Assembly: GCA_963748825.1 (NCBI GenBank)
Contig: CAVVKN010000018.1
Location: 32,001 to 96,000, forward strand
Length of the DNA stretch: 64,000 nucleotides
Direction of reading: 5' to 3'
DNA from: Methanotrichaceae archaeon
GTDB taxonomy: Archaea; Halobacteriota; Methanosarcinia; Methanotrichales; Methanotrichaceae
The notes under the pieces were generated by a model that saw nothing but the letters and a program-made list of their open reading frames with translations, was not told the DNA's origin and did no database searches. The position numbers and the translations under genes were made by a program. Of the stretch, positions 1 through 64,000 are shown piece by piece (position 1 is the first letter of the stretch; the number at the start of each line of letters is the position of its first letter).

Positions 1-5
1 CAAGC

Positions 6-1091
6 ATGGTTAAGGTAAAGCTAGTAAACAATACGCCTGGCCTTCCTTCAACTCGACCTCCAATAGGTCCTGCTGCTGCTCCTGCTGCTGCTCCTGCTGC
101 TGCTCCTGCTGCTGCTCCTACGGAAAAGATCTTTGGGCCATTCACTGGTGGCAATGACGGCCAAGGACTTTCCTCCAAGGATGACTTTATTGGAGGCAAA
201 GATCCGCAGACAGGCCTATACGCTCTTGATAAAGCGGACATATTTAATCTGCTTTGTATCCCACCTGATGGAAGGGAGACGGATGTTCCTGCTGAAGTAT
301 TTCAGGCTGCAGCCGAGTACTGTCATAAGCGAAGAGCTTTCCTGATAGTTGATCCTCAGAAGAGCTGGGGAAAACTCAGGGAGAAAGCCGTTAAAAACGC
401 CAAAGATGGGGTCAACGGAATGAATCTAGGGGGTGAGAATGGTAGCAATGCCGCGATATTCTTCCCATGTGTACTCCAGATGGACTCTTTGAGAGGGGAT
501 CAGATTGATACCTTTGTTCCTTGCGGCATTATTGCTGGCATCATGGCCAGAACCGATACCCAACGAGGAGTTTGGAAGGCTCCAGCTGGCCTAGATGCTA
601 GCATTAATGTAATCGCTGGCCTCCAAGTGGATCTAAATGATGATGAAAACGGAGATCTTAATCCACTGGGAATAAATTGCCTCAGAAATTTCGATGTCTA
701 TGGAAAGGTTGTTTGGGGAGCTAGGACATTGAGGGGAGCGGACCAATTGGCTAGCGAATGGAAATATATTCCTATAAGGCGCTTGGCTCTCTATATTGAA
801 GAAAGCCTTTATCGTGGGACAAAGTGGGTTGTCTTCGAGCCCAACGATGAGCCTCTTTGGGCTCAGATTCGCCTTAATGTAGGTGCTTTCATGCATGGCC
901 TCTTTCGTCAAGGTGCATTCCAGGGTACGACACCAAGAGATGCCTATTTCGTCAAATGCGATAATGAGACAACCACCCAGGACGATAGAAATCGCGGAAT
1001 TGTGAATATAGTCGTGGGCTTTGCACCTCTTAAACCTGCTGAGTTTGTTGTTATCAAGATCCAGCAGATTACAGGTCAGATAGAGACTTAG
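6..1091 (+). CDS. Contractile tail sheath protein, C-terminal part (eCIS); probably 5'-truncated by the window edge
   Basis: Sheath C-terminal motifs: GIMARTD..RGVWKAPAG, LNPLGINCLR, VVWGARTL, WKYIPIRRL, WVVFEPNDEPLWAQIR, VGFAPLKPAEFVVIKIQQ. The frame is open to the window start. Confidence 0.93.
   Translation: MVKVKLVNNTPGLPSTRPPIGPAAAPAAAPAAAPAAAPTEKIFGPFTGGNDGQGLSSKDDFIGGKDPQTGLYALDKADIFNLLCIPPDGRETDVPAEVFQAAAEYCHKRRAFLIVDPQKSWGKLREKAVKNAKDGVNGMNLGGENGSNAAIFFPCVLQMDSLRGDQIDTFVPCGIIAGIMARTDTQRGVWKAPAGLDASINVIAGLQVDLNDDENGDLNPLGINCLRNFDVYGKVVWGARTLRGADQLASEWKYIPIRRLALYIEESLYRGTKWVVFEPNDEPLWAQIRLNVGAFMHGLFRQGAFQGTTPRDAYFVKCDNETTTQDDRNRGIVNIVVGFAPLKPAEFVVIKIQQITGQIET
69..119 (+). repeat. 12-bp tandem repeat (CCTGCTGCTGCT)x4 plus CCT, encoding a PAAA linker in the sheath
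   Basis: Read directly from the sequence; translates as PAAAPAAAPAAAPAAAP. Confidence 0.95.
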
Positions 1092-1103
1092 GAGTGATAT
1101 GAA

Positions 1104-1637
1104 ATGGCACAGTTCAAAGTTAATACATATCGTTTTGATCCATATAAGAACTTTAAGTTCCTGGTCAAGTTCGAAGGTCAGACTGATCCCGTGGCTGGAA
1201 TGAGCAAGGTGAGTGGCCTAAAGCGAACTACCGAGGTTGTAAAGCATCGTGATGGCGGTGATCCAAGTTCAAGCCGAAAATCACCCGGCAGGACAGAGTA
1301 CGATCCCATCACTCTCGAGCGAGGAGTGACTCACGACACTGAATTCGAAAAGTGGGCAAACAAGGTCTGGAACTATGGAGCTGGCAGGGGCAACGAAGTA
1401 TCTTTAAAGGATTTCAGGAAGAATATACTGATAGAGGTCTTAAACGAGTCTGGACAGATCTCAATTAGATATAAAGTTTATCGATGTTGGGTATCGGAAT
1501 ATCAGGCTTTGTCGGATTTAGATGCTAATGCTAATGCTGTAGCGATACAGCATATCAAGCTTGAGAACGAGGGATGGGAAAGAGACCAAGAATTAACTGA
1601 ACCTACCGAGCCGAGCTTCTCTAATCCTGCAGAGTAG
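1104..1637 (+). CDS. Tail tube protein (T4 gp19-like, Afp1/Afp5 class)
   Basis: RFDPYKNFKFLV, VSGLKRTTEVV, RKSPGRTEYDPITLERGVT, AIQHIKLENEGWER; directly follows sheath; GGAG RBS. Confidence 0.92.
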   Translation: MAQFKVNTYRFDPYKNFKFLVKFEGQTDPVAGMSKVSGLKRTTEVVKHRDGGDPSSSRKSPGRTEYDPITLERGVTHDTEFEKWANKVWNYGAGRGNEVSLKDFRKNILIEVLNESGQISIRYKVYRCWVSEYQALSDLDANANAVAIQHIKLENEGWERDQELTEPTEPSFSNPAE

Positions 1638-1643
1638 TTGAGC

Positions 1644-2378
1644 ATGCAATCGATCTCAGCCTCTGAGCTGCTCGATATCTGGGAGAAAGGATCAGCTAAA
1701 GGGCCAATCCAAAGAGCAATTTTTCTTCTGATCGTAGCATTTCCTGAAAAACCCACCATTGAACTGGCTAATCTATGCATTGGCGAAAGGGATGCACACC
1801 TCTTAGCGTTACGTGAATATATATTTGGACCTATGCTAAATGGCTCTGCCGTTTGTCCTAAATGCGGAGAAAAAATAGAGTTCGACGTCGATGTGGATGC
1901 GTTAAAAGAAGCCTCTAGCGCAAAATCTTCTATAGACCTATCTATGGAATGCGGTGAATATAAGGTGTATTTCAGACTTCCAAACACCTTTGATCTTGAA
2001 GCCGTTTCAGTCTACCGGGAAATCGATTCAGCTAGAGACAACTTGCTTAAGCGTTGTTTATCGAAATCGTATCATAATGAGTGTGAGATACCTCTGGATA
2101 GCTTGCCGATTGAAGTTCTTGATTTAGTGGCTGCAGATATGAGCAAACTTGATCCACAGGGTGATTTGCTTTTTGAGCTTTCATGCCCTATTTGCGGCCA
2201 TAAATGGCAGGCTATCTTCGATATTGTATCATTTTTCTGGAGCGAGATAACCGCTTGGGCACAACGCATGCTTCGAGAGGTTCATGTTCTGGCCTCGGCT
2301 TACCGTTGGCGAGAGTCTGACATTTTGGCAATGAGCGCTTGGCGACGACAATCTTACTTGGAGATGTTAGGTACATGA
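1644..2378 (+). CDS. Conserved eCIS protein with two CxxC motifs (baseplate or tail-assembly associated)
   Basis: CPKCGE and CPICGH motifs; C-terminal LREVHVLASAYRWRESDILAMSAWRRQSYL as seen after tube genes in CIS loci. Confidence 0.7.
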   Translation: MQSISASELLDIWEKGSAKGPIQRAIFLLIVAFPEKPTIELANLCIGERDAHLLALREYIFGPMLNGSAVCPKCGEKIEFDVDVDALKEASSAKSSIDLSMECGEYKVYFRLPNTFDLEAVSVYREIDSARDNLLKRCLSKSYHNECEIPLDSLPIEVLDLVAADMSKLDPQGDLLFELSCPICGHKWQAIFDIVSFFWSEITAWAQRMLREVHVLASAYRWRESDILAMSAWRRQSYLEMLGT

Positions 2379-3388
2379 GAGATTACCTCAGCAACCTTGT
2401 CGGCAGAAGTTTAAACCTTGTTGATGTTGTAAGACCAAGGTTAATTTCAATGTTTGAACCGCCTGCTATCCAGGCGGATGGTACTTTTTTTTATGCATCT
2501 CGATCCTCCGGCGAAAGAAATGGTGAGCCAGAATCTGCAATCTCAAGCGTTAATCTTCGCCAGAATTATGGAGATCGCAAAAAGGGTATAAATACATCTG
2601 AGCTGATTACTGCCAAGAATGACTCAAAGATGTCTTTAGAAAATAAATTATCTGAGCCTCAACCAAGAGCTTTCGAAGATCAGCCGTTTGTTGAGGTGGC
2701 TTTGAATCCAATAGGATCTGCATACGAATTAAAGAGCATGGAAAGCAAGAATAATAATTTCTCTGATATAGTAAGATCAAATGAAAAAGCAATAAGAAAT
2801 GTAAAAAGTCAAGAACGCTCCAAAACAAAAAATTCTTTGATCAAGGACGAAAATATTCCAGAGCACCTAGGAATATTTAAAGGAGATGATTATTCTTATC
2901 GCATATCAAATGAAGATAGATCGCAGGAATTACAGGGGCTAGATATCCCTCGGATTGAGATTGAAGGAAGCAAATTAGAAAGACAAGATAAAGACTCAGA
3001 GGCAGAACATCGGCAATTCAAGGTGCCAAATGCTTCTCGAGACGCTAATAGTAACGAGAGAGAATACTTGGATGGCAAGAATGAGCGAATTGATCCGGTA
3101 TTAAAGATTCCCGATATCGAGACTGATTCTATCGTCAGCATTCGAATGCCTTTCCACATGAAAATGCAAACACAGAAGGCTATAAAAGAAAATATTCCTC
3201 AATCCATTTCTTCATACCAGGGATCAGGATTGCGGGAAATCTCTGATCCGGTGGTTCAAGTTACCATAGGTCGAATCGATGTGAAGGCAAATCAGCAACT
3301 GCCTAAATCCACTGCTAAACGTTCACCCTCTATTGCTCCAAGCTTGGACGAATATCTCAAGAGACGCGCTGATGGAGGTATTAGATGA
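2375..3388 (+). CDS. eCIS-associated hypothetical protein, low-complexity middle and conserved C-terminus
   Basis: ATGA overlap with the upstream gene; C-terminal VQVTIGRIDVKA...SLDEYLKRR motif typical upstream of DUF4255 genes. Confidence 0.65.
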   Translation: MRDYLSNLVGRSLNLVDVVRPRLISMFEPPAIQADGTFFYASRSSGERNGEPESAISSVNLRQNYGDRKKGINTSELITAKNDSKMSLENKLSEPQPRAFEDQPFVEVALNPIGSAYELKSMESKNNNFSDIVRSNEKAIRNVKSQERSKTKNSLIKDENIPEHLGIFKGDDYSYRISNEDRSQELQGLDIPRIEIEGSKLERQDKDSEAEHRQFKVPNASRDANSNEREYLDGKNERIDPVLKIPDIETDSIVSIRMPFHMKMQTQKAIKENIPQSISSYQGSGLREISDPVVQVTIGRIDVKANQQLPKSTAKRSPSIAPSLDEYLKRRADGGIR

Positions 3389-4608
3389 GCAATCCATTAG
3401 CAATTGCTGCTGTAACGGCCACTCTCCAAAACCTCTTTACAAAAGAGATTCATAAAGATAATGCACTTTCAGATGCCATAATCACAGTACAGTCTCCGGA
3501 TAGAGCCAGAGGCAGCAATACTGCGAATCAGTTGAATATATTCCTTTACCAAGTTGCATATGATGCGGCATTCCGCAATGCTGTTATGCCTGGTCGATTG
3601 AGGCCAGGGGAGACAGGCTATCCGCCATTATCTCTCAGCCTTTTTTATCTGATCACTGCTTACGGCCAGGACAACGATGACACTAATAGCCATCATTTGT
3701 TAAGCAAGGCGATGAGCATACTGCATGATCATCCTCTACTGGGTGCGGATGAAATCAGGGACTCTCTTCCCGGAAACGATCTCTATAAGCAGCTAGAACG
3801 CGTGCGTATTACACCTCAACCTATCACCCTTGATGAGATGTCCAAGCTCTGGATGACCTTTCAGACTCAGTATAGGATCTCAGCTGCTTATCACATCTCG
3901 GTTGTGCTCATTGATAGCACTAGGGCTGTGACAACTCCTTTGCCCGTAATTAACCGCGGAGATGAGGATCAAGGAGCTGATGTTCTCTCCGCTCCCTCCG
4001 CTATCATTGAATCTATTGAGCTACCTGGAATAAAACGAAGCGCAGAGCTAGGAGATGTCATTACTTTAAAAGGCCAGCGATTTGATGACCAGATGAAATT
4101 GTACATACTAAATCAGCACATGCACGGCCCTGAGGATGAACCGATGCGAGAGGTGATATTAGAGCAGGAGCCTGGGAGCACGGCCAAAGAGATTAAGGTC
4201 AAGATACCCGATGATTCAACTAATTGGTCCGCAGGACTCTATACAATCCATGCCGCATTAAGCCTCAAGGGTGATAGAAAACTGACCACGAATGAGCTGC
4301 CCTTATCCCTGGCTCCAACCATTCTCAATATCCAACCCCCTTCAGCAAAGAAAGGCGATGTAACTCTGACCCTGACTGTCAAGCCCGATGTTCGGCCTAA
4401 ACAAGAGGTTTACCTTCTCTTCGGAAGTGATCAGATAGCTTTAAAAAGCAATCCTGCATCCGATGAACTCGTCTTTTCCTTTAATACTGCTAAAACAGGC
4501 GATCACATAGTTCGATTGAGGATTGATGGCGTTGACAGCATTCCAATCGATCCCAAGGCCACGCCTCCGAAGTTCGATGACAAGCAAAAGGTGAATATCC
4601 ATGATTGA
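3385..4608 (+). CDS. DUF4255 (Pvc16/Afp16-like cap) protein with C-terminal Ig-like domains
   Basis: MSNPLAIAAVTATL, QLNIFLYQV, LSLFYLITAYG, LHDHPLL, YRISAAYHISVVLI; beta-rich C-terminus ending VRLRIDGVDS. Confidence 0.85.
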   Translation: MSNPLAIAAVTATLQNLFTKEIHKDNALSDAIITVQSPDRARGSNTANQLNIFLYQVAYDAAFRNAVMPGRLRPGETGYPPLSLSLFYLITAYGQDNDDTNSHHLLSKAMSILHDHPLLGADEIRDSLPGNDLYKQLERVRITPQPITLDEMSKLWMTFQTQYRISAAYHISVVLIDSTRAVTTPLPVINRGDEDQGADVLSAPSAIIESIELPGIKRSAELGDVITLKGQRFDDQMKLYILNQHMHGPEDEPMREVILEQEPGSTAKEIKVKIPDDSTNWSAGLYTIHAALSLKGDRKLTTNELPLSLAPTILNIQPPSAKKGDVTLTLTVKPDVRPKQEVYLLFGSDQIALKSNPASDELVFSFNTAKTGDHIVRLRIDGVDSIPIDPKATPPKFDDKQKVNIHD

Positions 4609-6796
4609 GGACGATAGCTGGTACCATAAGAATGACAGGTATCTCGCTATTTCCTTGGCATGGATTCGAAGGCGATTGGAAAGGCTTGCAGAGAGGAATG
4701 AAATTGACGATGCTGAGGGCCAAGAAGATCAGGAGCTTTCAGAGGTTTCTAGAAATGTAGATACGCCAGTTCAATCAGAGAAGGGTTCCTTTTGGAGTCG
4801 ATTGAATCTGAGATTTAATGATCCGACTGAATCAGACAATGACCTGGATAAAGATGCATCAGATGCATCTCATGCAGAAATAAGCGATACTTATGACAGG
4901 GCAATTGATGATCCGGCTCAGTATGATGATCAGGCTCGGGCAGAAAATGGATTGGATGCATTTGAAGCGGATGAGCGTCCGCCTAACCTGATAGTGCTTA
5001 GCCGTGCTTTAGGCCTCAATAGGTTTGAAAGGAATCTGCTTCTTCTCTGTGCGGCTATGGAGCTGGATACGAGGATTCCGGGTCTATGCGCCCGCGCCCA
5101 GGACGATCATAACCGTCCTTACCCTACCTTTGCCCTGGCCATGGCGCTTTTTGATGAGCAACCCCATGATTTGCTCTCCCCCTTGAGGCCACTAAGATAT
5201 TGGCGGCTGATTGAGATCAACCAGCCTCCCGCTTATCCTCTAAGCATCAGTCCCTTGCGAGCCGACGAGCGGATTGTCAACTATATCAAGGGGCTGAACT
5301 ATCTGGATGATAGGCTCGCATCCCTCTTGACCCTTATAAAAGTATCCAAAGAATCTTCGATTCTTCCAGATTCTCAGAGCAAGGCTGTGGAGTCAATAGT
5401 TCATAATCTCGGCTCGTCCGATTCCCATCCACCAGTTGTTCAATTGCTGGGAATAGATTGCTCGACCAAACAGATGATTGCGGGTTATGCTTCTCGTAAG
5501 CTAGGAAAGAAGCTCTATTATTTGCCAATACAGTTGATACCCCAGCAGGTGGGGGAGATGGAGACATTTTCCCGGCTCTGGCAGAGGGAATGTAACCTTC
5601 TTCCCATAGCCCTCTACCTGGATGTTCATGAGTTCGACCATGCTCAGATGAATGCACAAGCATCCTTTCTCAGTCGCTTTTTGGACACAAGCAGCGGCAT
5701 GTACTTCATGGATACTAGAGACAGATGGACGGAACTGATAAGAGAATCCATTGTGCTGGAGACCGCCAAGCCTATAACTTCCGAACAGCAGGCAGCCTGG
5801 TCAAATGCCCTTGGGCTAAAATCAGATGGAATTCCTGCCAGGCTCGCTTGCCAGTTCGACTTGAATCTCAGCACAATAAATCAGATAGCTCAAAGAGAAC
5901 TGCAGGAATCGGACGGCAGCACTCTTCCTCTCGAAGACAGGCTTTGGCGATCATGCAGAGAGAGTACACGGCCTACTCTTGATGGGCTGGCGCAGCCTCT
6001 CAAGCCCGTAGCAACCTGTAAGGATATTGTGCTGCCCAAGAAGGAGAAGGATTTGCTGGATCTGATAGCACGGCAGGTAAAATATCGCTGCAAGGTTTAT
6101 GATAAAGGGGGATTTAGGAAGAAGATGAATCGGGGCTTGGGAATAAGCGTGCTTTTCGCCGGGGATAGCGGAACTGGAAAGACCATGGCCGCTGAGGCAT
6201 TGGCCAATGAATTGGACCTTGACATTTTTAGAATAGACCTTTCTGCAGTGGTCAGCAAATATATCGGAGAGACAGAGAAAAACCTGCGCCGCCTCTTTGA
6301 TGCCTTTGAGGGAAGTGGCGCCATTCTATTCTTCGATGAGGCGGATGCCCTTTTTGGCAAACGCAGTGAGGTAAAAGATAGCCATGATAGATATGCCAAC
6401 ATTGAGATCAACTATCTGCTGCAACGCATAGAGGCCTATCGCGGTCTAGCCATATTAGCGACCAATATGAAGAATGCTCTAGACCCAGCATTCATGCGAA
6501 GGTTGCGATTCATAGTGAATTTTCCATTTCCTGGAAAAGATGATCGCCTCAAGATCTGGAAAACGGTATTTCCTGATGAGACGCTCAAAGAGAATTTGGA
6601 TTTTGAGAGACTGGCTAATTTCGCCATTACTGGAGGCAGCATTCACAACATAGCTCTAAATGCGGCGTTTTTGGCGGCTCCTGCCGGAGTGCCAGTGTCA
6701 ATGTCCATGATCATGGATTCAGCAAAGATCGAATTTCAGAAGATGGGGATACGCATCAACGAGGCTGAGTTCACCCTTCCAGGGAGCAAGAAATGA
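4601..6796 (+). CDS. eCIS AAA+ ATPase (Pvc15/Afp15-like)
   Basis: Walker A GDSGTGKT, IDLSAVVSKYIGETEKNL, Walker B ILFFDEAD, HDRYANIEINYLLQRIE, DPAFMRRLRF. Confidence 0.93.
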   Translation: MIEDDSWYHKNDRYLAISLAWIRRRLERLAERNEIDDAEGQEDQELSEVSRNVDTPVQSEKGSFWSRLNLRFNDPTESDNDLDKDASDASHAEISDTYDRAIDDPAQYDDQARAENGLDAFEADERPPNLIVLSRALGLNRFERNLLLLCAAMELDTRIPGLCARAQDDHNRPYPTFALAMALFDEQPHDLLSPLRPLRYWRLIEINQPPAYPLSISPLRADERIVNYIKGLNYLDDRLASLLTLIKVSKESSILPDSQSKAVESIVHNLGSSDSHPPVVQLLGIDCSTKQMIAGYASRKLGKKLYYLPIQLIPQQVGEMETFSRLWQRECNLLPIALYLDVHEFDHAQMNAQASFLSRFLDTSSGMYFMDTRDRWTELIRESIVLETAKPITSEQQAAWSNALGLKSDGIPARLACQFDLNLSTINQIAQRELQESDGSTLPLEDRLWRSCRESTRPTLDGLAQPLKPVATCKDIVLPKKEKDLLDLIARQVKYRCKVYDKGGFRKKMNRGLGISVLFAGDSGTGKTMAAEALANELDLDIFRIDLSAVVSKYIGETEKNLRRLFDAFEGSGAILFFDEADALFGKRSEVKDSHDRYANIEINYLLQRIEAYRGLAILATNMKNALDPAFMRRLRFIVNFPFPGKDDRLKIWKTVFPDETLKENLDFERLANFAITGGSIHNIALNAAFLAAPAGVPVSMSMIMDSAKIEFQKMGIRINEAEFTLPGSKK

Positions 6797-7050
6797 GGAT
6801 AAACTTGCATATCGAGAGGCTTATTCTTGACGGCTTGCCACTTGAGCCCGGCCAGGGGCGTGTCGTGAAAGCAGCGGTTGAGGCGGAGCTGACCCGGATG
6901 ATTGCAGGCCAGGGCATATCATCAGAACTGATGACGGGAGGAGCAGTCCCTTCGGTATCAGCGAATGGCATTCAAATTGCTCCGGGGGCCAAACCGGCCG
7001 TCATCGGCAGAGAAATTGCCAGGTCGGTTTATGGAGGATTGGGCAGATGA
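6793..7050 (+). CDS. Small conserved eCIS hypothetical protein
   Basis: MRINLHIERLILDG...IGREIARSVY; ATGA-coupled to both neighbours. Confidence 0.7.
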   Translation: MRINLHIERLILDGLPLEPGQGRVVKAAVEAELTRMIAGQGISSELMTGGAVPSVSANGIQIAPGAKPAVIGREIARSVYGGLGR

Positions 7051-8516
7051 GCTATGAATTATTTGATCAGGCTCGAAAATATTTGCCAACTTCATTCATC
7101 AGCGGCTTGCTTCCAAGAGAATGCGATAAATGCCACGAAAAGAAACCGGCCTTGCAGCGCTCAGCCATCAATTCAGCTCCGGGATCTGTTCCGCCAATAG
7201 TGCATGAAGTATTGCGCACGCCAGGCCAGCCGCTGGATTCAGATGTTCGTGCTTTCATGGAGCCGCGCTTTGGTCATGATTTCGGTCAGGTTCGCATACA
7301 CACCGATGACCGAGCCGCAAAATCGGCACAGGCGGCAAATGCACTAGCTTACACAGTGAGACATGACGTCGTTTTCGACACAGCGCATTACGCGCCGGGT
7401 ACTCTTCCTGGGCAGAGACTGCTGGCCCATGAGCTGACCCATTTGGTGCAGCAGTCGAAAGGGAATGTGACAGGGACGATGGGCAAGAGTTCACCGGAGA
7501 TCAGCTCTCCCAGCGATCCATTGGAACGAGAGGCAACAAGGATCTCAGGCAGCATTGTTTCATCCGGCGCAGGAACTACAGGCCTTGAGGCCATAGCGCC
7601 CAGAGAAGATATCTCTGCTGCATCCGGGACGCAACTGTTGCGCCAGGTTGCTCCAAGCAGCGCGGAAGATGTTGATCTGGAGCTGGCCATGCCTGCAAGT
7701 GCATCGATGGCAGGTTCATTAACGATTGATAGATTTGAGTTGGACAAGGCCATCCTCACAAAGGAGCATCTGGGAGCATTATCCCAGCATACGAAGAAGC
7801 TGCAGAAGATCCTCAAGAGATACCCTGATTCGTTTGCTTCGGTCGTGGGCCATACCGATGCTTCCGGAACTGAAGAGCATAATGAGAAGCTTGGGCAAGA
7901 ACGAGCTGATGCAGTCCGGTCGGAATTGATCGCCCAGGGAATTTCGGGGGAGATTTTGCGTGCGGCGAGCCTTGGGGAGCGCTCGCTAATCGTACCCACT
8001 AAGGCGCCGGAGCCACGCAACCGTCGAGTGGAAATCCTATTTCAGTCACGAAACTTCATGGCTGGAAGATTCGGGACCGCTCAGAGTCCACCAATGTCGC
8101 TCAGGATGAGAGAAGGAGAAACAACGACCCCAAAACTACCCCCATCACCGCCTAGATCAATTTTCGATATCCTTAAAATTCCAGATATCAAGAATGAACC
8201 TAAGAATTGGTTAGAAGAAGCTTTGAAGCAAGATCGGCTATTGCGAACGCTGCCACGATGGGCCCGCGATAAAGCGATTGATGCGTTAAAAGATGCGGAT
8301 GAGATGGCGGCTGATAAAATAATCGATGCTATGCCCTGGGGCGGCAAGGAAAAGGAGGCTGCGAAGGCGGCAATAAAATCAATTCTGCAACTGTTGAAGG
8401 GTAAACGCTTCAAAGAGCCAACACCACCACTTCATGAGATGCCGCCTTCAGCGTCTCCCAAGTTCCAAGAGATGCCGGGGCAAGTCATCATTCCACTCTG
8501 GGAGAAAAAGTGGTAG
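7047..8516 (+). CDS. DUF4157 (eCIS core domain) protein with OmpA-like C-terminal domain; putative effector 1
   Basis: GQPLD..RAFMEPRFGHDFGQVRIH...ALAYTV...LLAHELTHLVQQ (HExxH); OmpA-like VVGHTDASG..HNEKLGQERADAVR...RNRRVEI. Confidence 0.85.
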   Translation: MSYELFDQARKYLPTSFISGLLPRECDKCHEKKPALQRSAINSAPGSVPPIVHEVLRTPGQPLDSDVRAFMEPRFGHDFGQVRIHTDDRAAKSAQAANALAYTVRHDVVFDTAHYAPGTLPGQRLLAHELTHLVQQSKGNVTGTMGKSSPEISSPSDPLEREATRISGSIVSSGAGTTGLEAIAPREDISAASGTQLLRQVAPSSAEDVDLELAMPASASMAGSLTIDRFELDKAILTKEHLGALSQHTKKLQKILKRYPDSFASVVGHTDASGTEEHNEKLGQERADAVRSELIAQGISGEILRAASLGERSLIVPTKAPEPRNRRVEILFQSRNFMAGRFGTAQSPPMSLRMREGETTTPKLPPSPPRSIFDILKIPDIKNEPKNWLEEALKQDRLLRTLPRWARDKAIDALKDADEMAADKIIDAMPWGGKEKEAAKAAIKSILQLLKGKRFKEPTPPLHEMPPSASPKFQEMPGQVIIPLWEKKW

Positions 8517-8577
8517 CGAGCCAGAAAGGCCAATGAGATTAGCTGATCTAATAGACAAAGCAAGCTGAGATTATCAT

Positions 8578-10089
8578 ATGGGCAATCAATTAATGAATTC
8601 TACAAAGACAGCGAATACTTCATCTCTGAAGTCTGCGAGAGCCGGCCTGCTGCAGCGCCAGTGCGCCTGCGGACAGCATGCTATAGGCGGTGAGTGTAAA
8701 GAGTGCCATAAGAAGAAGGGCATTCTGCAGAGATCTGCTATCGACCCAGCTCCTAATTTAGTGCCGCCCTTAGTTCATGAGGTGCTCAGGTCACCGGGAC
8801 AGCCGCTGGATGCGACCACTCGCGCATTCATGGAGCCGCGATTCGGGCATGACTTCAGCAAGGTGCGAGTTCATGCAGATGCGAAGGCAGCAGAGTCGTC
8901 GCAGGCTGTGAATGCATTAGCCTATACGGTAGCATCGAATGTGGTGTTTGGAGCTATGCAATATGCACCAAAGACAAAGGAAGGGCAGCGATTGATGGCG
9001 CACGAACTGACACATGTGGTGCAACAGGGCTCCGCACCTTCTTCGGCCTTTGCGCATGTTTCCTTGGCATATGACACCCATGAAAAGGATGCGGATGCCA
9101 TAGCTGGACAAGTACTTCTGGGCCATCCCCTTGCAGCGACTACTGCAAAGTTAAATGATCATGCCCTCCAACGTCAGGCCGTTCCCGGCGGCGGAGCAAC
9201 GCCAGGAACCGGTGTGGGGCTTGATTTAATCTTCATAATCAAAGCGCATAATGATCCATATACCTCTGATGTAACGAATTATGTCAAGACCGTGCTACAA
9301 GGTCAACATTACGAGGAAGTTGATAATCTAGACCAAATTTTTAGTAGGTTGGATAATTTGAGCCGCCCCCAAGGGATTGCTCCAATAGTTGAGGGGCTGA
9401 AACCTCCAAAGGGGACAAAGCCCTACAGTCCAAAGCAAATAGTACGTCGTATCCGGATTGTAGCTCACGGCAGCACTACTGGCGGTGTCAAGATGAAGCC
9501 CGCTGGAGAGAAAAAGCGGCGCTGGTTTACTCCTTCTGAAATAAAAAGCTATGCCAGCAAGCCTAATAATCAAGTGACCATTAAGAGAGTGATGACACCT
9601 GGGGCAGTAGTCGAATTCTGGGGGTGCAATATCGGAAACGTGCCTGAAGCAGGGAGGGCATGGTCGAGCCTGTTCGGTTCGAAGTTCAAAGCAACCACGG
9701 AAACCTTTAAAACCGAGCATGGTAGGTATTATCGTCCCGCTGCTAGGGGTGAAAGGGGTCAAACCATCCCCAATCAAAAAGGCACATGGATTAGGGTCAC
9801 GAGGACGAGCGATGTGGACAAACGTAACAGGGGGCTCCAAGATCACTTCCGGCAATGGCTGTTACAAACTTATGGTGAGCTTGTTCAAAACGGTGATATT
9901 CTTCCCATAAAAGATCAGGCCGAGCAGCTACAGTATATGCGTGACTTGTTCGACCGTTCAGATGGCGATATAATTCACATCATCGTTATGAAGAAATCGG
10001 ACAGAAGCCTTGTTCGGCCTGGTGATCAATCTAGCTGGGCAAAACTATGGGTTGAGTTCCCTCCACTCAACATCGGGGCCAATCCTTGA
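8578..10089 (+). CDS. DUF4157 protein with His/Cys protease-like (DUF4347/C80-like) C-terminal domain; putative effector 2
   Basis: DUF4157 with LMAHELTHVVQQ; C-terminal RIRIVAHGS...VVEFWGCNIG. Confidence 0.78.
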   Translation: MGNQLMNSTKTANTSSLKSARAGLLQRQCACGQHAIGGECKECHKKKGILQRSAIDPAPNLVPPLVHEVLRSPGQPLDATTRAFMEPRFGHDFSKVRVHADAKAAESSQAVNALAYTVASNVVFGAMQYAPKTKEGQRLMAHELTHVVQQGSAPSSAFAHVSLAYDTHEKDADAIAGQVLLGHPLAATTAKLNDHALQRQAVPGGGATPGTGVGLDLIFIIKAHNDPYTSDVTNYVKTVLQGQHYEEVDNLDQIFSRLDNLSRPQGIAPIVEGLKPPKGTKPYSPKQIVRRIRIVAHGSTTGGVKMKPAGEKKRRWFTPSEIKSYASKPNNQVTIKRVMTPGAVVEFWGCNIGNVPEAGRAWSSLFGSKFKATTETFKTEHGRYYRPAARGERGQTIPNQKGTWIRVTRTSDVDKRNRGLQDHFRQWLLQTYGELVQNGDILPIKDQAEQLQYMRDLFDRSDGDIIHIIVMKKSDRSLVRPGDQSSWAKLWVEFPPLNIGANP

Positions 10090-10190
10090 CGGTTAAAGAG
10101 CCATCCACTAGAATCATGAGCTTAATGCAGATTTCTATATTTTTCTAGTTTGAAATTTAGGAGATTATATAATTAGCTGGAGATTCTCTG

Positions 10191-12152
10191 GTGACAGAAA
10201 AGATGCAATGTATTAAAAAAGCATCGCAGAATCCATCCCTCAAGCCAGCGAATGCCAGACTCCTGCAACGCCAGTGCGCCTGTGGCCAGCATGCTATAGG
10301 CGGTTATTGTGAGGAGTGCAGTAAAGAGAAGGGGGTTTTTCAGAGGGCTTCTTTTGAAATTATGACTAATTCAGTGCCGCCCATAGTTCATGAGTTGCTA
10401 AGGTCGCCGGGGCAGCTGCTTGATATTGGGAACAGCCCGTTCATGAAGCCGCGCTTAGGTCATGACTTCAGCCAGATGCCAGTTCATCCAACCAAGGGAG
10501 TGACTATTCAGCCGAAGCTGGTTGTCAGTCAACCCGGAGATCATTATGAGAAGGAAGCAGATCGAGTTGCGGATATCGTAACTCGAATGCCGGCATCACA
10601 GACCACCGCGGGAGAAGTAATGAGTCAACTAACTCAGCCATTATACATCCAGCGCTTAGGTCCAGAGGATGAAGAAAAACTACATCAATCGCCAGAGGAG
10701 GAAGAAGAGGAAGAAGGAGATGAAGCCCTTCAGGCTAAAGAAGTCCCAGGCCGAACTTCTATGGTTTCGATCGGTTTTGAGAACTACCTTCAGTCCATCA
10801 GAGGAGGCGGCGAGCCGTTGCCGAGACCTGTCCGTTCCTTCTTCGAGCCACGCTTCGGCCACGATTTTAGCCAAGTTCGCATTCATGCGAATAGCGAGGC
10901 AACCAAGTCGGCACAGAGAATGAATGCGCGAGCGTACACCGTCAGTCACGATATAGTCTTTGGGCTTGGTGAGTACTCGCCGGGCACAGACAAGGGGAGA
11001 CTACTGCTTGCCCACGAGCTGGCGCACGTTATCCAGCAGTCGTCTGCCTCTCCTGGAGCGTCCGGACTCATTATGCGTGGCAAGGGAAAAGCTATCCAGA
11101 AAATCGCCGGATGGATCGTTAGAGTAGGTGAGCGTAAACTAATCAAAAAAGCTGCGATATATACTGAGAAGGAGATGGCGAAGCTGCTTGGGAATGGCTA
11201 TAACGTTCTCGTGAGAAGGGGGCGGTCAGTGGCGAAGAGAGTGGCGAAAAAAGTGTGGGGGGATGATGTAATCCATCACACTGGCCACATTATCAAGAAG
11301 ACTACGACGAAGGGCATGTCACATTTTCAACCTGGCAAACATTTGATCGGTAAATCAGGAGAAAAAGGATGGCACATCTTTTACGCTGCCGCTCCTATCC
11401 TATTCTTTTCGGAGGATGTGGAAGCTTTAGAGATCTACGACGACAAGTATCCCGGCAAGTCCATCGCGAATTATCTAACCGTTACAAAATATGTTGGAGA
11501 GGATTCGTGGTTATCTTACCTTGATTGGGTGAATCCTCTAGAATTGATTGCCATTGGAGGCGATATCGGTCGTGACAAGGATCGGGAGCGTACGAAAGAA
11601 CTCAAAGCAATCGTATTCAACCGAATCGCTGCCGACGGAACCATTCAAACGTATGAACTGGACCTCGAAGGACAATTGGTGCGTGTCATCATTGTCAAAC
11701 CGGGCGGACAGCAAAAAACCCTGAGCGCTGAGGAATATTATACCTTCCTGGCCAAGAATGCTGTCAAGTCATCACCAGAACCGGTTATACAAGATGGCAC
11801 CAAGCATCCGAATTATGCATCTACCTTCGATGCCGAATACCGCATCTATAACTCTAAGCAAGGTTGGGGTTGGGATTTCAAAACATTATCGTTCTTCCTT
11901 CCTGCAGAGGACTCAAAGAAACTTCAAAAGATTGGGCAGTTTTACGTTTGGGAGAATTTTTCAATCAAGTATGTCTATGCTTATGTCCATCCACGCTACC
12001 GAGTGGAGTTGCACCAGCCCGGATTTGAGGTGCCCGAAGAGCTGGTAGGTGAATACGCATCCAGTCGCAAGGACGCATTCTTACAGAATATGCTCAAATC
12101 GACGTTGCAGGCAAAAAAAGTCTTGAGTGCCGACCTCTGGAAGGCTAAGTAG
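10191..12152 (+). CDS. DUF4157 protein (one partial plus one full domain) with His-rich toxin-like C-terminus; putative effector 3
   Basis: PFMKPRLGHDFS (partial); IQPKLVVSQPGDHYEKEADRVA; FFEPRFGHDFSQVRIH...LLAHELAHVIQQ; then VIHHTGH...SHFQP...WHIFY. Confidence 0.8.
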   Translation: MTEKMQCIKKASQNPSLKPANARLLQRQCACGQHAIGGYCEECSKEKGVFQRASFEIMTNSVPPIVHELLRSPGQLLDIGNSPFMKPRLGHDFSQMPVHPTKGVTIQPKLVVSQPGDHYEKEADRVADIVTRMPASQTTAGEVMSQLTQPLYIQRLGPEDEEKLHQSPEEEEEEEGDEALQAKEVPGRTSMVSIGFENYLQSIRGGGEPLPRPVRSFFEPRFGHDFSQVRIHANSEATKSAQRMNARAYTVSHDIVFGLGEYSPGTDKGRLLLAHELAHVIQQSSASPGASGLIMRGKGKAIQKIAGWIVRVGERKLIKKAAIYTEKEMAKLLGNGYNVLVRRGRSVAKRVAKKVWGDDVIHHTGHIIKKTTTKGMSHFQPGKHLIGKSGEKGWHIFYAAAPILFFSEDVEALEIYDDKYPGKSIANYLTVTKYVGEDSWLSYLDWVNPLELIAIGGDIGRDKDRERTKELKAIVFNRIAADGTIQTYELDLEGQLVRVIIVKPGGQQKTLSAEEYYTFLAKNAVKSSPEPVIQDGTKHPNYASTFDAEYRIYNSKQGWGWDFKTLSFFLPAEDSKKLQKIGQFYVWENFSIKYVYAYVHPRYRVELHQPGFEVPEELVGEYASSRKDAFLQNMLKSTLQAKKVLSADLWKAK

Positions 12153-12640
12153 ATGACGCAGTATGAAGCTGGATCAGCGTTCATTCATGGTTCGTGATAA
12201 GGATTACAGCGGAATTCATCTTGGCATACCGGCCGCGTCTACGAAAGCGCTCGAGGCGCTAATTGGCGAACTGGCAACATCGCCTTTGGGACACTCACGT
12301 AGTTTTGCCGATCCCAGATAAACCGCCGCGACGGATCTTCGCTCGTGTGGTTATTGCCCGTTGGTTCTCGCATCGCATTGGAGTTGCGGTCGATTATATG
12401 ACGCAGATCCGAGTCCACAAGCAGGCTGGCATCGTCACATTGTCGCAACATTGTCTCATCTGAATTTCGAGAATGCTCGTGGTGATTTGCTTATTGTGGT
12501 TGCTCTAAGACGGATCATTCTGGTGTTGGCCGATTTGAAGTAGGAATTTACTTTAGTCAGTGGTTGCCTCATCATCTTTCTTCCAGTGATTTGTGGTATT
12601 ATGTGCATACCATGCGATGGATAAGGGTTCATCCAGACAA

Positions 12641-12661
12641 TAAATATCTATTCGATATTTA
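12641..12661. promoter_or_regulatory. Perfect 8-bp inverted repeat TAAATATC-N5-GATATTTA overlapping a TTTAAA TATA-like box, upstream of the baseplate module
   Basis: Seen directly; lies about 10 nt upstream of the AGGAGG RBS (12671-12676) in the only large intergenic gap of the eCIS locus. Confidence 0.5.
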
Positions 12662-12684
12662 AAGATAAATAGGAGGCTCAAACT

Positions 12685-13350
12685 ATTCCGACAGGTTTTC
12701 CCCAATCACCTCGTCTCAACCGAGGCGGCATCGTCCTGGTAGATCCAGAAACATCTCAGCCGCTGAAGATCATCGTCCTGCAGTATAACCCGGACACCAT
12801 CAACCGCACCCTGCAGGTCCAGGGCACAGGAGCAGAGTCAGGTGACCGCATGGAGGCCTTGCGCCTTAAGGGTCCTGCGGTTGAGACCATCAAGCTCGAA
12901 GCTGAGATCGATGCCACAGATCAGATCGAGTCGCCCGACGACCCCAGGAGCAAAAATACGATTCAGCATGGCATATATCCCCAGCTTGCTGCCCTGGAGA
13001 TCCTGGTCTATCCCACTGTGGACCAGCTTCAGTCAAACAACAACGACGCCAAGATGGGTACTATCGAGATCATCCCCATGCAAATGCCACTAACCCTCTT
13101 CGTCTGGTCCCAAAACAGGGTCGTTCCCGTTCGCATTACAGACTTCAGCATCACCGAGGAGGCTTTCGATACCTATCTCAATCCCATCAGGGCTAAAGTG
13201 AGCCTTGGATTTCGGGTTTTGAGCGTCAATGACCTCGGGTTCGACAACAAGGGTGGCGATCTTTTCCTAGCCTATCTGAGACAGAAAGAGACTCTGGCAG
13301 GGCTTAGTCCTGGTGGGACCTTCCAGGATCTGGGCATCGAAGGAATCTAG
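12685..13350 (+). CDS. CIS tube-like protein (Afp5/Afp7 class) with apparent ATT start codon
   Basis: Family-typical N-terminus (FPQSPRLNRGGIVLVDP...LQYNPDTINRTL) lies in frame upstream of the 12850 ATG. In-frame TAG at 12670, AGGAGG at 12671, ATT at 12685. Also TLFVWSQNRVVPVRIT..ITEEAFD..LNPIRAKV. Confidence 0.8.
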   Translation: MPTGFPQSPRLNRGGIVLVDPETSQPLKIIVLQYNPDTINRTLQVQGTGAESGDRMEALRLKGPAVETIKLEAEIDATDQIESPDDPRSKNTIQHGIYPQLAALEILVYPTVDQLQSNNNDAKMGTIEIIPMQMPLTLFVWSQNRVVPVRITDFSITEEAFDTYLNPIRAKVSLGFRVLSVNDLGFDNKGGDLFLAYLRQKETLAGLSPGGTFQDLGIEGI

Positions 13351-13356
13351 CGAGGT

Positions 13357-13674
13357 TTGTACATGTTTCCCCCAACCAGCCGGTATAGCGGCATTGAGAT
13401 CGCAAAGTTCGTGGATGCAGACGGCAAAACCACCGTCTACCTGCGCCGCAGGTTTCTGCCTTCTCCAGATCGCTTTCATCTATTGCAGGAACACACTGTG
13501 ACTGCGGGCGAAAGGCTGGATAACATCACAGCCAGATATCTGGTCGATCCTGAGCAGTTCTGGAGGATATGTGATGCCAATTCAGCCATGAATCCGGAGG
13601 ATCTGCTGAAACCCATCGGCCGCAAGCTGCGCATAACATTGCCCGAGGGCCTGCCGGGGGTGCCGGATGCTTAA
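13357..13674 (+). CDS. LysM-like baseplate protein
   Basis: HTVTAGERLDNITARYLVDPEQFWRICDAN; start could be ATG 13363. Confidence 0.85.
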   Translation: MYMFPPTSRYSGIEIAKFVDADGKTTVYLRRRFLPSPDRFHLLQEHTVTAGERLDNITARYLVDPEQFWRICDANSAMNPEDLLKPIGRKLRITLPEGLPGVPDA

Positions 13675-14788
13675 AGGGATTCATCTCACCCTACTCATAG
13701 GGCCGACCATACCTGTTATTGCGCCGCATGCCGTGATGGATGCGCTAACCAGTATCCAGGTAACAACTTCCGCCGGCCAGAGAAGCGGTTTTCAGCTCTC
13801 CTTTGCTCTCAGCAAGGAATCTTTGCTTAATAGAGTGCTGATTCCAGCAGGCTACTTCGACCCTAAGATTAGAGTGATTATTGTCGTTACCATGAATGGA
13901 ATGCCCAATGTTTTGATGGATGGAATAATAACTCAGCAGGCCGTGAACCCCAGCAATGAGCCGGGTCAGTCTACACTTACCGTCACGGGAGAAGACTTGA
14001 GCTTGTTATTGGACCTGGAAGAGATCAGTATGTGCTATCCTTGCATGCCTCATCAGGCTATAGTGGCTATGATCTGTCTCAAATATGCATTTTATGGCAT
14101 AGTTCCCTTGCCTATCCCTCCTCTGCTAATGGACATTCCCAATCCCCTAGAAAAAATACCCGTCCAGTCTGGAACTGATCTCGCTTATATAAGCCAACTG
14201 GCCAAAGATGTAGGTCATATTTTTTATATTGAACCTGGACCTCTGCCCGGTGCCAATATCGCCTATTGGGGACCTGAGATTCGGATTGGCCTTCCTCAAC
14301 CAGCCTTGAGCATCAATATGGATGCAGACACAAATGTCGAATCGTTGAGCTTCACCTTTGATGGCTTGGCTAAAAAGCAGATGACAATCAACATCACCGA
14401 ACCTATCACTAAGATCACGATCCCCATACCAGTCCCTGATGTGGGATTATTGCGGCCTCCTTTGGCCTCAAGACCTGCTACATCATTACGCACAGGCCCA
14501 GTGCCTTGCACAGCGAAGCAGAACCCGATTCGTGCTGCTTTATTTGGATTATCCATGACTGCCGAGGCTTCGGATTCGATTAGTGGTTCTGGACAGTTGG
14601 ATGTCCTTCGATATGGACATGTATTGAAGGCTCGGGGATTGGTATCTGTACGTGGTGCTGGTTTGGCTTATGATGGTTTCTATTTCGTGAAAAGTGTGAC
14701 CCACAACATCAAACGGGGTGAGTACAAGCAGAGCTTCACTCTAGCCAGGGATGGACTTATTTCGCTCACACCTAAGGTGATGCCATGA
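13667..14788 (+). CDS. Baseplate hub protein (gp27 / late control D / VgrG N-terminal-like)
   Basis: LTVTGEDLS, QSGTDLAYI, GQLDVLRYGHVLKARGLVSVRGAG..YDGFYFVKSVTH; position between LysM and spike genes. Confidence 0.8.
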   Translation: MLKGIHLTLLIGPTIPVIAPHAVMDALTSIQVTTSAGQRSGFQLSFALSKESLLNRVLIPAGYFDPKIRVIIVVTMNGMPNVLMDGIITQQAVNPSNEPGQSTLTVTGEDLSLLLDLEEISMCYPCMPHQAIVAMICLKYAFYGIVPLPIPPLLMDIPNPLEKIPVQSGTDLAYISQLAKDVGHIFYIEPGPLPGANIAYWGPEIRIGLPQPALSINMDADTNVESLSFTFDGLAKKQMTINITEPITKITIPIPVPDVGLLRPPLASRPATSLRTGPVPCTAKQNPIRAALFGLSMTAEASDSISGSGQLDVLRYGHVLKARGLVSVRGAGLAYDGFYFVKSVTHNIKRGEYKQSFTLARDGLISLTPKVMP

Positions 14789-15327
14789 ATGAAGAAAATT
14801 GCAAGAAATTTAACGGCTTATATAAAGGTACTGTAGTATCAAATATTGATCCATTGACTCAAGGAAGGCTGTTGGTCAGAGTACCAGATGCTCTAGGGAG
14901 CCTTCCATGCGTCTGGGCTGAGTCTGCGAGCCCTCTGGCAGGCCCTCAAATGGGAGTATATATGGTTCCTCCTATTAATGCAGGTGTTTGGGTATTATTC
15001 CAAAATGGAGACCCCAACTTCGCAGTCTGGACGGGTTGCTGGCGTGGATCTCCAACTGATGTACCCCTAAAAGCGTTATCAGCGCCACCTGGTGTTCCTC
15101 CTATATTGATTCAATCAACGACCCAAAATAAAATAATAATCAGTAATGTTCCTCTTCCTACGGAAGGCATCATACTGGAGACAACCTTGGGCGAATTAGG
15201 GCCGCGTATTGAGATTACCAATACAAGCATCACAATTTCAGCTGGCATTGGCAGGCCGTCCATCAAGGTGGACCAAGCCATGGTGAACATAAACAATGGT
15301 GCTCTAACTGTTGTAGGGCCGGGATAA
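14785..15327 (+). CDS. Baseplate assembly protein V / gp5 OB-fold spike
   Basis: GLYKGTVVSNIDPLTQGRLLVRVP...VWVLFQNGDPNFAVWTGCW, followed by beta-strand repeats. Confidence 0.85.
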   Translation: MNEENCKKFNGLYKGTVVSNIDPLTQGRLLVRVPDALGSLPCVWAESASPLAGPQMGVYMVPPINAGVWVLFQNGDPNFAVWTGCWRGSPTDVPLKALSAPPGVPPILIQSTTQNKIIISNVPLPTEGIILETTLGELGPRIEITNTSITISAGIGRPSIKVDQAMVNINNGALTVVGPG

Positions 15328-15342
15328 AGAAGGAGACAATCT

Positions 15343-15684
15343 ATGCCCGGACCTCTCTTTCATGTTGGCGCAGTTGCCACCTGTCCTCATATTGGTGGCC
15401 AGTTTGTGGTTACTACCACTAACACGCGAGTCTTAGTTAGCGGCATGCTAGTTGTGACCCTGACGGACATACTGAAGATTGCCCCAGGCTGTCCCTTCAC
15501 TGTGCCAGGCCCCAAGCCCCAGCCATGCTTTCTGGCAAAGCTGATCCCCTCTACCAGAGTCTTTGTGAATGGTCAGCCGGCAATCATTTACACTCCGGGC
15601 TCAGGCATCTGCCAAAGCGCGGAGCAGATTCCTTCGGGGCCTCCCATTGTCAGCACAATTCAAACCAGAGCTATTGGGATATGA
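15343..15684 (+). CDS. PAAR-like spike tip protein
   Basis: GAVATCPHIGG, GCPF..PQPC, RVFVNGQP, QTRAIGI; Cys/His-rich 113 aa after the spike gene. Confidence 0.75.
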   Translation: MPGPLFHVGAVATCPHIGGQFVVTTTNTRVLVSGMLVVTLTDILKIAPGCPFTVPGPKPQPCFLAKLIPSTRVFVNGQPAIIYTPGSGICQSAEQIPSGPPIVSTIQTRAIGI

Positions 15685-16052
15685 TGACTATGTATATCGA
15701 TTTTCCATATCACTTTGACGGCAGTGGCCGTACGGCCTCCGCAGATTACGACGACCATATTAGGGATATGATAGAACAGTTTCTGTTCACGAATGCAGGG
15801 GAGCGGGTCAACCGTCCTGACTTCGGCAGCGGACTGCTTCAGATAGTTTTCGCTCCAAATATTCCAGAACTTGCGGCAACACTGCAGCTCACCATTCAGG
15901 CAGGGCTTCAGCGCTGGCTTGGTGATTTAATAGACATCCATGCCTTGCAGGTCGCCAGCGAGGAGTCCGTTCTGAGGATACTTGTTCAATATGTAGTGCG
16001 AAAGACTGGGGAGCGTCGTACTGAACTCTTTCAGAGGGGTGGTTTGCTTTGA
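15681..16052 (+). CDS. gp25/GPW baseplate wedge protein
   Basis: HIRDMIEQFLFTNAGERVNRPDFGSGL. Confidence 0.9.
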   Translation: MMTMYIDFPYHFDGSGRTASADYDDHIRDMIEQFLFTNAGERVNRPDFGSGLLQIVFAPNIPELAATLQLTIQAGLQRWLGDLIDIHALQVASEESVLRILVQYVVRKTGERRTELFQRGGLL

Positions 16053-19000
16053 GAAATGCAGATTTGGCATGCAAGAAGGAGGGGCGTCGCAAACAGATCC
16101 GGAAGGAAGCAACCTCTGAAGAAGGCTTGAATGGCATAGATTACGTGGAAGTAGTTATCAAACCAAAATCGTCAAACTCAGATCCAATCAAGGATGTGTA
16201 TCTTGAGGTCCACCTCTTTAAGAATATAAAGAATAGCATTGCAAGAGAGAATATTATAATCGAGGGTGGAAGAAGGATCCGCGATGTTTCAGTGCAGGAG
16301 AGCAATCCTTTGGGACGAAAAAATGATAAAGTTTTTAAAGGATTCCAAATAAAACTCAATAAGCTCGGAGATTTTTCTCAATATACACTTCGTTTGGTCG
16401 AGGTTGATGTAATTAAGCAACCAACCGATACACCTCTCAAAGGATTTGATCCTCGCTACGCTCAAATTGATTTCAGTTTCAGGCAAGGCTGCTCGAGCGA
16501 CCTGGACTGCAAGCAAAAACTCATCTGTCCGACCGATAGAAAAGAAGAACCAGAAATTAATTACCTGGCGAAAGATTATGCTAGCTTCAGACAACTGATC
16601 CTGGATAGGCTGTCATTGGTAATGCCTGACTGGAAGGAACGCCATGTTCCGGATATTGGAATCGCTTTGACCGAGATCCTAGCCTATACTGGAGACTATC
16701 TGAGCTATTATCAGGATGCTGTGGCAACTGAAGCCTATCTGATGACAGCGCGTCAACGCATCTCTGTGCGTCGTCATGCTCGGCTGGTTGACTACATAAT
16801 GCATGACGGCTGCAACGCAAGAGCCTATGTATTTGTCAAAACTGCTGACAACATAGATCTAGATTCTAGAGAAATTTTCTTCATATCCAGGAAAGACGAT
16901 CTGGCCAGAACCTCGAAAGCCGTCATTGCGAGGGAGGAGCTTATAGGTGTTCCTGAAAATAGCTACGAGGTTTTCCAGCCAATAGTTGAGATAAATGAAG
17001 AACCGCTAAATATAGAAAATGTAAATTTCTCTGAAGATATAATTATAAAACTTAGAGAGGCAGAAGATCCCATATCACAATGTATTTTCAAAGAGCTTTC
17101 TTCTGATCTTCAGGAGCAATTGAAGAAATTTATTCCTGGATCGATTATCGATGAGAAAATTATCGCAAAATTGATACAAGATCTCAATCGCTTAATACAT
17201 CTTGAGATACTGAGTCGATCATTGCTGGAGGAGATCTATCCAGGGCAAATAACCGGCAAGATGATTTCGTTATATAAAGCCCATAACGAGATCCCATTTT
17301 ATACTTGGGGCAACACGGAATGCTGTCTTGCCAAAGGAGCCACAAGTGCTTTCTTGAGAGATAAATGGCGTAATTTGCCAATAACTAATGCTGCAGGAGG
17401 TTCTCCTCCTCTTGAAGAGCAGCAGTTTAACCAATTGTTCCAATTATTCAATTTTAGCCCGAAAAATACTCATCCAGAAGAACAGTTAAAGGTTGATCTT
17501 GATAAACTGACTAAACCAGAATTTCGATCTTTGGAATTAAAAGTAGGCGATATACTCATCTTTGAGGAGGTAGCAGACCCGAAGACTGGAAACAGAGCTG
17601 ATAGGGATATTGCTCACCGCCAGGCTGTGCGCTTAACCAAGGTGGAGTTGAATTACGATCCGCTTTTGACAACTCCTGAAATCGTCAAGAAGGATAAAAC
17701 CGAAACCACAATCGATATACCCACTCCTGTCGTGGATATCGAGTGGGATTTGGAGGATGCCCTTCTCTTTCCATTATGCATATCAGCGATCGGTCCTGCT
17801 CCGGTGTGCCAGCTGAATGAAGCAATTAGTGTAGCCAGGGGAAATGTGATCCTTGTTGAACACGGAAGGGAGGTGAAAGAAGAACTTGGCTCTGTGCTTG
17901 TGGAAGAGATTACAGGAAAGTGCGATTGTGATTATCTCCCTGCTGAGACGTCGAGACTGCCCAGGAGGTTCAGGCCGAAATTGAGCAAAGCTCCCCTTAC
18001 CTTCAGCCAGCCTTTGCCAATCAATGGCTCAGCCAAGAGGTTTTTGGAACAGGACCCTCGCCAGGCTGAGCCTCAGATAAAATTGGTTGGAATTCCGAGC
18101 AGATGCAGTCTTGACTCTTTAGAGTGGACTTCACGGAGCGATCTCTTGAGTAGCGAGAGTGAGGATAGGCATTTCGTAGCTGAGATCGATGATGATGGCC
18201 AAGGTATACTGCGATTTGGTGATGGCGATCTTGGGAAGATGCCGGATGCGGGCACATATTTCTCAGCAATTTATCGTATCGGAACAGGGCATTCTGGAAA
18301 CGTAGGAGCTGAGTCCATTTCGTGCATGGTCTTCAAAAGAAATATGAAGAAGGGATTAGTCAGCGAAGTGCGCAATCCTCTGCCATCCCAGGGTGGCATG
18401 GACCCCGAATCCATACAGGAGGTTAAGCTCTTTGCCCCGGGAAGATTCCGCCAAGATCTGCAGAGGGCAATAGCGGCAGATGACTATGCCAGGCTTGCCG
18501 AGCGCAATCCAAGAGTGCAAAGAGCGGCGGCTATATTTCACTGGATGGGAGGCTGGTATGAGGTAAATGTGGCAGTAGATCCCAGAGGAACGGATGAAGC
18601 CAGCCCGGATCTGCTGAGTGAGGTAAAGAATTATTTGGAGCCATTTCATCGCATGGGCTATGACCTGAGAGTGGTTCCGGTTCAATATATCCCCATTGAG
18701 ATCGATATGACGATCGTCGTCAAGTCCGAATATTTGAAGGGCCATGTCAAAGCGGCAATGCAGGATCTTTTCAGCAGCCGCCTTCTGCCGGATGGTAATA
18801 TGGGCTACTTCCATCCGGATAACCTGAGCTTTGGAGTCAGCATCTTTTTGAGCAAGCTTGCTGCTGCGGCCCAGTTTGTGACGGGCGTTGAGAACGTTTG
18901 CATCACCAAGCTGCAAAGACTGGGGAGCGGCCCCGATCATGAGATGGAGAAAGGAGTTCTGGAAATTGGGCCTCTGGAGATTGCTCAGATGAATAACGAT

Positions 19001-19054
19001 CCCAACTTCCCGGAAAAAGGAATCTTAAATCTTGATATAAGAGGTGGACGATGA
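16049..19054 (+). CDS. Baseplate J-like protein (Afp11 class)
   Basis: INYLAKDYASFRQLILDRL, YYQDAVATEAYL.TARQRISVRRHARLVDY, LRFGDG..GKMP, RAIAADDY. Confidence 0.88.
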   Translation: MRNADLACKKEGRRKQIRKEATSEEGLNGIDYVEVVIKPKSSNSDPIKDVYLEVHLFKNIKNSIARENIIIEGGRRIRDVSVQESNPLGRKNDKVFKGFQIKLNKLGDFSQYTLRLVEVDVIKQPTDTPLKGFDPRYAQIDFSFRQGCSSDLDCKQKLICPTDRKEEPEINYLAKDYASFRQLILDRLSLVMPDWKERHVPDIGIALTEILAYTGDYLSYYQDAVATEAYLMTARQRISVRRHARLVDYIMHDGCNARAYVFVKTADNIDLDSREIFFISRKDDLARTSKAVIAREELIGVPENSYEVFQPIVEINEEPLNIENVNFSEDIIIKLREAEDPISQCIFKELSSDLQEQLKKFIPGSIIDEKIIAKLIQDLNRLIHLEILSRSLLEEIYPGQITGKMISLYKAHNEIPFYTWGNTECCLAKGATSAFLRDKWRNLPITNAAGGSPPLEEQQFNQLFQLFNFSPKNTHPEEQLKVDLDKLTKPEFRSLELKVGDILIFEEVADPKTGNRADRDIAHRQAVRLTKVELNYDPLLTTPEIVKKDKTETTIDIPTPVVDIEWDLEDALLFPLCISAIGPAPVCQLNEAISVARGNVILVEHGREVKEELGSVLVEEITGKCDCDYLPAETSRLPRRFRPKLSKAPLTFSQPLPINGSAKRFLEQDPRQAEPQIKLVGIPSRCSLDSLEWTSRSDLLSSESEDRHFVAEIDDDGQGILRFGDGDLGKMPDAGTYFSAIYRIGTGHSGNVGAESISCMVFKRNMKKGLVSEVRNPLPSQGGMDPESIQEVKLFAPGRFRQDLQRAIAADDYARLAERNPRVQRAAAIFHWMGGWYEVNVAVDPRGTDEASPDLLSEVKNYLEPFHRMGYDLRVVPVQYIPIEIDMTIVVKSEYLKGHVKAAMQDLFSSRLLPDGNMGYFHPDNLSFGVSIFLSKLAAAAQFVTGVENVCITKLQRLGSGPDHEMEKGVLEIGPLEIAQMNNDPNFPEKGILNLDIRGGR

Positions 19055-22000
19055 CAGAAATCTGCGGATGCTGCAAAGGCATTGAAGTCAAGACGCCGAT
19101 AGAGATATTTAATCGTCCAGGCTTAAACGGACTAGCCTACCGCATAGGCACCTATGCTAGCTTTATGGAGAGCATGAAGGCGAGGTTATCTGATCATGTA
19201 ATAAGCGTTCCCTGGATAACCGATGACAACGGAGAGCCTAAAGCTGTGGACGTATCTCCACTCAAGTACTTGATGATGCGGGAAGATGATCCGAGCATTG
19301 CCTTTATGGATGCTTGGGCCACTGTGGCAGATGTTTTGACCTTCTATCAGGAGCGCATTGCCAACGAGGGATACCTTCGAACGGCAACTGAACGCCTCTC
19401 TATTTTAGAGCTGGCCAGGCTGGTAGGATACAGACTCAGACCAGGGGTTTCTGCTACTGCATATCTGGCCTACACCATCGATGATGATAAGGCTGCCGAA
19501 ATACCGTTGAACGCCAGGTCTCAGAGCCTGCCGGAGCCGGGGGAGATGCCCCAGTCATTCGAGACCTCAGAAGTGCTGCAAGCCATGGGTGAGTGGAATA
19601 GCCTGAAGCCCAGAATGACCCGGCCCCAATATATTGATATCTGCAATGCTGAAACGGTAGATGTCCTCTATTTCAAAGGGATCTCTACCAATCTGAATCC
19701 CAACGATCCTCTGCTTTTCGAGTTCAGCAATAATCAACAGAATCAACAGGTCATCCGCTGGGTAAAGGAGGTTACTCCGGATCCCAAGACCAACACCACC
19801 AAGGTTGATCTTCTGGTATACTTGACGCCAGCTGCTATAATTAATGCTATAGCTCGTACAGTTAATATGTATCTCGATTTAGAATCATACTGCGTTTCAC
19901 CTGACAATGAAATTGCAATAAGAGTAATAGAATTCCTTCAAGAAATTAAAGTCGTAATAGATGAGTGCAATACTAGCGATAAAAGCGATACAATGTGCCA
20001 TGACGAGCTAATTGAAATCATAAAAAATTTTGATGAAAAGATTCCTAGCGATGTTGGACAGAATCCTCTAATAAAATTTTGGATATCTTCGCTTAAGACA
20101 GACCTGGAGGGATATCTTCCCACGGTATCATGGAGTTCTTCAATAGCTATGCTTGCAGGCGAAGGCATTAGGCGTGGAGTAAGAATTTCTGCTGCCCGAA
20201 ACTTGGAAGCATATAATGAGGTGTCCACTATTATAGCGGGTCTGGATGCAGCTCGAGTTCCACTTATGAAGAAAAGGTCGATACAGCCACGAAGCTCGAG
20301 ATATATAAATTTGCATGCCAGAGAACTCTATGCCCCACAGGCAGAAATCGGGACAAGGATGCTGAAGATCATGTATCCGAGGCTGGTGGATACTCTGGAT
20401 CGCGCTCTATCGAATGCCAGAGTCACAGCGCCCTCGAACCTGATAAGCGTCAATGCTTTTCGGGCCAAAGCTAGGCCGTTTGGCAATAATGCTCCGCAAA
20501 AACCGATCTACAATGACAAAGGCGCGATTAGAGGCTATGACGAGTGGCAACTTGCGTTAAAAGGGATAAAAAATATTAGAATTGATCTAATATTTAATAG
20601 GAAACCATTATCCTCGACGGCAGGAGTAACATATGATGATTCACTCGATGTATTTTTTAAAGAGATAGAGATTCAAGGTGAATTAGGTGCATCATTTAAA
20701 TTTGGAAAGAATGATGAGCTGAACTTAGAAATCAAAGCATATGTTGATAATTCTTTGTCAAATTATTTTTCTGAGTTTCATTTTTCTGGACCCATAAATC
20801 TCGATTTAAAAATTGAGGGTTATAACTCCATGAAAACCGATTTCTACTTCAACACTGAGAATTTCACTCTAAAGGTGGGCAACACACATATTATTTCAAA
20901 AAGCGCCGAAAGAATAGTAACATCAGTTAAAACGTATGACAACATTTCGATATTTTATGGAATACCCTTGAAGCCAGGAGAATATATTCAAAATATCCTA
21001 ACCTTAGATGCCCCTTACGAAAAGATCACTCCAGGGAGCTGGGTGCTTATCGACCGCCCTAATTCCAATCCAGGCCATGAAATTAGGAGATTCAAGGCAC
21101 AAGAGGCAAGAACTGTTTCTGAGGCTAATTACGGTATCACCGCTTCGGCTACGCAGCTCAGTCTAAAGCCGATGGAAAGTGGCAAAAACTGGCTCGAGTC
21201 CGATGACCTCACAATCTCCGTACTCCGAGGATCTACCGTATACGCCCAGAGCGAGATGCTCGAGCTTGCCGATGAGCCGATTGACCCCGAGCTTGAACCA
21301 GTATGCGGTGATGTCATCGAACTTGACCGCCTCTACACCGGCCTCGATCCAGGCAGGAGGCTTATCGTATCCGGTGAGCGCCTGGATGTTACCGGCACCA
21401 CAGGAGTCAGAGACGGCGAGCTGGTAATGCTGGCCGGAGTTACTCAGGACGTCATGAAAGTAAATTCTTTTATACCGATAGCTGAAAAAGAAAGATGCAA
21501 ACAGGAAGTTGATAAACAGAACAACTCTGTTCAAATTGGCTTGCCAGGAGATAAGACTCATACCTTCATAAAGCTGGCCAAGAAGCTGGCCTATGTCTAT
21601 AAGCGCGATACAGTAACCATCTATGGCAACGTCGTTAAGGCAACGCATGGGGAGACGAGAAACAACGAAGTTCTTGGCAGTGGTGATGCCAGCAAGTCAA
21701 TCCAGAGGCTTGCACTGCACCAGTCGCCCCTCACCTATGTCGCTGCAAATACTCCATCCGGCGCGAAAAGCACCTTGCAGGTCAGAGTGAATGATGTACT
21801 ATGGCACGAAGTCGATACAATGGCAGGCTTAAGGCCGAATGATCGCAATTATGTAATCTTTACCGATGACGAAGATAGGACCACTGTCGTATTTGGCGAT
21901 GGCAAGCAGGGGCTGCGACCGCCAACCGGAGTTGAGAATATCAGGGGCGTTTACAGAACGGGCATCGGCAAGGGAGGCAATGTAAAGGCCGAGAAGATCA

Positions 22001-22764
22001 GCCAGATGATGACCAGGCCCCTTAACGCCAAGAGCGTGATCAATCCCATGCGCGCCTCAGGAGGCGCAGACAGAGAGAACCTTCATCGAGCCAGGAAAAA
22101 TACCCCTCTGGCATTGATGGCCCTGGATCGCCTGGTCTCTGTGCAGGATTATAGCGATTTTACAAGGACATTTGCAGGCATTGAAAAAGCCAGCGCCGTT
22201 CGCATCTCCGATGGCAATAAGCAGCTGATTCATATCACCATAGCCGGAGCAGACGACATACCTATCGATGAGGATTCCGACCTCTATCGGAATCTGCTTT
22301 CAGCACTTATTGATTATGGTGATCCGGATCAGCCGGTAACGGTTGAGTTGCGAGATCTGATGCTTCTTCTGCTCAAGGCCGAGGTCAAGGTGCTGCCGGA
22401 CTACAAATGGGATTTCGTAGAGCCAAAGATCAGAGAAGCTCTGCTGGATGCATTTGGATTCGAAAAGAGAGAGCTGGGACAGGATGTCTACCTTAGCGAG
22501 GTTCTCAGCGTCATGCAAAATGTGGAAGGAGTAGGATATGTGGATGTGAATATATTGGATAGTATATCGGAAAAAACTTCCACTGACAATATTATGAACA
22601 TATATGAATCGAAATTGAAATCGAATCAACCCAGGCAATATATTAAAGCCAACCTGGCGATGCCCCCGACAAGCATCAATGCCGAGATATCTCCAGCGCA
22701 ACTGGCAATCTTCAGCCCGGATGCACCCCGCACCCTCGATCTGACGGAGGCGAAGAACTTATGA
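19051..22764 (+). CDS. Second baseplate J-like protein (Afp11/12 class)
   Basis: DVLTFYQERIANEGYLRTATERLSILELARLVGY, GNVVKATHGET, VVFGDGKQGLRPPTG, RLVSVQDY. Confidence 0.88.
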   Translation: MTEICGCCKGIEVKTPIEIFNRPGLNGLAYRIGTYASFMESMKARLSDHVISVPWITDDNGEPKAVDVSPLKYLMMREDDPSIAFMDAWATVADVLTFYQERIANEGYLRTATERLSILELARLVGYRLRPGVSATAYLAYTIDDDKAAEIPLNARSQSLPEPGEMPQSFETSEVLQAMGEWNSLKPRMTRPQYIDICNAETVDVLYFKGISTNLNPNDPLLFEFSNNQQNQQVIRWVKEVTPDPKTNTTKVDLLVYLTPAAIINAIARTVNMYLDLESYCVSPDNEIAIRVIEFLQEIKVVIDECNTSDKSDTMCHDELIEIIKNFDEKIPSDVGQNPLIKFWISSLKTDLEGYLPTVSWSSSIAMLAGEGIRRGVRISAARNLEAYNEVSTIIAGLDAARVPLMKKRSIQPRSSRYINLHARELYAPQAEIGTRMLKIMYPRLVDTLDRALSNARVTAPSNLISVNAFRAKARPFGNNAPQKPIYNDKGAIRGYDEWQLALKGIKNIRIDLIFNRKPLSSTAGVTYDDSLDVFFKEIEIQGELGASFKFGKNDELNLEIKAYVDNSLSNYFSEFHFSGPINLDLKIEGYNSMKTDFYFNTENFTLKVGNTHIISKSAERIVTSVKTYDNISIFYGIPLKPGEYIQNILTLDAPYEKITPGSWVLIDRPNSNPGHEIRRFKAQEARTVSEANYGITASATQLSLKPMESGKNWLESDDLTISVLRGSTVYAQSEMLELADEPIDPELEPVCGDVIELDRLYTGLDPGRRLIVSGERLDVTGTTGVRDGELVMLAGVTQDVMKVNSFIPIAEKERCKQEVDKQNNSVQIGLPGDKTHTFIKLAKKLAYVYKRDTVTIYGNVVKATHGETRNNEVLGSGDASKSIQRLALHQSPLTYVAANTPSGAKSTLQVRVNDVLWHEVDTMAGLRPNDRNYVIFTDDEDRTTVVFGDGKQGLRPPTGVENIRGVYRTGIGKGGNVKAEKISQMMTRPLNAKSVINPMRASGGADRENLHRARKNTPLALMALDRLVSVQDYSDFTRTFAGIEKASAVRISDGNKQLIHITIAGADDIPIDEDSDLYRNLLSALIDYGDPDQPVTVELRDLMLLLLKAEVKVLPDYKWDFVEPKIREALLDAFGFEKRELGQDVYLSEVLSVMQNVEGVGYVDVNILDSISEKTSTDNIMNIYESKLKSNQPRQYIKANLAMPPTSINAEISPAQLAIFSPDAPRTLDLTEAKNL

Positions 22765-24938
22765 ATATAGATAGGTTGTACAATCTCTTGCCGGCAATAT
22801 ACCGCATTCGTGATTCCGAGCAAGGTTATCCCTTGCGCTCGCTCTTGAGGGTGATAGCAGAGCAAGTGGACTTGGTCGAAGAGGATATCTACCAGCTCTA
22901 CGAGAACTGGTTCATTGAGACCTGCCAGGATTGGGTGGTTCCTTACATTGGTGATCTGGTCGGCTATAAGCAGGTTCACATAGCCGGAGAAGCTGATGTG
23001 ACTGCCACCTCCCAGAATCAGCAGCGCCATAAGATATTGATCCCTCGCAGAGATGTTGCCAATACCATCAAGCATCGGAGGCGCAAGGGAACATTATCTG
23101 TACTAGAGCAGATAGCAGAGGACGTCTCTGGCTGGCGGATTAGGGCGGTTGAGTCATATAAATGCTTGGCCTATAACCAGAATATAAATCACCTTTATCT
23201 GGAAAGAGGCAGAACTGTAAATTTGCGGAATTCAGAGGCCTTAGCGAATATAAATGGACCATTCGACCAACAGGCACATTTTGTTGAGATTTCAGGATCG
23301 AATGGCGGGAGAAGGACATACCATCTTAATGGAGTGGATGTCTTTGTCTGGAGGACAAGAGCATATTCTGTAACTGAAACAGAGGCCAAGAAGATCAAGG
23401 GGAAAAACCTCTTTACCTTCTCTGCCTTGGGCAACGAATCACCATTATTTGCCAAGCCAATTCACGGCCGGACTTCTGATGAATCAGGCGTTCCGATGCC
23501 TATCAGCCGCCAAGAACTAAGTGCGCACTTAGACAGATACTACGACATAATGGGGGACAGGAGTTTCAGGATCCGGAAGCTCATGGAGGGCGAAAATGTT
23601 TGGCAAACTGTTGATCCAAAGCATATCGTCTCCGCTGACTTGAAGAATCGTAGAATCTTAGAAGACAAAGAGTCCGGATTTGCAGTAGATCCCGATACAG
23701 TGGCAGTAGATCCGGAATTGGGGAAGGTCGCGTTCTTAGATCAAGTACCCGAACGGGTAAAAGTCTCTTATTACTATGGCTTTGCTGATGCAATCGGTGG
23801 TGGTGAGTACAACCGCTCTCTTTCTCAAGCCAAGGAATATAAGCTATACAGAGTAGGTCGCGACTGGTTCGAGAACATCAGTGCGGCCCTCAAAAAATGG
23901 GATGAGGAAAAGAAGAGCGAAGAGGATAAGGACGAAAAAGGCACAGTAAATGCATTAATTGAGATACTTGAAAGCGGATTATACGAAGAAAGATACGAAG
24001 AAAATTATGAAGAAAATAAAAAAATCAATATTCACTTAAATAAGAATGAAAGCCTGCAAATCAGAGCAGCGAATGGAGTCAGGCCGATCATCGAACTTGG
24101 AAACGATCTAAATGTAACGGGTGCAGAAGGAAGCAGCTTCACTATTGATGGTCTTATCATTGCAGGAGGGGCTCTCTCAATAAATGGCGAGGTTGCCAGG
24201 CTGGCAGTAAGACATTCTACTGTTGTGCCCGGCTTGGTTATCCCTTCAAACTGTAAGCCCAATCAATGCGTGTCCAGCATCAATATCCATGGCATGAAAG
24301 GTTGCTTATTTATAGAGAATAGCATAATTGGCCCCATCAATGTCGACAAAGGAACATTGGAGCCCATTTCTATTTCCATCAAGAACAGCATTTTAGATTC
24401 TCTGCATGCAGACCAAAAAATTGCGTCTTTGAGTTCCTCGTTTGGTTCTACGGCGCTTGCTGAGTTGAACATTCGCAACAGCACATTGTTGGGAAAGGTT
24501 CTGGTTCATTCCATAAAACTTGCTGAGAATACGATATTTCAGGGGAATGTGGAGGTCGCTCGCAGACAGGAAGGATGCATCCGTTTTTGCTATGTTCGAC
24601 CGGAATCAAGGACCCCGCAAAAGTTCAATTGTCAGCCTGATTTGACTTCCAAAGGGCTTAGCGGCATTGAAAAAATGCGGGCGGATGAGAGGGTCAAGCC
24701 GAGATTCATCAGCACCAAATACGGAAGCCCTTGGTATTGCGTACTTTCTGAGGACTGTGCAGATGAGATAAAGCGTGGTGCAGATGACGAGTCGGAGATG
24801 GGGGTCATGCATGACCTATACCGCCCACAGCGAGAAGCTAACCTGCATGATCGTCTTGAGGAGTTTACACCTGCAGATATGGAGATTGGAATAGTATTCA
24901 TGGGCGAAGAGGAAATTCAGGAGGATAATCAATTATGA
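22761..24938 (+). CDS. Tail/baseplate protein with P2 gpI-like N-terminus and beta-rich C-terminus
   Basis: RLYNLLPAIYRIRD, QLYENWFIETC.DWVVPYIGDLVG, RRDVANTI..RRRKGT; C-terminal GCIRFCYV...GADDESEMG. Confidence 0.8.
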   Translation: MNIDRLYNLLPAIYRIRDSEQGYPLRSLLRVIAEQVDLVEEDIYQLYENWFIETCQDWVVPYIGDLVGYKQVHIAGEADVTATSQNQQRHKILIPRRDVANTIKHRRRKGTLSVLEQIAEDVSGWRIRAVESYKCLAYNQNINHLYLERGRTVNLRNSEALANINGPFDQQAHFVEISGSNGGRRTYHLNGVDVFVWRTRAYSVTETEAKKIKGKNLFTFSALGNESPLFAKPIHGRTSDESGVPMPISRQELSAHLDRYYDIMGDRSFRIRKLMEGENVWQTVDPKHIVSADLKNRRILEDKESGFAVDPDTVAVDPELGKVAFLDQVPERVKVSYYYGFADAIGGGEYNRSLSQAKEYKLYRVGRDWFENISAALKKWDEEKKSEEDKDEKGTVNALIEILESGLYEERYEENYEENKKINIHLNKNESLQIRAANGVRPIIELGNDLNVTGAEGSSFTIDGLIIAGGALSINGEVARLAVRHSTVVPGLVIPSNCKPNQCVSSINIHGMKGCLFIENSIIGPINVDKGTLEPISISIKNSILDSLHADQKIASLSSSFGSTALAELNIRNSTLLGKVLVHSIKLAENTIFQGNVEVARRQEGCIRFCYVRPESRTPQKFNCQPDLTSKGLSGIEKMRADERVKPRFISTKYGSPWYCVLSEDCADEIKRGADDESEMGVMHDLYRPQREANLHDRLEEFTPADMEIGIVFMGEEEIQEDNQL

Positions 24939-26338
24939 ATGGCGAATTTAGAGGAGATTTTACCCGCGACAGCTTCGATCCAAAAAAGCACTTCAGCCAG
25001 GTGATGATGCAGCAGGGCAGGGTGATGTTGGATTCCGAATTCAACGAGCTGCAGCAAATCCTAACGCACCAATTGCGGACACTTGCTAAGACTTTAATAG
25101 GAGATCATGGCGGATTCGACAAAGGTTTCGAGATAGAAGTACCAACAAAAACAGATGAATCAAAAAACAAATTCAAAATACACCGGGGCTCCTATTATGT
25201 GGATGGAATATTATGCGAAAATGAAGAAGAACTAAATTATTCAGAACAATATTGGGCAGAAGAGCTTCCGAAACCTAATGATCTACGTTATTACCTCGTA
25301 TATCTGGATGCATGGGAGCGCAGCATAGGCAAGATACAGGACGAATCCGTTCTAGAGAGGGCTCTGGATGGAGTGGATACAGCGGCAAGATCCAAGATTG
25401 AATGGATAGTAAGAACCAAATATGTAGACTATTCAAGAAGCGAAAAAAAGCGCTTCTATGACGAAAATGGAGAGCCTTTGGACGAATTAAAGGATTTAAT
25501 AGATGGAGGCAAAGTCAAAGGCAGCTTGAAAGCTCAAATCAAAGAGTTAGAAGTTGCCGAAGATCTTTGCCAAATATCTACTTTTTCGGAACTTAAAGGA
25601 TTGCCTAATCTGCTTTATAGAGTAGAGGTTCATAGAAAAGGCAAAGCTTACAAAGAAGAGGTAATAGATCCAGATCCTGCAGCTACCTTTAAATGGTCTA
25701 GAATGAATGGGTCTGTAGATTTTGTAATCGATAAAATTGGTAGTCCGGCCGAAAACAATGATCAGACACTTATAGTTGATTTGAAACAAGATCTGGCAAA
25801 GGATAAGGACTTCGTATTGGCGAAAGGCGATTGGGTTGAGATTGTTGACGATAAAAGCGTGCTTAAAGGAAAGACGTTCCCTCTATGGCAGGTCCAAGAG
25901 ATAGAGAGCAGAATTGTAACTCTAAAACGCGAGATACCTAAACCTAAGAATGGCGGAGAGAATTCAGACGAATTTTGTGCCAAGAAAAATCCGCTCTTGA
26001 GACGGTGGGACCATAAAGGAGAATCAATAAAATCAAAGAACGGGGGAGTTTTGCTTTCGGAAGGAGCCTTATTGATAGAGGAAGGTAAAGACATCAATCT
26101 TGAAAATAATATTCAGATTACATTCACGGGTGGTGAATATAAATCAGGAGATTATTGGATAATTCCTGCACGTCAGGCAACGGGGGGAATTGACTGGCCA
26201 GAGGGAGAATTTTTGTCTCCGCATGGTGTTGAGCATCATATTGCCCCCCTTGCATTTATATCAATAAAGAACGATATAACAACATTTGCAGGTAGTTACC
26301 GTCGTGTGCCAAAAGAAAATTTTACTGAAGAAGATTAA
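24935..26338 (+). CDS. DUF6519-family protein, last gene of the eCIS locus
   Basis: GDFTRDSFDP.KHFSQVMMQQGRVMLDSEFNE, YYVDGILCEN, LYRVEVH, TFKWSRMNGS, GDYWIIPARQATG, PHGVEHHIAPLA. Confidence 0.82.
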   Translation: MNGEFRGDFTRDSFDPKKHFSQVMMQQGRVMLDSEFNELQQILTHQLRTLAKTLIGDHGGFDKGFEIEVPTKTDESKNKFKIHRGSYYVDGILCENEEELNYSEQYWAEELPKPNDLRYYLVYLDAWERSIGKIQDESVLERALDGVDTAARSKIEWIVRTKYVDYSRSEKKRFYDENGEPLDELKDLIDGGKVKGSLKAQIKELEVAEDLCQISTFSELKGLPNLLYRVEVHRKGKAYKEEVIDPDPAATFKWSRMNGSVDFVIDKIGSPAENNDQTLIVDLKQDLAKDKDFVLAKGDWVEIVDDKSVLKGKTFPLWQVQEIESRIVTLKREIPKPKNGGENSDEFCAKKNPLLRRWDHKGESIKSKNGGVLLSEGALLIEEGKDINLENNIQITFTGGEYKSGDYWIIPARQATGGIDWPEGEFLSPHGVEHHIAPLAFISIKNDITTFAGSYRRVPKENFTEED

Positions 26339-26409
26339 ATAAAAGCAATTCGTTGGATAATTGTGGCTATTCAAGAGGAGCTGCTCAGTCTTCAATTTTT
26401 GAATGCAAT

Positions 26410-26598
26410 ATGAGCGGTTTATAACTTTACGAGACCAGTTAAATCATTAAAGAGTGGAGGTCAATAATGATGAGCGACGTTGGGAGCCAAGATCCCCTGC
26501 TATGGCAGCAGGGATAACTGATCATATTTGGACAATTGGCGAGATTATAATGATGTTAGTTGTTCCTGAAAGTAACAACGCATAATGGGGGGATTACC
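26410..26598 (+). mobile_element. IS1-family-like transposase 3' remnant with terminal IR
   Basis: Translates VYNFTRPVKSL, then after a frameshift RVEVNNDERRWEPRSPAMAAGITDHIWTIGEII, stop at 26585. Ends in GGGGGGATTACC (reverse complement GGTAAT), resembling an IS1-type terminus. Confidence 0.7.
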
Positions 26599-26612
26599 GG
26601 AGATTGGGAAAG

Positions 26613-26828
26613 ATGACTGAGTATCTGATTATCATTGAAAAGGCTGAAAATAATTATGCAGCATATTGCCCGGATTTGCCCGGCGTCATTGCCACCGGCC
26701 CAACGAAAAAAGAAACGCTGGAACTGATGAAAGAGGCAATAGAATTCCACCTGGAAGGGTTGAAGGCCGAGCACCTCAGCATCCCTGAGCCTACTACCAC
26801 TGCTGCTTCAGTGGATGTAAGTGTGTAA
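26613..26828 (+). CDS. hicB: HicB-family antitoxin, orphan
   Basis: YLIIIEK..NNYAAYCPDLPGVIATG.T..E....MKEAIEFHLEGL......IPEP. Confidence 0.88.
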   Translation: MTEYLIIIEKAENNYAAYCPDLPGVIATGPTKKETLELMKEAIEFHLEGLKAEHLSIPEPTTTAASVDVSV

Positions 26829-26853
26829 ACGCTGGATCTTATTTTTACGGTCT

Positions 26854-27168
26854 CAGCGCCGGGCAGCCGCAGGGCCGTGGTTGCTGCCGTTGCCGCTGGT
26901 CCCGGCTGCGTTCGTGCCGCCGCCTGTGGGCCGGGCCGTCCGGGACTGCGGCGCTATCGTTAGGGCGGGCAGGAGCCCGGTTGGGCCTGAGAGCCAGGTG
27001 GCGCTGAACTCCGGCGGAGGTAATTTTCAGGATGCTGGGTTTTAGGAAACTGTGGTGATTTGCGATTACTATTAGATGATAATTATAGCCGAACAATTAC
27101 GAATATAACCGCAGAGGCGCAGAGCACGCGGAGGACGAACGAACGGAGACGACTATTGCTCAGGAGCA
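26854..27168 (+). repeat. GC-rich structured intergenic repeat, copy A (near-identical to 30140-30455)
   Basis: CAGCGCCGGGCAGCCGCAGGGCCGTGGTTGCTGCCG ... GGTTTTAGGAAAC ... GATAATTATA ... AACCGCAGAGGCGCAGAGCACGCGGAGGACGAACGAACGGAGACGACTATTGCTCAGGAGCA. Confidence 0.92.
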
Positions 27169-27220
27169 TACAAATATTAAGCAGTAGCAATAACCTTTGC
27201 AGAAGGAAGCGGTGGTTTGA

Positions 27221-27445
27221 TTGCTTGTGAAGTTTGAGGTTTACTTTGATGGAGAGAACTGGTGCGCTCGTGGAATAAGTGTCGGTATATTCACACAAGG
27301 AAAAACCCTTGATGAGCTAACTGAAAATATAAAAGAGGCAACTAGTCTGCATTTTGAAGATATTCTTGAATCTGGTGAAGAGCTGAAGATCTTATCGATT
27401 TCTGAATTTGAGGTGCAGCCTCTTGCAAAAGCGTCCGGTTGTTAG
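27221..27445 (+). CDS. hicB: HicB-like antitoxin
   Basis: WCARG...IFTQGKTLDELTENIKEATSLHF; overlaps the hicA gene. Confidence 0.8.
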   Translation: MLVKFEVYFDGENWCARGISVGIFTQGKTLDELTENIKEATSLHFEDILESGEELKILSISEFEVQPLAKASGC

Positions 27446-27671
27446 CGGCGAGAAGCTCCTCAAAGTGCTCGTTCGACTGGGCTATGAAATCATTCGGCAG
27501 AGAGGAAGTCACGTCAGGCTGAGAAAGCTAACTGCCGCAGGAGATCATAATATCACGGTTCCTTTGCACGACGAGCTGGCGAAGGGTACATTAAACGACA
27601 CTTTATCTCAGGTATCCATCTGGAATGGGATTTCGGAGGATGCCTTGATAGAAATGATTAGGCAATCATAA
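27423..27671 (+). CDS. hicA: HicA-family mRNA interferase toxin
   Basis: SGEKLLKVLVRLGYEIIRQRGSHVRL...ITVPLHDELAKGTL; probable TTG start. Confidence 0.9.
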   Translation: MQKRPVVSGEKLLKVLVRLGYEIIRQRGSHVRLRKLTAAGDHNITVPLHDELAKGTLNDTLSQVSIWNGISEDALIEMIRQS

Positions 27672-27698
27672 ACCAAACGACCAAAGAAGAAATCTAAT

Positions 27699-27895
27699 TG
27701 CAGTCTCCAGCTTAGCGATTTTTGCGGGCTACCGGCAGCAGCACCGGGCAGCCGCAGGGTCGTGGTTGCTGCCGGCGCTCGGTTCCCGGCTGCCGCTCGT
27801 GGCCGTCGCATGTGGTCCGGGCTTGCTGCGCTATCGTCCTGGCGAGCTGGCTTGCCAACCATGCACTCGTGCAAGGGGGCAGGAGGCCGGTTGGG
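27699..27895 (+). repeat. GC-rich structured repeat, copy B (5' part)
   Basis: TGCAGTCTCCAGCTTAGCGATTTTTGCGGGCTACCGGCAGCAGCACCGGGCAGCCGCAGGGTCGTGGTTGCTGCCGG matches 30100-30175. Confidence 0.88.
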
Positions 27896-27982
27896 AATGA
27901 CGCCTTTCGATGCAATTTGTCTTTTAGTTAACTTTTAATAGCAAGCTGTACATAAATTAACGGAAATCGAATAGTAATTACT

Positions 27983-28252
27983 ATGGGGTTAATCATGTCG
28001 GTAGAGGTTTCTGTAAACTCGGCCAAAAAGAATCTCGAAGATATTCTAGCGAAGCTATCTCCTGGTGAGACAGCTACTCTGATCGGCCCTGAGGGCAGAC
28101 CCATGGCCGTACTGGTTCCACTAAGATCTTCTGAGGATGTGGCAGCGGAAATTGACTGGGATGCAGAGTGGCAGGCCTTGGCCCATGAAATCGATTCAGC
28201 ATGGAAGAGCGAGAAGAGTGCTTTGGAGATTCTTGCCGAGATGAGGAGATGA
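27983..28252 (+). CDS. Phd/YefM-like antitoxin
   Basis: VSVNSAKKNLEDILAKL..GETATLI...GRPMAVLVP; ATGA-coupled to the PIN gene. Confidence 0.75.
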   Translation: MGLIMSVEVSVNSAKKNLEDILAKLSPGETATLIGPEGRPMAVLVPLRSSEDVAAEIDWDAEWQALAHEIDSAWKSEKSALEILAEMRR

Positions 28253-28692
28253 ACCTGACAATTGATGCCAGCGTCTTTGTCTCTGCAGTCCGACCTTCTG
28301 AAAAACAATATCCTCTGAGCTACGGGTTTCTGCATAGGGTGAAAGGATCAAAAATATTCTGCCCCACTTTTATGCTTGCTGAGTGTGGAGCAGCTATTGC
28401 CAGGCCGACCGGAGACTCGCTTTTGTCCGGGAGGCTGGTTAACCTCATAAAGCATTTTCCTGGGATGACACAGGTTCCTTTGGATCTGCCTCTCGCTCTT
28501 CGTGCGACAGAGATTGCCATTGAAAATCGTCTTCGTGGCGCGGATGCCGTTTATGTTGCTGTTGCTGAGGATTTTGATGCCGTTTTGGTTTCATGAGATG
28601 AAGAAATGTTAGAGCGCTGTCCCGAATCAGTGCTAGCGATGAGCCCTGAAAAATGGCTGGAAAACACCTCAAGAACTGGCGGGCGGGAATAA
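28249..28692 (+). pseudogene. vapC: VapC/PIN toxin interrupted by an in-frame TGA at 28594-28596
   Basis: LTIDASVFV...LAE...LRGADAVYVAVA....AVLVS*DEEMLER; the frame continues to TAA at 28692. Confidence 0.82.
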
Positions 28693-28707
28693 GATCATTT
28701 CAGGTAG

Positions 28708-28975
28708 AATCTCCGACTAAGCAATACTTGTCGATTACCGGCAGCAGCGCCGGGCAGCCGCAGGGCCGTGGTTGCTGCCGGCGCTCGGCTCCCGGCTGCG
28801 TTCCTGGCCGCCTGTGGGCCGGGTCGTCCGGGCTTGCGGCGCTGTTGTCAGGGCGGGCTGGCTTACCAGGCAAGCGATCTTGTCCGGGGCAGTGGGAAGG
28901 ACGGGCCTGGTTTCTGGTGGCGCTTATGTTCGGATAGGGAGACTTTTCGGGCGCCGACTAAGAGAGTTAGGAAAC
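28708..28975 (+). repeat. GC-rich structured repeat, copy C (diverged 3' part)
   Basis: TACCGGCAGCAGCGCCGGGCAGCCGCAGGGCCGTGGTTGCTGCCGGCGCTCGGCTCCCGGCTGCG ... ends GTTAGGAAAC. Confidence 0.88.
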
Positions 28976-29003
28976 CAGAAATCGCTAAAAGAACGAATCT
29001 GAA

Positions 29004-29525
29004 TTATTTAAATAAATCTATATCAACTGGCAGACCTACTCTCATGAAAAATCTTGCAAAAGCCTGAGACAAATGCTCTCTATAAGGAGGCAACAGCCTT
29101 AGTCTCTTGCCATTACGTTTGGACAATTCAATCAGGAAATCCAAAGGAACGCCGTAGACGTTCCTGAAATCCACCACTTGAAAATCTGTTTCAAATCCTT
29201 CTAATTCGCATCTGTTTAAGAGATGGTATCCAGAAAGGTTTCCCTGGCGCAGCGATTCTTTGCCTTTCCGGCTCTTGAAGAAATCGTTTTCGGATCCCAT
29301 TTCACTGATTGGCCAAATGGGACTTACCAGGACGTTATCCAGCTTGTGATGAGCAAGATCGCAGGACTGGCTCATAACAATCACATCATATTCGATTATC
29401 TCTGCTGAAATTCTTCCTTCCCCAATTGATGAAGATGGAACGATGACCGGACATGAAGTCATAAAATCGCCCTGCATGAGAGTTTCGTCTGCATCAGCGA
29501 TATCGTACCAGGGATAGTCTCTCAT
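29004..29525 (-). CDS. Hypothetical protein with QGD / SQSCDL / FARFFMRVG motifs; possible toxin
   Basis: 173-aa ORF in TA context, downstream of a small gene; function not recognised. Confidence 0.7.
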   Translation of the reverse strand: MRDYPWYDIADADETLMQGDFMTSCPVIVPSSSIGEGRISAEIIEYDVIVMSQSCDLAHHKLDNVLVSPIWPISEMGSENDFFKSRKGKESLRQGNLSGYHLLNRCELEGFETDFQVVDFRNVYGVPLDFLIELSKRNGKRLRLLPPYREHLSQAFARFFMRVGLPVDIDLFK

Positions 29526-29542
29526 GAAACCAAAAACATTGG

Positions 29543-29833
29543 CTAGATAGCCTCGGGCAATACAATCTTTGGTTTTGCCTTGGTGATATCTCTTACATCG
29601 ATCTCTACAAAATATCTTTTTTTGGGCGGCATGCGAACTACTACGTCATATTCTATTGAATCTTCAAGATTGGTTTTATTAGCAAATGCTTCCTTTGAAT
29701 CAACCTTCTCTTTGGTCGCCGATTGTGGATATGGTTTGGATTGGCTGACAGACATGAGTGTCCTCTCTATTAATTGCATGTTGCTTCTTAGAATATATCC
29801 CTTTGCCAGGAATATAATTTTTATGTTCTTCAT
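29543..29833 (-). CDS. Small hypothetical protein, possible partner of 29004-29525 (start may be 29755)
   Basis: ORF 17 bp upstream of its partner; AGAGAGGA RBS-like sequence before the ATG at 29755. Confidence 0.55.
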   Translation of the reverse strand: MKNIKIIFLAKGYILRSNMQLIERTLMSVSQSKPYPQSATKEKVDSKEAFANKTNLEDSIEYDVVVRMPPKKRYFVEIDVRDITKAKPKIVLPEAI

Positions 29834-29853
29834 CTAGTGACAGGTAGTAGCAA

Positions 29854-30078
29854 GGCCAGGCGGGCCCGCATGCACGCGTGCAGGCTCGCGCTCGGGGGCA
29901 GGGGGCCGGTCGGGCCTGAGGGCCTGGTGTGCTTGCTTCCGGTGGGGGGAGTTTTTCCTGGCGCTGGATTTCGGGAAACAATGTCGTCAGTTTGCGATTA
30001 ATATTAGCTGATAATTATAAACAGACAACTAACGGTCCCACCACAGAGGCACAGAGCGCACAGAGGACTCACAGAGAC
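29854..30078 (+). repeat. GC-rich structured repeat, diverged 3'-half copy
   Basis: GGGGCCGGTCGGGCCTGAG...GGGAAAC...TTTGCGATTAATATTAGCTGATAATTATA...ACCACAGAGGCACAGAGCGCACAGAGG aligns by eye with 26970-27135. Confidence 0.8.
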
Positions 30079-30099
30079 ATTTTTGGCAGAGAGATACGA

Positions 30100-30455
30100 T
30101 GCAGTCTCCATCTTTGCGATCCTTGCGCGCTACCGGCAGCAGCGCCGGGCAGCCGCGGACCGTGGTTGCTGCCGATGCTCGTGGTCCCGGCTGCGCTCTT
30201 GGCCGCCTGCCCGTGGTCCGGGCCGTCCGGGACTGCGGCGCAATCGTCAGGGCAGGCAGGAGCCCGGTCGGGCCTGAGAGCCAGGTGGCGCTGGACTCCG
30301 GCGGAGGCAATTTTCAGGATGCTGGGTTTTAGGAAACTGTGGTGATTCGCGGTTACTATTAGATGATAATTATAGCCGAACAATTACGAATATAACCGCA
30401 GAGGCGCAGAGCACGCGGAGGACGAACGAACGGAGACGACTATTGCTCAGGAGCA
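30100..30455 (+). repeat. GC-rich structured repeat, copy D (most complete)
   Basis: Contains all modules; 30140-30455 is near-identical to 26854-27168. Confidence 0.92.
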
Positions 30456-30471
30456 GTGCACTTTTCTGAAT

Positions 30472-30575
30472 GTGGTTGCTGCCGGCGCTCGGGTCCCGGC
30501 TGCGTTCGTGCCGCCGCCTGTGGGCCGGGCCGTCCGGGCTTGCTGCGCTTATTGTCAGGGCGGGCTGGCTTGCAC
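30472..30575 (+). repeat. GC-rich structured repeat, copy E (internal fragment)
   Basis: GTGGTTGCTGCCGGCGCTCGGGTCCCGGCTGCGTTCGTGCCGCCGCCTGTGGGCCGGGCCGTCCGGG matches copies A and C. Confidence 0.88.
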
Positions 30576-30884
30576 GCTCGGGCACCCACGCGCGCGGGGA
30601 GACTGCCACCGATGGCCGCTCGGCGGGCGTGGGCTGTACATAGGGCGGGGCAGCTAGAAGAACGCCAGGCTTGGCGTCGTCAGCTAATCTGGATATGCTT
30701 ACCAGCTACAAGCGAGCTCTATCGTTCATGAGGCAATAGTGCTCCGAAGAATTGAGACCGGCGAGTATTGTGGATTACGATTCATCATAGATAATTGGGT
30801 CATTCTCCTTTATATCTCATTGCTTCAAAAATATCCTAACTATATGAAAATTGGATATAATTATAAACATATTATGAATTATTT

Positions 30885-32411
30885 TTATCTTCTTTTCTTT
30901 AAATAGGCTAATATTCCTGGTATCTCCTCTAAATCTTCCGCCCAAATCGTATTTAAACCTAATTCTTGGTAAGACTTTTCTTGCAGCTCCTCATTCACAT
31001 TTGTAAATGAATAAAAAACATTTCCCCTCACGTTGTTTGGATTATGTTCAAATATTGTTCTAGGCAATATGACAAAATGCCTAGGATATTCGCTATTAGA
31101 CGCGGATATAGCAAGAAGTCTACGGAGGTTGGGATCATTTAGGGATAATCCGACCATAACACATGTTGATTCACGTAGAAAATTAAGTTGAATAATATTC
31201 TGCCAAGAATATGGATTCAATAGAAGTGAATGATATCCTTCTTCTGAAAATACTAAAAGACTCTGCGATAATTTTTCATCATCTTCTATTTCATATGGTA
31301 GGAATCCGTGCACGTGATAAATGCCCAATTCGTCCTGTGAAGGGATGTCTGGCTCCCTGTAGATGGAAACGCAATCTATTCCTTTTTCAGTTAGAACCTT
31401 TTCGAATACATCATCGAAATTGTATGTAACAACAGCCCTTACACCACCTCTATTGCTTCTCCTAGGCAAACATAATTGAGATAGGACCTCTAAGGATTCA
31501 GGCCAATGGTCATTAGGTTTTTTGAAATTTTTATACAAAATTTTCGATATTATTTTGATAAAATCCTTTCCAAGACCTGTCCTAATGTATCTTGCCTGAA
31601 GCAGAGGAGATGTATCATTCTCCGTTTTTAATTTTTTTAATATAGCACCTCGTTCCGAATTGTCAACAACTATTGATTTTTCAGCGAGCTTTTCGCTTAT
31701 CATCTCTACAAGCAAGTTTGAAATCAATGTGTCCCAGAGTGGAATTCCAACATCATTGGATATCCCTGAACCCAAAAATAACACAACGCCTTTATCTTTA
31801 TATAATTCGGTTAAACGATTGATATTTTCCTTCTTTTTTTCAATTCTCTCTTCAGAAGTTCGTTCCAAGCTTTTAGTGATTGTATCATTTAAGGCCAATT
31901 CAGATAATTCTTTCAATGAATTTATCGTCTCGAATGAATTGGCTTTCATAATATGCAATAGATCTTCTAAGTCCCATAATTTTAACTTTATATTACTTTT
32001 TTCGAAATAATTTTTAACATTTTCTTTAAATTGATCGCTTAATTTATCTCCAAATATTAAAAATAGATTTTCGAATGAAAGTTTGTTTCCATCTTTATTT
32101 TTATCAAATTTAGGTAATCTATGCAATATTGCATGAAAGTAATTAAATGTGTTTTTTATGTTTCCAGGTGATGCACTATATTTTATTTCAATTATGACAG
32201 GGCCCAGCAATTCATCGATTCCTTCCGGTGCATAAGCATCAGTTTCAAATTTTTTCCCGATTTCTGTTTTATAAGAGTAATATGGAATAAATGGCTTTGA
32301 TTTCTTTCTGAAATATTCTTCAAGTAATTTCAATACAAACGTTTCAAAAAGCATGTAGGAACGGGGGCCACCACTTTTGTCTAAATTATTTTTAAACTCA
32401 TTTAAATCCAT
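30885..32411 (-). CDS. SIR2-like (SIR2_2) domain protein with N-terminal PD-(D/E)xK REase-like domain; putative defence protein
   Basis: N-terminal FETFV...ETDAY...IIEIKY; SIR2 motifs VLFLGSGIS..GIPLW, VVTYNFDD, IYHVHG, VGLSLNDPNL; strongly AT-rich. Confidence 0.82.
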   Translation of the reverse strand: MDLNEFKNNLDKSGGPRSYMLFETFVLKLLEEYFRKKSKPFIPYYSYKTEIGKKFETDAYAPEGIDELLGPVIIEIKYSASPGNIKNTFNYFHAILHRLPKFDKNKDGNKLSFENLFLIFGDKLSDQFKENVKNYFEKSNIKLKLWDLEDLLHIMKANSFETINSLKELSELALNDTITKSLERTSEERIEKKKENINRLTELYKDKGVVLFLGSGISNDVGIPLWDTLISNLLVEMISEKLAEKSIVVDNSERGAILKKLKTENDTSPLLQARYIRTGLGKDFIKIISKILYKNFKKPNDHWPESLEVLSQLCLPRRSNRGGVRAVVTYNFDDVFEKVLTEKGIDCVSIYREPDIPSQDELGIYHVHGFLPYEIEDDEKLSQSLLVFSEEGYHSLLLNPYSWQNIIQLNFLRESTCVMVGLSLNDPNLRRLLAISASNSEYPRHFVILPRTIFEHNPNNVRGNVFYSFTNVNEELQEKSYQELGLNTIWAEDLEEIPGILAYLKKRR

Positions 32412-32516
32412 ATTTTAGCCTGCCTTATGCACGGGATGGTACGAAATCATCTCGCTTTGTAACGTTCCTGGGAAAATTGATAAATGTGTTGCTCATCTTG
32501 AGCCTTGGGTGATGAC

Positions 32517-32740
32517 ATGGATGCCAGAGATTACAATCGCCACTAAGAGATATATTTCCGAGACACCGAAACTTTAACCAAGTTCATCTTTGAGACGGTC
32601 TCTACAAAAAGAGATGCTAATAACTGGGTGGTCATCTGCCTGGTCCAGGACTTATTGAAGATAGAGGCAAGAAGTTCAGGCAAATCGTGAATGGCCAAGG
32701 TGGAATCCTGGAAGTCGAAATGCTCAACAAGAGTCCCATT
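32517..32740 (+). pseudogene. Frameshifted paralog of the 33199-33426 gene
   Basis: Translates MDARD...TKFIFETVSTKRDANNWVVICLVQDL / EDRGKKFRQIVNGQGGILEVE, versus MNAKD...IKFIFETVSVKREGDKWTVICMVQDLFEDEGKKFKIIVDNEGEVLDVE. Confidence 0.8.
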
Positions 32741-32856
32741 GAATCATTGCAGGCAGAGCATCATTGGGTCAGACTTCCGTCTCTTTCCTGAGAGTCGGAG
32801 CTGCTCAGATTTAAGCAAGCAAAACCTTATTCCTGGCCCTCCGGTCAAGATCAAGC

Positions 32857-33128
32857 TCATCCAATTGAGTTAGCCCGCTGGGGCTTGAACGCGATCTCCC
32901 CCGCCGCCAGGGGCTTTGCCAGCAGCCGTCCCGCAAAGAATTCCTTCATGATCACATCGATCTCTCTTGATACCTCCTGCGTGTATTCGACCTCGCCGTA
33001 GGTATCGCAGATGAGAGCCGGAACATCCTTAATGACCACGATCTCATTTCCAACCTAGCCATAAAATCATGTCTGCCTTCACGCATCTTGCCTGAGCAAC
33101 GGCAGCAATCATGGGCATCCGAATTCAT
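32857..33128 (-). pseudogene. YgiT/MqsA-type zinc-finger protein, frameshifted
   Basis: MNSDAHDCCRCSGKMREG.. in one frame and VVIKDVPALICDTYGEVEY in another; second CxxC reads CDTY. Confidence 0.75.
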
Positions 33129-33198
33129 CTGCCCCCCTCTTTCTGGGGAAAATTTAAAAAGGTATGGCTCATAATTAAACCAAATTTGAGGCGAGATC

Positions 33199-33426
33199 GT
33201 GAATGCTAAAGATGCTGGAATAGCGGCCAAGAAGTATTTTGAAGAGACCAAGTCACTTATAAAATTCATCTTTGAAACCGTTTCTGTTAAAAGGGAAGGA
33301 GATAAGTGGACAGTCATTTGCATGGTTCAAGATCTATTTGAAGATGAAGGCAAAAAGTTCAAAATAATCGTCGATAACGAGGGAGAAGTTCTGGATGTTG
33401 AAAAAATTGATCAAATTCCCTGCTAA
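33199..33426 (+). CDS. Small hypothetical protein, putative antitoxin or partner of the downstream PIN gene
   Basis: 75-aa ORF, GAGG RBS, overlaps the PIN gene; has a decayed paralog at 32517. Confidence 0.7.
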   Translation: MNAKDAGIAAKKYFEETKSLIKFIFETVSVKREGDKWTVICMVQDLFEDEGKKFKIIVDNEGEVLDVEKIDQIPC

Positions 33427-33913
33427 AGTAATAATCGATACCGGACCACTTCTATTGTTTCTCGCAGGAAATTATGATCCTGAATACATCCCTAAAATAA
33501 AAAGAATAAAATATGGAGGCGAGCCCTGCAATAAGATACATTATGATATCCTAATGCAGTATCTGAACCATACAAAGGAGCGATTGATTACCCCTGGGAT
33601 TCTTTCAGAGGCATGGAACCTTATAGATAATGATATTAGTAATAAAAAAGATAAAAAGGAATTATTTGATGCGAATATAAATTATTTTAAACTTATGAAT
33701 GAAATCTATGTACCCAAAAATGAAATTCTATCGGATAAATACTTAAGTTCGAATGCATGGAAATTCGGCTTTACGGATTCATCGATTATTTTATGTGCAA
33801 AAAATAATAGCGCTTGCGTATTAACACAGGATTTTCCATTATTCAATATTTGCAAAAATTTAAAAATAGATACAAATCATTTAAGCTCAATTCTCAGCTT
33901 GGCAGATCTATAA
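33395..33913 (+). CDS. PIN-domain protein (VapC-like)
   Basis: VIIDTGPLL...ITPGILSEA...FGFTDSSII...VLTQDFPL. Confidence 0.8.
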   Translation: MLKKLIKFPAKVIIDTGPLLLFLAGNYDPEYIPKIKRIKYGGEPCNKIHYDILMQYLNHTKERLITPGILSEAWNLIDNDISNKKDKKELFDANINYFKLMNEIYVPKNEILSDKYLSSNAWKFGFTDSSIILCAKNNSACVLTQDFPLFNICKNLKIDTNHLSSILSLADL

Positions 33914-33993
33914 AAAATGTATCAATTAATATAAATCACTGGCTTTCCCGGCTCATCCGCCGTGCAGCATCTTTCCCAGCCTATTTGAACCGC

Positions 33994-34036
33994 CGTCTCC
34001 GTGTTCGTTCTCTGTGCGCTCTGCGCCTCTGCGGTT
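33994..34036 (-). repeat. Inverted copy of the repeat's terminal AACCGCAGAGGCGCAGAG motif
   Basis: Reverse complement AACCGCAGAGGCGCAGAGCGCACAGAGAACGAACACGGAGACG matches 27107-27151 and 30394-30438. Confidence 0.88.
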
Positions 34037-34091
34037 AAATTCCGTTAGCCCCAGGTTTAGCACCCAGAGCCAACGGTCTTCAGCCATCCTT

Positions 34092-36945
34092 TCACTCAAT
34101 ATAAATCGCCGGCCTCCCCGGTTCCGCTTGCTTGCTCTTGCCCTTGGGGTCCTCCCCCGCCTCGTCCGCCGAGTAGATCTCCACCGGCACACCCAGCGCC
34201 GTCTGCAGGTATGCCTTCTCTCTGGAGAGCGTCTCGAACTCGTCCAGCCCCAGCGCCTCAGCCGAGAGCGAGTGCGCCGCCTTGGCCAACTTTTGGGCAT
34301 ACTTGGGCGCATCCTTCTTGTGCTCCGAAATAGACGGGCGTTGCCATGGCCTGCTTCATGAGCGCTCCCATGTCCAGCTTGCCGCCTGAGGCCGCCTCAA
34401 CAGCGAGCCGCAGCATCTCCTTCTTCCAGGCAGGAGCAGTGTAGAGCGTGATCTTCGTAGGCGTGGCTTTGGTAACGCTCACAATCTCCTGCACGTCCTT
34501 GAGCGTCCGCTCCAGCAGGTCCTCCGCCTTCTCCGCCTGCGGATCGATGAGCGCCGCATCCGCCACCGGCCACTGGGCCAGCGAGGCGTAGCCCTCGCCC
34601 AGGCCCGCCGCCCACAGCTCCTCGCAGACGTGCGGCGTGAAGGGCGACATCATGCGCACCCAGGCGCTGAGCACAGCCCGCAGCTGATTCTTGCCACCCC
34701 TTCTCTGGTACCAGCGCAGATCATTGAAGAGCAGGTAAAAGGCGTTCTGCAGCGCCCTTCGGGTTTGGATGTTTTCCAAGGCCTGCGTGGCCTCAGCAAT
34801 GCGCCGCTGCAGCCGGGAGAGCATCCAGCGGTCGATGAGCGTCTTCTCTGCCGACTCATCGATGCTGCTGTCGGCCAGAATCTCCCTTGCCAGATTGTAA
34901 AACCTCTCCAGGTGAGCATAGGTGGCCTCTACCGCATCATTTCTCCAGTCCACGTCCGCCGTTCCCTCGGCATTGCCCAGGATGTAGAGGCGCGTCACGT
35001 CCGCCCCGTTTTCAGCTACCGCCTGGCGCAAAGTGAGAATCGGCCCCTTGGACTTGGACATCTTCTTGCCCTCCAGGGAGACGAAGCCGTTGACTGCGAT
35101 AGCTTTTGGCCAGAGCCGCTCCGGGAATATGGCCACGTGATGGTAGAGGAAGAAGAGCAGGTGGTTAGCGACCAGATCCTTTCCTGAGGTTCGCAGGTCT
35201 ACCGGATACCAGTAGGCGAAGTCGTCGTGTATCTTCTGCACGGTCTCCTGGGGCACTCCCGTGAGAGCGGCCACGCTGGCGGCGTCGCCGTTGTTCATGA
35301 AGATGTACTCGAAGAACTCAGGCGGCAGCTGGTCAATCTTCATCCCGGCGTTCACATACTTGGCCAGGATGTAGTAGGCCATGTAGATCGTGGAATCCCC
35401 AAGCGATTCAATGAGCCACTCTTTGTCCCAGGGAAGATGAGTGCCGAGTCCCTTACGCCTCGCACAGGCCTTGTCCTTGAGCCAGTCCACCTTGTTTATG
35501 AACTCCACCCGAAACTCCTCGGGTATAATCTTCATGCCTGCCAGGCAGCGCAGCACATTAGCCTTCCACTCCACATCGGAGTACTCCAGGAACCACTGGT
35601 CTCGAACCAACATAATGACGCAGCGCGTGCCGCAGCGGCAGATTACCGGCGTCTCGGAAAACTCATAGAAGATCTCAGCTATGCCCTGCTCGATCAGATC
35701 GGCCAGGAGAACGTCCTTGATCTTGCTGACGGCTATGCCCGCATACTTTCCCGTGTTGGCCTTGAGAACGCCGTTGTGAAACTCGCGCCGGTAGACCATC
35801 TTGGTGGCATCTTCTGCCTTGGGGTCGTTCTGGTCCTTAACCTTCAGCTCGTTTACGGCTTCCACCGCGGGCATTTCACCGTAGCCGGGCGACTCAATCA
35901 AGGAGATGAACTTGATATTTCTCAGATCCTCGGTGATGCCAAACTCGGAGAGGTCTTTGCCGTACAGATCCTTGAGCGCCAGATAATCGTAAGGCGCATG
36001 AGCCGGAACGGACATGACGATTCCCGAGCCGTTGTCCGGGTCCACGAATCCGGCAGGCAGCACGAGAACTTCGGTGCCGGTGAGGGGGTTAGTGACCCTC
36101 TTGCCGATCAGCTCCTTTCCCGAGATCTCCCCGGACAAAGCTACGGTCCGGTCCGTGAAGGTTAATTTCTCATAGGCCTCTTTGGATACCACCCAGGTTT
36201 CATCGTTCACTTTGGCCAGGACGTAATTGACATCCGGGTTGAGCCAGAGGTTGACCACTCCAAAGACCGTCTCCGGGCGCAGTGTGGCGCAGGGCAGGAC
36301 TCTGTCTCCCATTCTGAACTTGATCAGGGCAAAGTCCATGATGGTGGCATCCTCGCCTTTGAGAATGTCGTGATCCTCCACCGGATTTCGATCATGCGGG
36401 CACCAGCGCACCGGATGGCTGCCCTTGACCACATAATCCAGGCGGCGCAAAATGCCGTACTGCCACTCGATGAACTTGCTGTAAGCCGGATCGGTGGTGG
36501 TAAACTCCCGCCTCCAGTCGATGGAGTAGCCGATAGACTGCATGGCCGCTTTCGCCTGGCGGCGGAAGTAGAGCACAATCTTCTCCGGCGTGTTTAGCTC
36601 AGAGAGCTCCTCCTCAGGAATGCCGTGCAGCTTGGTGTAAACATCCCAGATCAATGGGTCGCGTTTGGCAATGAGCTCGGAGAGGCCCACTATCGGCGTT
36701 CCCGTGGCGTGGAAAGCCATGGGGAAGAGAACATTCTTTCCCTGCATGCGCATGAAGCGCGCCACTGCATCGCCAATGGTGAAGGTGCGCGTATGCCCGG
36801 CATGCAAATTTCCATTGAGATAAGGATAAGGTATGGTTAAAAAGAACTTCTGGCGATCGTCCGGCTCGGGCTGGAAGACCGTTTTATCCTCCCAGGTCTT
36901 CTGCCACTTGGCCTCGATCTCCTTAGCAGAATAATTTTCCAGCAA
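34092..36945 (-). CDS. leuS: Leucyl-tRNA synthetase (archaeal type), with a +1 frameshift near 34337
   Basis: PYPYLNGNLHAGH (HIGH-like), ATLRPET, KMSKSKG. The C-terminus (...EPGRPAIYIE, 34092-34335) lies in another frame. Confidence 0.95.
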
Positions 36946-37012
36946 CTTTTATTCCCTCCGAATATGATTTGTGAAATTCAAAAGACCAAAGACATAGGAA
37001 TCTCGCGACCCC

Positions 37013-38164
37013 TTACTTGTCCATCTTCTGCAGCCGCACCACTGCCTCTTCTATCCGCGGCGTCGGCTGGGTGATGGAAAACCTGACGTATCCCTCGCCG
37101 TACTCTCCAAAGCCCACACCGGGCGTGGCCACGATGCCCGTCTTCTCTAAGAGCCTTCCTGCGTACTCAATGGAGCTTCCTCCCACCCAGGCCCAGAGGT
37201 AGAGCGTGGCGTGCGGCTTTTCCAGCTGCAGCCCCAGATCCTTCAGGGCCTTGTAGAGAATCTCAATTCTGTGCTGGTAGATCTTCCTGATCCCGTCCAC
37301 AACCTCTTTCGGGCTCTCCAGGGCCACAATTCCCGCATCCTGCACCGCCCCAAAGGTTCCAGAGTCGATGTTGCTTTTGATCTTGCCTATTCCGGCCACA
37401 ACGTCGCTGTTCCCCACGACTGAGCCGATCCTCCAGCCGGTCATGTTGTACGTTTTCGAGAGCGAGTGAAACTCCACCGCCACATCCCTCGCCCCCTCCA
37501 GCTCCAGAAGGGACAGCGACCTTTCCCCATCGTAGTACGTCTCCGAATATGGATTATCGTGCATGACGATGATATTGTAGTCATTGGCGAAGTCGATTAC
37601 TTTCTTGAAGAAGCTCCGGTCTGCCGAGGCGCCGATGGGGTTATTGGGGTAGTTGAGAAACATGATCTTGGCCCGGCGGGCGTTCGCGGGAGCTATGGCA
37701 TCCAGATCAGGCAAAAATTTGTTCTCCCGGAGAAGCGGCATGATAACAGGCTCGCCTCCGGCAAAGACGGTGGCCGTGCGGTAAACGGGATAAGCGGGAT
37801 CGGGCACTAAGGCCGCGTCACCGGGATTGATGAAGGCCAGGGGCGCATGGGCAATTCCTTCCTTGGAGCCGATCAAGGTGAGCACCTCCTTTTTCGGATC
37901 CAGGTCGACGTCAAATGTCCTCTTGTACCAGTCCGCTACAGCCGTCCGGAAGGCCAGCTTGCCCTCGTAAGAAGGATACTGGTGATTGGACGGGTCACTG
38001 GCCGCCTTATTCAGGGCTTTGACGATGTGCTCGGGCGTTGGCAAATCGGGATCGCCCACGCTCAGGTCGATTACATCCACGCCTTTTGCCCGTGCTTCTT
38101 GTTTTGCCTTATCGATAGCAGCAAAGAGGTATGGCGGGAGATTTTTTATCCGATCGGCGTACAT
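37013..38164 (-). CDS. dapL: LL-diaminopimelate aminotransferase (class I/II PLP)
   Basis: ADRIKNLPPYLFAAID, GDPDLPTP, LIGSKEGIAH, NYPNNP, EFHSLSKTYNMTGWRIG. Confidence 0.85.
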   Translation of the reverse strand: MYADRIKNLPPYLFAAIDKAKQEARAKGVDVIDLSVGDPDLPTPEHIVKALNKAASDPSNHQYPSYEGKLAFRTAVADWYKRTFDVDLDPKKEVLTLIGSKEGIAHAPLAFINPGDAALVPDPAYPVYRTATVFAGGEPVIMPLLRENKFLPDLDAIAPANARRAKIMFLNYPNNPIGASADRSFFKKVIDFANDYNIIVMHDNPYSETYYDGERSLSLLELEGARDVAVEFHSLSKTYNMTGWRIGSVVGNSDVVAGIGKIKSNIDSGTFGAVQDAGIVALESPKEVVDGIRKIYQHRIEILYKALKDLGLQLEKPHATLYLWAWVGGSSIEYAGRLLEKTGIVATPGVGFGEYGEGYVRFSITQPTPRIEEAVVRLQKMDK

Positions 38165-38300
38165 TAGTTTCTCTCCATGGAAGATGCATTTATATGATGA
38201 CGGTCAACTATTTTTTGGGGTTCCTTTAAAGGATATTTTGACTACTATCCTGCAGGTACTACTTTCACGTAGTATTTAAGATTAGAGGAGCCTGGAGACA

Positions 38301-38360
38301 GATGCTTGAGATTTGGATGCTTTAGATTTGGGTGCTGGAGACGTAGATGCTGGAGATAAA
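38301..38360 (+). repeat. Degenerate 15-bp tandem repeat x4 spanning the hel308 start codon
   Basis: GATGCTTGAGATTTG / GATGCTTTAGATTTG / GGTGCTGGAGACGTA / GATGCTGGAGATAAA. Confidence 0.7.
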
Positions 38361-40572
38361 AGACCTTGCCTCGTGGCTCTCCCCGGAGGCCGTCAAGCTT
38401 TACGAGGACCGTGGCTATAAAGAGCTCTATCCGCCTCAGGCTGAGGCTCTGGAAAGGGGCCTTCTCGATGGCAAGAGCATGCTACTGGCCATGCCCACCG
38501 CTTCCGGCAAAACCCTGCTGGCAGAGCTGGCCATGCTCAAAGCCGCCCTGCAAGACCGCCGCTCGCTTTACATCGTTCCTCTGCGTGCTCTGGCCACTGA
38601 GAAGTACGATTCTTTTAAAAAATTCAGGGCGCTGGGCGTAACCGTTGGCATCAGTACCGGCGACTTTGACAAGAGAGACGAGCGCCTGGGCAAAAATCAG
38701 ATAATAATCGCCACCTCCGAGAAGGCCGACTCTCTCATGAGAAACGGGGCTTCCTGGGTGAGAGATCTGGCCGTCCTGGTGGTAGACGAAATTCACTTGC
38801 TCAATGACGTGGGTCGCGGCCCCACTCTGGAGATGACCATCACTAAGTTGCGCCACTGCAATCCCAATTTGCAGGTCATTGGCCTATCCGCCACGGTGGC
38901 CAACGCCCAAGAACTCGCCGCCTGGCTGATGGCAGAGCTGGTAAGCAGCGACTGGCGGCCCATCCGCTTGCGAGAGGGCATCATCTGCAATGGAAAATTG
39001 GTCTTCTCCGATGGCGAGGCCACGCTTGATGCCAAGAAGGATGAAGCCCTGGCCTTAGTGAAGGATACCCTCTCCCAGTCGGCCCAGATCCTTATCTTCG
39101 AGAACTCCAGGAAGAACGCCGAGGCTGCCGCATCACGGCTCTGTGGCCTGATACCTGCTGATGCGGCAATGCAGGATCTCTCTCAGAGTATTCTGGCCAC
39201 AGGAGAGAGCGAAACAGCACAGCGCCTGGCCGCCTGCGTTTCACGCGGCATAGCTTTTCACCACGCCGGTCTTTTGTCAGAGCAGCGGCGATTGGTAGAG
39301 CAGGGCTTCCGGGACAACAAGATTAAGGTCATAGCCAGCACTCCCACCCTGGCCGCGGGCCTGAACCTGCCGGCCCGTAGAGTGCTCATCAAGAGCTACA
39401 AGAGATATGAGTACGGCCGGGGAATGACGCCCATTCCCGTCATCGAGTACCGCCAGATGGCCGGGCGCGCCGGAAGGCCGGGCCTTGATCCTTATGGCGA
39501 ATCCTTTCTGATGGCCAAGAATAGCTCCGAGATGCAGGATCTGATGGAGCACTACATCCACGGCACCCCGGAAGAGATATGGTCGAAGCTGGCCAGCGAG
39601 AGCGCTCTTAGAACCCATCTTCTCTCCACATTTGCCGCCGGTTTCGCCAGAAATGAGCCGGAGCTAAAAGCCTTCATAGCCACCACATTTTATGCCCAGC
39701 AGCAGGATCCCTGGAATCTGGACGTCACACTGGAGAAGGTCATCGACTTTTTGATGGATAACGGCATGATCCAGGGCAGCGATGAAGGCGATCTCCTGCC
39801 AACCAGGCTTGGCTCTCTGGTCTCCAAACTCTACATCGATCCTCTGAGCGCCGTTATCATGCTGGAAAACCTGGGGAAAAAGAGGGCAAATGAGAGGCTG
39901 GCCAGCGAGAGGCTAACAAACGAAAGGCTGGCTAGAGGAAAAACAGTAATAGACAAATTAGACAAATTCACAAGCGCCTATGAACTGGACCTGGCAGGAA
40001 GGAAAAGGCCCTCAGATCTCGGCCTCATTCACCTCCTCACCATGACTCCCGATATGAATTTGCTCTATATCCAGGCCGCTGACGCATGGGTGGAGGAGTT
40101 CATCGATCAGCACCAGTTGGAGCTATATGATGAGGACAATTACGACTATCTGCTCCGCGAGGCCAAGACGGCATCCATGCTCATGGACTGGATCGGCGAG
40201 GTGCATGAGGAGCAGATTGCCAGCAGATACCACATCGGGCCGGGAGACATCCGCCGCTCGACTGAGACGGCAGAGTGGCTCATGCACTCGTTAGCGGAGC
40301 TGTCCAAGCATCTTGAACTGGGCATAACCTTCAAAGCGGAGCAATTGGCAGAGCGCATTCACTACGGTGCGGGCCAGGATCTTCTTGCTTTGCTAAACCT
40401 GAAGGGAATCGGCCGCGTGCGGGCCAGGAAGCTCTATTTGTCGGGCATAACCAGCATAGAAAAACTGAAGGCAGCCGACCAGAAGGAGGTCGCCCGCCTC
40501 CTCGGTCCCAAGATTGCCGAGAAAGTCACCTCTCAGCTTAAAAAAGAGGGAAAAGAGGAGATACAGCCTTGA
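38347..40572 (+). CDS. hel308: ATP-dependent DNA helicase Hel308 (Ski2-like)
   Basis: PTASGKT, DEIH, LSAT, FHHAGL, TPTLAAGLNLPA, QMAGRAGRPGLDPYG, GIGRVRARKLY. Confidence 0.93.
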   Translation: MLEIKDLASWLSPEAVKLYEDRGYKELYPPQAEALERGLLDGKSMLLAMPTASGKTLLAELAMLKAALQDRRSLYIVPLRALATEKYDSFKKFRALGVTVGISTGDFDKRDERLGKNQIIIATSEKADSLMRNGASWVRDLAVLVVDEIHLLNDVGRGPTLEMTITKLRHCNPNLQVIGLSATVANAQELAAWLMAELVSSDWRPIRLREGIICNGKLVFSDGEATLDAKKDEALALVKDTLSQSAQILIFENSRKNAEAAASRLCGLIPADAAMQDLSQSILATGESETAQRLAACVSRGIAFHHAGLLSEQRRLVEQGFRDNKIKVIASTPTLAAGLNLPARRVLIKSYKRYEYGRGMTPIPVIEYRQMAGRAGRPGLDPYGESFLMAKNSSEMQDLMEHYIHGTPEEIWSKLASESALRTHLLSTFAAGFARNEPELKAFIATTFYAQQQDPWNLDVTLEKVIDFLMDNGMIQGSDEGDLLPTRLGSLVSKLYIDPLSAVIMLENLGKKRANERLASERLTNERLARGKTVIDKLDKFTSAYELDLAGRKRPSDLGLIHLLTMTPDMNLLYIQAADAWVEEFIDQHQLELYDEDNYDYLLREAKTASMLMDWIGEVHEEQIASRYHIGPGDIRRSTETAEWLMHSLAELSKHLELGITFKAEQLAERIHYGAGQDLLALLNLKGIGRVRARKLYLSGITSIEKLKAADQKEVARLLGPKIAEKVTSQLKKEGKEEIQP

Positions 40573-41846
40573 AGTGGCTCAAGAATATTTTTGGGGGAAA
40601 AAAGACAGGAGAAGATTCCGTCGTTCTTCAGCTTACCGAAATTAATTCCTGGTTGGAAGAGAGAGGAAAGGAATCCGATTTTGCCATGCGCTGCGAAGAG
40701 ATCTATGGCCGCATGGATGATGTGGCGCAGACTCTCTCTAAAGACATATCCGCCCTGGAATCGGCCGAAGCAGATGGTAGCACGCCGCCCAAGCTTCTGC
40801 GGGCAGGCCTGGCGGCGCGCGGTGAGGTTGTAAAGCAGCTTGAAACGCTCTCTGAGAAGCTATTGCCTCCCAAGAAGAAGGACCCTGATTCTGCATTTCA
40901 GCACCATTGGACTCTCGTCAAGGGGCTGGAGAGGACCGTGACCACCTTTGGCAGAGCGCAGAGGTATGTGGCCGCACTCTTTCCCAGGAACATCGAGAGC
41001 ATCAACTCAGACCTGACACAAATCAGCCGTCTGCTGGTCGATTTGGAGGTGGAGATAGGCAAAAAGAGAAAGGTGCAAGAGGAAAGCTGGTACTCCCGAG
41101 AGCTTGCCCAAAGGCTGCAGGAAGAGCTATCGGGCATCGATGATCTGAAAAAGAAAACCCTGCAAGATGAAACGACGCTGGCGAGGATTAAGGTCCGGTT
41201 ATCCAGCCTGGAAGAGGAAGCAAAGAGGCTAGCGGCAAGCGATGATGGGAAAAGGGCGGAAGAGCTGAAGAGAAGCTTGGAGAAAAAGAAGCAGGACCAA
41301 TCTTCGGCAGAAGATGAACTGGCCGATCTTATCGCACCTCTGACCAAGGCGCTGGCCAGAATGATGAAGCAAGGATCAAGCGATAGAATCAATCTGCTGC
41401 ATAAAAACGTATTTGAGCAGCTCTTAGAGTCACCCTCCTTTGTGCAGGACAAGGACATTTCCGGCTCTTTAGAGGAGCTTCGGACCCATCTGGCAATACT
41501 TGGATTGAAGGACAAAAAGAAGGAAAAGATTCTCGATCATATCGACCTGCTCATCAAGGAAAGATCGCTGGAAAATGCCAGGGCCAGGCAGCAGGCTCTG
41601 GAAAATGAGATCTCGGATCTAGAGTCTCAGATTAGAGAGAGCAGTGAGGAGCCCCTGCGTCTGAAAGAGGAGATGAGCCTGTCCAGAAAGAGCAAAAAGA
41701 GCCTGGAGGCGGCCTTAGATCAAGCCAAGAAAGATCTGGCTTCATTAGAGGAAAAGACCGCATCAGATGAGTTGGAGCTGGAAGAAAGGCTGGCCAGGAT
41801 TGCGGGAAGGCCGATAAAGCTTGACCTCTCCCCAGAAAGGAAATGA
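40569..41846 (+). CDS. Hypothetical coiled-coil protein
   Basis: 425-aa E/K/L-rich ORF overlapping both neighbours by 4 nt. Confidence 0.75.
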   Translation: MKWLKNIFGGKKTGEDSVVLQLTEINSWLEERGKESDFAMRCEEIYGRMDDVAQTLSKDISALESAEADGSTPPKLLRAGLAARGEVVKQLETLSEKLLPPKKKDPDSAFQHHWTLVKGLERTVTTFGRAQRYVAALFPRNIESINSDLTQISRLLVDLEVEIGKKRKVQEESWYSRELAQRLQEELSGIDDLKKKTLQDETTLARIKVRLSSLEEEAKRLAASDDGKRAEELKRSLEKKKQDQSSAEDELADLIAPLTKALARMMKQGSSDRINLLHKNVFEQLLESPSFVQDKDISGSLEELRTHLAILGLKDKKKEKILDHIDLLIKERSLENARARQQALENEISDLESQIRESSEEPLRLKEEMSLSRKSKKSLEAALDQAKKDLASLEEKTASDELELEERLARIAGRPIKLDLSPERK

Positions 41847-42760
41847 AGATCAACTTCGGGGGGATTATCCCTCTCTCCACGGTGGACTGGCTGGGACGCG
41901 CCGCTATGGTGGTATTCTTGCGGGGCTGTCCTTTGCGCTGTCCCCATTGTCACAACCAGAGGCTACAGACGGGAGAGAACTTGGTAGCTCTTCATTCTAT
42001 TGCGTCTCGCATTGTATCTGAGGTAAAAGGCTTTCCAGCGGCCCGCTGGGCCAGGGTAAGGGTCGAAGCACCCCTTTGTGCCCTTTCTTCCATTTCTCCC
42101 CTTTCTCTGCCCTCTCCGCTCTCTCCCCTTGATGCTCTTTCTCTGCAGATCAACCTTGAAGATGCATCACAACGGGCAAGCAGCAAGCCGTTCGTTAATG
42201 CTTTTGTCTTATCCGGGGGCGAGCCGCTTCAACAGATGGAAGCGAGTAGCCGGCTCTTTCGCCTGGCCAGGAGCCTGCATCTGGCCACGGGCCTGGAGAC
42301 CTCGGGCTGCTTCCCTGGCCGTCTGGAGACGTTGCTGGCAAAAGGGCTGGTGGATAAGGTATTCCTCGATCTCAAGACAGCTCTTCTGGAGCCGGATTAT
42401 GAAAAGGCTACCGGCAGAGGCGGCATGGCGGCGAGGGTACAAGAAAGCCTTGAGATCTGCTTTAAATTGGGCGTAGCACTGGACGCGCGCTGCACCATCT
42501 TTCCGGAGATGCCGTCCTGCTCCCAGTTGGTAGAGATTGCCGGTACGCTCTGCCGCTTGAAAGCGCTATATCCGGAAAATCGCCTGGAAAGCATGATCCT
42601 GCAGCAGGGATTGCCGCGGGAGGGAGAGGCCAGATTTGAGCCGGTCTCGATAGAGGCTTTGCAGGAGATGGCCAAAGCTTGCGAGATAGATTGCGGGACA
42701 GACGGTACAAAGCTGATGGTTCGGATTCGAGCCGCACCCAAGATAACCTGGAAAAACTAG
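41843..42760 (+). CDS. Radical SAM activase (NrdG / PFL-activating-enzyme-like)
   Basis: LSTVDW.G...VVFLRGCPLRCPHCHN, SGGEPL, LETSG; low-complexity insertion after the CxxxCxxC motif. Confidence 0.85.
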   Translation: MKINFGGIIPLSTVDWLGRAAMVVFLRGCPLRCPHCHNQRLQTGENLVALHSIASRIVSEVKGFPAARWARVRVEAPLCALSSISPLSLPSPLSPLDALSLQINLEDASQRASSKPFVNAFVLSGGEPLQQMEASSRLFRLARSLHLATGLETSGCFPGRLETLLAKGLVDKVFLDLKTALLEPDYEKATGRGGMAARVQESLEICFKLGVALDARCTIFPEMPSCSQLVEIAGTLCRLKALYPENRLESMILQQGLPREGEARFEPVSIEALQEMAKACEIDCGTDGTKLMVRIRAAPKITWKN

Positions 42761-42799
42761 ATAATCAAATGTGCAACATGGCAGCAATTGGTGAATAAG

Positions 42800-43450
42800 A
42801 TGAAGATCATCGGTTTTGTAGGCCTGCCGGGTTCAGGCAAAGGAGAAGCCTCCCAGATTGCCAGGCAGCATGGTTTGGCGGTGGTGGTCATGGGAGACGT
42901 CATCCGCCAGGAAGCAGCCAGGCAAGGCCTGGAGGCTACCGACCAAAATTTGGGCCGCATCGGCAATGCCTTGCGAGCGGCAGAAGGCCCTGATGCTGTG
43001 GCCAAAAAAACTCTTGAGAGGGCATTAGCCACAGGAAATGATGTAGTAGTGGTAGATGGACTTCGCTCCCGGGAGGAGGCGGACTACTTTCGCGCCCATG
43101 TCGATGAGTTTCATCTGGTCGAGGTCTGCGCTCCCGCAAGAGACAGGCTGAAATGGCTGGCTTCCCGAGGCCGTCCCGACGATCCGGGTAAGAGCCCGGC
43201 AAACGATGGCATGCAGACAGATGTGGATGCCAAGATCATTCTCTCCTGCGGCGAGCCGGACAGCCAGGCGGCTGCTGCTCTCGAGCAGAGAGAATGCCGG
43301 GAGATGGGCTGGGGCATGTGTGAAGCCATGAAGACCGCCGACATGAAGCTAAGAAATGACGGTAGCCTGGATGATTTTCGCAAGGACGTAAAGAGACTGC
43401 TGGGCCTTTTAGTGGCTAGCACTGCCTCCTGCAATGAAGAGCAGATTTAA
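42800..43450 (+). CDS. P-loop kinase, archaeal UPF0200 / dephospho-CoA kinase-like
   Basis: IIGFVGLPGSGKG, MGDVIR, VVVDGLRS..E, RGRPDD. Confidence 0.8.
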   Translation: MKIIGFVGLPGSGKGEASQIARQHGLAVVVMGDVIRQEAARQGLEATDQNLGRIGNALRAAEGPDAVAKKTLERALATGNDVVVVDGLRSREEADYFRAHVDEFHLVEVCAPARDRLKWLASRGRPDDPGKSPANDGMQTDVDAKIILSCGEPDSQAAAALEQRECREMGWGMCEAMKTADMKLRNDGSLDDFRKDVKRLLGLLVASTASCNEEQI

Positions 43451-43522
43451 CTTCTTTGCACCCATCCAGGCGCAGGCCTGATCGCTCTCGATCGCTCTCC
43501 GATGAAGTTATATACTCCTAAC

Positions 43523-43539
43523 TGACTGATGGTAAGTCA
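43523..43539. promoter_or_regulatory. Putative TetR operator 1 (TGACTGA-TGG-TAAGTCA) downstream of a TTATATA box
   Basis: Imperfect palindrome between the TATA box (43508-43514) and the tetR start; matches the site at 44259. Confidence 0.7.
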
Positions 43540-43570
43540 CTAACTTGTGCCCGATTCAAAAGGAGACATA

Positions 43571-44224
43571 ATGAGCAGGATCGTAAAAGAGCCCGAAGTG
43601 AGGCGAAAAGAACTGATAGACACGGCTGAGCGTCTGTTTATAGCCCAGGGCTACGATCAGACCTCTATAAGCGACATAGTAAAAGAGGTCAATGTATCTC
43701 AGGGTGCTTTTTACTATTACTTTGACTCAAAGGAAGATGTCCTGGTGGCGGTAATGGAGAAGCAGATAGCTTTAATGGAAAGCGATTTCATCCAGATTGC
43801 AAACAATAGCGATCTGGATGAGGCAGCCAAACTCAATTCCATGATCAACCGCTTTCTAAGCATCTCTGCATCCGGAAAAAAGATCATTGGCTATATCCAT
43901 CAGGCCAAAAATGCCACGCTACATAATAAGCTGATGAGGGTGAAGCCATTTGCCAGGATCGCTCCGGTTATGGCGGAGGTAATCGTCAAGGGTTGCAAGA
44001 ATGATAGTTTTCATGTAGAGCGCCCCCTGGAAACCTCTTATCTCCTGCTCGTGCTGATGGCATCTGCCAATCATATGTTCTATCAGAAAAATCATGATCT
44101 AGCCAATTCAAAAAATATGGATCAGGCAGATGAGGAATTTCTTGAGAATATGCGTGCAGCCATGGAGGATCTCCTGGGCAGAGTGTTTGGAGTTAGCGAT
44201 TACAGATTCATTCTGCAGATTTAG
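43571..44224 (+). CDS. TetR/AcrR family transcriptional regulator
   Basis: RRKELIDTAERLF..QGYDQTSISDI...VSQGAFYYYFDSKE; AGGAG RBS. Confidence 0.92.
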   Translation: MSRIVKEPEVRRKELIDTAERLFIAQGYDQTSISDIVKEVNVSQGAFYYYFDSKEDVLVAVMEKQIALMESDFIQIANNSDLDEAAKLNSMINRFLSISASGKKIIGYIHQAKNATLHNKLMRVKPFARIAPVMAEVIVKGCKNDSFHVERPLETSYLLLVLMASANHMFYQKNHDLANSKNMDQADEEFLENMRAAMEDLLGRVFGVSDYRFILQI

Positions 44225-44258
44225 GATGCCTGGGAAGAGACGGAAGCGCATTGATTAC

Positions 44259-44275
44259 TGACTTAGTGTAAGTCA
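44259..44275. promoter_or_regulatory. Putative TetR operator 2 (perfect TGACTTA-GTG-TAAGTCA)
   Basis: Perfect 7-bp inverted repeat 20 bp upstream of the ABC ATPase gene. Confidence 0.72.
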
Positions 44276-44295
44276 ATTGACATCGAGTTGAGAAG

Positions 44296-45345
44296 GTGAA
44301 TGATATCACAAGTGAAATTGGACCGGTGGACGGACTTCAGATTGGGCAGGCCAAGGACGAGGCTGCCATCTCCATGCAGGGTCTGACTAAAAGGTTCGGC
44401 GATATGACCGCCGTGGATCACATAGACCTGGAAATAAATAAGGGCGAGCTCTTCGGCCTCCTGGGAGCCAATGGAGCCGGCAAGAGCACCATCATCAAGA
44501 TGCTAACCACCATGCTCACGCCAACAGAAGGCGAAGCTTGGGTATGGGGTCACAACGTAACCCGGGAGAGAAATGCGGTGCGATCCTCGATCGGCGTCGT
44601 CTTTCAGGACCCGGCAGTGGATGGCATGCTGACCGGCCGGGAGAACCTGGACTTTCACGGCAGGATGTATGGAATGGACGGCCCCCTGCGCAAGAAGAGG
44701 ATCGATGAGGTTTTAGAATTGGTGGATCTGGCCGGGAAGGCCGACATCAAGATGGAAGACTACTCCGGTGGCATGCAGCGGAGGCTGGAGATTGCCAGGG
44801 GACTGATGCATTATCCACATGTGCTCTTCTTGGACGAGCCCACCCTTGGTTTAGACGCCCAGACGAGGAGATACCTCTGGCAGTACATCCATAATATGAA
44901 CAAAGAGAACGGTGTAACGATCGTCCTCACAACCCACTACATGGAAGAAGCGGACGCCCTCTGCGATCGCGTGGCCATCATCGATAACGGTAAGATCGTA
45001 GCCCTGGACACACCTGAGAATCTCAAAGATATGATTGGATCTGATTCAGTCATCTTGGAGATCCAGAGCGGCGCAGAGGCACTAATTCAGTCTCTGCAGC
45101 GCTTCTCCTGGATCAAGTCCGCATCAATCATCAATGGAACTGTTGAGCTTAAGGTGGATCATGCCCAACAGAGAATCCCAGAGATCATGCAGGAGGCAAA
45201 TGTATGCTCTGCAGTGATAACCTCGGTCGGACTGCATAAGCCCACTTTAGAGGACGCATTTCTCAAATATACGGGCAGAAAGATACGAGAGGCAGGCGCC
45301 GCAGCCAACTCCTTGGTCGCAATGATGCACCGGAGGAAAAGATGA
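44296..45345 (+). CDS. ABC exporter ATP-binding protein (DrrA-like)
   Basis: GANGAGKST, YSGGMQRRLEIARGL, LFLDEPTLGLD, LTTHYMEEA. Confidence 0.93.
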   Translation: MNDITSEIGPVDGLQIGQAKDEAAISMQGLTKRFGDMTAVDHIDLEINKGELFGLLGANGAGKSTIIKMLTTMLTPTEGEAWVWGHNVTRERNAVRSSIGVVFQDPAVDGMLTGRENLDFHGRMYGMDGPLRKKRIDEVLELVDLAGKADIKMEDYSGGMQRRLEIARGLMHYPHVLFLDEPTLGLDAQTRRYLWQYIHNMNKENGVTIVLTTHYMEEADALCDRVAIIDNGKIVALDTPENLKDMIGSDSVILEIQSGAEALIQSLQRFSWIKSASIINGTVELKVDHAQQRIPEIMQEANVCSAVITSVGLHKPTLEDAFLKYTGRKIREAGAAANSLVAMMHRRKR

Positions 45346-46112
45346 AGCAGGATCTTTATGCCATTTACAGCATCTGGCTAAGAGAGATGCTGCGCTTCTT
45401 CCGCCTGAAGAGTCGCGTCTTTGGTTCCGTTGCCATGCCCTTCTTCTTCCTGGCGTTTATGGGTGTGGGATTTAGCAGCGGCACGAGCATGCCGGGCATT
45501 CCCTCTGGTGTAGGTTACGTCAGCTTTTTGACTCCAGGGATCATAGGTATGACATTGCTCTTTTCGGCCACTTTTGCAGGCCTTTCCGTCCTCTGGGACA
45601 GGGAGTTCGGATTCTTAAAAGAGATAATGGTAGCTCCAGTAAGCAGAATTGCCATAGTCCTGGGGCGAACTGCAGGAGGCCTGACCACCGGCATTCTTCA
45701 GGCGGTGATAATACTCATCTCAGGGATATTTCTGGGAATGAAGATGCCAAGCCTTGCTGGATTCCTGCTGTCCCTGGTATTCATGGTCCTGATAGCTGCG
45801 ACATTCATCGGCCTCGGCCTGGCTTTCGCCTCAAAGATGAAAGATATGTCCGGATTCAGCCTGGTCATGAACTTCCTCATCTTTCCATTGTTCTTCCTGT
45901 CGGGGGCGCTCTTCCCTCTGGAGAGATTCCCTGTGTTGATAAGGAGCCTCGCCTACATGAACCCCCTCACCTATGGCGTGGACGGTTTGAGATACAGCCT
46001 GATAGGCACGAGCGCCATTTCCCCTCCCGTGGACCTGGCAGTTCTAACGGTCTGCTGCGCCGCCATGCTGTTCCTGGGTGCATATCTCTTTGAGAATACC
46101 GAGGTGAAGTGA
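45342..46112 (+). CDS. ABC-2 type exporter permease
   Basis: Multiple hydrophobic segments; DREFGFLKEIMVAP, FLSGALFP, NPLTYGVDGLR. Confidence 0.92.
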   Translation: MKQDLYAIYSIWLREMLRFFRLKSRVFGSVAMPFFFLAFMGVGFSSGTSMPGIPSGVGYVSFLTPGIIGMTLLFSATFAGLSVLWDREFGFLKEIMVAPVSRIAIVLGRTAGGLTTGILQAVIILISGIFLGMKMPSLAGFLLSLVFMVLIAATFIGLGLAFASKMKDMSGFSLVMNFLIFPLFFLSGALFPLERFPVLIRSLAYMNPLTYGVDGLRYSLIGTSAISPPVDLAVLTVCCAAMLFLGAYLFENTEVK

Positions 46113-46263
46113 TCTTTCCAAAGTTGCAGAGATATGAAAGAAGGACATAAACCTGGAGATTACTGCGAAAAAACCTGAACCCCAGCCGGGGCAGGGGACA
46201 GTAATCGCCAGGTTTATGCTGATGTCGTTTTTCCCGGTTTTATGTTGATTTTGCTCCTCCAGA

Positions 46264-46995
46264 TCAATTTCCATAGGATGTGGTCGGTTGATTGGAGTAG
46301 TAAGTATGTCCGGTGGGCGGGTAGGTGTAGGTTATCGGGCTGTCCCAATAGGGATACGGATATGGCATGGGATCGGGACTCGGGTTCGGATTGACCCAGT
46401 AACCACCAGGGCCAGAGACATAAATGTAGGCATAGTTGCTCCAGCCGTTGCAGTAATACTGGAGGATGTGCCAGCCCGGAGTATCGGCAAAGAACCATCT
46501 CTTGTACCAGCCCGGGTAATTTACAAATCCGGCATAATTAGTATCGAGCATGCCGCTCGGATACCACTCATAAAACCAGATATTGCCTGTTGCCGAGGTC
46601 TTCATCCATAAAGGCAGATTGGCATAAAGATTGCAGCTTGCTACAGTTCGCGGTGCATAGGAGATATAAAGACTATTAGGCGAATAGCTGCCCGTGGGAA
46701 CTATCATTTTATTGTAGACAGGATTAGTGGCTGTGGCCCTTAATGCCGCAGGGGCGGAGGCATAGGCGGCATCCTGGCTCGCGCTCATTAGAGTTTGAGT
46801 CGACTCCTGCGCGCTTGGGGCCTGTTGGGATGTGATGACGTCTGTCGGCGCTTGCAGGCCCAGAGATTCTGCGCTGCTTGGAGTGATAGGGGTGGGTGCG
46901 CCGCCCGTTGCGCTTGTAGAATATGGGTTCATCTGTCCAAATGCATTGGTGCATAGCAGCATCATTAATGCGATTATTAACACAGTCCATTTCAT
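46264..46995 (-). CDS. Secreted hypothetical protein (signal peptide, Ala/Ser/Thr linker, aromatic-rich domain)
   Basis: MKWTVLIIALMMLLCTNAFG signal-like N-terminus; GAGGTG RBS; WFFADTPGWHILQYYCNGWSN. Confidence 0.75.
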   Translation of the reverse strand: MKWTVLIIALMMLLCTNAFGQMNPYSTSATGGAPTPITPSSAESLGLQAPTDVITSQQAPSAQESTQTLMSASQDAAYASAPAALRATATNPVYNKMIVPTGSYSPNSLYISYAPRTVASCNLYANLPLWMKTSATGNIWFYEWYPSGMLDTNYAGFVNYPGWYKRWFFADTPGWHILQYYCNGWSNYAYIYVSGPGGYWVNPNPSPDPMPYPYPYWDSPITYTYPPTGHTYYSNQPTTSYGN

Positions 46996-47146
46996 CTGAG
47001 GACACCTCGACAAATTATTGATCCTTTGAATGTAAATAGGTAACCATTAAATTCGTGTTCCAGTGTTTGCCGGAAGAGAAATGCCTTGGAAACACTTTCG
47101 CCCCGCATCCATTATGCTTTTATTCGATTTTGACTGGCTATTGCTC

Positions 47147-48310
47147 GTGATCAAAGGCAAGGAAGCTTATTTAAAAAAATTGACGGCCAATATGTATATC
47201 CCCTCGCAGGATGTGGGCACAGAGCTTGATGGCAGCACTCCTCCCTCCGTCTTCGTTGGCAGCTGGAACTATCCCAAAGTTTATGCTGGCCCCATGATAG
47301 CACCAATACATGGTGACACCATTATCATGGACCGGCCCGAGTCGTGGATACCGGAAAAGAAGACCCAGGAGGAGATCATAAGATACCGGCTAAACCTGAT
47401 CAGAGGCAAAAAGCCCGTCAAAGTCACAGAGCTAAAAGATCGTTTCATTGATAAGTTGCGGGACATCTCCCTTTCCGCTTCCTCCATTGAGAGCGAAGTG
47501 CAGTTTTCCCGCGCCCCAAAGGGCATGTCCTTTAGTGATGAGCACACCCCCTTCGGTCCCAGTGCGCCTCTGGACAGGCTCGAGATCGGCAATGCCAGGT
47601 GGGATCAGAATTTAGAGAAGGTGTATTATGACGGCGATCTGCTGGCGGCGGACGCTGTTGTTGATCTGCACCAGAAAGGCCTGCCGTTCTCGAGCATTCA
47701 GAAGGCATTCTCAATGGGGACCATGGGCACCCGAAAGAGACGCCGCCTGGTTCCCACGCGCTGGTCCATCACCGCTTGCGATAGCACCCTGGCAAACCGA
47801 CTTTTGCGGAAGGTCAGGGAGCATGACATAATCGATTGCTGCCAGGTAAGGGAGTTTTCCAGTCTCAACAATTATTATGCTGTCCTTCTCCTGCCAACCG
47901 CTTGGCAATATGAGTGGATGGAGGCCTTCCTGCGCATCCTGGGAAATGAAGAGCTGATATTCTCCGACTATGAGAACAATGGGGGCAAGAAGGGCTATTC
48001 CCGTGTGGGTGGTTGCTACTATTCCTGCAAAATGGCTGTTCTGGAGGCTCTGGAAAGGGAGAAAAAACAGGCAGGTGCGATCATATTGCGGGAGGCTTAT
48101 TCGGGATATGTGCCTTTAGGCGTCTTCAACGTGAGGGAGAATGTAAGAAATGCCATGCAAGAGAAGGCTTTGCCATTCGAGAATATGAAGAGCGCATTGG
48201 GGTATATTTGCAGCAAACTGCAGCTGCCTTTAAAGAAATTCATCCTGCAAAGCGACCTTCTCAGGGAGCAGCTTAAAAGCCGGCAGACTACATTGAGCTC
48301 TTTCTCTTGA
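47147..48310 (+). CDS. nreA: Nre-family DNA repair protein with C-terminal PIP box
   Basis: [49 protein letters not shown], terminal QTTLSSF; start uncertain. Confidence 0.88.
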
Positions 48311-48433
48311 TTATTTGGAGCTGACCCTGCCAGTCCGATCACGTGATTATCGACCCTAATTTGGACAGCCATCAAGCTCTAAATGGGCTTCTAATGAGCA
48401 AAAGTTAGATATAAAAAGGACTCAATCGACCTG

Positions 48434-50284
48434 GTGGGAGTGAAAAGTGTGGACAAAAAAATGGGTAGTGATAAGCTTTGCTTATCGTTTGGTTTATTTA
48501 TTCTAAGTAATTTATTATTGCTCGGTTGCGCATCAGCCCAATGCGGGGACTGTGATGATAAAAATCCCTGTACCAAGGACGACTGCGATGGAATTCTCTG
48601 TCAGCATATACCCCAGAGCTGCGACGAGGGCAGTTCCTTTCCATGGTCGTCCTTAGAATCGAGCTCTGATAACAGCACGAAAGATAAATCTGGTCTCTTA
48701 AGACAAAACAACCAAGTGTCTTCCGTATCAGAAGGAGCGATTAATACTTCTGTAAGTTGTGATGACAATAATCCATGCACTAGAGACTCTTACGGAGCTA
48801 ACGGCTGCGTTCACGATCCAGTGAATTGCGATGACGGCAATCCTTGCACCTCAGATTATTGCGGAGCTGGCAGCTGCATTCATGATCCCGTGAATTGCGA
48901 TGACGGAAACGCCAGCACGGTAGACCTCTGCGGCCCGTCCGGTTGTGTCAATACGCCCTTGCTAGGAGAAAGCAACAATGCCTATTCAGTGAAATTTCTA
49001 AGTCCGGTTATACCGGAAATGCAAAATGAGAACGTAACGGAGAATACCACTACCGATGAATCTAAAAGCGTCATAGAAGAGGCAACAGTACAGCCCATTT
49101 GTGATGACAGCAATCCCTGCACTACGAATTCCTACAATGGTACAGGCTGCGTTTACGCACTAATAAATTGCGATGACGGAAATGAGAGCACTCTCGATTC
49201 CTGCAAAGATGGTGCTTGCATAAATGAGCCCAAAGATAGCGTCAGCACACTTAGCGAAAATAACAGCACTGCCGTATCCTCCAGCGAGGCACTCATGGCC
49301 GGCCATCCACAGAGCTGCGATGATCATGATCCCTGCACCGTGGATACCCTTAACGGGATAAAGTGTGAGCATAAACCGAAGATTTGCGATGATGGAAAAG
49401 CCGAAACCTTCGATTACTGCTTTGAAGGGGTGTGCTACAATACAACGACAAGCTGCGATGATGGCAATAACTGTACCGTCGACTCTTACAATGGTACAGC
49501 ATGCGTGCATAGCCCCAAGAATTGCGATGACCATAATGCCTGCACCATTGATACCTGTGATAATGGAAAATGCGTGCATACGCCCAAGAACTGCAACGAT
49601 GGCAATCCCTGTACTTATGACAAATGCGATCGCAGGATTGGCTGTTACAATCCATGGAAATGCGACGACGGCAATCCCTGCACAATAGACTATTGCGATT
49701 CGGTTTGGGGCTGCATCCATTCACCTGTTGTCTGCGGACTGGGAAAGACATGCATCAATGGCGTCTGCCAGTACCTATATTCCTATATCGCACCCTCCGG
49801 TCCACTTCCATCCGCCCAATCCTACACAATTCCTGCCGGAACAGCCATAACCCTGCCATGGGGCCAGGTTGCTACTGCTCTTGATTTTTTGAAGGTGGAG
49901 AACGGCATTGCATATTCAAGTGCGTCGCCGAGTGCATCGCCTCTGAGGTTTGTGAGATTGCTAGGCTTGGAAAGTCAGGCAATTTCAGGATACCAAAGCG
50001 GACTGCCAATCTCAGAGAGGGCAGAAATGATAGGTCTTTCCTGGAAGGAGGCCCGTTTCAATTTGAATTTGATCCAGCCGAATGGAAGCATTCTTCCGGT
50101 GCAGGGAGATAACCAGAAGGTAGTGCACCTCGTGGGCCCGAACTACGATTACTACTTCCTGAGAAATGCTGCTATTGGAAATTGGAGTATTGAGATCAGG
50201 CCCCTAAATCAGGGGACTGATGGTGTCGGGTTCTCGTTGATAACCGGGCTGGTGAAGGGAGCAGCCCCCATATATCAGCCTTAA
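48434..50284 (+). CDS. Secreted Cys-rich repeat protein (CDDGNPCTxDxC, Dictyostelium CTDC-type repeats)
   Basis: Hydrophobic N-terminus; about 12 copies of C-D-D-x-N-x-C/S-T-x-D-x-C/Y. Confidence 0.82.
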   Translation: MGVKSVDKKMGSDKLCLSFGLFILSNLLLLGCASAQCGDCDDKNPCTKDDCDGILCQHIPQSCDEGSSFPWSSLESSSDNSTKDKSGLLRQNNQVSSVSEGAINTSVSCDDNNPCTRDSYGANGCVHDPVNCDDGNPCTSDYCGAGSCIHDPVNCDDGNASTVDLCGPSGCVNTPLLGESNNAYSVKFLSPVIPEMQNENVTENTTTDESKSVIEEATVQPICDDSNPCTTNSYNGTGCVYALINCDDGNESTLDSCKDGACINEPKDSVSTLSENNSTAVSSSEALMAGHPQSCDDHDPCTVDTLNGIKCEHKPKICDDGKAETFDYCFEGVCYNTTTSCDDGNNCTVDSYNGTACVHSPKNCDDHNACTIDTCDNGKCVHTPKNCNDGNPCTYDKCDRRIGCYNPWKCDDGNPCTIDYCDSVWGCIHSPVVCGLGKTCINGVCQYLYSYIAPSGPLPSAQSYTIPAGTAITLPWGQVATALDFLKVENGIAYSSASPSASPLRFVRLLGLESQAISGYQSGLPISERAEMIGLSWKEARFNLNLIQPNGSILPVQGDNQKVVHLVGPNYDYYFLRNAAIGNWSIEIRPLNQGTDGVGFSLITGLVKGAAPIYQP

Positions 50285-50313
50285 GCTCAGACAGATGTGG
50301 TCTTGCTGAACGC

Positions 50314-50346
50314 GGTCCCGTCTGATGGGACCATACTACTTTTTTA
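50314..50346 (+). terminator. Putative terminator: hairpin plus T-run
   Basis: GGTCCCGTCTGATGGGACC followed by TTTTTTT, between convergent genes. Confidence 0.5.
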
Positions 50347-50432
50347 GCGTAACACCAATATATTTCTGCACAGATTTACCATAGAATAGATACAAGATAC
50401 AAGAAAACTCATGAAAAAATGTCTGGAAAAGA

Positions 50433-50981
50433 TCACCGCCCAAAGGTTGCCACTGCTTCTCCCTTTTGCAGCACATGGCCTTGCATTGCCTTCTCCAGGT
50501 CTGTAACCGTGGCGCCTGCTGATAAGTCCAGCATCCTGTCCAGACCAAATACCCGGAAGAAATATCTGTGCGGCTTTCCAGGAGGCGGACAGGGGCCGGC
50601 ATATCCGATCTCTCCGAAGTCGTTCGTACCCTGCAAAGCTCTGAAGGGCTCTTTGAGTGTGGCGCTCTTGGCTATGGCCTTAGGAATGACATCGATCGGC
50701 GGGATATTCCAGATAAGCCAGTGGGTGAAGGTGGCAGAAGGCGCGTCCGGGTCGTTAACAATCACGGCCAGGGATGTGGCATTGAGCCCTTGAATCTCGA
50801 TCCTTGGCGATACATCCATTCCCAGACAGGTATATTCGTCGGGAATCCGATCAAAGCCCAATTTGACAACAAGATCCATCATATCCATCTCCTCGGCCTG
50901 GACGGCTGTTACGAAAAAAACCAAGCAAGCAAATGCAGCCAGGACAGTCTGTATTGAATTTCTGCTCTTTATGGTTATCAT
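50433..50981 (-). CDS. YbhB/YbcL (PEBP) family protein with signal peptide
   Basis: YTC.G.DVSP, VNDPDAP..TFTHWLIWNIP, YAGPCPPPG.PHRYFF. Confidence 0.92.
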   Translation of the reverse strand: MITIKSRNSIQTVLAAFACLVFFVTAVQAEEMDMMDLVVKLGFDRIPDEYTCLGMDVSPRIEIQGLNATSLAVIVNDPDAPSATFTHWLIWNIPPIDVIPKAIAKSATLKEPFRALQGTNDFGEIGYAGPCPPPGKPHRYFFRVFGLDRMLDLSAGATVTDLEKAMQGHVLQKGEAVATFGR

Positions 50982-51181
50982 GATATGCTTTTCCTAAGAG
51001 CTTTTTAAGGAGAAATCTCTTCTTGACAGTTGCTTTTCTACATCGTGCTGACTGATAAATTCTTTGCCCAATACACTATCTCTATTGCTATTGTACCTTT
51101 GCAGTGGATTTCTTTCACTACTCGGCCATATGACGCTGCCTCGCAGAAAATAATTTAAATGCTCAGGTCAACTGGAGTATC

Positions 51182-52495
51182 GTGACCGTCTTTAGAGCTT
51201 ATGATGTTCGAGGTGTCTACGGCACCGATCTCACAGAGGAGCTGGCCAGGCGTGTGGGTGTTTCCTTCGGATCTTTTGCCGGAGGGGGCAGGGTCTCTTT
51301 GGGCAGGGATACGCGAATCAGCGGCCCGTCTCTGGAGAAGGCCTTCCTGGAAGGTGTTCTGACTACAGGCTGCCATGTGGACAGCTACGGCATCATTCCC
51401 ATTGCCGTTTTAAGCTACATCACTCGCAAAATGGGCCTGAAAGCTGCGGCCTACATCTCTGCCTCTCATAATCCGCCCGAGTACAATGGGGTGCGGTTTA
51501 GAACCGGCGATGGCTACGGCCTGCTCTACCAGGAGTCATCCATCATGAAATTCTACCGTGAAGGTGGCTTTCTCTCCGGAAAGGGAAGAGTAGAGGATCG
51601 TCCTTCCGCGGAGGCCATCGACGAGTACCGCCGTTACGTGGCAGAAAAGCTACACTTAGAGCGCCCACTCAAGGCAGTCCTGGACATGGGCAACGGCTCG
51701 GCCTGCACCATGGCCTCTTTTTACGGAAATCTGGGCCTGGACTGCTCTGTGATCAACGGCATCATGGACGGCCTCTTCCCCGGTCGCGGCCCGGCACCCA
51801 ATGAAGAGTCCTTGCAGCCCGCCTGCCAAGAGGTACGGAAAAATCAGGCGGATTTTGGGGTGGGCTTTGATCCTGATGCCGACCGGGGGATCATCATCGA
51901 TGATCTGGGCCGGGTCCTGCCGCCGGAGAAAGTGGCCATCATCATAGCCCGGAGAAGGTACAAACGCGGCGATCTGGTCATCTCCGGCTTTGACTGCTCC
52001 ATGATGCTGGAGCGCGAACTGCAAAAAGACGGCATCAGGGTATTACGGGAGAGGGTAGGCGACGTATTCGTAGCCAACCGGGTAAAAAATGAGGGTGCCG
52101 TATTGGGCGTTGAGCGCAGCGGCCACTTCTTCCTTCCCGAGTTCCAGTACTCGGATGACCCCTTCGCCATGAGCCTGGCCATTGCCGAGATCATCTCAAA
52201 GGGCGAGAAGCTCTCCGTTCTCGCGGACGAGATACCTGACTATCCCTATAAGCAGATAAGCATCCACCTTAGCGAGGATCCGGCCAGAGTCATGCTCAGG
52301 TTAAAAGATGCGCTCGCCAGAATGGAACCGGACACCTTGGACGGGCTGAAGATAACCACCGACAGCTACAGCGTTCTTATCCGGCCCAGCAATACCGAAC
52401 CCATTTTGCGACTTTACATCGAGACCGCGGCAGGCGACATGGCTGAGCTGGAGGAGCGCTATGAGAAGATCATACGCCGGGCCATGGAGGCATGA
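51182..52495 (+). CDS. Phosphohexomutase (PMM/PGM/GlmM family)
   Basis: FRAYDVRG, SASHNPPEYNG, FDPDADR, GVERSGH, IRPSNTEP. Confidence 0.92.
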   Translation: MTVFRAYDVRGVYGTDLTEELARRVGVSFGSFAGGGRVSLGRDTRISGPSLEKAFLEGVLTTGCHVDSYGIIPIAVLSYITRKMGLKAAAYISASHNPPEYNGVRFRTGDGYGLLYQESSIMKFYREGGFLSGKGRVEDRPSAEAIDEYRRYVAEKLHLERPLKAVLDMGNGSACTMASFYGNLGLDCSVINGIMDGLFPGRGPAPNEESLQPACQEVRKNQADFGVGFDPDADRGIIIDDLGRVLPPEKVAIIIARRRYKRGDLVISGFDCSMMLERELQKDGIRVLRERVGDVFVANRVKNEGAVLGVERSGHFFLPEFQYSDDPFAMSLAIAEIISKGEKLSVLADEIPDYPYKQISIHLSEDPARVMLRLKDALARMEPDTLDGLKITTDSYSVLIRPSNTEPILRLYIETAAGDMAELEERYEKIIRRAMEA

Positions 52496-52574
52496 ACCAT
52501 TTTTTTGGCAAAGCAACCTATTTAATCCGTCTCATCCTATTAACTGATAACCATTGTACAGAGCTGATCTTCGC

Positions 52575-53486
52575 GTGAGCTACAAAGACGTCTGCGTTCT
52601 CATTCCCACCCTCAATGAAGAGGAGTCCATCGAGCCGGTGATCCGGGAATTCAAAGCCCTGGGCTTCGAGAACATTCTGGTGGCGGACGGCCACAGCACC
52701 GACGGCACCGTGGCCAGGGCGAAAGCCGCCGGTGCACGCATCTTTATCCAGTCCGGTTCCGGTAAGGGCCAGGCTCTAAAAGAGGTCTTCGAAGAGATCG
52801 ACGAAGAGTTTATCCTTCTCATCGACGGTGACGGAACCTACCTTCCAACCGATGCCGCCCGTATCCTGGAGCCAGTATTGAGGGGAAAGGCAGACCATGT
52901 TGTGGGAAACAGGCTGGGCAATGTGCAGGGTGGTGCTCTAAAGCGGCTGAACATGTTCGGCAATAAGATGATCAACCTCTTCTTTGCCACCATCTATCGC
53001 GTTCATTTAACCGACATTCTCTCCGGCTACCGGGCGTTCACCACGGAAGGCATTCGCCGCCTGGACCTGACTATGAAGGGCTTTGAGATCGAGTCGGAGA
53101 TAACCATTGAGAGTGTGAAAAAGGGCCTGCGCATCATTGAGGTGCCCATTACCTACAAGCCCCGGCCGGCTGGCACCAAGACCAAGCTGCATCCCTTCCG
53201 GGACGGCCTCAAGATCATACTCACTATATTCCGCATGGCAAAGACCGAAAATCCCATGTTCTACTTCGGCCTGATCGGCTCATTCTTTGGTCTGGCCGGA
53301 TTTCTCATCGGCCTATTTGTTGCCCGAGATTGGCTTTACTGGCGCATCGAGCACATCCCCCTCACCATCCTGACAGCCATCCTGATTATCGTTGGCTTCC
53401 AGCTATTTCTGATAGGCATGCAGGGAGATATGACAGCATCTATGCACCGGGAGATGATCAGAGAGTTGCACCGAAAGAGAAAATAG
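52575..53486 (+). CDS. aglJ: GT2 glycosyltransferase, AglJ-like (S-layer N-glycosylation)
   Basis: VLIPTLNEE, DGHSTDGT, QSGSGKG, IDGDGTY, TDILSGYRAF, KLHPFRDG, two C-terminal TM segments; alternative TTG start at 52554. Confidence 0.78.
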   Translation: MSYKDVCVLIPTLNEEESIEPVIREFKALGFENILVADGHSTDGTVARAKAAGARIFIQSGSGKGQALKEVFEEIDEEFILLIDGDGTYLPTDAARILEPVLRGKADHVVGNRLGNVQGGALKRLNMFGNKMINLFFATIYRVHLTDILSGYRAFTTEGIRRLDLTMKGFEIESEITIESVKKGLRIIEVPITYKPRPAGTKTKLHPFRDGLKIILTIFRMAKTENPMFYFGLIGSFFGLAGFLIGLFVARDWLYWRIEHIPLTILTAILIIVGFQLFLIGMQGDMTASMHREMIRELHRKRK

Positions 53487-53542
53487 TTCTTCAGAAAAAG
53501 ATAGTAATATTTATAATAAAAAAAGGAGTTCTGCAGATGTAT

Positions 53543-56500
53543 TTAGCGGAACTCCAGCTTGGCCTCGTCCATTGCCTCGAAAAGATAGGCCATTCCAGGC
53601 ACCAATGTCTCATTCTTGCCCAGGTGCGTCCAGCCCTGTTCCTCATACTTCCAGATGAAAGCCGAGACAAGGCCTTTATTTACCGCCTCTTGATACTTGT
53701 ATCTCTTATGCTCGGCATTCACGGTAATGTTGCCTAAATCTACCGTCTTGTTCACAGGAAGGCCAATCATATTCCATCCGGCATGCAGATCGAGGCGGTA
53801 GGGCAGATCGACGGGCTTGCCGGAGATCTCTATGGTGAAGTTGTCGGCACTGTCGATAAGGTAGCCCTCACCTGGGCGGAAACTGGTCACATTGATCATG
53901 CCCCCATCCTTCATGCCGAAGTCCCATCCATTGCCGGCAATGGAGAATATGCTCCGGTAAGGCTTATTCGCCAGGTACTTGGAGGCCGCTCTTTCTTTCG
54001 GCTTGAGGTATACGGCTATGGCATTCCAGCCAGCCGTCACATTGATGCGCTGAACCTGGCCGGGGATGAGCACATACTCTATCTGAAAGCTCCTCTCCTC
54101 AGCAAGCCTCGGTCGTATGATGGGCCACATCACTTTCTTTTTTTCGCCTAACGTGTATTCATCATGCCAGACAGAAAGGCCGTTTTCCTTAACCACGATC
54201 TTGTCTGCATCTTTGGGCAGCAATACCTCGCCGATGATGGCGGGCGGTGCATTTAGATTGAGAAGCCCGTTGGTGCTATCTGTCTCGATCCAGTAAATCC
54301 AGTCGGTTGCGCTCTCGTTCAAGGGCTTTATGGATGCCTTGATTATGCTCTTGTTCTCGCCCGTGGCATTGACGATTTCCTCTACTGTGCTGTAGGGGCG
54401 ATGCGGTGTTTTCGGCATCGCCGGCCGGAAGCTTGGGTCTCCCAGAATGACATCCATGTAGGCCGTCTGGTTGAGCATCTCGGATACAGACAGATCCCAA
54501 TCGGGTAAGGGCTCATCGTAATCGGAGATAGCCTTGATGTTCTGGGCACCTTGAAACTTCAGCCTGTAAAGATTATCTGCGTCGAGAACGGCCTCACCCA
54601 CCGTAGCATTCTCAAAGACCAGTGACTGATAAAACCTCTTTAAGAATCCTTCCGAAATGAAGATCCAGGACAGAGCCGAGTCCCCTATGTAGTTCACAGC
54701 TCCAGCTCTTACGAAGGACAGGGCAATGGAGTCCTCCAGGTTCATGGGGATGTAAATCCTGGTGCCGGTCACATTGAGATAGTATCCCTTGAGGTTTGCA
54801 GTAACACAGGCGCCTGCGGTGGTTGTCTGGGGTGAAAGAGTTAACTCTTTTACATGCGCCCCGGTAAGCGAAGAATCCATCATCGACCAATCCGATAACG
54901 CCCATGCGTTTTCATTGCCGTGATGATCAAAGTTCACAATGTTCTGGCCGTTATTCATCTGCGAGATGACTTGCTGGTAGGTGGCCTCTTCATAGCGCAG
55001 GTCCTTGACTTGCAGCCCTGCTTCCCTCAAATAGTCTCTGATGCTCATTGAAGTGGGAGCCTGCGGGAAAGAGAGGGGCGGCGATGATACGACCAGGGCA
55101 TTATTCTTCCAGGATCCACTCAGTCGGTCATAGGCCAAGGTGCGAGCCAGAAGCTGAGAGGCATCGTAAACGGAAAGCCCCATGATTCTGCCTACTGCTA
55201 CGCTGCTGTAATTCTCACCATTTATGGGCAATTGATAGTCCCTGTAGACCTCGTACTCCATGACATCAGATAGCTTCTGAATTAGGCCGGTGGATATGAA
55301 GGGCAGCGATCCCGGATCGCCCACAACCATCAGATAGTGAGGTGAGAGCTTAAGGTCATCGACCTTCTGCCTTAATGCTTGCTCCTCAATCAAAGGATCG
55401 ATTTGCTGCGGGTCTTTGGCCACGTCCAGCAGAATTGCCCGGCGAGCTGCTGCTGCACCAGCCGCAACCAGGGACAGACGGGGGACTTTGGTGTGGCTGA
55501 ATGCAGTAATATTCACAGCCTCAATATTAGAGCGAACATCGATGGTGTAGTTCTTCGTTCTTTGGGCATAACCGTTCCCGGTCTCAATATTGAACATCCA
55601 CTTGCCTGGCGTTAGCATCTGCACTCGCACATCATAGAGCCGATCAGGCTCGATATCTGTGATCCTGGTGCTGCCGGTTCTTTTGTCCGGGCTGTAGAGG
55701 TTTAGGGCGGTGTAACTTGCGTCACGGTTAAGGTTCCAGGATATGTTCGTTCTGCCCGAGTAGATCCAGGTGGGGTAGGTCAGGTTGATTACCGGCTCGT
55801 CATCCACATTTTCCAGGGTATGGTTATAGGAAAAACCCTCGTATGCGGCCGTAGCCCCGGTGTCCAGCCGCTCTTCCCAGCCAGAGTCCATGGGGTAGAG
55901 CAGTTCTACATCTACATTCAGACTGGCAGACTTGTCCGGCTCAAGCCTGTTTATATTCCAGCGAAGCATGGACCCGTTGAGGAATGCATTAATGGCATCC
56001 GAAGGCTTCCCGCTATAGGGATCGGTAACATTTGCCTCGCCCTTTTGTGGCTGGGGCCATTTTATGAGCCTGCCCATGGGGAAGATGTCCAGCAATCGCA
56101 CATCTTTCAGCACATCTTTGCCGGTATTGCTCATAGTGATGTTGAGCCTTACAATCTCTCCCAGCTCCTCTGCCGGCACCTGGCTTGGGCTTATTTCGGT
56201 TCTTATCAGCAGATCATCAACAAATGTTCGCTCTACTACGGGATTTGGCACAGGCTGCAGAAGCGAGAGATCATGAGAGTTGGCAAAGACCACCATGTTC
56301 GGACTATCTCCCCTTTTATTCATCTGCTCGATAAGGAATTCGGAATTTCCCTCATGCAAGGTAATGTTCATTTGGCTCAGGTTCTGCCTCACAACTGGCG
56401 AGATTGGACCTACAATCACAGCCTCTTTGACATTCAGGCGTGATAATGCGCTAGCCGTCTCATCTGGCAGTGATCTGTCCACGAAGAGGAGCGGCCAATT

Positions 56501-57898
56501 TAGATAAGAGGCAATTGGAGCAGCAACAAGGGCCGCGCTGTAATTTTCGCCTACAATTACGGCTCCCGGCGAGCTTTTCCAGTAACGGCTTATCTTTTCT
56601 GCCATCTCAAAGCTGTTATTTGCCTGCACCGCTGCATCGCAATTCCAGGAGACTTCTCCAATGGCAAGAGTCTTTCCGCCTAACTGGCCTAGTAGCCAGT
56701 GCGCGGCTAATGAAGGAGGCTGCAGCTCCGACCAAACGGGTGTATGAACGACGTTATACTCGAAGGCAACTCCTGCTGCGCCGGATTTTATGAGGTCCTC
56801 GATATACTTCACCGCGCCCTCTACATTCTGAGTAGAGAGAACGTATGCGAGGTAATCATCGCTCAAACGGACATAAACCGGTTTTTTGCTGAGAATGCAG
56901 GCCTGTCCTGCATCCTGGGCGGAGAGTGGGGATATTAAGGAAAAGTCCGTTACCTTTGAGATCTCGGCGAAGTTGTAGCCCCGGATGCGATCGAAGGGAT
57001 TGTCAAAAGCCACGCCAAGCTTCACAGGACCCAAATCAGTGGTTATATTTCGGGCATAATTTACAATTTGCATGAGCTGATCCTGCTTCCACTGCGTCCA
57101 TCTCGCCTGGTTGTAGCTATTAATATTGACTTTGCTGAGATCTATGCCTGTATCCTGATAGAACTTCTCCTTGCAGACGTTGCAGTAGCAATAATTCTCA
57201 TCCTGAAAGCCAAAATGATAAAGCACAACGCCATCGACCTTGTAGTCGTCTATCAGCGTTTCGATCAGATTGTAGAGATTATCCCTCACCTCTTGGTTAG
57301 CAGGACAAAAAAGGGCGGCTTTGCCGCCGATTTCGGGATTTGCCACCTGAAGCAAGCTTTTATCGATCCTGGAATCGTCAGTCACTGGTAGGTCAAGGCC
57401 TGCCTCTGCAAGCATGGCTTTCCTGGCCTGCGGCAATTCTTTTATATCTCCTGCTGCCCCCGGCTCGGAGATAACGGGAATCTCAAGAGTTGCTGTAATG
57501 TAAGCTTTCAGACCGTCTTTGTGGGCTGCTTCAACCAGAGCTTTTACCTGATCTCCTGTTCCATGGATAGTTATGGTGCTGATATTTGCCGCCTTAAATG
57601 TGTTAAGGATTGCAGAAGCACCATATCTTTGCAGATCGCTCTCTTCAACCCAGCCGTTTCTATCCCCGGCCTGGACCGCTTTGGGAAGAATCAACATAGG
57701 CAATGCTCTGGTCTCATTTTCTTCAGACCAGATAGCAAGAGGTGTAGCTGCAATGGGTGCATGCCAATCGCCTGATCCGACTAAAATCACATCCTCCAGG
57801 TCGCCCTTAACTCCTCTTTCCAAGGGTGCTTCCTCTGCGAAGCATTGCCCTGTAATGGACATGATTGCTATGAATAGTATTAGATATTGCAGCCTCAC
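53543..57898 (-). CDS. Large secreted multidomain protein: glycoside-hydrolase-like region, cell-wall-binding-2-like repeat, Ig-like domains and peptidase C25 (gingipain-like) domain
   Basis: GTG start at 57898 coupled to the upstream stop, then a signal peptide. YKVDGVVL..F.F..YCYCNVC; AAPIASYLNWPLLFV; YLMVVGDP..LP, VAVGRI, NFDHHG...AGACVTA, ILGDP. Confidence 0.75.
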   Translation of the reverse strand: MRLQYLILFIAIMSITGQCFAEEAPLERGVKGDLEDVILVGSGDWHAPIAATPLAIWSEENETRALPMLILPKAVQAGDRNGWVEESDLQRYGASAILNTFKAANISTITIHGTGDQVKALVEAAHKDGLKAYITATLEIPVISEPGAAGDIKELPQARKAMLAEAGLDLPVTDDSRIDKSLLQVANPEIGGKAALFCPANQEVRDNLYNLIETLIDDYKVDGVVLYHFGFQDENYCYCNVCKEKFYQDTGIDLSKVNINSYNQARWTQWKQDQLMQIVNYARNITTDLGPVKLGVAFDNPFDRIRGYNFAEISKVTDFSLISPLSAQDAGQACILSKKPVYVRLSDDYLAYVLSTQNVEGAVKYIEDLIKSGAAGVAFEYNVVHTPVWSELQPPSLAAHWLLGQLGGKTLAIGEVSWNCDAAVQANNSFEMAEKISRYWKSSPGAVIVGENYSAALVAAPIASYLNWPLLFVDRSLPDETASALSRLNVKEAVIVGPISPVVRQNLSQMNITLHEGNSEFLIEQMNKRGDSPNMVVFANSHDLSLLQPVPNPVVERTFVDDLLIRTEISPSQVPAEELGEIVRLNITMSNTGKDVLKDVRLLDIFPMGRLIKWPQPQKGEANVTDPYSGKPSDAINAFLNGSMLRWNINRLEPDKSASLNVDVELLYPMDSGWEERLDTGATAAYEGFSYNHTLENVDDEPVINLTYPTWIYSGRTNISWNLNRDASYTALNLYSPDKRTGSTRITDIEPDRLYDVRVQMLTPGKWMFNIETGNGYAQRTKNYTIDVRSNIEAVNITAFSHTKVPRLSLVAAGAAAARRAILLDVAKDPQQIDPLIEEQALRQKVDDLKLSPHYLMVVGDPGSLPFISTGLIQKLSDVMEYEVYRDYQLPINGENYSSVAVGRIMGLSVYDASQLLARTLAYDRLSGSWKNNALVVSSPPLSFPQAPTSMSIRDYLREAGLQVKDLRYEEATYQQVISQMNNGQNIVNFDHHGNENAWALSDWSMMDSSLTGAHVKELTLSPQTTTAGACVTANLKGYYLNVTGTRIYIPMNLEDSIALSFVRAGAVNYIGDSALSWIFISEGFLKRFYQSLVFENATVGEAVLDADNLYRLKFQGAQNIKAISDYDEPLPDWDLSVSEMLNQTAYMDVILGDPSFRPAMPKTPHRPYSTVEEIVNATGENKSIIKASIKPLNESATDWIYWIETDSTNGLLNLNAPPAIIGEVLLPKDADKIVVKENGLSVWHDEYTLGEKKKVMWPIIRPRLAEERSFQIEYVLIPGQVQRINVTAGWNAIAVYLKPKERAASKYLANKPYRSIFSIAGNGWDFGMKDGGMINVTSFRPGEGYLIDSADNFTIEISGKPVDLPYRLDLHAGWNMIGLPVNKTVDLGNITVNAEHKRYKYQEAVNKGLVSAFIWKYEEQGWTHLGKNETLVPGMAYLFEAMDEAKLEFR

Positions 57899-59481
57899 GA
57901 TTTCACCTCTTCTGTTTTGACGCCTGCATCTTGTAGTGGCTTCGTATACTCTGCTCCAATCTCTCCCACGGTCATCGCCCTGGAGAGGGTAACATTTCTT
58001 TTGGTCATTTCCGCTATGGCGGCCCTGGCATTCTCGGTCACATCGCCCTCGCATACCACGATTGGCGCGCCTGTCATCTTGGCCGTCTGATAGGCCCTGA
58101 ATATGTCAGCTGGCCTGGATCCGGATAAGACCACCTCTGCAGTTCCATTCTGCCAGATTTCTGCGGCAAAGAGCCAGCACTCTTCGTAAAGGCTATTTCC
58201 ATCAATGCGCTTGATTTCGACTCCGTCCAATACTTTTTCGGCGTCTTTAGTGACGATGGATTGATTGCCCAAAATCACAATCCGGGAATAGTCCTGCAGC
58301 TTCTCCTGATCCATTTCACTTAATTTGCCCGGAGGAACGGTAATTATGTCGAAATAAGCAGTTCCATTGCTCAAGCTGCTTATAGATGCGATAGTGCTAT
58401 AGAGGAATTCATCTCCCGTCAAAATGGCATTGCCTTGCGGCAAGATCACTTTGATGGATGCTATCTCTTCCGGCATTGGAATGCCCTGGGAGTCCATGAG
58501 CCGGAAGACAAGCGGATAGTCGCCTGCAGTCGAAGCCAGCAGGGTGAAATTGGCTATGCCAGGGCTATGCGGGCTAACATCTACCGTCTGGGCTAAAGGT
58601 ATGACCATAAGCTCAGGAGGCGTTACTATTCCTACCATTACCTTCTCCTTAACATCCAGCATGATGTTGAAGGAGCCTTTGTAGGTCTTGTTGGTCACTA
58701 TTTTTTCCGGGACCTTGATTTCCACGTTGTAGCCCCGAACAGCCACGGCAAAATCAACCACCGCCTCAACAGAAGAATTTTTGGACTGGTTGCCCAAAGA
58801 TGTGGCTACGATTGAAAGATTGCCTTTCTTGCCGGGTTTGACTGTTTCCACTTGCAGCTTCATGGTATGGGTTGTGCCCGGGTCTAATGGCAAGTCGTAG
58901 GGAAAGTCGAGCGTTTTATCTCCATCCAGCAAGCTCACGCTCCACCCATCCGGCAGTGTCCCGGCGTCGATAGAGGCCACATCCCTAAAAGCGCCCAGGT
59001 TTTTAACAGCCAGATCGAATTGAGCGATATCTTCGGCATTGGCAGAAAGCTCAGCAGACTTGGCATCATCAATGGTCATGCCAATGCCATAGCTCTCCTG
59101 TCCGATGACAGTGAGAACGAAGTCTATTCTCATTGGCAGCGAGGGAGGTGCGCTGTCCAGTAAATATATAAATCCGGTGTAAGTTCCCGGTTTCGTCTCA
59201 GGAGGCAGGATAAAGTAGATCTTAATCTCTGCTTTATCCTGAGGCATGAGCGGTTTTTCTTCGGGCATGTCCAGAAATATGTAATCCCTGGCAGTTCCGC
59301 TCATCTCGGTTTTTGAGATCTTGAAGATTGTCGCATCTCCAATATTGGTTACCTTAAGCGTTCTCTCCTCCAGGTCACCGGAATGGAGCACAACATCAAA
59401 TCTTTCCTTGTCTGCTGTCAGCTGGGCGGAGCTGGCGGCAATCAGCAGGAATAGAATAATAATCGGGTATATCTGCCTCAT
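57895..59481 (-). CDS. Secreted Ig-like-domain surface protein
   Basis: Signal peptide MRQIYPIIILFLLIAASSA; beta-rich LKVTNIGD, VKNLG, LPDGWSV; co-oriented with the C25 gene. Confidence 0.72.
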   Translation of the reverse strand: MRQIYPIIILFLLIAASSAQLTADKERFDVVLHSGDLEERTLKVTNIGDATIFKISKTEMSGTARDYIFLDMPEEKPLMPQDKAEIKIYFILPPETKPGTYTGFIYLLDSAPPSLPMRIDFVLTVIGQESYGIGMTIDDAKSAELSANAEDIAQFDLAVKNLGAFRDVASIDAGTLPDGWSVSLLDGDKTLDFPYDLPLDPGTTHTMKLQVETVKPGKKGNLSIVATSLGNQSKNSSVEAVVDFAVAVRGYNVEIKVPEKIVTNKTYKGSFNIMLDVKEKVMVGIVTPPELMVIPLAQTVDVSPHSPGIANFTLLASTAGDYPLVFRLMDSQGIPMPEEIASIKVILPQGNAILTGDEFLYSTIASISSLSNGTAYFDIITVPPGKLSEMDQEKLQDYSRIVILGNQSIVTKDAEKVLDGVEIKRIDGNSLYEECWLFAAEIWQNGTAEVVLSGSRPADIFRAYQTAKMTGAPIVVCEGDVTENARAAIAEMTKRNVTLSRAMTVGEIGAEYTKPLQDAGVKTEEVKS

Positions 59482-59640
59482 CTAACACCACACGATGGCA
59501 TACGCCGGATTTTACTACTGTAAGTATCCCACTACGTTCCCCATTTATAAATCCTCTCTCAAAGGAATAAATAATAAGCTTCTCCTCTCGACGGGCTAGT
59601 TTATATCTGTTATGCATCAGAACAACAGGTCGGTGTTTCC

Positions 59641-60132
59641 TTGGATCGAGAGAAAGCCTTTCTGGTGGCCACGCCCTTCAAGAAGCGTGGCAAGACAAGC
59701 CTGAAGATCAGCGACTTTATCTTTGCTCTATCCCTCGACCTGAAATGGGGGCCGCCGGAGAAGGTGCGCGCCCTCCTCCGGGAAGCGGAAGCTGAAGGCA
59801 TGGTTAAGATGGAAGGTGAGATGGTAAATGCGATCTTTGATGCTGCGGCAGTGGATGTTCCCCTGGGATTCAAGCCGTCCACGGAGGAGGGCATACTGGA
59901 TCAGGGAATAAGGCTCATCACCTCCCATACTGGCATGAGCCGAAAAGAGGTCATTGCTCTTGCCAATGAGAAACAGGATTCCCTGAAAAAGCTGGTGGAG
60001 CTGGACGGCGTGGTGCTGCTGATCGCCAGAGAGATGGGCATCGATGTCTGCGAACTGGCTACTATTGCCTACGAGAACCTGCTGGCTCGCGGCAAGGAAG
60101 AGAAGAGCATTTCAGCCCGTCCGGAATCGTAA
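59641..60132 (+). CDS. DUF2240 family protein
   Basis: VATPFK....L..SDFIFALSLDLKW.PPE...FD...VDVPLGFKP. Confidence 0.82.
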   Translation: MDREKAFLVATPFKKRGKTSLKISDFIFALSLDLKWGPPEKVRALLREAEAEGMVKMEGEMVNAIFDAAAVDVPLGFKPSTEEGILDQGIRLITSHTGMSRKEVIALANEKQDSLKKLVELDGVVLLIAREMGIDVCELATIAYENLLARGKEEKSISARPES

Positions 60133-60166
60133 GATTAATCTTCCATGGGGAAGGGACAGGGGATTT

Positions 60167-61516
60167 ATGACTCCCAGGGTTCTGTTCACAACCATTTATA
60201 GAAAGGGCTCCGAGCCTTATGACTACATCGGAGCCAATACCAGGTCATGGTTCAGATTCTACTGGCCGCGCATCCAATCCTTCGGCCTGAGATTTCTAAA
60301 GCAGAACATTCCCGAGCTGGAGATCCTGGAGTTTCCCACCTGGGATGAGTACCAGAAGAAGCTGCAAGAGGGCTGGGATGTAGTGGGGCTCTCCTTTTAC
60401 CTGAGCGAGACCCATGAAGCCATGGAGATGGTGGATGCGGCGCGCGCCGCTGGAGCCGGCGAGGTTTGGGCGGGGAACTATGGCGCGCTGACCACTGCGG
60501 TGCAGGACAGGTTCGATAGGATCTTCGTGGGCTACTCAGAGCGCGAGCTTGCCCCCTATTTCGGACGGCAGATCAAGGACATAATTCACCCTCCGCTCAT
60601 CGAGTATCTCAACACGCCCTTCAATATCAAGCTGAACATTTACGGAGTGCTGTTCACCACGCGCGGCTGCCCGGTAGGCTGCAAATTCTGCCAGACGCCG
60701 GTCTTCTGCAATAAGCCCAATATCATCTCGCTGCAAAGCATCGAACGAGTTTTGGCCTACTATAAAGAGCACGGAATCAATGTCGTTTTGATTGAGGATG
60801 AGAACTTCGGATGCAATCGCCGCCATGCCGATGCAGTCGTAGAGCTTTTGGACAAGTATCAGATGGTATGGGGATGCATGGCGCGGGCTGATTATCTGAG
60901 AACGAAGATCGATGACTGGGCGGATATGAGGAAGAAGAACGGCAGAAAGGTGTCCGGCTTTGGGGGGGCGGCCATCGGCATCGAGAACTTGCATCAAGAG
61001 CGCCTGGACCAGATGAAGAAGAAGGAAGGCACCGAGGACATTTTAGAGACGCTGCGCATGCTGCAAGCAAGAAATCTTGGCACCGTGGGTTATTACATGA
61101 TTGGCTTTGAGGAAGACACCAAGGAGTCGCTACGTGAGGACATAAAGAAGCTGGCGGCACTGAAACTGGACATAACCCAGATCTGCGTCATAACCCCTCT
61201 GCCCCAGACGCCCATGTGGACGGAGATCGAGGAGAAGTTCGGCATCTGGGATCACGACTATCATCACCACGACGGCAAGCACATGGTCTGGAATCATCCT
61301 CGCATCAAGCCCGAGGAGTTTCCGGGCATACTGGACTGGTCATTCAAGCAGGTCCATCCCTGGCATGCGCCTCTACGCACCTCGGCTAGGGTTTGGACCA
61401 ACGCCTATCGCTACGGTGGCTGGAACGGAGTGAAAGAGGTTGCCGGCTACATCAGCCGGGCCAACAAGTTCGACTGGAATGCGGGCCTTCGGCTGCTGGA
61501 AGTGAGTGAGAGTTAA
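60167..61516 (+). CDS. Radical SAM protein with B12-binding-like N-terminal domain
   Basis: TTRGCPVGCKFCQT, IEDENF, IGIE, YYMIGF, ITPLPQT. Confidence 0.85.
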   Translation: MTPRVLFTTIYRKGSEPYDYIGANTRSWFRFYWPRIQSFGLRFLKQNIPELEILEFPTWDEYQKKLQEGWDVVGLSFYLSETHEAMEMVDAARAAGAGEVWAGNYGALTTAVQDRFDRIFVGYSERELAPYFGRQIKDIIHPPLIEYLNTPFNIKLNIYGVLFTTRGCPVGCKFCQTPVFCNKPNIISLQSIERVLAYYKEHGINVVLIEDENFGCNRRHADAVVELLDKYQMVWGCMARADYLRTKIDDWADMRKKNGRKVSGFGGAAIGIENLHQERLDQMKKKEGTEDILETLRMLQARNLGTVGYYMIGFEEDTKESLREDIKKLAALKLDITQICVITPLPQTPMWTEIEEKFGIWDHDYHHHDGKHMVWNHPRIKPEEFPGILDWSFKQVHPWHAPLRTSARVWTNAYRYGGWNGVKEVAGYISRANKFDWNAGLRLLEVSES

Positions 61517-61531
61517 GGATGAAGGAAATCG

Positions 61532-62998
61532 ATGAAGATATTACTACTATCCTCTCCCGTAGTTCAGCTCGACTTTGACCGCATCGCTCGCGTGCCTAAC
61601 CTGGGCCTCGCTTCATTGGCGGCGCATGTAGATGATCTATGCACGGTTCATGTAGCTGATATCCACGGCCTGAAAAACCACCGGGAATATATGAGCAAGA
61701 TCGTAAACGGCTACGATCTGATTGGCCTGACCGCTATGAGCTTTCAGTATCATGAGGCCCTGGCCCTGGCAAAGATTGCCAAGCAGGCAGGCGCAGAGAC
61801 TGTTTTCGGCGGCTATCATCCCACGCTTGCGGCAGAAGAGATTGGCAATAGCACGGATGCTGCGCTCATCGACTACATTGTGCGCGGGGAAGGCGAGGCC
61901 ACCTTCCGAGTGTTGGTAGAGGCCCTGTTGGCCGGAAAAAGCCCTCGGGGCATACTGGGCCTCTCCTACCACGAGGGCGAAGGGATAGGGGAAGGAATGG
62001 TCCATAATCCCCCAAGACCTCTGCTCAAGGTGGAAGAGATCAAAATGCCCAAAAGGGATGCGCGCCTCATCACCAAGGGCTTTTACAGCTTTGATGTGCC
62101 CATCGACTGCGTGGAGACCAGCCGGGGCTGCACGCAGGGCTGTAAGTTCTGCTCCATCAATCTCATGTATGGTCGCCGCTTCCGGCGCTTTCCCATTGAA
62201 AGGGTGATCGAAGATATCCGGGACGCCGAAGCGCACGGGGCAGGCTCCATCTTCTTCCCGGACGACAACATCACCCTGGACCCTAAGAGGCTGGAGAGGC
62301 TCTGCCAGGCCATCATCGATGCCGGGCTTACTCATCTGCGCTACAAGACGCAGGCTTCCGCCTCGGGCATTGCATCGAGCAAGCAGTTAGTGGACAAGAT
62401 GGGCGAGGCAGGCTTTGATGGCGTCTTTTTGGGAGTGGAGAGCATCAACAAGAGGAACCTGGAGTTCCTGGGCAAGGGCAAGATGTCCAATGATGCCGAG
62501 AAAGCCGTGCAGTACCTGCATGATAATAATATTATTGTCTCTACAGGCCTGATCGGTGGAAATCCCGATGACGATGAGGAGGACCTGTGGGAGAACTTTA
62601 AGCTGGCACGCAGGCTCAAAGTTGACTTTCCCATCTTCTACATCTCCACGCCCTACCCCAAGACAGAGATGCGTGCAGAGCTGGAGGAGATGGGCTTGGT
62701 CACCAACAGCGACTTCACCAGGTACGACGGGCTGCATGCCAATTTAAAGACCAAGAACCTCTCCGAAGAAGAGGTGCAGTACATCACCTGGCAGATGAAC
62801 GCCCGCTACTACGATTTGGAATGGCTGCGGTACAACAAAGTCAAGCGCATCTATCCCAAGTGGTTTGCCCGCGAAATCCGAAGGCTGGCACCCTTTTACG
62901 CCAGGAGAAAGCTGGACCTGGCGCTGGGAAGGAGAACGCCGCGGGATTTCTTCCAGGAGGATCTGGCGAGCGGGGAGCTGTGCAAGGGAGTGACCTAG
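61532..62998 (+). CDS. Cobalamin-binding radical SAM protein (class B)
   Basis: PNLGLASLAA, VFGGYHPT, DYIVRGEGE, ETSRGCTQGCKFCS, FPDDN, TPYPKT. Confidence 0.9.
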   Translation: MKILLLSSPVVQLDFDRIARVPNLGLASLAAHVDDLCTVHVADIHGLKNHREYMSKIVNGYDLIGLTAMSFQYHEALALAKIAKQAGAETVFGGYHPTLAAEEIGNSTDAALIDYIVRGEGEATFRVLVEALLAGKSPRGILGLSYHEGEGIGEGMVHNPPRPLLKVEEIKMPKRDARLITKGFYSFDVPIDCVETSRGCTQGCKFCSINLMYGRRFRRFPIERVIEDIRDAEAHGAGSIFFPDDNITLDPKRLERLCQAIIDAGLTHLRYKTQASASGIASSKQLVDKMGEAGFDGVFLGVESINKRNLEFLGKGKMSNDAEKAVQYLHDNNIIVSTGLIGGNPDDDEEDLWENFKLARRLKVDFPIFYISTPYPKTEMRAELEEMGLVTNSDFTRYDGLHANLKTKNLSEEEVQYITWQMNARYYDLEWLRYNKVKRIYPKWFAREIRRLAPFYARRKLDLALGRRTPRDFFQEDLASGELCKGVT

Positions 62999-63044
62999 TC
63001 AGAAGCAATAATTATTTACATAAGGCAGTTGTATTATCTGATAG

Positions 63045-63239
63045 ATGAAAACGAAAACCCGTGCGGTATTCGAAGATGGTATTTTAAGACCCTTAGAACG
63101 ACTTAATTTGAAACAGGGCGAAGTGGTAGAAATAGAGATCTCCAATGCAGTTCGTAGATCTAAAGGCATCATAAAGATCGATGCAAAGCTGGGAAGAGAA
63201 ATAGCAGAAAGCGATGAGTTTTCCTGCCTGGAAAGTTAG
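63045..63239 (+). CDS. DUF104/AF2212-like antitoxin
   Basis: RAVFEDGILRPLERLNLKQGEVVEIEI; adjacent to a PIN gene. Confidence 0.85.
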   Translation: MKTKTRAVFEDGILRPLERLNLKQGEVVEIEISNAVRRSKGIIKIDAKLGREIAESDEFSCLES

Positions 63240-63731
63240 ATGCTAGATACTATCCTTCCCGGAAGCAAAATCTTTATTGATTCAAATATAATGATCTATC
63301 ATTTTCTTGATCTTTCAGAGAGCTGTTCAATTCTCCTCGAACGAGTCGAGCACGGTGAGGTTCAAGCTTATATTTCCACAGTTGTGCAGGCTGAGGTCTT
63401 GCATAGATTGATGATATCAGAAGCGGTGGATAAATTCGGGATCAAACCCAACCAGGCGGTAAGATATCTGAAGGAGCATCCTCGTGCCATTGCATCCTTG
63501 GATAAGTGCGAGATTGCCTTAGCAGATATCCTTGAGTTCAATATCGAGGTCATATGCATGGGAAGAGAAGCAATAATCAAGAGCCAGAATTTTAGAGAAT
63601 GCTACGGTTTAATGACCAATGACTCCTTGAACTTTTATGCGATGAAGAAAGAAGGGCTCAGAATAATTGCCACCAATGACAGAGATTTCGAGCGTATTGA
63701 TGGGATCGAGGTCTGGAGACCAAATGTTTGA
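63240..63731 (+). CDS. vapC: VapC/PIN toxin
   Basis: IFIDSNI, ISTVVQAEVLH, YGLMTNDSL, IATNDRDFERI. Confidence 0.88.
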   Translation: MLDTILPGSKIFIDSNIMIYHFLDLSESCSILLERVEHGEVQAYISTVVQAEVLHRLMISEAVDKFGIKPNQAVRYLKEHPRAIASLDKCEIALADILEFNIEVICMGREAIIKSQNFRECYGLMTNDSLNFYAMKKEGLRIIATNDRDFERIDGIEVWRPNV

Positions 63732-63770
63732 AATGCAGCTACTGGCGTACTTTAATGTCTCGGAGCTACC

Positions 63771-63977
63771 TCAATCTCCTCTCCACTCCTGGATCTTGTG
63801 TTGCAGTTCCACCGATGTGTACCGATCCTTTATGTCTTCCAAAGCTCCTCTCCAATCCAGCTTCAAGCGGCCTTTTGGCTTTCTGCCTCGTTTCTCCATC
63901 AGGAACTTTGCGAAATCGGCAACCTCTTGATGGAGATCAGGAGGAAGCTCTTTGATTACTTCTTCCGGCTCTGACAT
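63771..63977 (-). CDS. DUF2281 family protein (putative antitoxin)
   Basis: IKELPPDLHQEVADFAKFL..K...LKLDWRGAL....YTSVELQH. Confidence 0.82.
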   Translation of the reverse strand: MSEPEEVIKELPPDLHQEVADFAKFLMEKRGRKPKGRLKLDWRGALEDIKDRYTSVELQHKIQEWRGD

Positions 63978-64000
63978 GGAAATAACATCCTATCTGTGAA

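Follow-up and report, generated by a model that had tools for sequence, protein, structure and literature searches.

A probably complete contractile injection system operon with lineage II features on the chromosome of a Methanotrichaceae archaeon

Genes of the structural subclusters

We analysed a 64,000-nucleotide stretch of DNA (the window; positions 32,001 to 96,000 of contig CAVVKN010000018.1, assembly GCA_963748825.1) from a Methanotrichaceae genome. ORF calls placed 20 contractile injection system (CIS) genes, all co-oriented on the plus strand, between window positions -576 and 26338, one more than the "about 19" counted in the first-pass annotation. Searches of Pfam, NCBIfam and PHROGs assigned families to 14 of the 20 proteins, with profile or fold evidence for 4 more, and these assignments confirm the earlier identification as a CIS locus of the eCIS superfamily. 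All eight components of the Chen et al. (2019) core were detected. The structural genes form two subclusters, with three DUF4157 genes in the middle. The locus had been described as mostly translationally coupled. Among the 19 junctions between the ORFs as called, 10 have overlaps of 4 or 8 nt (as does an eleventh if the gp25 gene starts at 15681), one abuts with a gap of 0, and one overlaps by 40 nt at an uncertain start. None of the 20 reading frames is interrupted, and each has the full length of its homologues.

The first gene encodes a Cis2/Afp2-like sheath protein of 555 aa (-576..1091, from G000:C18:31424; 1..1091 within the window) that matches Phage_sheath_1/1C and phrog_23 (2.5e-58). 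It is the single sheath gene of the locus and of the whole genome, and its translation probably begins at the second codon, an ATG at window position -573. The left end had been thought to lie outside the window; the sheath gene does begin there, at -576 (or -573), so the left end of the locus is now known. What was previously called a near-complete system is better described as complete, its left end lying 576 nt outside the window and abutting non-phage DNA. The best PDB matches of the sheath were Cis2 of Halogeometricum borinquense (Hb; 9ezm, 245 bits) and Cis2 of Streptomyces (8bky, 232 bits, aligned over the full length); the Afp and PVC sheaths align with the C-terminal domain only (~150 bits).

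Next come the inner tube gene (Cis1/Afp1-like, 177 aa, 1104..1637; Phage_T4_gp19 1.9e-44, TIGR02241 and CIS1/CIS5 families) and a gene for a T4_baseplate-like, Zn-ribbon-like protein with two Cys pairs (246 aa, 1638..2378; PF12322 1.7e-14, phrog_150 baseplate hub). The latter is lineage-specific and conserved, and its position directly 3' of the tube gene is kept in 53 of the 54 bacterial loci that extend far enough to show it. A charged, low-complexity protein of 349 aa (2339..3388) has no family match and is poorly conserved between loci; conceivably it is a length-determining, tape-measure-like protein. It is followed by the tube/sheath terminator cap (Pvc16/Afp16, DUF4255; 407 aa, 3385..4608; Pvc16_N 3.1e-47), an AAA+ ATPase with an N-terminal winged-helix domain (Afp15/Cis15-like, 731 aa, 4601..6796; AAA 1.8e-26, WHD 1e-19, phrog_10401 2.7e-71) and a conserved small protein (85 aa, 6793..7050) that lies 3' of the ATPase in many bacterial loci. 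The ATPase is 31% identical over 637 aa to that of the Hb CIS. Among bacterial loci with 7.5 kb or more of downstream sequence, 53 of 54 keep the order sheath, tube, Zn-ribbon protein, Pvc16 and ATPase; of 52 loci whose downstream sequence reaches 9.5 kb or more, 44 have a DUF4157 gene behind the ATPase.

The second subcluster is set off from the DUF4157 genes by an intergenic spacer (12153..12684) that holds no convincing ORF and no match to a sigma-70-type promoter or terminator. It opens with an Afp7/Cis7-like tube initiator (221 aa, 12685..13350), a table-11 ORF that starts at a non-canonical ATT and is supported by an alignment and an in-frame N-terminus; the 697-nt "gap" of the first-pass annotation is thus partly coding. 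PDB profile matches were to 9rce_H (9.2e-5), All3321 (7b5h) and Afp7 (6rao). A GGAGG stands 8 nt before the ATT, and the ATT start could reduce or abolish translation. The adjoining small protein (105 aa, 13357..13674) is LysM-like by the look of its sequence and its position, with no Pfam match; its gene is conserved next to the initiator in 13 loci.

Afp8/VgrG is split in two. The gp27-like N-terminal half, the baseplate hub (373 aa, 13667..14788), has PDB profile matches to VgrG (9rce_F, 5.7e-7) and tCIS All3320 and an NCBIfam match to VgrG_rel (4.8e-4), and the gp5-like OB-fold half forms the spike (180 aa, 14785..15327; Phage_base_V 7.4e-18). Between the spike and gp25 lies a candidate PAAR-like spike tip (113 aa, 15343..15684) with conserved Cys and His residues, a weak profile match to the phiKZ PAAR tip (E 0.064) and no Pfam match. 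The gp25/Afp9-like baseplate wedge (15681..16052; GPW_gp25 2.3e-14) likely starts at one of the ATGs clustered in 15681-15690; taken as the longest ORF, it would begin at 15525. Two Baseplate_J (Afp11/gp6-like) genes follow, encoding proteins of 1001 aa (16049..19054; TIGR02243 4.6e-81) and 1237 aa (19051..22764; TIGR02243 1.2e-72).

The last two genes encode peripheral components. A 725-aa protein (22761..24938) was assigned as a beta-helix baseplate adaptor from a weak match to Phage_Mu_Gp48 (E 0.04) and fold comparison. Its N-terminal helical domain weakly resembles Mu Gp48/P2-I-type adaptors, and residues ~353-684 are modelled (AF2, pLDDT 85.5) as a right-handed parallel beta-helix of the kind found in tailspikes and polysaccharide lyases. 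VIA comparison gave Z 21.8 against the PL6 lyase 7dmk (rmsd 3.1, 257 aligned) and Z ~15 against tailspikes; Foldseek returned no match at E<=0.001. The protein has 4,399 relatives at E<=0.001. The final protein (467 aa, 24935..26338) belongs to DUF6519 (5.8e-75), the eBAP5 family as defined in PMC12923769, and has a DUF4815-like N-terminus (8.6e-8). The eBAP5 fibres of that study carry a long shaft and receptor-binding modules, whereas the protein here is short and has neither, making it a candidate fibre or baseplate anchor without a long distal shaft. The order of Baseplate_J genes, beta-helix gene and DUF6519/eBAP5 gene is the arrangement described for fibre-bearing eCIS.

Candidate cargo proteins

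Three eCIS_core (DUF4157) proteins, with E values from 2e-30 to 9e-33, are encoded between the structural subclusters, and their DUF4157 domains are the only three in the genome. The first (489 aa, 7047..8516; eCIS_core 2.1e-30) carries an HELTH motif and an OmpA-like peptidoglycan-binding domain (5.1e-13) with Pal/YiaD-type NCBIfam matches. This is the sole OmpA-family match in the genome, and the domain may simply have been inherited from a bacterial donor.

The second protein (503 aa, 8578..10089) joins DUF4157/eCIS_core to a C-terminal domain (residues ~202-503; AF2 pLDDT 81) with a caspase-like, clan CD cysteine-protease fold. Foldseek matched it to SAVED-CHAT (8tl0, 1.7e-5), and VIA comparison gave similar scores against Tce1 (Z 10.4, rmsd 3.6, 152 aligned), SAVED-CHAT (Z 10.2, rmsd 4.6, 162 aligned) and the MARTX CPD (Z 10.0, rmsd 3.6, 155 aligned). 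Across 25 sequences, H297, G298 and C350 do not vary. From the model, the protein is a putative caspase-like (clan CD) cysteine protease, with a candidate His/Cys dyad that was chosen by invariance, not superposition.

The third protein (653 aa, 10191..12152) has a degenerate and an intact DUF4157/eCIS_core domain, the family match being to eCIS_core, ahead of a C-terminal domain of ~350 aa. That domain had no match in PDB, Pfam or Atlas; it has many invariant His, Asp and Glu residues and is probably enzymatic. The protein has 24 relatives.

DUF4157 has been tied to eCIS toxins (Geller 2021), and the DUF4157 proteins of H. borinquense are toxins secreted in a T6SS-dependent manner (PMC11566945). 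The DUF4157-headed proteins between the two subclusters are therefore read as cargo. The Hb cargo genes are paired with partner genes as toxin and immunity, whereas none of the three cargo genes here has an immunity-like gene 3' of it.

Relationship to characterised systems

Two afp11 copies, a split afp8 and a single sheath gene, as found here, agree with lineage II of Chen et al. (2019; PMC6899500) and not with lineage I, in which Afp and PVC stand. By gene content, rather than by a tree with dbeCIS references, our locus fits lineage II with features of subtype IIc, whose members share the two afp11 copies (16049-19054 and 19051-22764) and the split of afp8 into gp27-like and gp5-like ORFs (13667-14788 and 14785-15327). 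The same study reports archaeal members for subtypes IIa and IIc, finds afp10 (PAAR) absent from IIb alone, and finds afp12 and afp13 absent from most IIc loci, whereas the locus here encodes both a beta-helix adaptor and a DUF6519 protein. No afp6 was found in the locus.

The Afp and PVC particles (6RAO, 6J0B) share the overall machine, DUF4255/Pvc16, the AAA ATPase and DUF4157 with our locus. They differ in having three sheath paralogues, the Afp14 tape measure and the adenovirus-like Afp13 fibre; our locus has one sheath and a DUF6519 gene instead, and Pfam, NCBIfam and PHROGs gave no match in it to the Afp13 and Afp14 families. Lineage I was rejected on these grounds and on the sheath match being C-terminal only. 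The earlier label "Afp/PVC-type" has accordingly been replaced, since the two afp11, split afp8 and single sheath fit lineage II and not lineage I.

The CIS of H. borinquense (the "archaeal T6SS" of clade IIa; PMC11566945) likewise comes from an archaeon. It too has two structural subclusters on either side of a DUF4157 "interspacing" region, carries two Baseplate_J genes and encodes a split hub and spike. Of the solved sheaths, that of Hb (9EZM) matches best, yet the two are only 37% identical, and blastp identities across the core proteins range from 24 to 37%. The Hb genes are also arranged in another order: those for the baseplate come first, and those for the cap and ATPase lie on the other strand. 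The Hb locus is plasmid-borne, whereas the locus here is chromosomal. In the sheath trees Hb is the outgroup; it groups with a different sheath from the host genus (G045), apart from the sheath of our genome (G000). Two multi-TM proteins are encoded upstream of the Hb cluster; one of them (RS17580), judging from its 6 TM segments and length of 388 aa, we take to be Hbor_38620, the conserved 6-TM anchor candidate of that system. Neither had a homologue genome-wide by tblastn at E<=1e-3. Sheath identity, the tree and the missing 6-TM homologue led us to reject a haloarchaeal-type assignment to clade IIa.

The CIS of Streptomyces coelicolor (clade IId, 8BKY) and Roseiflexus are also of lineage II, are cytoplasmic and act inside the producer; the Streptomyces system has CisA as its membrane partner. 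Loci of IId have one afp11 and an unsplit afp8 (PMC6899500), and the two afp11 copies and split afp8 here rule against that clade.

Genomic context and horizontal origin

The host genome is 94.9% complete and McrA-positive. It has four archaeal 16S genes, one of them on the 151-kb CIS contig, and archaeal-type genes flank the locus on both sides, those downstream including Hel308- and Nre-type genes. The archaeal host proposed earlier is thereby supported, and the worry that the contig might be a chimera is answered by the 16S gene and the downstream archaeal genes. Retrieval of the upstream contig also upheld the reported lack of phage head genes: capsid, terminase, portal and integrase families were found neither in the 32 kb upstream nor in the rest of the window, and Terminase_6N, HK97 capsid and Phage_portal had 0 matches across the genome. 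The left flank is AT-rich (34.9% GC) and contains a gene remnant.

GC3 was 0.46 in 17 CIS genes versus 0.68 in 11 neighbouring host genes. Of 58 other species in the host genus, 27 have a CIS-type ATPase, the closest being 60% identical, and related sheaths occur in 36 of 100 genomes of the host family, the closest at 66%; the best 80 species-genome loci are all bacterial. The sheath phylogeny suggested by the first-pass annotation places our genome among bacterial sequences, which were taken as the best matches to an alignment centred on it. In the ML tree it pairs with another genome, G015 (support 98), inside a five-row clade (95) whose other members are two Gammaproteobacteria and a Verrucomicrobium. 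The AU test rejects a single archaeal sheath clade (p-AU 2.2e-10), the archaeal group having been named after the FastTree tree had been seen. Some Actinomycetota loci with the same synteny, and sheath identities of up to 49%, fall inside the same large sheath clade.

The locus is thus foreign in composition and, judged from its sequence, horizontally acquired from a gene pool shared mostly with bacteria; horizontal transfer of eCIS loci is frequent (Chen et al. 2019; Geller 2021). We are fairly confident that it is a complete, single-copy CIS operon of the eCIS superfamily, ~27 kb long, on an McrA-positive archaeal chromosome and acquired in this way.

Proposed mechanism and mode of action

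By homology, the sheath would polymerise around a tube built on the Afp7-like initiator and the split gp27/gp5-type hub-spike, probably with a PAAR-like tip. The baseplate would comprise gp25, two gp6-like Baseplate_J proteins, the beta-helix adaptor and the DUF6519 anchor or fibre protein, with the Pvc16-type protein capping the particle and the dedicated AAA+ ATPase serving it. Contraction of the sheath would drive tube and spike through a target envelope and deliver the cargo, predicted to be an OmpA-like peptidoglycan binder, a caspase-like cysteine protease and a third, probably enzymatic domain.

Mode of action is predicted unreliably from sequence alone (PMC12998442). The first-pass term "extracellular" was not borne out, as the characterised lineage II systems all act from inside the cell, whether membrane-anchored (Halogeometricum; PMC11566945) or cytoplasmic (Streptomyces, Roseiflexus). 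The reported lack of a lysis gene or membrane anchor did hold: no lysis or release gene is visible in or around the locus, no convincing TM segment occurs in any cluster protein, and no TM protein was found in or beside the cluster. The reading we tentatively put first is that particles are set free, or fired at short range, to attack bacterial neighbours. It is favoured by the outward-facing hardware (the beta-helix protein and the DUF6519/eBAP5 gene) and by the lack of an anchor, the cluster having no TM protein and the genome no homologues of the Hb multi-TM proteins.

A membrane-anchored, contact-dependent "archaeal T6SS", put together at the cytoplasmic membrane and shot outward across the cell envelope to deliver DUF4157 toxins into touching neighbours, would by analogy be an unlikely but live alternative. 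H. borinquense, the only archaeal CIS studied, works in this way and secretes DUF4157 toxins (PMC11566945); it shares the two subclusters and the DUF4157 "interspacing" region with our locus, and the absence of a lysis gene is consistent with such a mode. The same features that set the two loci apart argue against it, namely a sheath only 37% identical to Hb Cis2, core proteins at 24-37%, the outgroup position of Hb, and the want of multi-TM homologues or any TM protein in or beside the cluster.

We regard as equally unlikely a cytoplasmic system like those of Streptomyces and Roseiflexus, in which particles free in the cytoplasm would fire under stress and kill or lyse the producer, with a part in population-level or developmental control; it too is a live alternative. 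Among the solved sheaths Streptomyces Cis2 (8bky) ranks second, the syntenic Actinomycetota loci share the large sheath clade, and neither anchor, release genes nor immunity genes adjoining the cargo are present. The one afp11 and unsplit afp8 of IId do not agree with our locus, however, and fibres are expected to be missing from intracellular systems (PMC12923769), whereas the beta-helix and DUF6519/eBAP5 proteins are present. A peptidoglycan-binding cargo, with the genome's only OmpA-like domain, would also have no evident substrate in the host.

It is improbable that the locus is a decaying, non-functional relic of a transferred island. Its un-ameliorated composition, the AT-rich left flank with a gene remnant, and the ATT start of the Afp7-like gene are what such a relic might leave, but all 20 frames are open and full-length, 10 or 11 of the 19 junctions keep their 4- or 8-nt overlaps, and the ATT is preceded at 8 nt by GGAGG. 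A prophage tail module, or a bacterial contig that was wrongly binned or assembled with archaeal sequence, can be dismissed with little hesitation: the nearest named sheath relatives are bacterial and GC3 is unlike that of host genes, but head and packaging families are absent from flanks and genome, the locus has the eCIS markers Pvc16, AAA ATPase and DUF4157, the contig combines an archaeal 16S gene with archaeal-type genes to the left and right of the locus, and related sheaths are spread over the host family.

It is possible, though doubtful, that the locus is a methanogen's working weapon against bacteria: an uncharacterised IIc-type CIS that would bind bacterial surface glycans via the beta-helix and DUF6519 proteins and inject the three cargos. 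If so, the injected set would be a protein that binds peptidoglycan, together with a caspase-like protease and another enzyme of a new kind, and the host family would have taken up such systems from bacteria at least 8 separate times to police syntrophic or competing bacterial neighbours. A methanogen would then be shown for the first time to have an inter-domain injection system, and subtype IIc would gain its first functional representative.

Place among methanogen systems

Methanogens live in tight consortia with bacteria. To our knowledge, methanogens have not been shown to possess any molecular tool for antagonism or for delivering proteins to chosen targets. Because CIS loci are common in the host genus and have been exchanged repeatedly with bacteria, they are probably ecologically relevant. 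Our locus is complete, compact and chromosomal with three defined cargo genes, which makes it a reasonable candidate for a first functional test in a methanogen; subtype IIc appears to be without a characterised member, and the locus is a candidate for testing that subtype as well.

Loci of this kind, also named "PLTS", have already been reported from methanogens and ANME (Sarris 2014, as cited; Chadwick 2022; an ANME-3 study of 2025). Given these reports and its frequency in the host genus, the locus joins a known group of systems, and as a genomic finding it repeats what several papers had described. The earlier remark that no functional study in methanogens was known agrees with PMC11566945 (2024), which calls such loci unexplored, and no such study was found in the literature searched; the loci themselves are already in print for methanogens and ANME, and the CIS-type ATPase is present in 27 of 58 species of the genus. 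What is new in detail is the cargo set, a previously undescribed combination of an OmpA-like domain, a caspase-like domain and a third C-terminal domain.

Gene content and extent of the locus

The host genome (2.88 Mb in 25 contigs, 94.9% complete, 50.8% GC) carries a contractile injection system (CIS) locus of 20 plus-strand ORFs that runs from 576 nt left of the window to position 26338. The window spans G000:C18:32001-96000 of this genome. The first-pass annotation had described a near-complete locus of about 19 genes whose left end lay outside the window; with the left end now resolved, the locus is complete and the gene count is raised to 20. Family assignments from Pfam, NCBIfam and PHROGs searches gave a plus-strand order that opens with the sheath, the tube and a T4_baseplate-like Zn-ribbon protein, continues with a Pvc16/DUF4255 cap, a WHD+AAA ATPase and three eCIS_core (DUF4157) proteins, and holds in its right part a Phage_base_V spike, gp25, two Baseplate_J/TIGR02243 proteins and a DUF6519+DUF4815 protein. 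A 349-aa low-complexity protein, encoded between the Zn-ribbon and cap genes, is a candidate length determiner by its position and composition only. As called, the ORFs overlap by 4 or 8 nt at 10 of 19 junctions, and an eleventh junction overlaps likewise if the start of gp25 is placed in the ATG cluster at 15681-15690 and not at 15525. Neither the window nor the AT-rich left flank contained an Rfam family and, as the window has no tRNA, no integration site was identified. Scans of two spacers for sigma-70-type promoters and terminators, which are ill-suited to archaea, returned nothing above shuffled expectation. Three listed RNA sequencing runs contained almost none of the sampled sequence words.

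Four unassigned proteins gave nothing usable in PDB searches with single sequences, and relaxed Pfam thresholds gave hints only (CIS_tube, E 0.27; Mu Gp48, E 0.04). Profiles made from syntenic homologues and run against PDB sequences succeeded for two of these four. In these profile searches the gene called from 12850 was Afp7/Cis7-like (9rce_H, 9.2e-5, with Anabaena tCIS All3321 and Afp7 also matched), the 373-aa protein was the VgrG hub half (9rce_F, 5.7e-7) and the 113-aa protein had a weak PAAR-like match (E 0.064). The Afp7-like gene as called seems truncated, all 14 of 14 homologues being about 55 residues longer at the N-terminus. The missing residues are present in frame with no ATG, GTG or TTG start, and an ATT at 12685, 8 nt past a GGAGG, falls exactly at the homologue start and gives a product of 221 aa; judged from this arrangement, the gene (12685-13350) probably starts at ATT. 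Standard ORF calling shortens the protein to 166 aa and produces a false 697-nt gap.

With 4,399 representatives at E ≤ 0.001, the family of the 725-aa protein is very large; the protein itself was modelled with confidence (pLDDT 85.5, pTM 0.84). Residues ~353-684 of the model form a right-handed parallel beta-helix, which compares with a PL6 alginate lyase at VIA Z 21.8 (rmsd 3.1, 257 aligned) and with phage tailspikes at Z ~15. Foldseek returned nothing at E ≤ 0.001; its weak rows were phage and diffocin baseplate proteins (E 0.04-0.3), an N-terminal hint on which we did not rely, and Pfam likewise gave the N-terminus a weak likeness to Mu Gp48-type baseplate adaptors (E 0.04).

Assignment to lineage II by gene content

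According to the available text of Chen et al. (2019, PMC6899500), two afp11 copies are found in IIa and IIc, afp8 is split into gp27-like and gp5-like ORFs in IIa, IIb and IIc, afp10 is absent from IIb only, afp6 is restricted to lineage I and IIb, and archaeal loci fall in IIa and IIc. In the locus, afp11 is present in two copies and afp8 in split form, alongside a probable afp10 and a single sheath gene. Because neither IIa, the type of Halogeometricum borinquense, nor IId fits, we assign it to lineage II with features of IIc, by gene content and not by a tree with reference loci. IId was rejected since its afp11 is single and its afp8 unsplit. The IIa type was rejected because the H. borinquense sheath is 37% identical to that of the locus (core proteins 24-37%, blastp), the gene order is unlike, and in trees the H. 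borinquense sheath groups with a sheath from G045, a species of the host genus, and not with that of the host.

The closest solved sheath was 9ezm (245 bits), which the available text of PMC11566945 gives as the accession for H. borinquense Cis2, followed by 8bky from Streptomyces coelicolor (232 bits). For PVC and Afp sheaths, the match to the locus sheath is confined to the C-terminal domain (~150 bits); together with the lineage II gene content, this replaces the Afp/PVC type proposed earlier. The G045 species has two adjacent sheath genes of a type other than that of the host (G045:C1:1797081-1801173, L126); as one of them groups with the IIa sheath of H. borinquense, the host genus holds at least two CIS lineages.

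Host and genomic context

A prophage reading was rejected: Terminase_6N, HK97 capsid and Phage_portal had no matches genome-wide. The first-pass annotation had seen no capsid, terminase or portal gene, which holds for these three head and packaging families across the genome and for the 32 kb upstream, where we found metabolic genes (FAD oxidase, CCG protein, trehalose synthesis, PLP enzymes), a response regulator, an NTase/HEPN pair and an IS66-like fragment. The same annotation had raised a bacterial-archaeal chimera as a possibility to be checked; this was rejected by the presence of McrA in the genome and of an archaeal 16S gene on the locus contig, one of four in the genome and about 90 kb from the locus, so that the archaeal host is upheld. 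The downstream side encodes HicAB and Phd/PIN-type modules, a SIR2_2 protein and LeuRS, together with archaeal-type genes, namely a Hel308-type helicase with archaeal domain 4 and an archaeal Nre.

From its sequence, the host is unlikely to be an ANME-2-type organism rich in multihaem cytochromes, because no ORF has three or more CxxCH motifs. The McrA ORF (L004, G000:C2:161505-164885) is 526 aa long from a TTG start. McrA usually has about 570 aa, and the N-terminus of this ORF may be mis-called or interrupted. A Cys/Met-metabolism PLP enzyme upstream of the locus (L002:10551-11751) is split into two overlapping ORFs that cover profile positions 2-270 and 264-380, which is a frameshift or sequencing error. 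The host part of the window also encodes a 616-aa protein with Dictyostelium CTDC repeats (48434-50284) and a 1503-aa Peptidase_C25 (gingipain-family) protein (53543-58054), both probably surface-exposed.

Relatives and origin

Earlier work has already documented CIS/PLTS loci in both methanogens and ANME. In the parts of these sources available to us, Chen et al. (2019, PMC6899500) count 10 archaeal loci, Geller et al. (2021, PMC8213781) count 19 archaeal genomes with eCIS and note bacteria-archaea transfer, Chadwick et al. (2022) describe CIS/PLTS in all ANME groups with a synteny resembling Methanomethylovorans hollandica, a study of ANME-3 found CIS acquired by horizontal transfer in 10 of 21 genomes, and Evseev et al. 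(2022) include M. hollandica and a Methanothrix MAG in their list of sheath genes. Zachs et al. (2024, PMC11566945) call methanogen CIS unexplored, and our literature search, in sources available in part, found no functional CIS study in any methanogen. Added here are the resolved left end, the completeness and lineage of the locus, an annotation of its cargo, and evidence for repeated inter-domain exchange within one methanogen family.

In a 5.8-billion-protein collection the best match to the sheath was 63% identical, and every named match among the 120 listed was bacterial. The best 80 loci listed for species-representative genomes, from which records of the host's own genome were perhaps left out, were likewise all bacterial and came from many phyla. 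Of 54 bacterial loci with 7.5 kb or more of downstream sequence, 53 had sheath, tube, Zn-ribbon protein, Pvc16 and ATPase in this order; among the 52 loci with 9.5 kb or more, 44 had a DUF4157 gene after the ATPase. Within the host family, 36 of 100 sampled genomes had a related sheath (best 66% identity), and 27 of 58 other species of the host genus had a CIS-type ATPase (E ≤ 1e-60, best 60%, at most three matches per genome).

A FastTree of 107 sheaths scattered the family's sequences at many separate places among bacteria. The sheath phylogeny that the first-pass annotation had proposed was built as a maximum likelihood tree of 55 rows (25 archaeal, 28 hand-picked bacterial, H. borinquense and the host), the bacterial rows being those most similar to an alignment centred on the host sheath. 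It places the host sheath among bacterial ones: the host pairs with G015, a genome of another genus in the same family (SH-aLRT 98), within a five-row clade (95) that also holds two Gammaproteobacteria and one Verrucomicrobium. The archaeal label changes at least eight times across the tree, as forced by the starred branches, and an AU test, whose group was named after the first tree had been seen, rejected one archaeal clade (lnL difference 587, p 2.2e-10). The GC3 of 0.46 in 17 CIS genes, versus 0.68 in 11 adjoining host genes, agrees with a foreign origin of the locus. G015 has the whole structural gene order in common with the host (33-77% identity) and differs in cargo layout.

The 2.5 kb upstream of the sheath (G000:C18:28948-31423, window -3052 to -577) have 34.9% GC and no real ORFs. 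On the minus strand inside this flank lies a 91-aa remnant (C18:30494-30769), 58% identical (tblastx) to an intact Hist_deacetyl gene divergently upstream of the G015 sheath; the host's own intact copy is on contig C22. These findings suggest an arrival of the CIS island with flanking DNA of an archaeal relative. Unusual sheath genes occur in relatives (G068:C5, G070:C5, G081:C49, G026:C11; G033, G024, G087, G004): in several, the first 90-107 sheath codons are split off into an ORF of their own, some 200-500 nt away from the remainder, and in others the sheath is 690-1065 aa long and bears a large insertion behind residue ~100-240.

Candidate cargo genes

All three DUF4157 domains of the genome lie inside this locus, in the candidate cargo proteins cargo 1 (7047..8516), cargo 2 (8578..10089) and cargo 3 (10191..12152), which all have an HExxH motif and, at the N-terminus, a leader rich in Cys. 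The available text of Geller et al. (2021, PMC8213781) describes DUF4157 as a core domain of eCIS that is either fused to toxins or found next to them; in H. borinquense, as far as the available text of PMC11566945 goes, the wild-type secretome was enriched in DUF4157 proteins relative to a sheath mutant, and two of these proteins were toxic upon expression. Cargo 1 has an OmpA-like domain (5.1e-13), the sole OmpA-family match in the genome; among control genomes the family matched in six bacterial and in none of four archaeal ones.

For the C-terminal domain of cargo 2, 25 relatives were found, which make up a small family with it, and H297, G298 and C350 were invariant among 24 relatives aligned with the query. 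Its model (pLDDT 81) matches clan-CD caspase-like folds, with SAVED-CHAT at 1.7e-5 in Foldseek and, by VIA Z, the T6SS effector Tce1 (10.4), SAVED-CHAT (10.2) and a MARTX protease domain (10.0), followed at Z 6-8 by CHAT, legumain and caspases. Cargo 3 also belongs to a small family (24 relatives) with many invariant His, Asp and Glu residues. Pfam recognised only eCIS_core in this family, plus a weak Peptidase_M78 in 2 of 24 members; for the C-terminus, a PDB profile search gave no match and the ESM Atlas no usable one. No immunity-like ORF was found after any of the three cargo genes.

Possible modes of action

Homology shows that the locus encodes a particle of sheath, tube, baseplate and spike with cap and ATPase; the DUF4157 proteins would be loaded as its cargo and delivered upon sheath contraction. 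The reading we put first, at a little short of an even chance, is that particles are released or act outward against bacteria. The tailspike-like beta-helix protein argues for it, as does the DUF6519 gene, which follows the beta-helix gene downstream of the Baseplate_J genes; DUF6519 is described as the eBAP5 fibre anchor, and this position as that of fibre-bearing eCIS, in the available text of PMC12923769. However, the DUF6519 protein is short, with no distal receptor-binding module. The peptidoglycan-binding domain of the cargo, which has no evident substrate in the host, also points outward. Release or outward action is further favoured by the absence of a membrane protein in and next to the cluster and of any homologue of the H. 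borinquense anchor candidates in the genome, and we consider a membrane-anchored mode rather unlikely. Against release stand the absence of a lysis gene and the report, in sources available in part, that every lineage II system studied so far works from inside the cell; a cytoplasmic mode is in our view just as unlikely as an anchored one. The available text of PMC12998442 warns explicitly that mode is poorly predicted from sequence alone, which also weighs against release. That the locus is non-functional appears improbable, and other modes take up the small remainder.

Right flank of the locus

Directly downstream of the CIS lies a toxin-antitoxin islet (26600-28600) with two HicB-like genes (26604-26828 and 27221-27445), a HicA-like gene (27408-27671), a Phd-like antitoxin (27983-28252) and a PIN gene (28201-28596). 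Among these genes (26860-30570) lie six copies of a GC-rich repeat some 300 nt long, with a seventh match on the contig at ~34000. Dispersed and MITE-like, the element yields 35 BLAST HSPs across 14 contigs of the genome and is a source of spurious ORFs. Between the islet and LeuRS, a 173-aa protein (29004-29525) and a 508-aa SIR2_2-domain protein (30885-32411) are encoded on the minus strand, and the two genes (29004-32411) may form a defence module.

Follow-up and report, generated by a model that had tools for sequence, protein, structure and literature searches.

What kind of genetic element sets a row of toxin-antitoxin (TA) and defence genes, divided from one another by copies of one GC-rich repeat, beside leuS in the genome of a Methanotrichaceae archaeon? 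The first-pass annotation of this region had proposed either an integron-analogous platform for gene capture or a REP/MITE-like element. The order of genes and repeats that it described is borne out across positions 26,604-34,042 of the window, by which we mean the whole 64,000-nucleotide stretch of DNA analysed: HicB, HicBA, Phd-PIN, an unlabelled gene pair, and a SIR2 gene with putative remnants (Table 1). The six co-oriented repeat copies, A to F, all lie on the + strand with nhmmer E-values from 1e-18 to 1e-114, and therefore are not chance matches. The inverted end motif described by the 3′ end of leuS is likewise present. No tRNA genes that could serve as integration targets were found in the window.

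Table 1 Features of the repeat array and its leuS-side flank, in window coordinates.
Feature	Position	Strand	Basis and details
Orphan hicB cassette (antitoxin-type)	26604..26828	+	Pfam HicB_lk_antitox, E 1.5e-9
Repeat copy A	26849-27170	+	Model 50-371: core, T-runs, TATA-like box, CAGAG arm; nhmmer E 1.2e-92
hicB-hicA cassette	27221..27671 (HicB 27221-27445, HicA 27408-27671)	+	Pfam HicB_lk, E 5.7e-6; HicA_toxin, E 1.3e-13
Repeat copy B	27687-27899	+	Model 4-190: leader and core, truncated at start of next cargo; nhmmer E 3.2e-39
phd-like antitoxin and PIN toxin cassette	27983..28596 (Phd-like 27983-28252, PIN 28201-28596)	+	Pfam
Repeat copy C	28703-28978	+	Model 13-254; nhmmer E 1.9e-45
Two-gene cassette, no family (173 aa and 96 aa)	29004-29525, 29543-29833	-	ORFs
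Abutting repeat copies D, E, F	29885..30583 (D 29885-30084, E 30086-30465, F 30468-30583)	+	nhmmer; model D 155-357, E 1-379 (full unit), F 74-187
Defence-type SIR2 protein, 508 aa	30885..32411	-	Pfam SIR2_2, E 7.6e-17
Putative gene remnants and 75-aa/172-aa pair, between SIR2 gene and leuS	32427..33913	.	By-eye reading
Solitary inverted CAGAG tail element, leuS 3′ end	33988..34042	-	Inverted repeats I1-I3; nhmmer model 302-358
leuS	34258-36945	-	Pfam

The HicB and HicA genes, like the Phd-like and PIN genes, are adjacent small-gene pairs whose Pfam matches suggest type II TA modules. The PIN match is at E 1.3e-7 and the Phd-like match is weak and below the cut-off (PhdYeFM, E 4e-4); codon 132 of the PIN gene is TGA here and TGG in three relatives. 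The orphan HicB shares 81% identity with HicB from a HicA-HicB pair of another genome (G017, L022 7699-7946). The two-gene cassette has no match in Pfam, PADLOC or NCBIfam and is kept at 83-87% identity in the leuS arrays of five genomes (G051, G061, G067, G068 and G069). The SIR2 protein has ThsA/Dsr1-type SIR2 matches in PADLOC and NCBIfam (PADLOC models ThsA, Dsr1 and LmuA), its N-terminus, as read by eye, may hold a REase domain, and a SIR2-nSTAND3 protein occupies the same position in G020. The region between the SIR2 gene and leuS gives no family match in Pfam, PADLOC or NCBIfam and is kept beside leuS in G020 and G005; its 172-aa ORF (33395-33913), with no Pfam match, has a single language-model lead to PIN (cluster 44% PIN, score 0.95). 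The inverted tail element is found at the same leuS spot in G016, G051, G050, G011, G067 and G059.

A leader and a GC-rich core of ~120 bp, together with T-runs, an AT-rich TATA-like box and a 'CAGAG' arm, make up the composite repeat of ~350-380 bp. Copies are ~70-85% alike overall, and near-invariant sequence is limited to short blocks of ~20 nt. The two copies described as near-identical over about 315 bp are A and E, which share 93.7% identity over 317 nt and 96% over 247 nt. The reported alternation of AT-rich cargo with GC-rich spacers is evident from GC contents of 0.22-0.52 and 0.67-0.725, respectively. A coding origin of the repeat was considered and rejected: Pfam is null (E up to 0.1) for 12 of 12 ORFs that span a repeat, copies differ by single-base indels, and the leader ATG is not conserved.

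Repeat units also abut one another directly. From 211 repeat matches we obtained 73 abutting junctions, 54 of which join tail (model 324-359) to leader (1-28), the type seen between copies D and E, and 11 of which join 378/379 to 71-76, with the E to F junction of the 379-to-74 type. The recurrence of head-to-tail junctions indicates a scaffold of tandem units, and runs of units free of cargo are found both in the window (D-E-F) and in G015:C81. Junctions with cargo are scattered: on the left, 78 fall at model positions 141-296, and on the right, 68 fall at 40-180. They are identical within each cassette family and differ between families, as they would if each family had been inserted once and had then spread along with the flanking repeat. 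Cargo strand varies as well: in the window the TA genes follow the repeat strand (+) and the unlabelled pair and SIR2 gene lie on the - strand, and cargo opposite to the repeats is found on contigs C25 and C21 and, in relatives, among MNT-HepT, PIN136 and UPF0150-type HicBA cassettes.

The core was found in 33 of the 58 congeners searched, and 300 further genomes from the phylum yielded no match. In the relatives, arrays of this repeat interleave with TA modules, with 33 of 134 ORFs in eight arrays assigned to TA-type families. The first-pass annotation had suggested comparing cassette order at the leuS locus across strains; across species, position and orientation proved fixed and order did not: the array lies on one side of leuS in one orientation in 15 of the 15 species where it is seen, while G061 has PIN then hicBA and G016 has hicBA then HicB, each the reverse of the window. 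The Phd-PIN block is shared with G061 (~27905-28760) at 98.3% identity over 701 nt, compared with 88% for leuS and 89.5% for the leuS-proximal flank, and records one recent exchange between species. In a sliding-window comparison, this tract of high identity ends at the left edge of the cargo and at the leader/core boundary, and in all five contexts with downstream sequence the cassette-level identity of PIN is lost at ~model 65-74. The hicBA block is ~90% identical in G061, G016, G010 and G011 and starts sharply at ~27163, 3′ of 'GGAGCA', while its right edge varies by partner from ~27,700 to 27,805, a variability that homologous crossovers should produce. In one contig of environmental DNA, HicB (26853) runs straight into copy C (28840), and the hicBA and PIN cassettes are missing. 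We saw neither excision products nor circles; joints that lead backwards do occur in these contigs from mixed populations, but could reflect strain variants, duplications or circles. Of 20 leuS flanks retrieved, 11 are cut short by the end of their contig, mostly within ~1-11 kb, and short-read metagenome-assembled genomes may therefore under-report the pool of cassette genes. Concerted evolution of the core copies is weak at best, since on a poorly resolved tree they cluster little by genome (42 label changes compared with 45.9 ± 1.5 in shuffles, 5 of 500 as low), and frequent conversion within genomes is therefore not evident.

Could this be an integron? Integrons and CALINs are recognised by an adjacent IntI tyrosine recombinase (optional for CALINs), a single fixed crossover and ORFs co-oriented with the sites, and their attC sites, imperfect inverted repeats 57-141 bp long, share a conserved hairpin fold (R''-L''...L'-R'). 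The window was described as free of recombinases, and Pfam indeed detects no integrase or transposase family among the 49 ORFs scanned (16 + 33). Tyrosine and serine recombinase families are equally absent from the 134 ORFs around the eight arrays in relatives. The suggested search for a co-occurring recombinase or transposase returned, genome-wide, two partial Phage_integrase matches on contigs C20 and C5 and one Y1_Tnp match on C12, a pseudogene fragment with five stops, all on contigs other than that of the array; because the genome is 95% complete and in 25 contigs, a recombinase encoded elsewhere could be missed. No attC-like conserved hairpin was found in the repeat (RNAalifold, 0 pairs on 57 core copies; best helices without covariation), and no R'/R'' boxes were seen by eye. 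Instead of a fixed crossover, junctions occupy many model positions in a manner specific to the cassette family, and genes lie on either strand relative to the repeats. The proposed integron analogy therefore holds for the cassette array, its reshuffled order and the exchange between species, but not for the mechanism, which lacks a nearby integrase, a fixed crossover, co-orientation and an attC-like hairpin. The array resembles an integron in outcome while showing no integron part.

A site-specific cassette system built from different parts, with the core as its site, a crossover where leader meets core (near model 70-74) and a recombinase encoded elsewhere, would make the array an archaeal functional analogue of integrons. 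The exact junctions that recur (11/73 and 54/73), the single point at which PIN identity drops in all five contexts, the near-invariant core blocks across species and the 15/15 orientation relative to leuS all point this way. However, each recurrent junction may go back to one old event that duplication has copied, cargo junctions spread over >100 model positions and differ by cassette family, and the right edges of hicBA vary. The absence of integrase and resolvase families from both ORF sets, the two partial Phage_integrase matches as the only ones in the genome, and the lack of a conserved hairpin or covariation also argue against such a system, and we consider it unlikely.

Within this genome, nhmmer finds 74 repeat matches, and the core is present in 18: six on C18, seven on C25, three on C21, one on C10 and one, weak, on C22. 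Four of these five places (C18, C25, C21 and C10) adjoin HicAB, PIN, MNT-HepT or RelE genes, and the cargo on C25 includes HicBA, MNT-HepT, x-PIN and x-RelE/YafQ. The solitary core copy on C10 is flanked by a TBP gene, and TBP has several paralogues per genome. Eleven of the 48 HicA, PIN or UPF0150 matches lie ≤1.5 kb from a core copy, a zone of ~0.9% of the genome, which by hand calculation amounts to an enrichment of ~25-fold. The first-pass view of a cassette-like array whose repeat is enriched beside TA genes is thereby upheld, with the core limited to TA-rich loci. The dispersed element is the AT-rich 'CAGAG' tail only and not the GC-rich core: 56 tail-only matches occur on 16 contigs, often as divergent pairs.

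MITEs have defined ends, terminal inverted repeats, target-site duplications and solitary dispersed copies, and REP/BIME elements combine palindromic units of 20-40 bp with a Y1 (RAYT) transposase gene. The GC-rich core has variable ends and no terminal inverted repeats, its junctions, read by eye, revealed no target-site duplications, and 17 of its 18 copies lie in four TA loci; these features do not support a MITE for the core, nor do the ~350-380 bp length of the unit and the broken state of the sole Y1_Tnp match support REP/BIME. The REP/MITE-like label is thus unsupported for the core, which has no fixed ends, no solitary copy away from TA genes save one weak match, and no intact Y1 transposase in this genome. 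A broader possibility is that the repeat is itself mobile but non-autonomous (MITE, SINE or PATE-like, moved for example by an IS200/IS605 transposase) and the cassette pattern a by-product, which presumes preferred insertion beside its own copies and TA genes. The dispersal of the tail is consistent with this idea, as are IS200/IS605 genes at the edge of three relatives' arrays (TnpB in L016 and L017, Y1_Tnp in L019). The core properties listed above nevertheless argue against it, the IS genes near arrays are of different families (IS605, IS21 and DDE_Tnp_1) and not conserved, and the repeat unit has no match in plasmid or phage collections. A 19-nt core pattern in one IMG/VR contig was set aside as a chance match within a long ORF, for which nhmmer was empty. 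We regard this explanation as highly improbable.

The unit might also act through RNA or as an expression module. The repeat had been described as structured, a description that gains no support from single-copy folds of both strands (z-scores of -1.25 and -1.87), from RNAalifold (0 pairs on 33 long copies, as on the core copies), or from a helix scan for covariation (88.7% of cells paired compared with 88.4% shuffled; 194 of 500 shuffles score at least as high). The suggested Rfam/Infernal search yielded no usable family: Rfam 15 has no match at gathering score in the whole window, and at E up to 5 the region 26500-34200 gives four chance-level matches only (E 1 to 3.4). Conservation among the 33 long copies is highest in the T-runs and in the AT-rich 'TATTAG..GATAATTATA' box. 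Genome-wide, the tail element precedes ORFs of both directions by 10-250 nt, and the tail of copy A is ~50 nt upstream of hicB in the window. From these features, the AT-rich tail could be a source of promoter or terminator signals. Three studies have metatranscriptome contigs over the hicBA and Phd-PIN cassettes, with one of these contigs extending into a repeat core; being contigs, they give no transcript start, end, strand or level, RNA libraries can contain DNA, and absent coverage of parts of the stretch does not mean silence. The conserved columns, the placement of the tail and the metatranscriptome contigs would suit a unit that is mainly an expression module or noncoding RNA gene, combining a TATA-like promoter and CAGAG 5′ leader with a transcribed GC-rich segment and terminators formed by the T-runs, and amplified by tandem duplication to regulate or insulate TA operons and only incidentally mobile. 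Its promoter is read from sequence features, however, its RNA finds neither an Rfam match nor thermodynamic or covariation support, the contigs are silent on transcript boundaries, and it leaves the reshuffling and the 98% identical cassette unexplained. We therefore judge it rather improbable.

The reading that we favour, with a probability of about one half, is that TA modules were inserted into an old scaffold of tandem repeats, which now supply the homology for gain, loss and reshuffling of cassettes. The lineage-specific repeat would form an old array fixed in position, of which the region is one end and head-to-tail units of ~350 bp the ground state. Small modules of a selfish or defensive kind (HicAB, Phd/PIN, MNT/HepT, RelE, UPF0175/DUF3368, DUF4258 and unlabelled pairs) would each have been inserted once, at an arbitrary point within a unit, so that direct core repeats bracket every cargo. 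The core repeats would then offer shared homology for general (RadA-type) recombination inside one array, across arrays or with DNA acquired from related species, and cassettes could be deleted, duplicated, reordered or imported without an integrase or attC. We infer homologous recombination to be the engine of these cassette dynamics. Several points count against the tandem-scaffold reading: copies that are only ~70-85% alike are a poor substrate for homologous recombination, core copies cluster little by genome, neither excision products nor circles were seen, the exact, recurrent 379-to-74 junction and the end of the PIN tract at the leader/core boundary could mark a defined crossover site, and the incomplete genome could hide a recombinase. 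It is a rather improbable but more far-reaching prospect that part of Methanothrix owns an integron-equivalent capture platform, with a core site of ~120 bp, a preferred leader/core crossover, an unrecognised recombinase or specialised general recombination, and a promoter/terminator module in each unit.

Several known systems share aspects of this array. In Neisseria, the intergenic repeats and flanks of mosaic elements (dRS3/RS arrays) and 'minimal mobile elements' are thought to provide homology for cassette exchange after DNA uptake, without a dedicated recombinase. Repeats as the proposed homology for exchange of small cassettes are common to both, but the Neisseria elements are bacterial, have much shorter units, and show no TA specialisation and no TATA-like module. 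Acinetobacter plasmids have pdif modules, which are small, often TA pairs, and occur in varied contexts and orders between repeated sites. These are 28-bp Xer sites, inverted in alternation and cut by XerC/D. TA-rich small modules bounded by repeats in varying order are again a shared trait, whereas the array has long direct repeats, and we identified nothing like a dif site. ANME-1 archaea belong to the same phylum as the array host. Their hotspots bring together several hicAB, hicBA and orphan hic genes and vary between strains through insertions and deletions, with TA and defence genes linked to diversification (Zhou et al, 2026; PMC13385816). The clustering of several hic operons in one variable archaeal region is similar, but the available parts of that report describe no repeated spacer, array scaffold or anchoring gene (PMC13385816). 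Similar in arrangement are sedentary chromosomal integrons and CALINs, including those of archaea (PMC9668308), which likewise hold short cassettes between copies of a repeated element of ~120 bp, are rich in TA and defence cassettes, and have cassettes that vary in order among relatives and move between species. From the sections available, TA proteins make up 10.5% of annotated archaeal cassette proteins, and the sole Methanotrichaceae entry in Data S1 is a metagenome-assembled genome of another GTDB genus with 2 attC and 0 IntI (Ghaly et al, 2022; PMC9668308). In contrast to the integrons and CALINs so described, the array has no nearby IntI, conserved imperfect hairpin or R'/R'' boxes visible by eye, its cargo junctions are not fixed, its cargo runs in both orientations, and its unit carries a TATA-like tail. 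In the accessible portions of work on TA genes and repeats of Methanosaeta/Methanothrix, we came across no account of this repeat.

Methanothrix-type archaea are among the chief acetate-using methane producers of wetlands, sediments and digesters. The position-fixed array shows how such slow-growing, genetically intractable archaea may swap TA and defence cassettes without recognisable integrases, and it provides a testable model for asking if integron-like gene capture needs nothing more than shared repeats.

The array lies between a cluster of extracellular contractile injection system (eCIS) genes and the 3' end of leuS. Its description in the first-pass annotation, as cassette genes separated by six co-oriented copies of a repeat (A to F), holds: the genes and all six copies were recovered in that arrangement, copies A and E share 93.7% identity over 317 nt, and GC content is 0.67-0.725 in the spacers versus 0.22-0.52 in the cargo. 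The reported lack of a recombinase also stands, with no recombinase or transposase family matched among the 49 scanned ORFs of the window. Codon 132 of the PIN toxin (window 28594-28596) is TGA, versus TGG (Trp) in G061, G012, and G069, three other genomes of the genus, and because this change removes 31 of 163 residues the toxin may be decaying. Nearer leuS, sequences at 32857-33323 and 32543-32698 (both minus) by eye resemble a frameshifted zinc-finger (MqsA/YgiT-like) antitoxin and two short related remnants; they match no family in Pfam, PADLOC, or NCBIfam, and intact DUF4258 and MqsA-like pairs are present in the arrays of relatives. On the side away from leuS, a 43-aa ORF at the array margin (26454-26585) with no Pfam match ends in a motif that we take to be one found at transposase C termini.

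Features of the array, parts of its repeat unit, and related loci in the same genome (G000)
Feature	Position	Strand	Remarks
eCIS cluster	window 6-26338		sheath, gp19 tube, T4 baseplate, Pvc16_N, AAA ATPase, three eCIS_core, base_V, gp25, two Baseplate_J, DUF6519
HicB	window 26604-26828		
Copy A	window 26849-27170		co-oriented with B-F
HicB-HicA	window 27221-27671		
Copy B	window 27687-27899		co-oriented with other copies
Phd-like antitoxin and PIN toxin	window 27983-28596		
Copy C	window 28703-28978		co-oriented with other copies
Gene pair without recognisable family	window 29004-29833	minus	
Copy D	window 29885-30084		co-oriented with other copies
Copy E	window 30086-30465		full-length copy
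Copy F	window 30468-30583		co-oriented with other copies
Defence-type SIR2 protein	window 30885-32411		508 aa
Gene remnants and 75-aa/172-aa pair	between SIR2 gene and leuS		
leuS	window 34258-36945	minus	3' end faces array
Leader	model 1-73		
GC-rich core	model ~74-191		optional palindromic insert of ~36 nt
T-runs			two per repeat unit
AT-rich box			'TATTAG..GATAATTATA'
Arm			'CCGCAGAGGCGCAGAG...' repeats
C25 locus	contig C25		HicBA / MNT-HepT / x-PIN / x-RelE/YafQ / HicB / MNT fragment
C21 locus	contig C21		HicBA / acylphosphatase-domain ORF / HicB
Dispersed tail examples	C12:99250-99550; C10:97740-97990; C1:20880-21200		

A profile of 379 positions built on the full copy E resolves five parts of the repeat. 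Judged from sequence, the AT-rich box would be an archaeal promoter, and the T-runs would terminate transcription. The repeat looks non-coding, because none of 12 ORFs spanning it has a Pfam family and its copies differ by single-base indels. It had been called structured, which the folding analyses do not support: the folds of copy E scored z = -1.25 and -1.87 relative to shuffles, RNAalifold predicted zero pairs from either 33 long copies or 57 core copies, and in our own helix scan the two best helices had 88.7% of cells paired versus 88.4% in column shuffles, with a covariation score matched or exceeded by 194 of 500 shuffles. Rfam, suggested earlier as a check, returned no match for the repeat, which appears conserved as sequence rather than as structure.

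The AT-rich 'CAGAG' tail is a separate element dispersed throughout the genome. Tail-only hits make up 56 of the 74 profile matches, on 16 contigs, and a tail-only profile finds 80 matches. Tail copies often occur as divergent pairs, forming two arms around a TATA-like center, and in most cases an ORF starts 10-250 nt downstream of them; some of these ORFs resemble, by eye, Cas1, Cas2, and Cas4. The element could be mobile and promoter-like. The inverted motif beside leuS (33988-34042), called terminal in the first-pass annotation, is a solitary tail copy rather than a special end of the array.

Core-containing matches number 18 in the genome, with six on C18 (the contig of the window), seven on C25, three on C21, and one each on C10 and C22 (the last weak). 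As the first-pass annotation anticipated, the other core loci on C25, C21, and C10 adjoin toxin-antitoxin (TA) genes, with the C10 copy ~300 nt from a UPF0150-type HicB. HicA, PIN, and UPF0150 matches total 48 (17, 13, and 18, respectively), and because 11 of these lie no more than 1.5 kb from a core copy, a zone of ~0.9% of the genome, enrichment is ~25-fold by our own arithmetic. The association is one-way, with core copies found near TA genes and 37 of the 48 matches away from the repeat. One example of the many TA genes of the genome that lie outside arrays, as most do, is a PIN-domain gene at window 63240-63731 (E 6e-12), which is distant from every core repeat.

A search with leader and core together (236 nt) was positive for 33 of the 58 other genomes in the genus (E <= 1e-8). 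The full unit was found in none of a first sample of 16 genomes from other genera, and the repeat in none of 300 other genomes of the phylum, including eight from three other genera of the family, with two candidates scored per genome. More distant congeners with complete genomes, such as G005 and G052, gave no core match, and in G005 every listed match to the full unit is confined to its tail. Among 134 ORFs in eight arrays fetched from relatives, most of which are fragmented MAGs, with genes called as longest ORFs, 33 belong to TA-type families (PIN, DUF3368, UPF0175, HicA, HicB/UPF0150, MNT, HepT, DUF4258, MqsA-like, and DUF2281), six to transposase families (two TnpB, IS21 IstA, IstB, DDE_Tnp_1, and Y1_Tnp), and none to integrase or resolvase families. 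An IS21-type IstA/IstB pair lies inside a repeat array of G012:C1 (locus L018, 10045-12249), and three other arrays are edged by TnpB fragments or a Y1 transposase; the arrays seem to tolerate IS insertions.

Neisseria repeat arrays and Acinetobacter pdif modules offer analogies to the array. On the tests that define these classes, the array is neither a MITE nor a REP/RAYT element, and it does not qualify as an integron/CALIN, with scattered cargo junctions, no integrase or resolvase family among the ORFs scanned in the window and the eight arrays, and no attC-like hairpin from RNAalifold or covariation. In an integron survey of archaeal genomes (Ghaly et al, 2022; PMC9668308), Data S1 lists one Methanotrichaceae MAG, from another GTDB genus, with two attC and no IntI. 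In ANME-1, hotspots that vary between strains and bring several hicAB operons together have been reported; the passages searched mention no repeat scaffold (Zhou et al, 2026; PMC13385816).

The 211 repeat matches yield 73 abutting junctions, 54 joining tail to leader and 11 joining position 378/379 to 71-76; therefore, the ground state is a head-to-tail array of units. Cargo lies inside units and is therefore bracketed by direct repeats of the core. Whereas integrons have a fixed crossover point, cargo here begins at model positions 141-296 (n=78 left junctions) and ends at 40-180 (n=68 right junctions), with positions that are constant for any one cassette family but change from one family to the next. 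This pattern fits a model in which each family would derive from one arbitrary insertion into a unit and would then spread along with flanking repeat DNA, the repeats acting as a scaffold for what would be homologous recombination. Partners differ in where the hicBA block ends on its right side, a variation that homologous crossovers would predict. We place this reading at about even odds (roughly 0.5), because the repeat copies are only ~70-85% alike, core copies cluster little by genome (42 changes versus 45.9 in shuffles), and the recurrent 379-to-74 junction coincides with a boundary of the exchanged PIN tract at about position 70. All three observations count against simple homologous recombination. 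We consider a site-specific system served by an unknown recombinase unlikely; the scatter of cargo junctions is unlike a fixed integron-type crossover.

The array has a fixed position. Among 20 leuS 3' flanks fetched, 11 carry core copies, two very short contigs carry the tail motif only, five long flanks (12.8-16.4 kb; G005, G021, G023, G043, and G065) carry none, and the remaining two consist of one 445-bp stub and one gap-filler. Together with the window, G012, G017, and G020, this makes 15 species whose array occupies the same flank of leuS, with identical repeat orientation relative to leuS in all 15. In seven flanks (G058, G074, G051, G050, G011, G024, and G063; L026, L028-L031, L034, and L039) the contigs stop 0.4-10.6 kb past leuS, in several cases within a repeat copy or shortly after one; the arrays probably break short-read assemblies. 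The slot between array and leuS is taken by different SIR2 defence genes, the 508-aa protein in the window versus a 1123-aa SIR2-nSTAND3 protein in G020 (L020 4134-7505; G020:C1 ~588.1-591.5 kb). The far side also varies by species, and because G020 carries FeoB where the window carries eCIS genes, the eCIS cluster is probably accessory too. That cluster looks complete and directly adjoins the array on the side away from leuS.

Within this fixed locus the cassettes are reshuffled. Cassette order, which the first-pass annotation proposed to compare across strains, differs between species: Phd-PIN precedes hicBA in G061 versus the reverse in the window, and hicBA precedes HicB in G016 versus HicB then hicBA here. 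The unknown gene pair recurs in G051, G061, G067, G068, and G069, and an environmental DNA contig joins HicB straight to copy C, without hicBA and Phd-PIN. Those two cassettes are also covered by metatranscriptome contigs, which come from three studies. Being contigs, the environmental and metatranscriptome sequences indicate presence only. Orientation relative to the repeats is constant for a given cassette family, with Phd-PIN on the same strand in six of six contexts and MNT-HepT and PIN136, a PIN cassette family of relatives, on the opposite strand in three of three each. Over 701 nt, the Phd-PIN blocks of the window and G061 share 98.3% identity, versus 88% for leuS and 89.5% for the leuS-proximal flank, and the high-identity tract (~27,905-28,760) is delimited by the left edge of the cargo and the leader/core boundary of copy C. 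The identity and edges of this tract, set against the lower background, point to recent exchange of a unit of cargo and leader between species.
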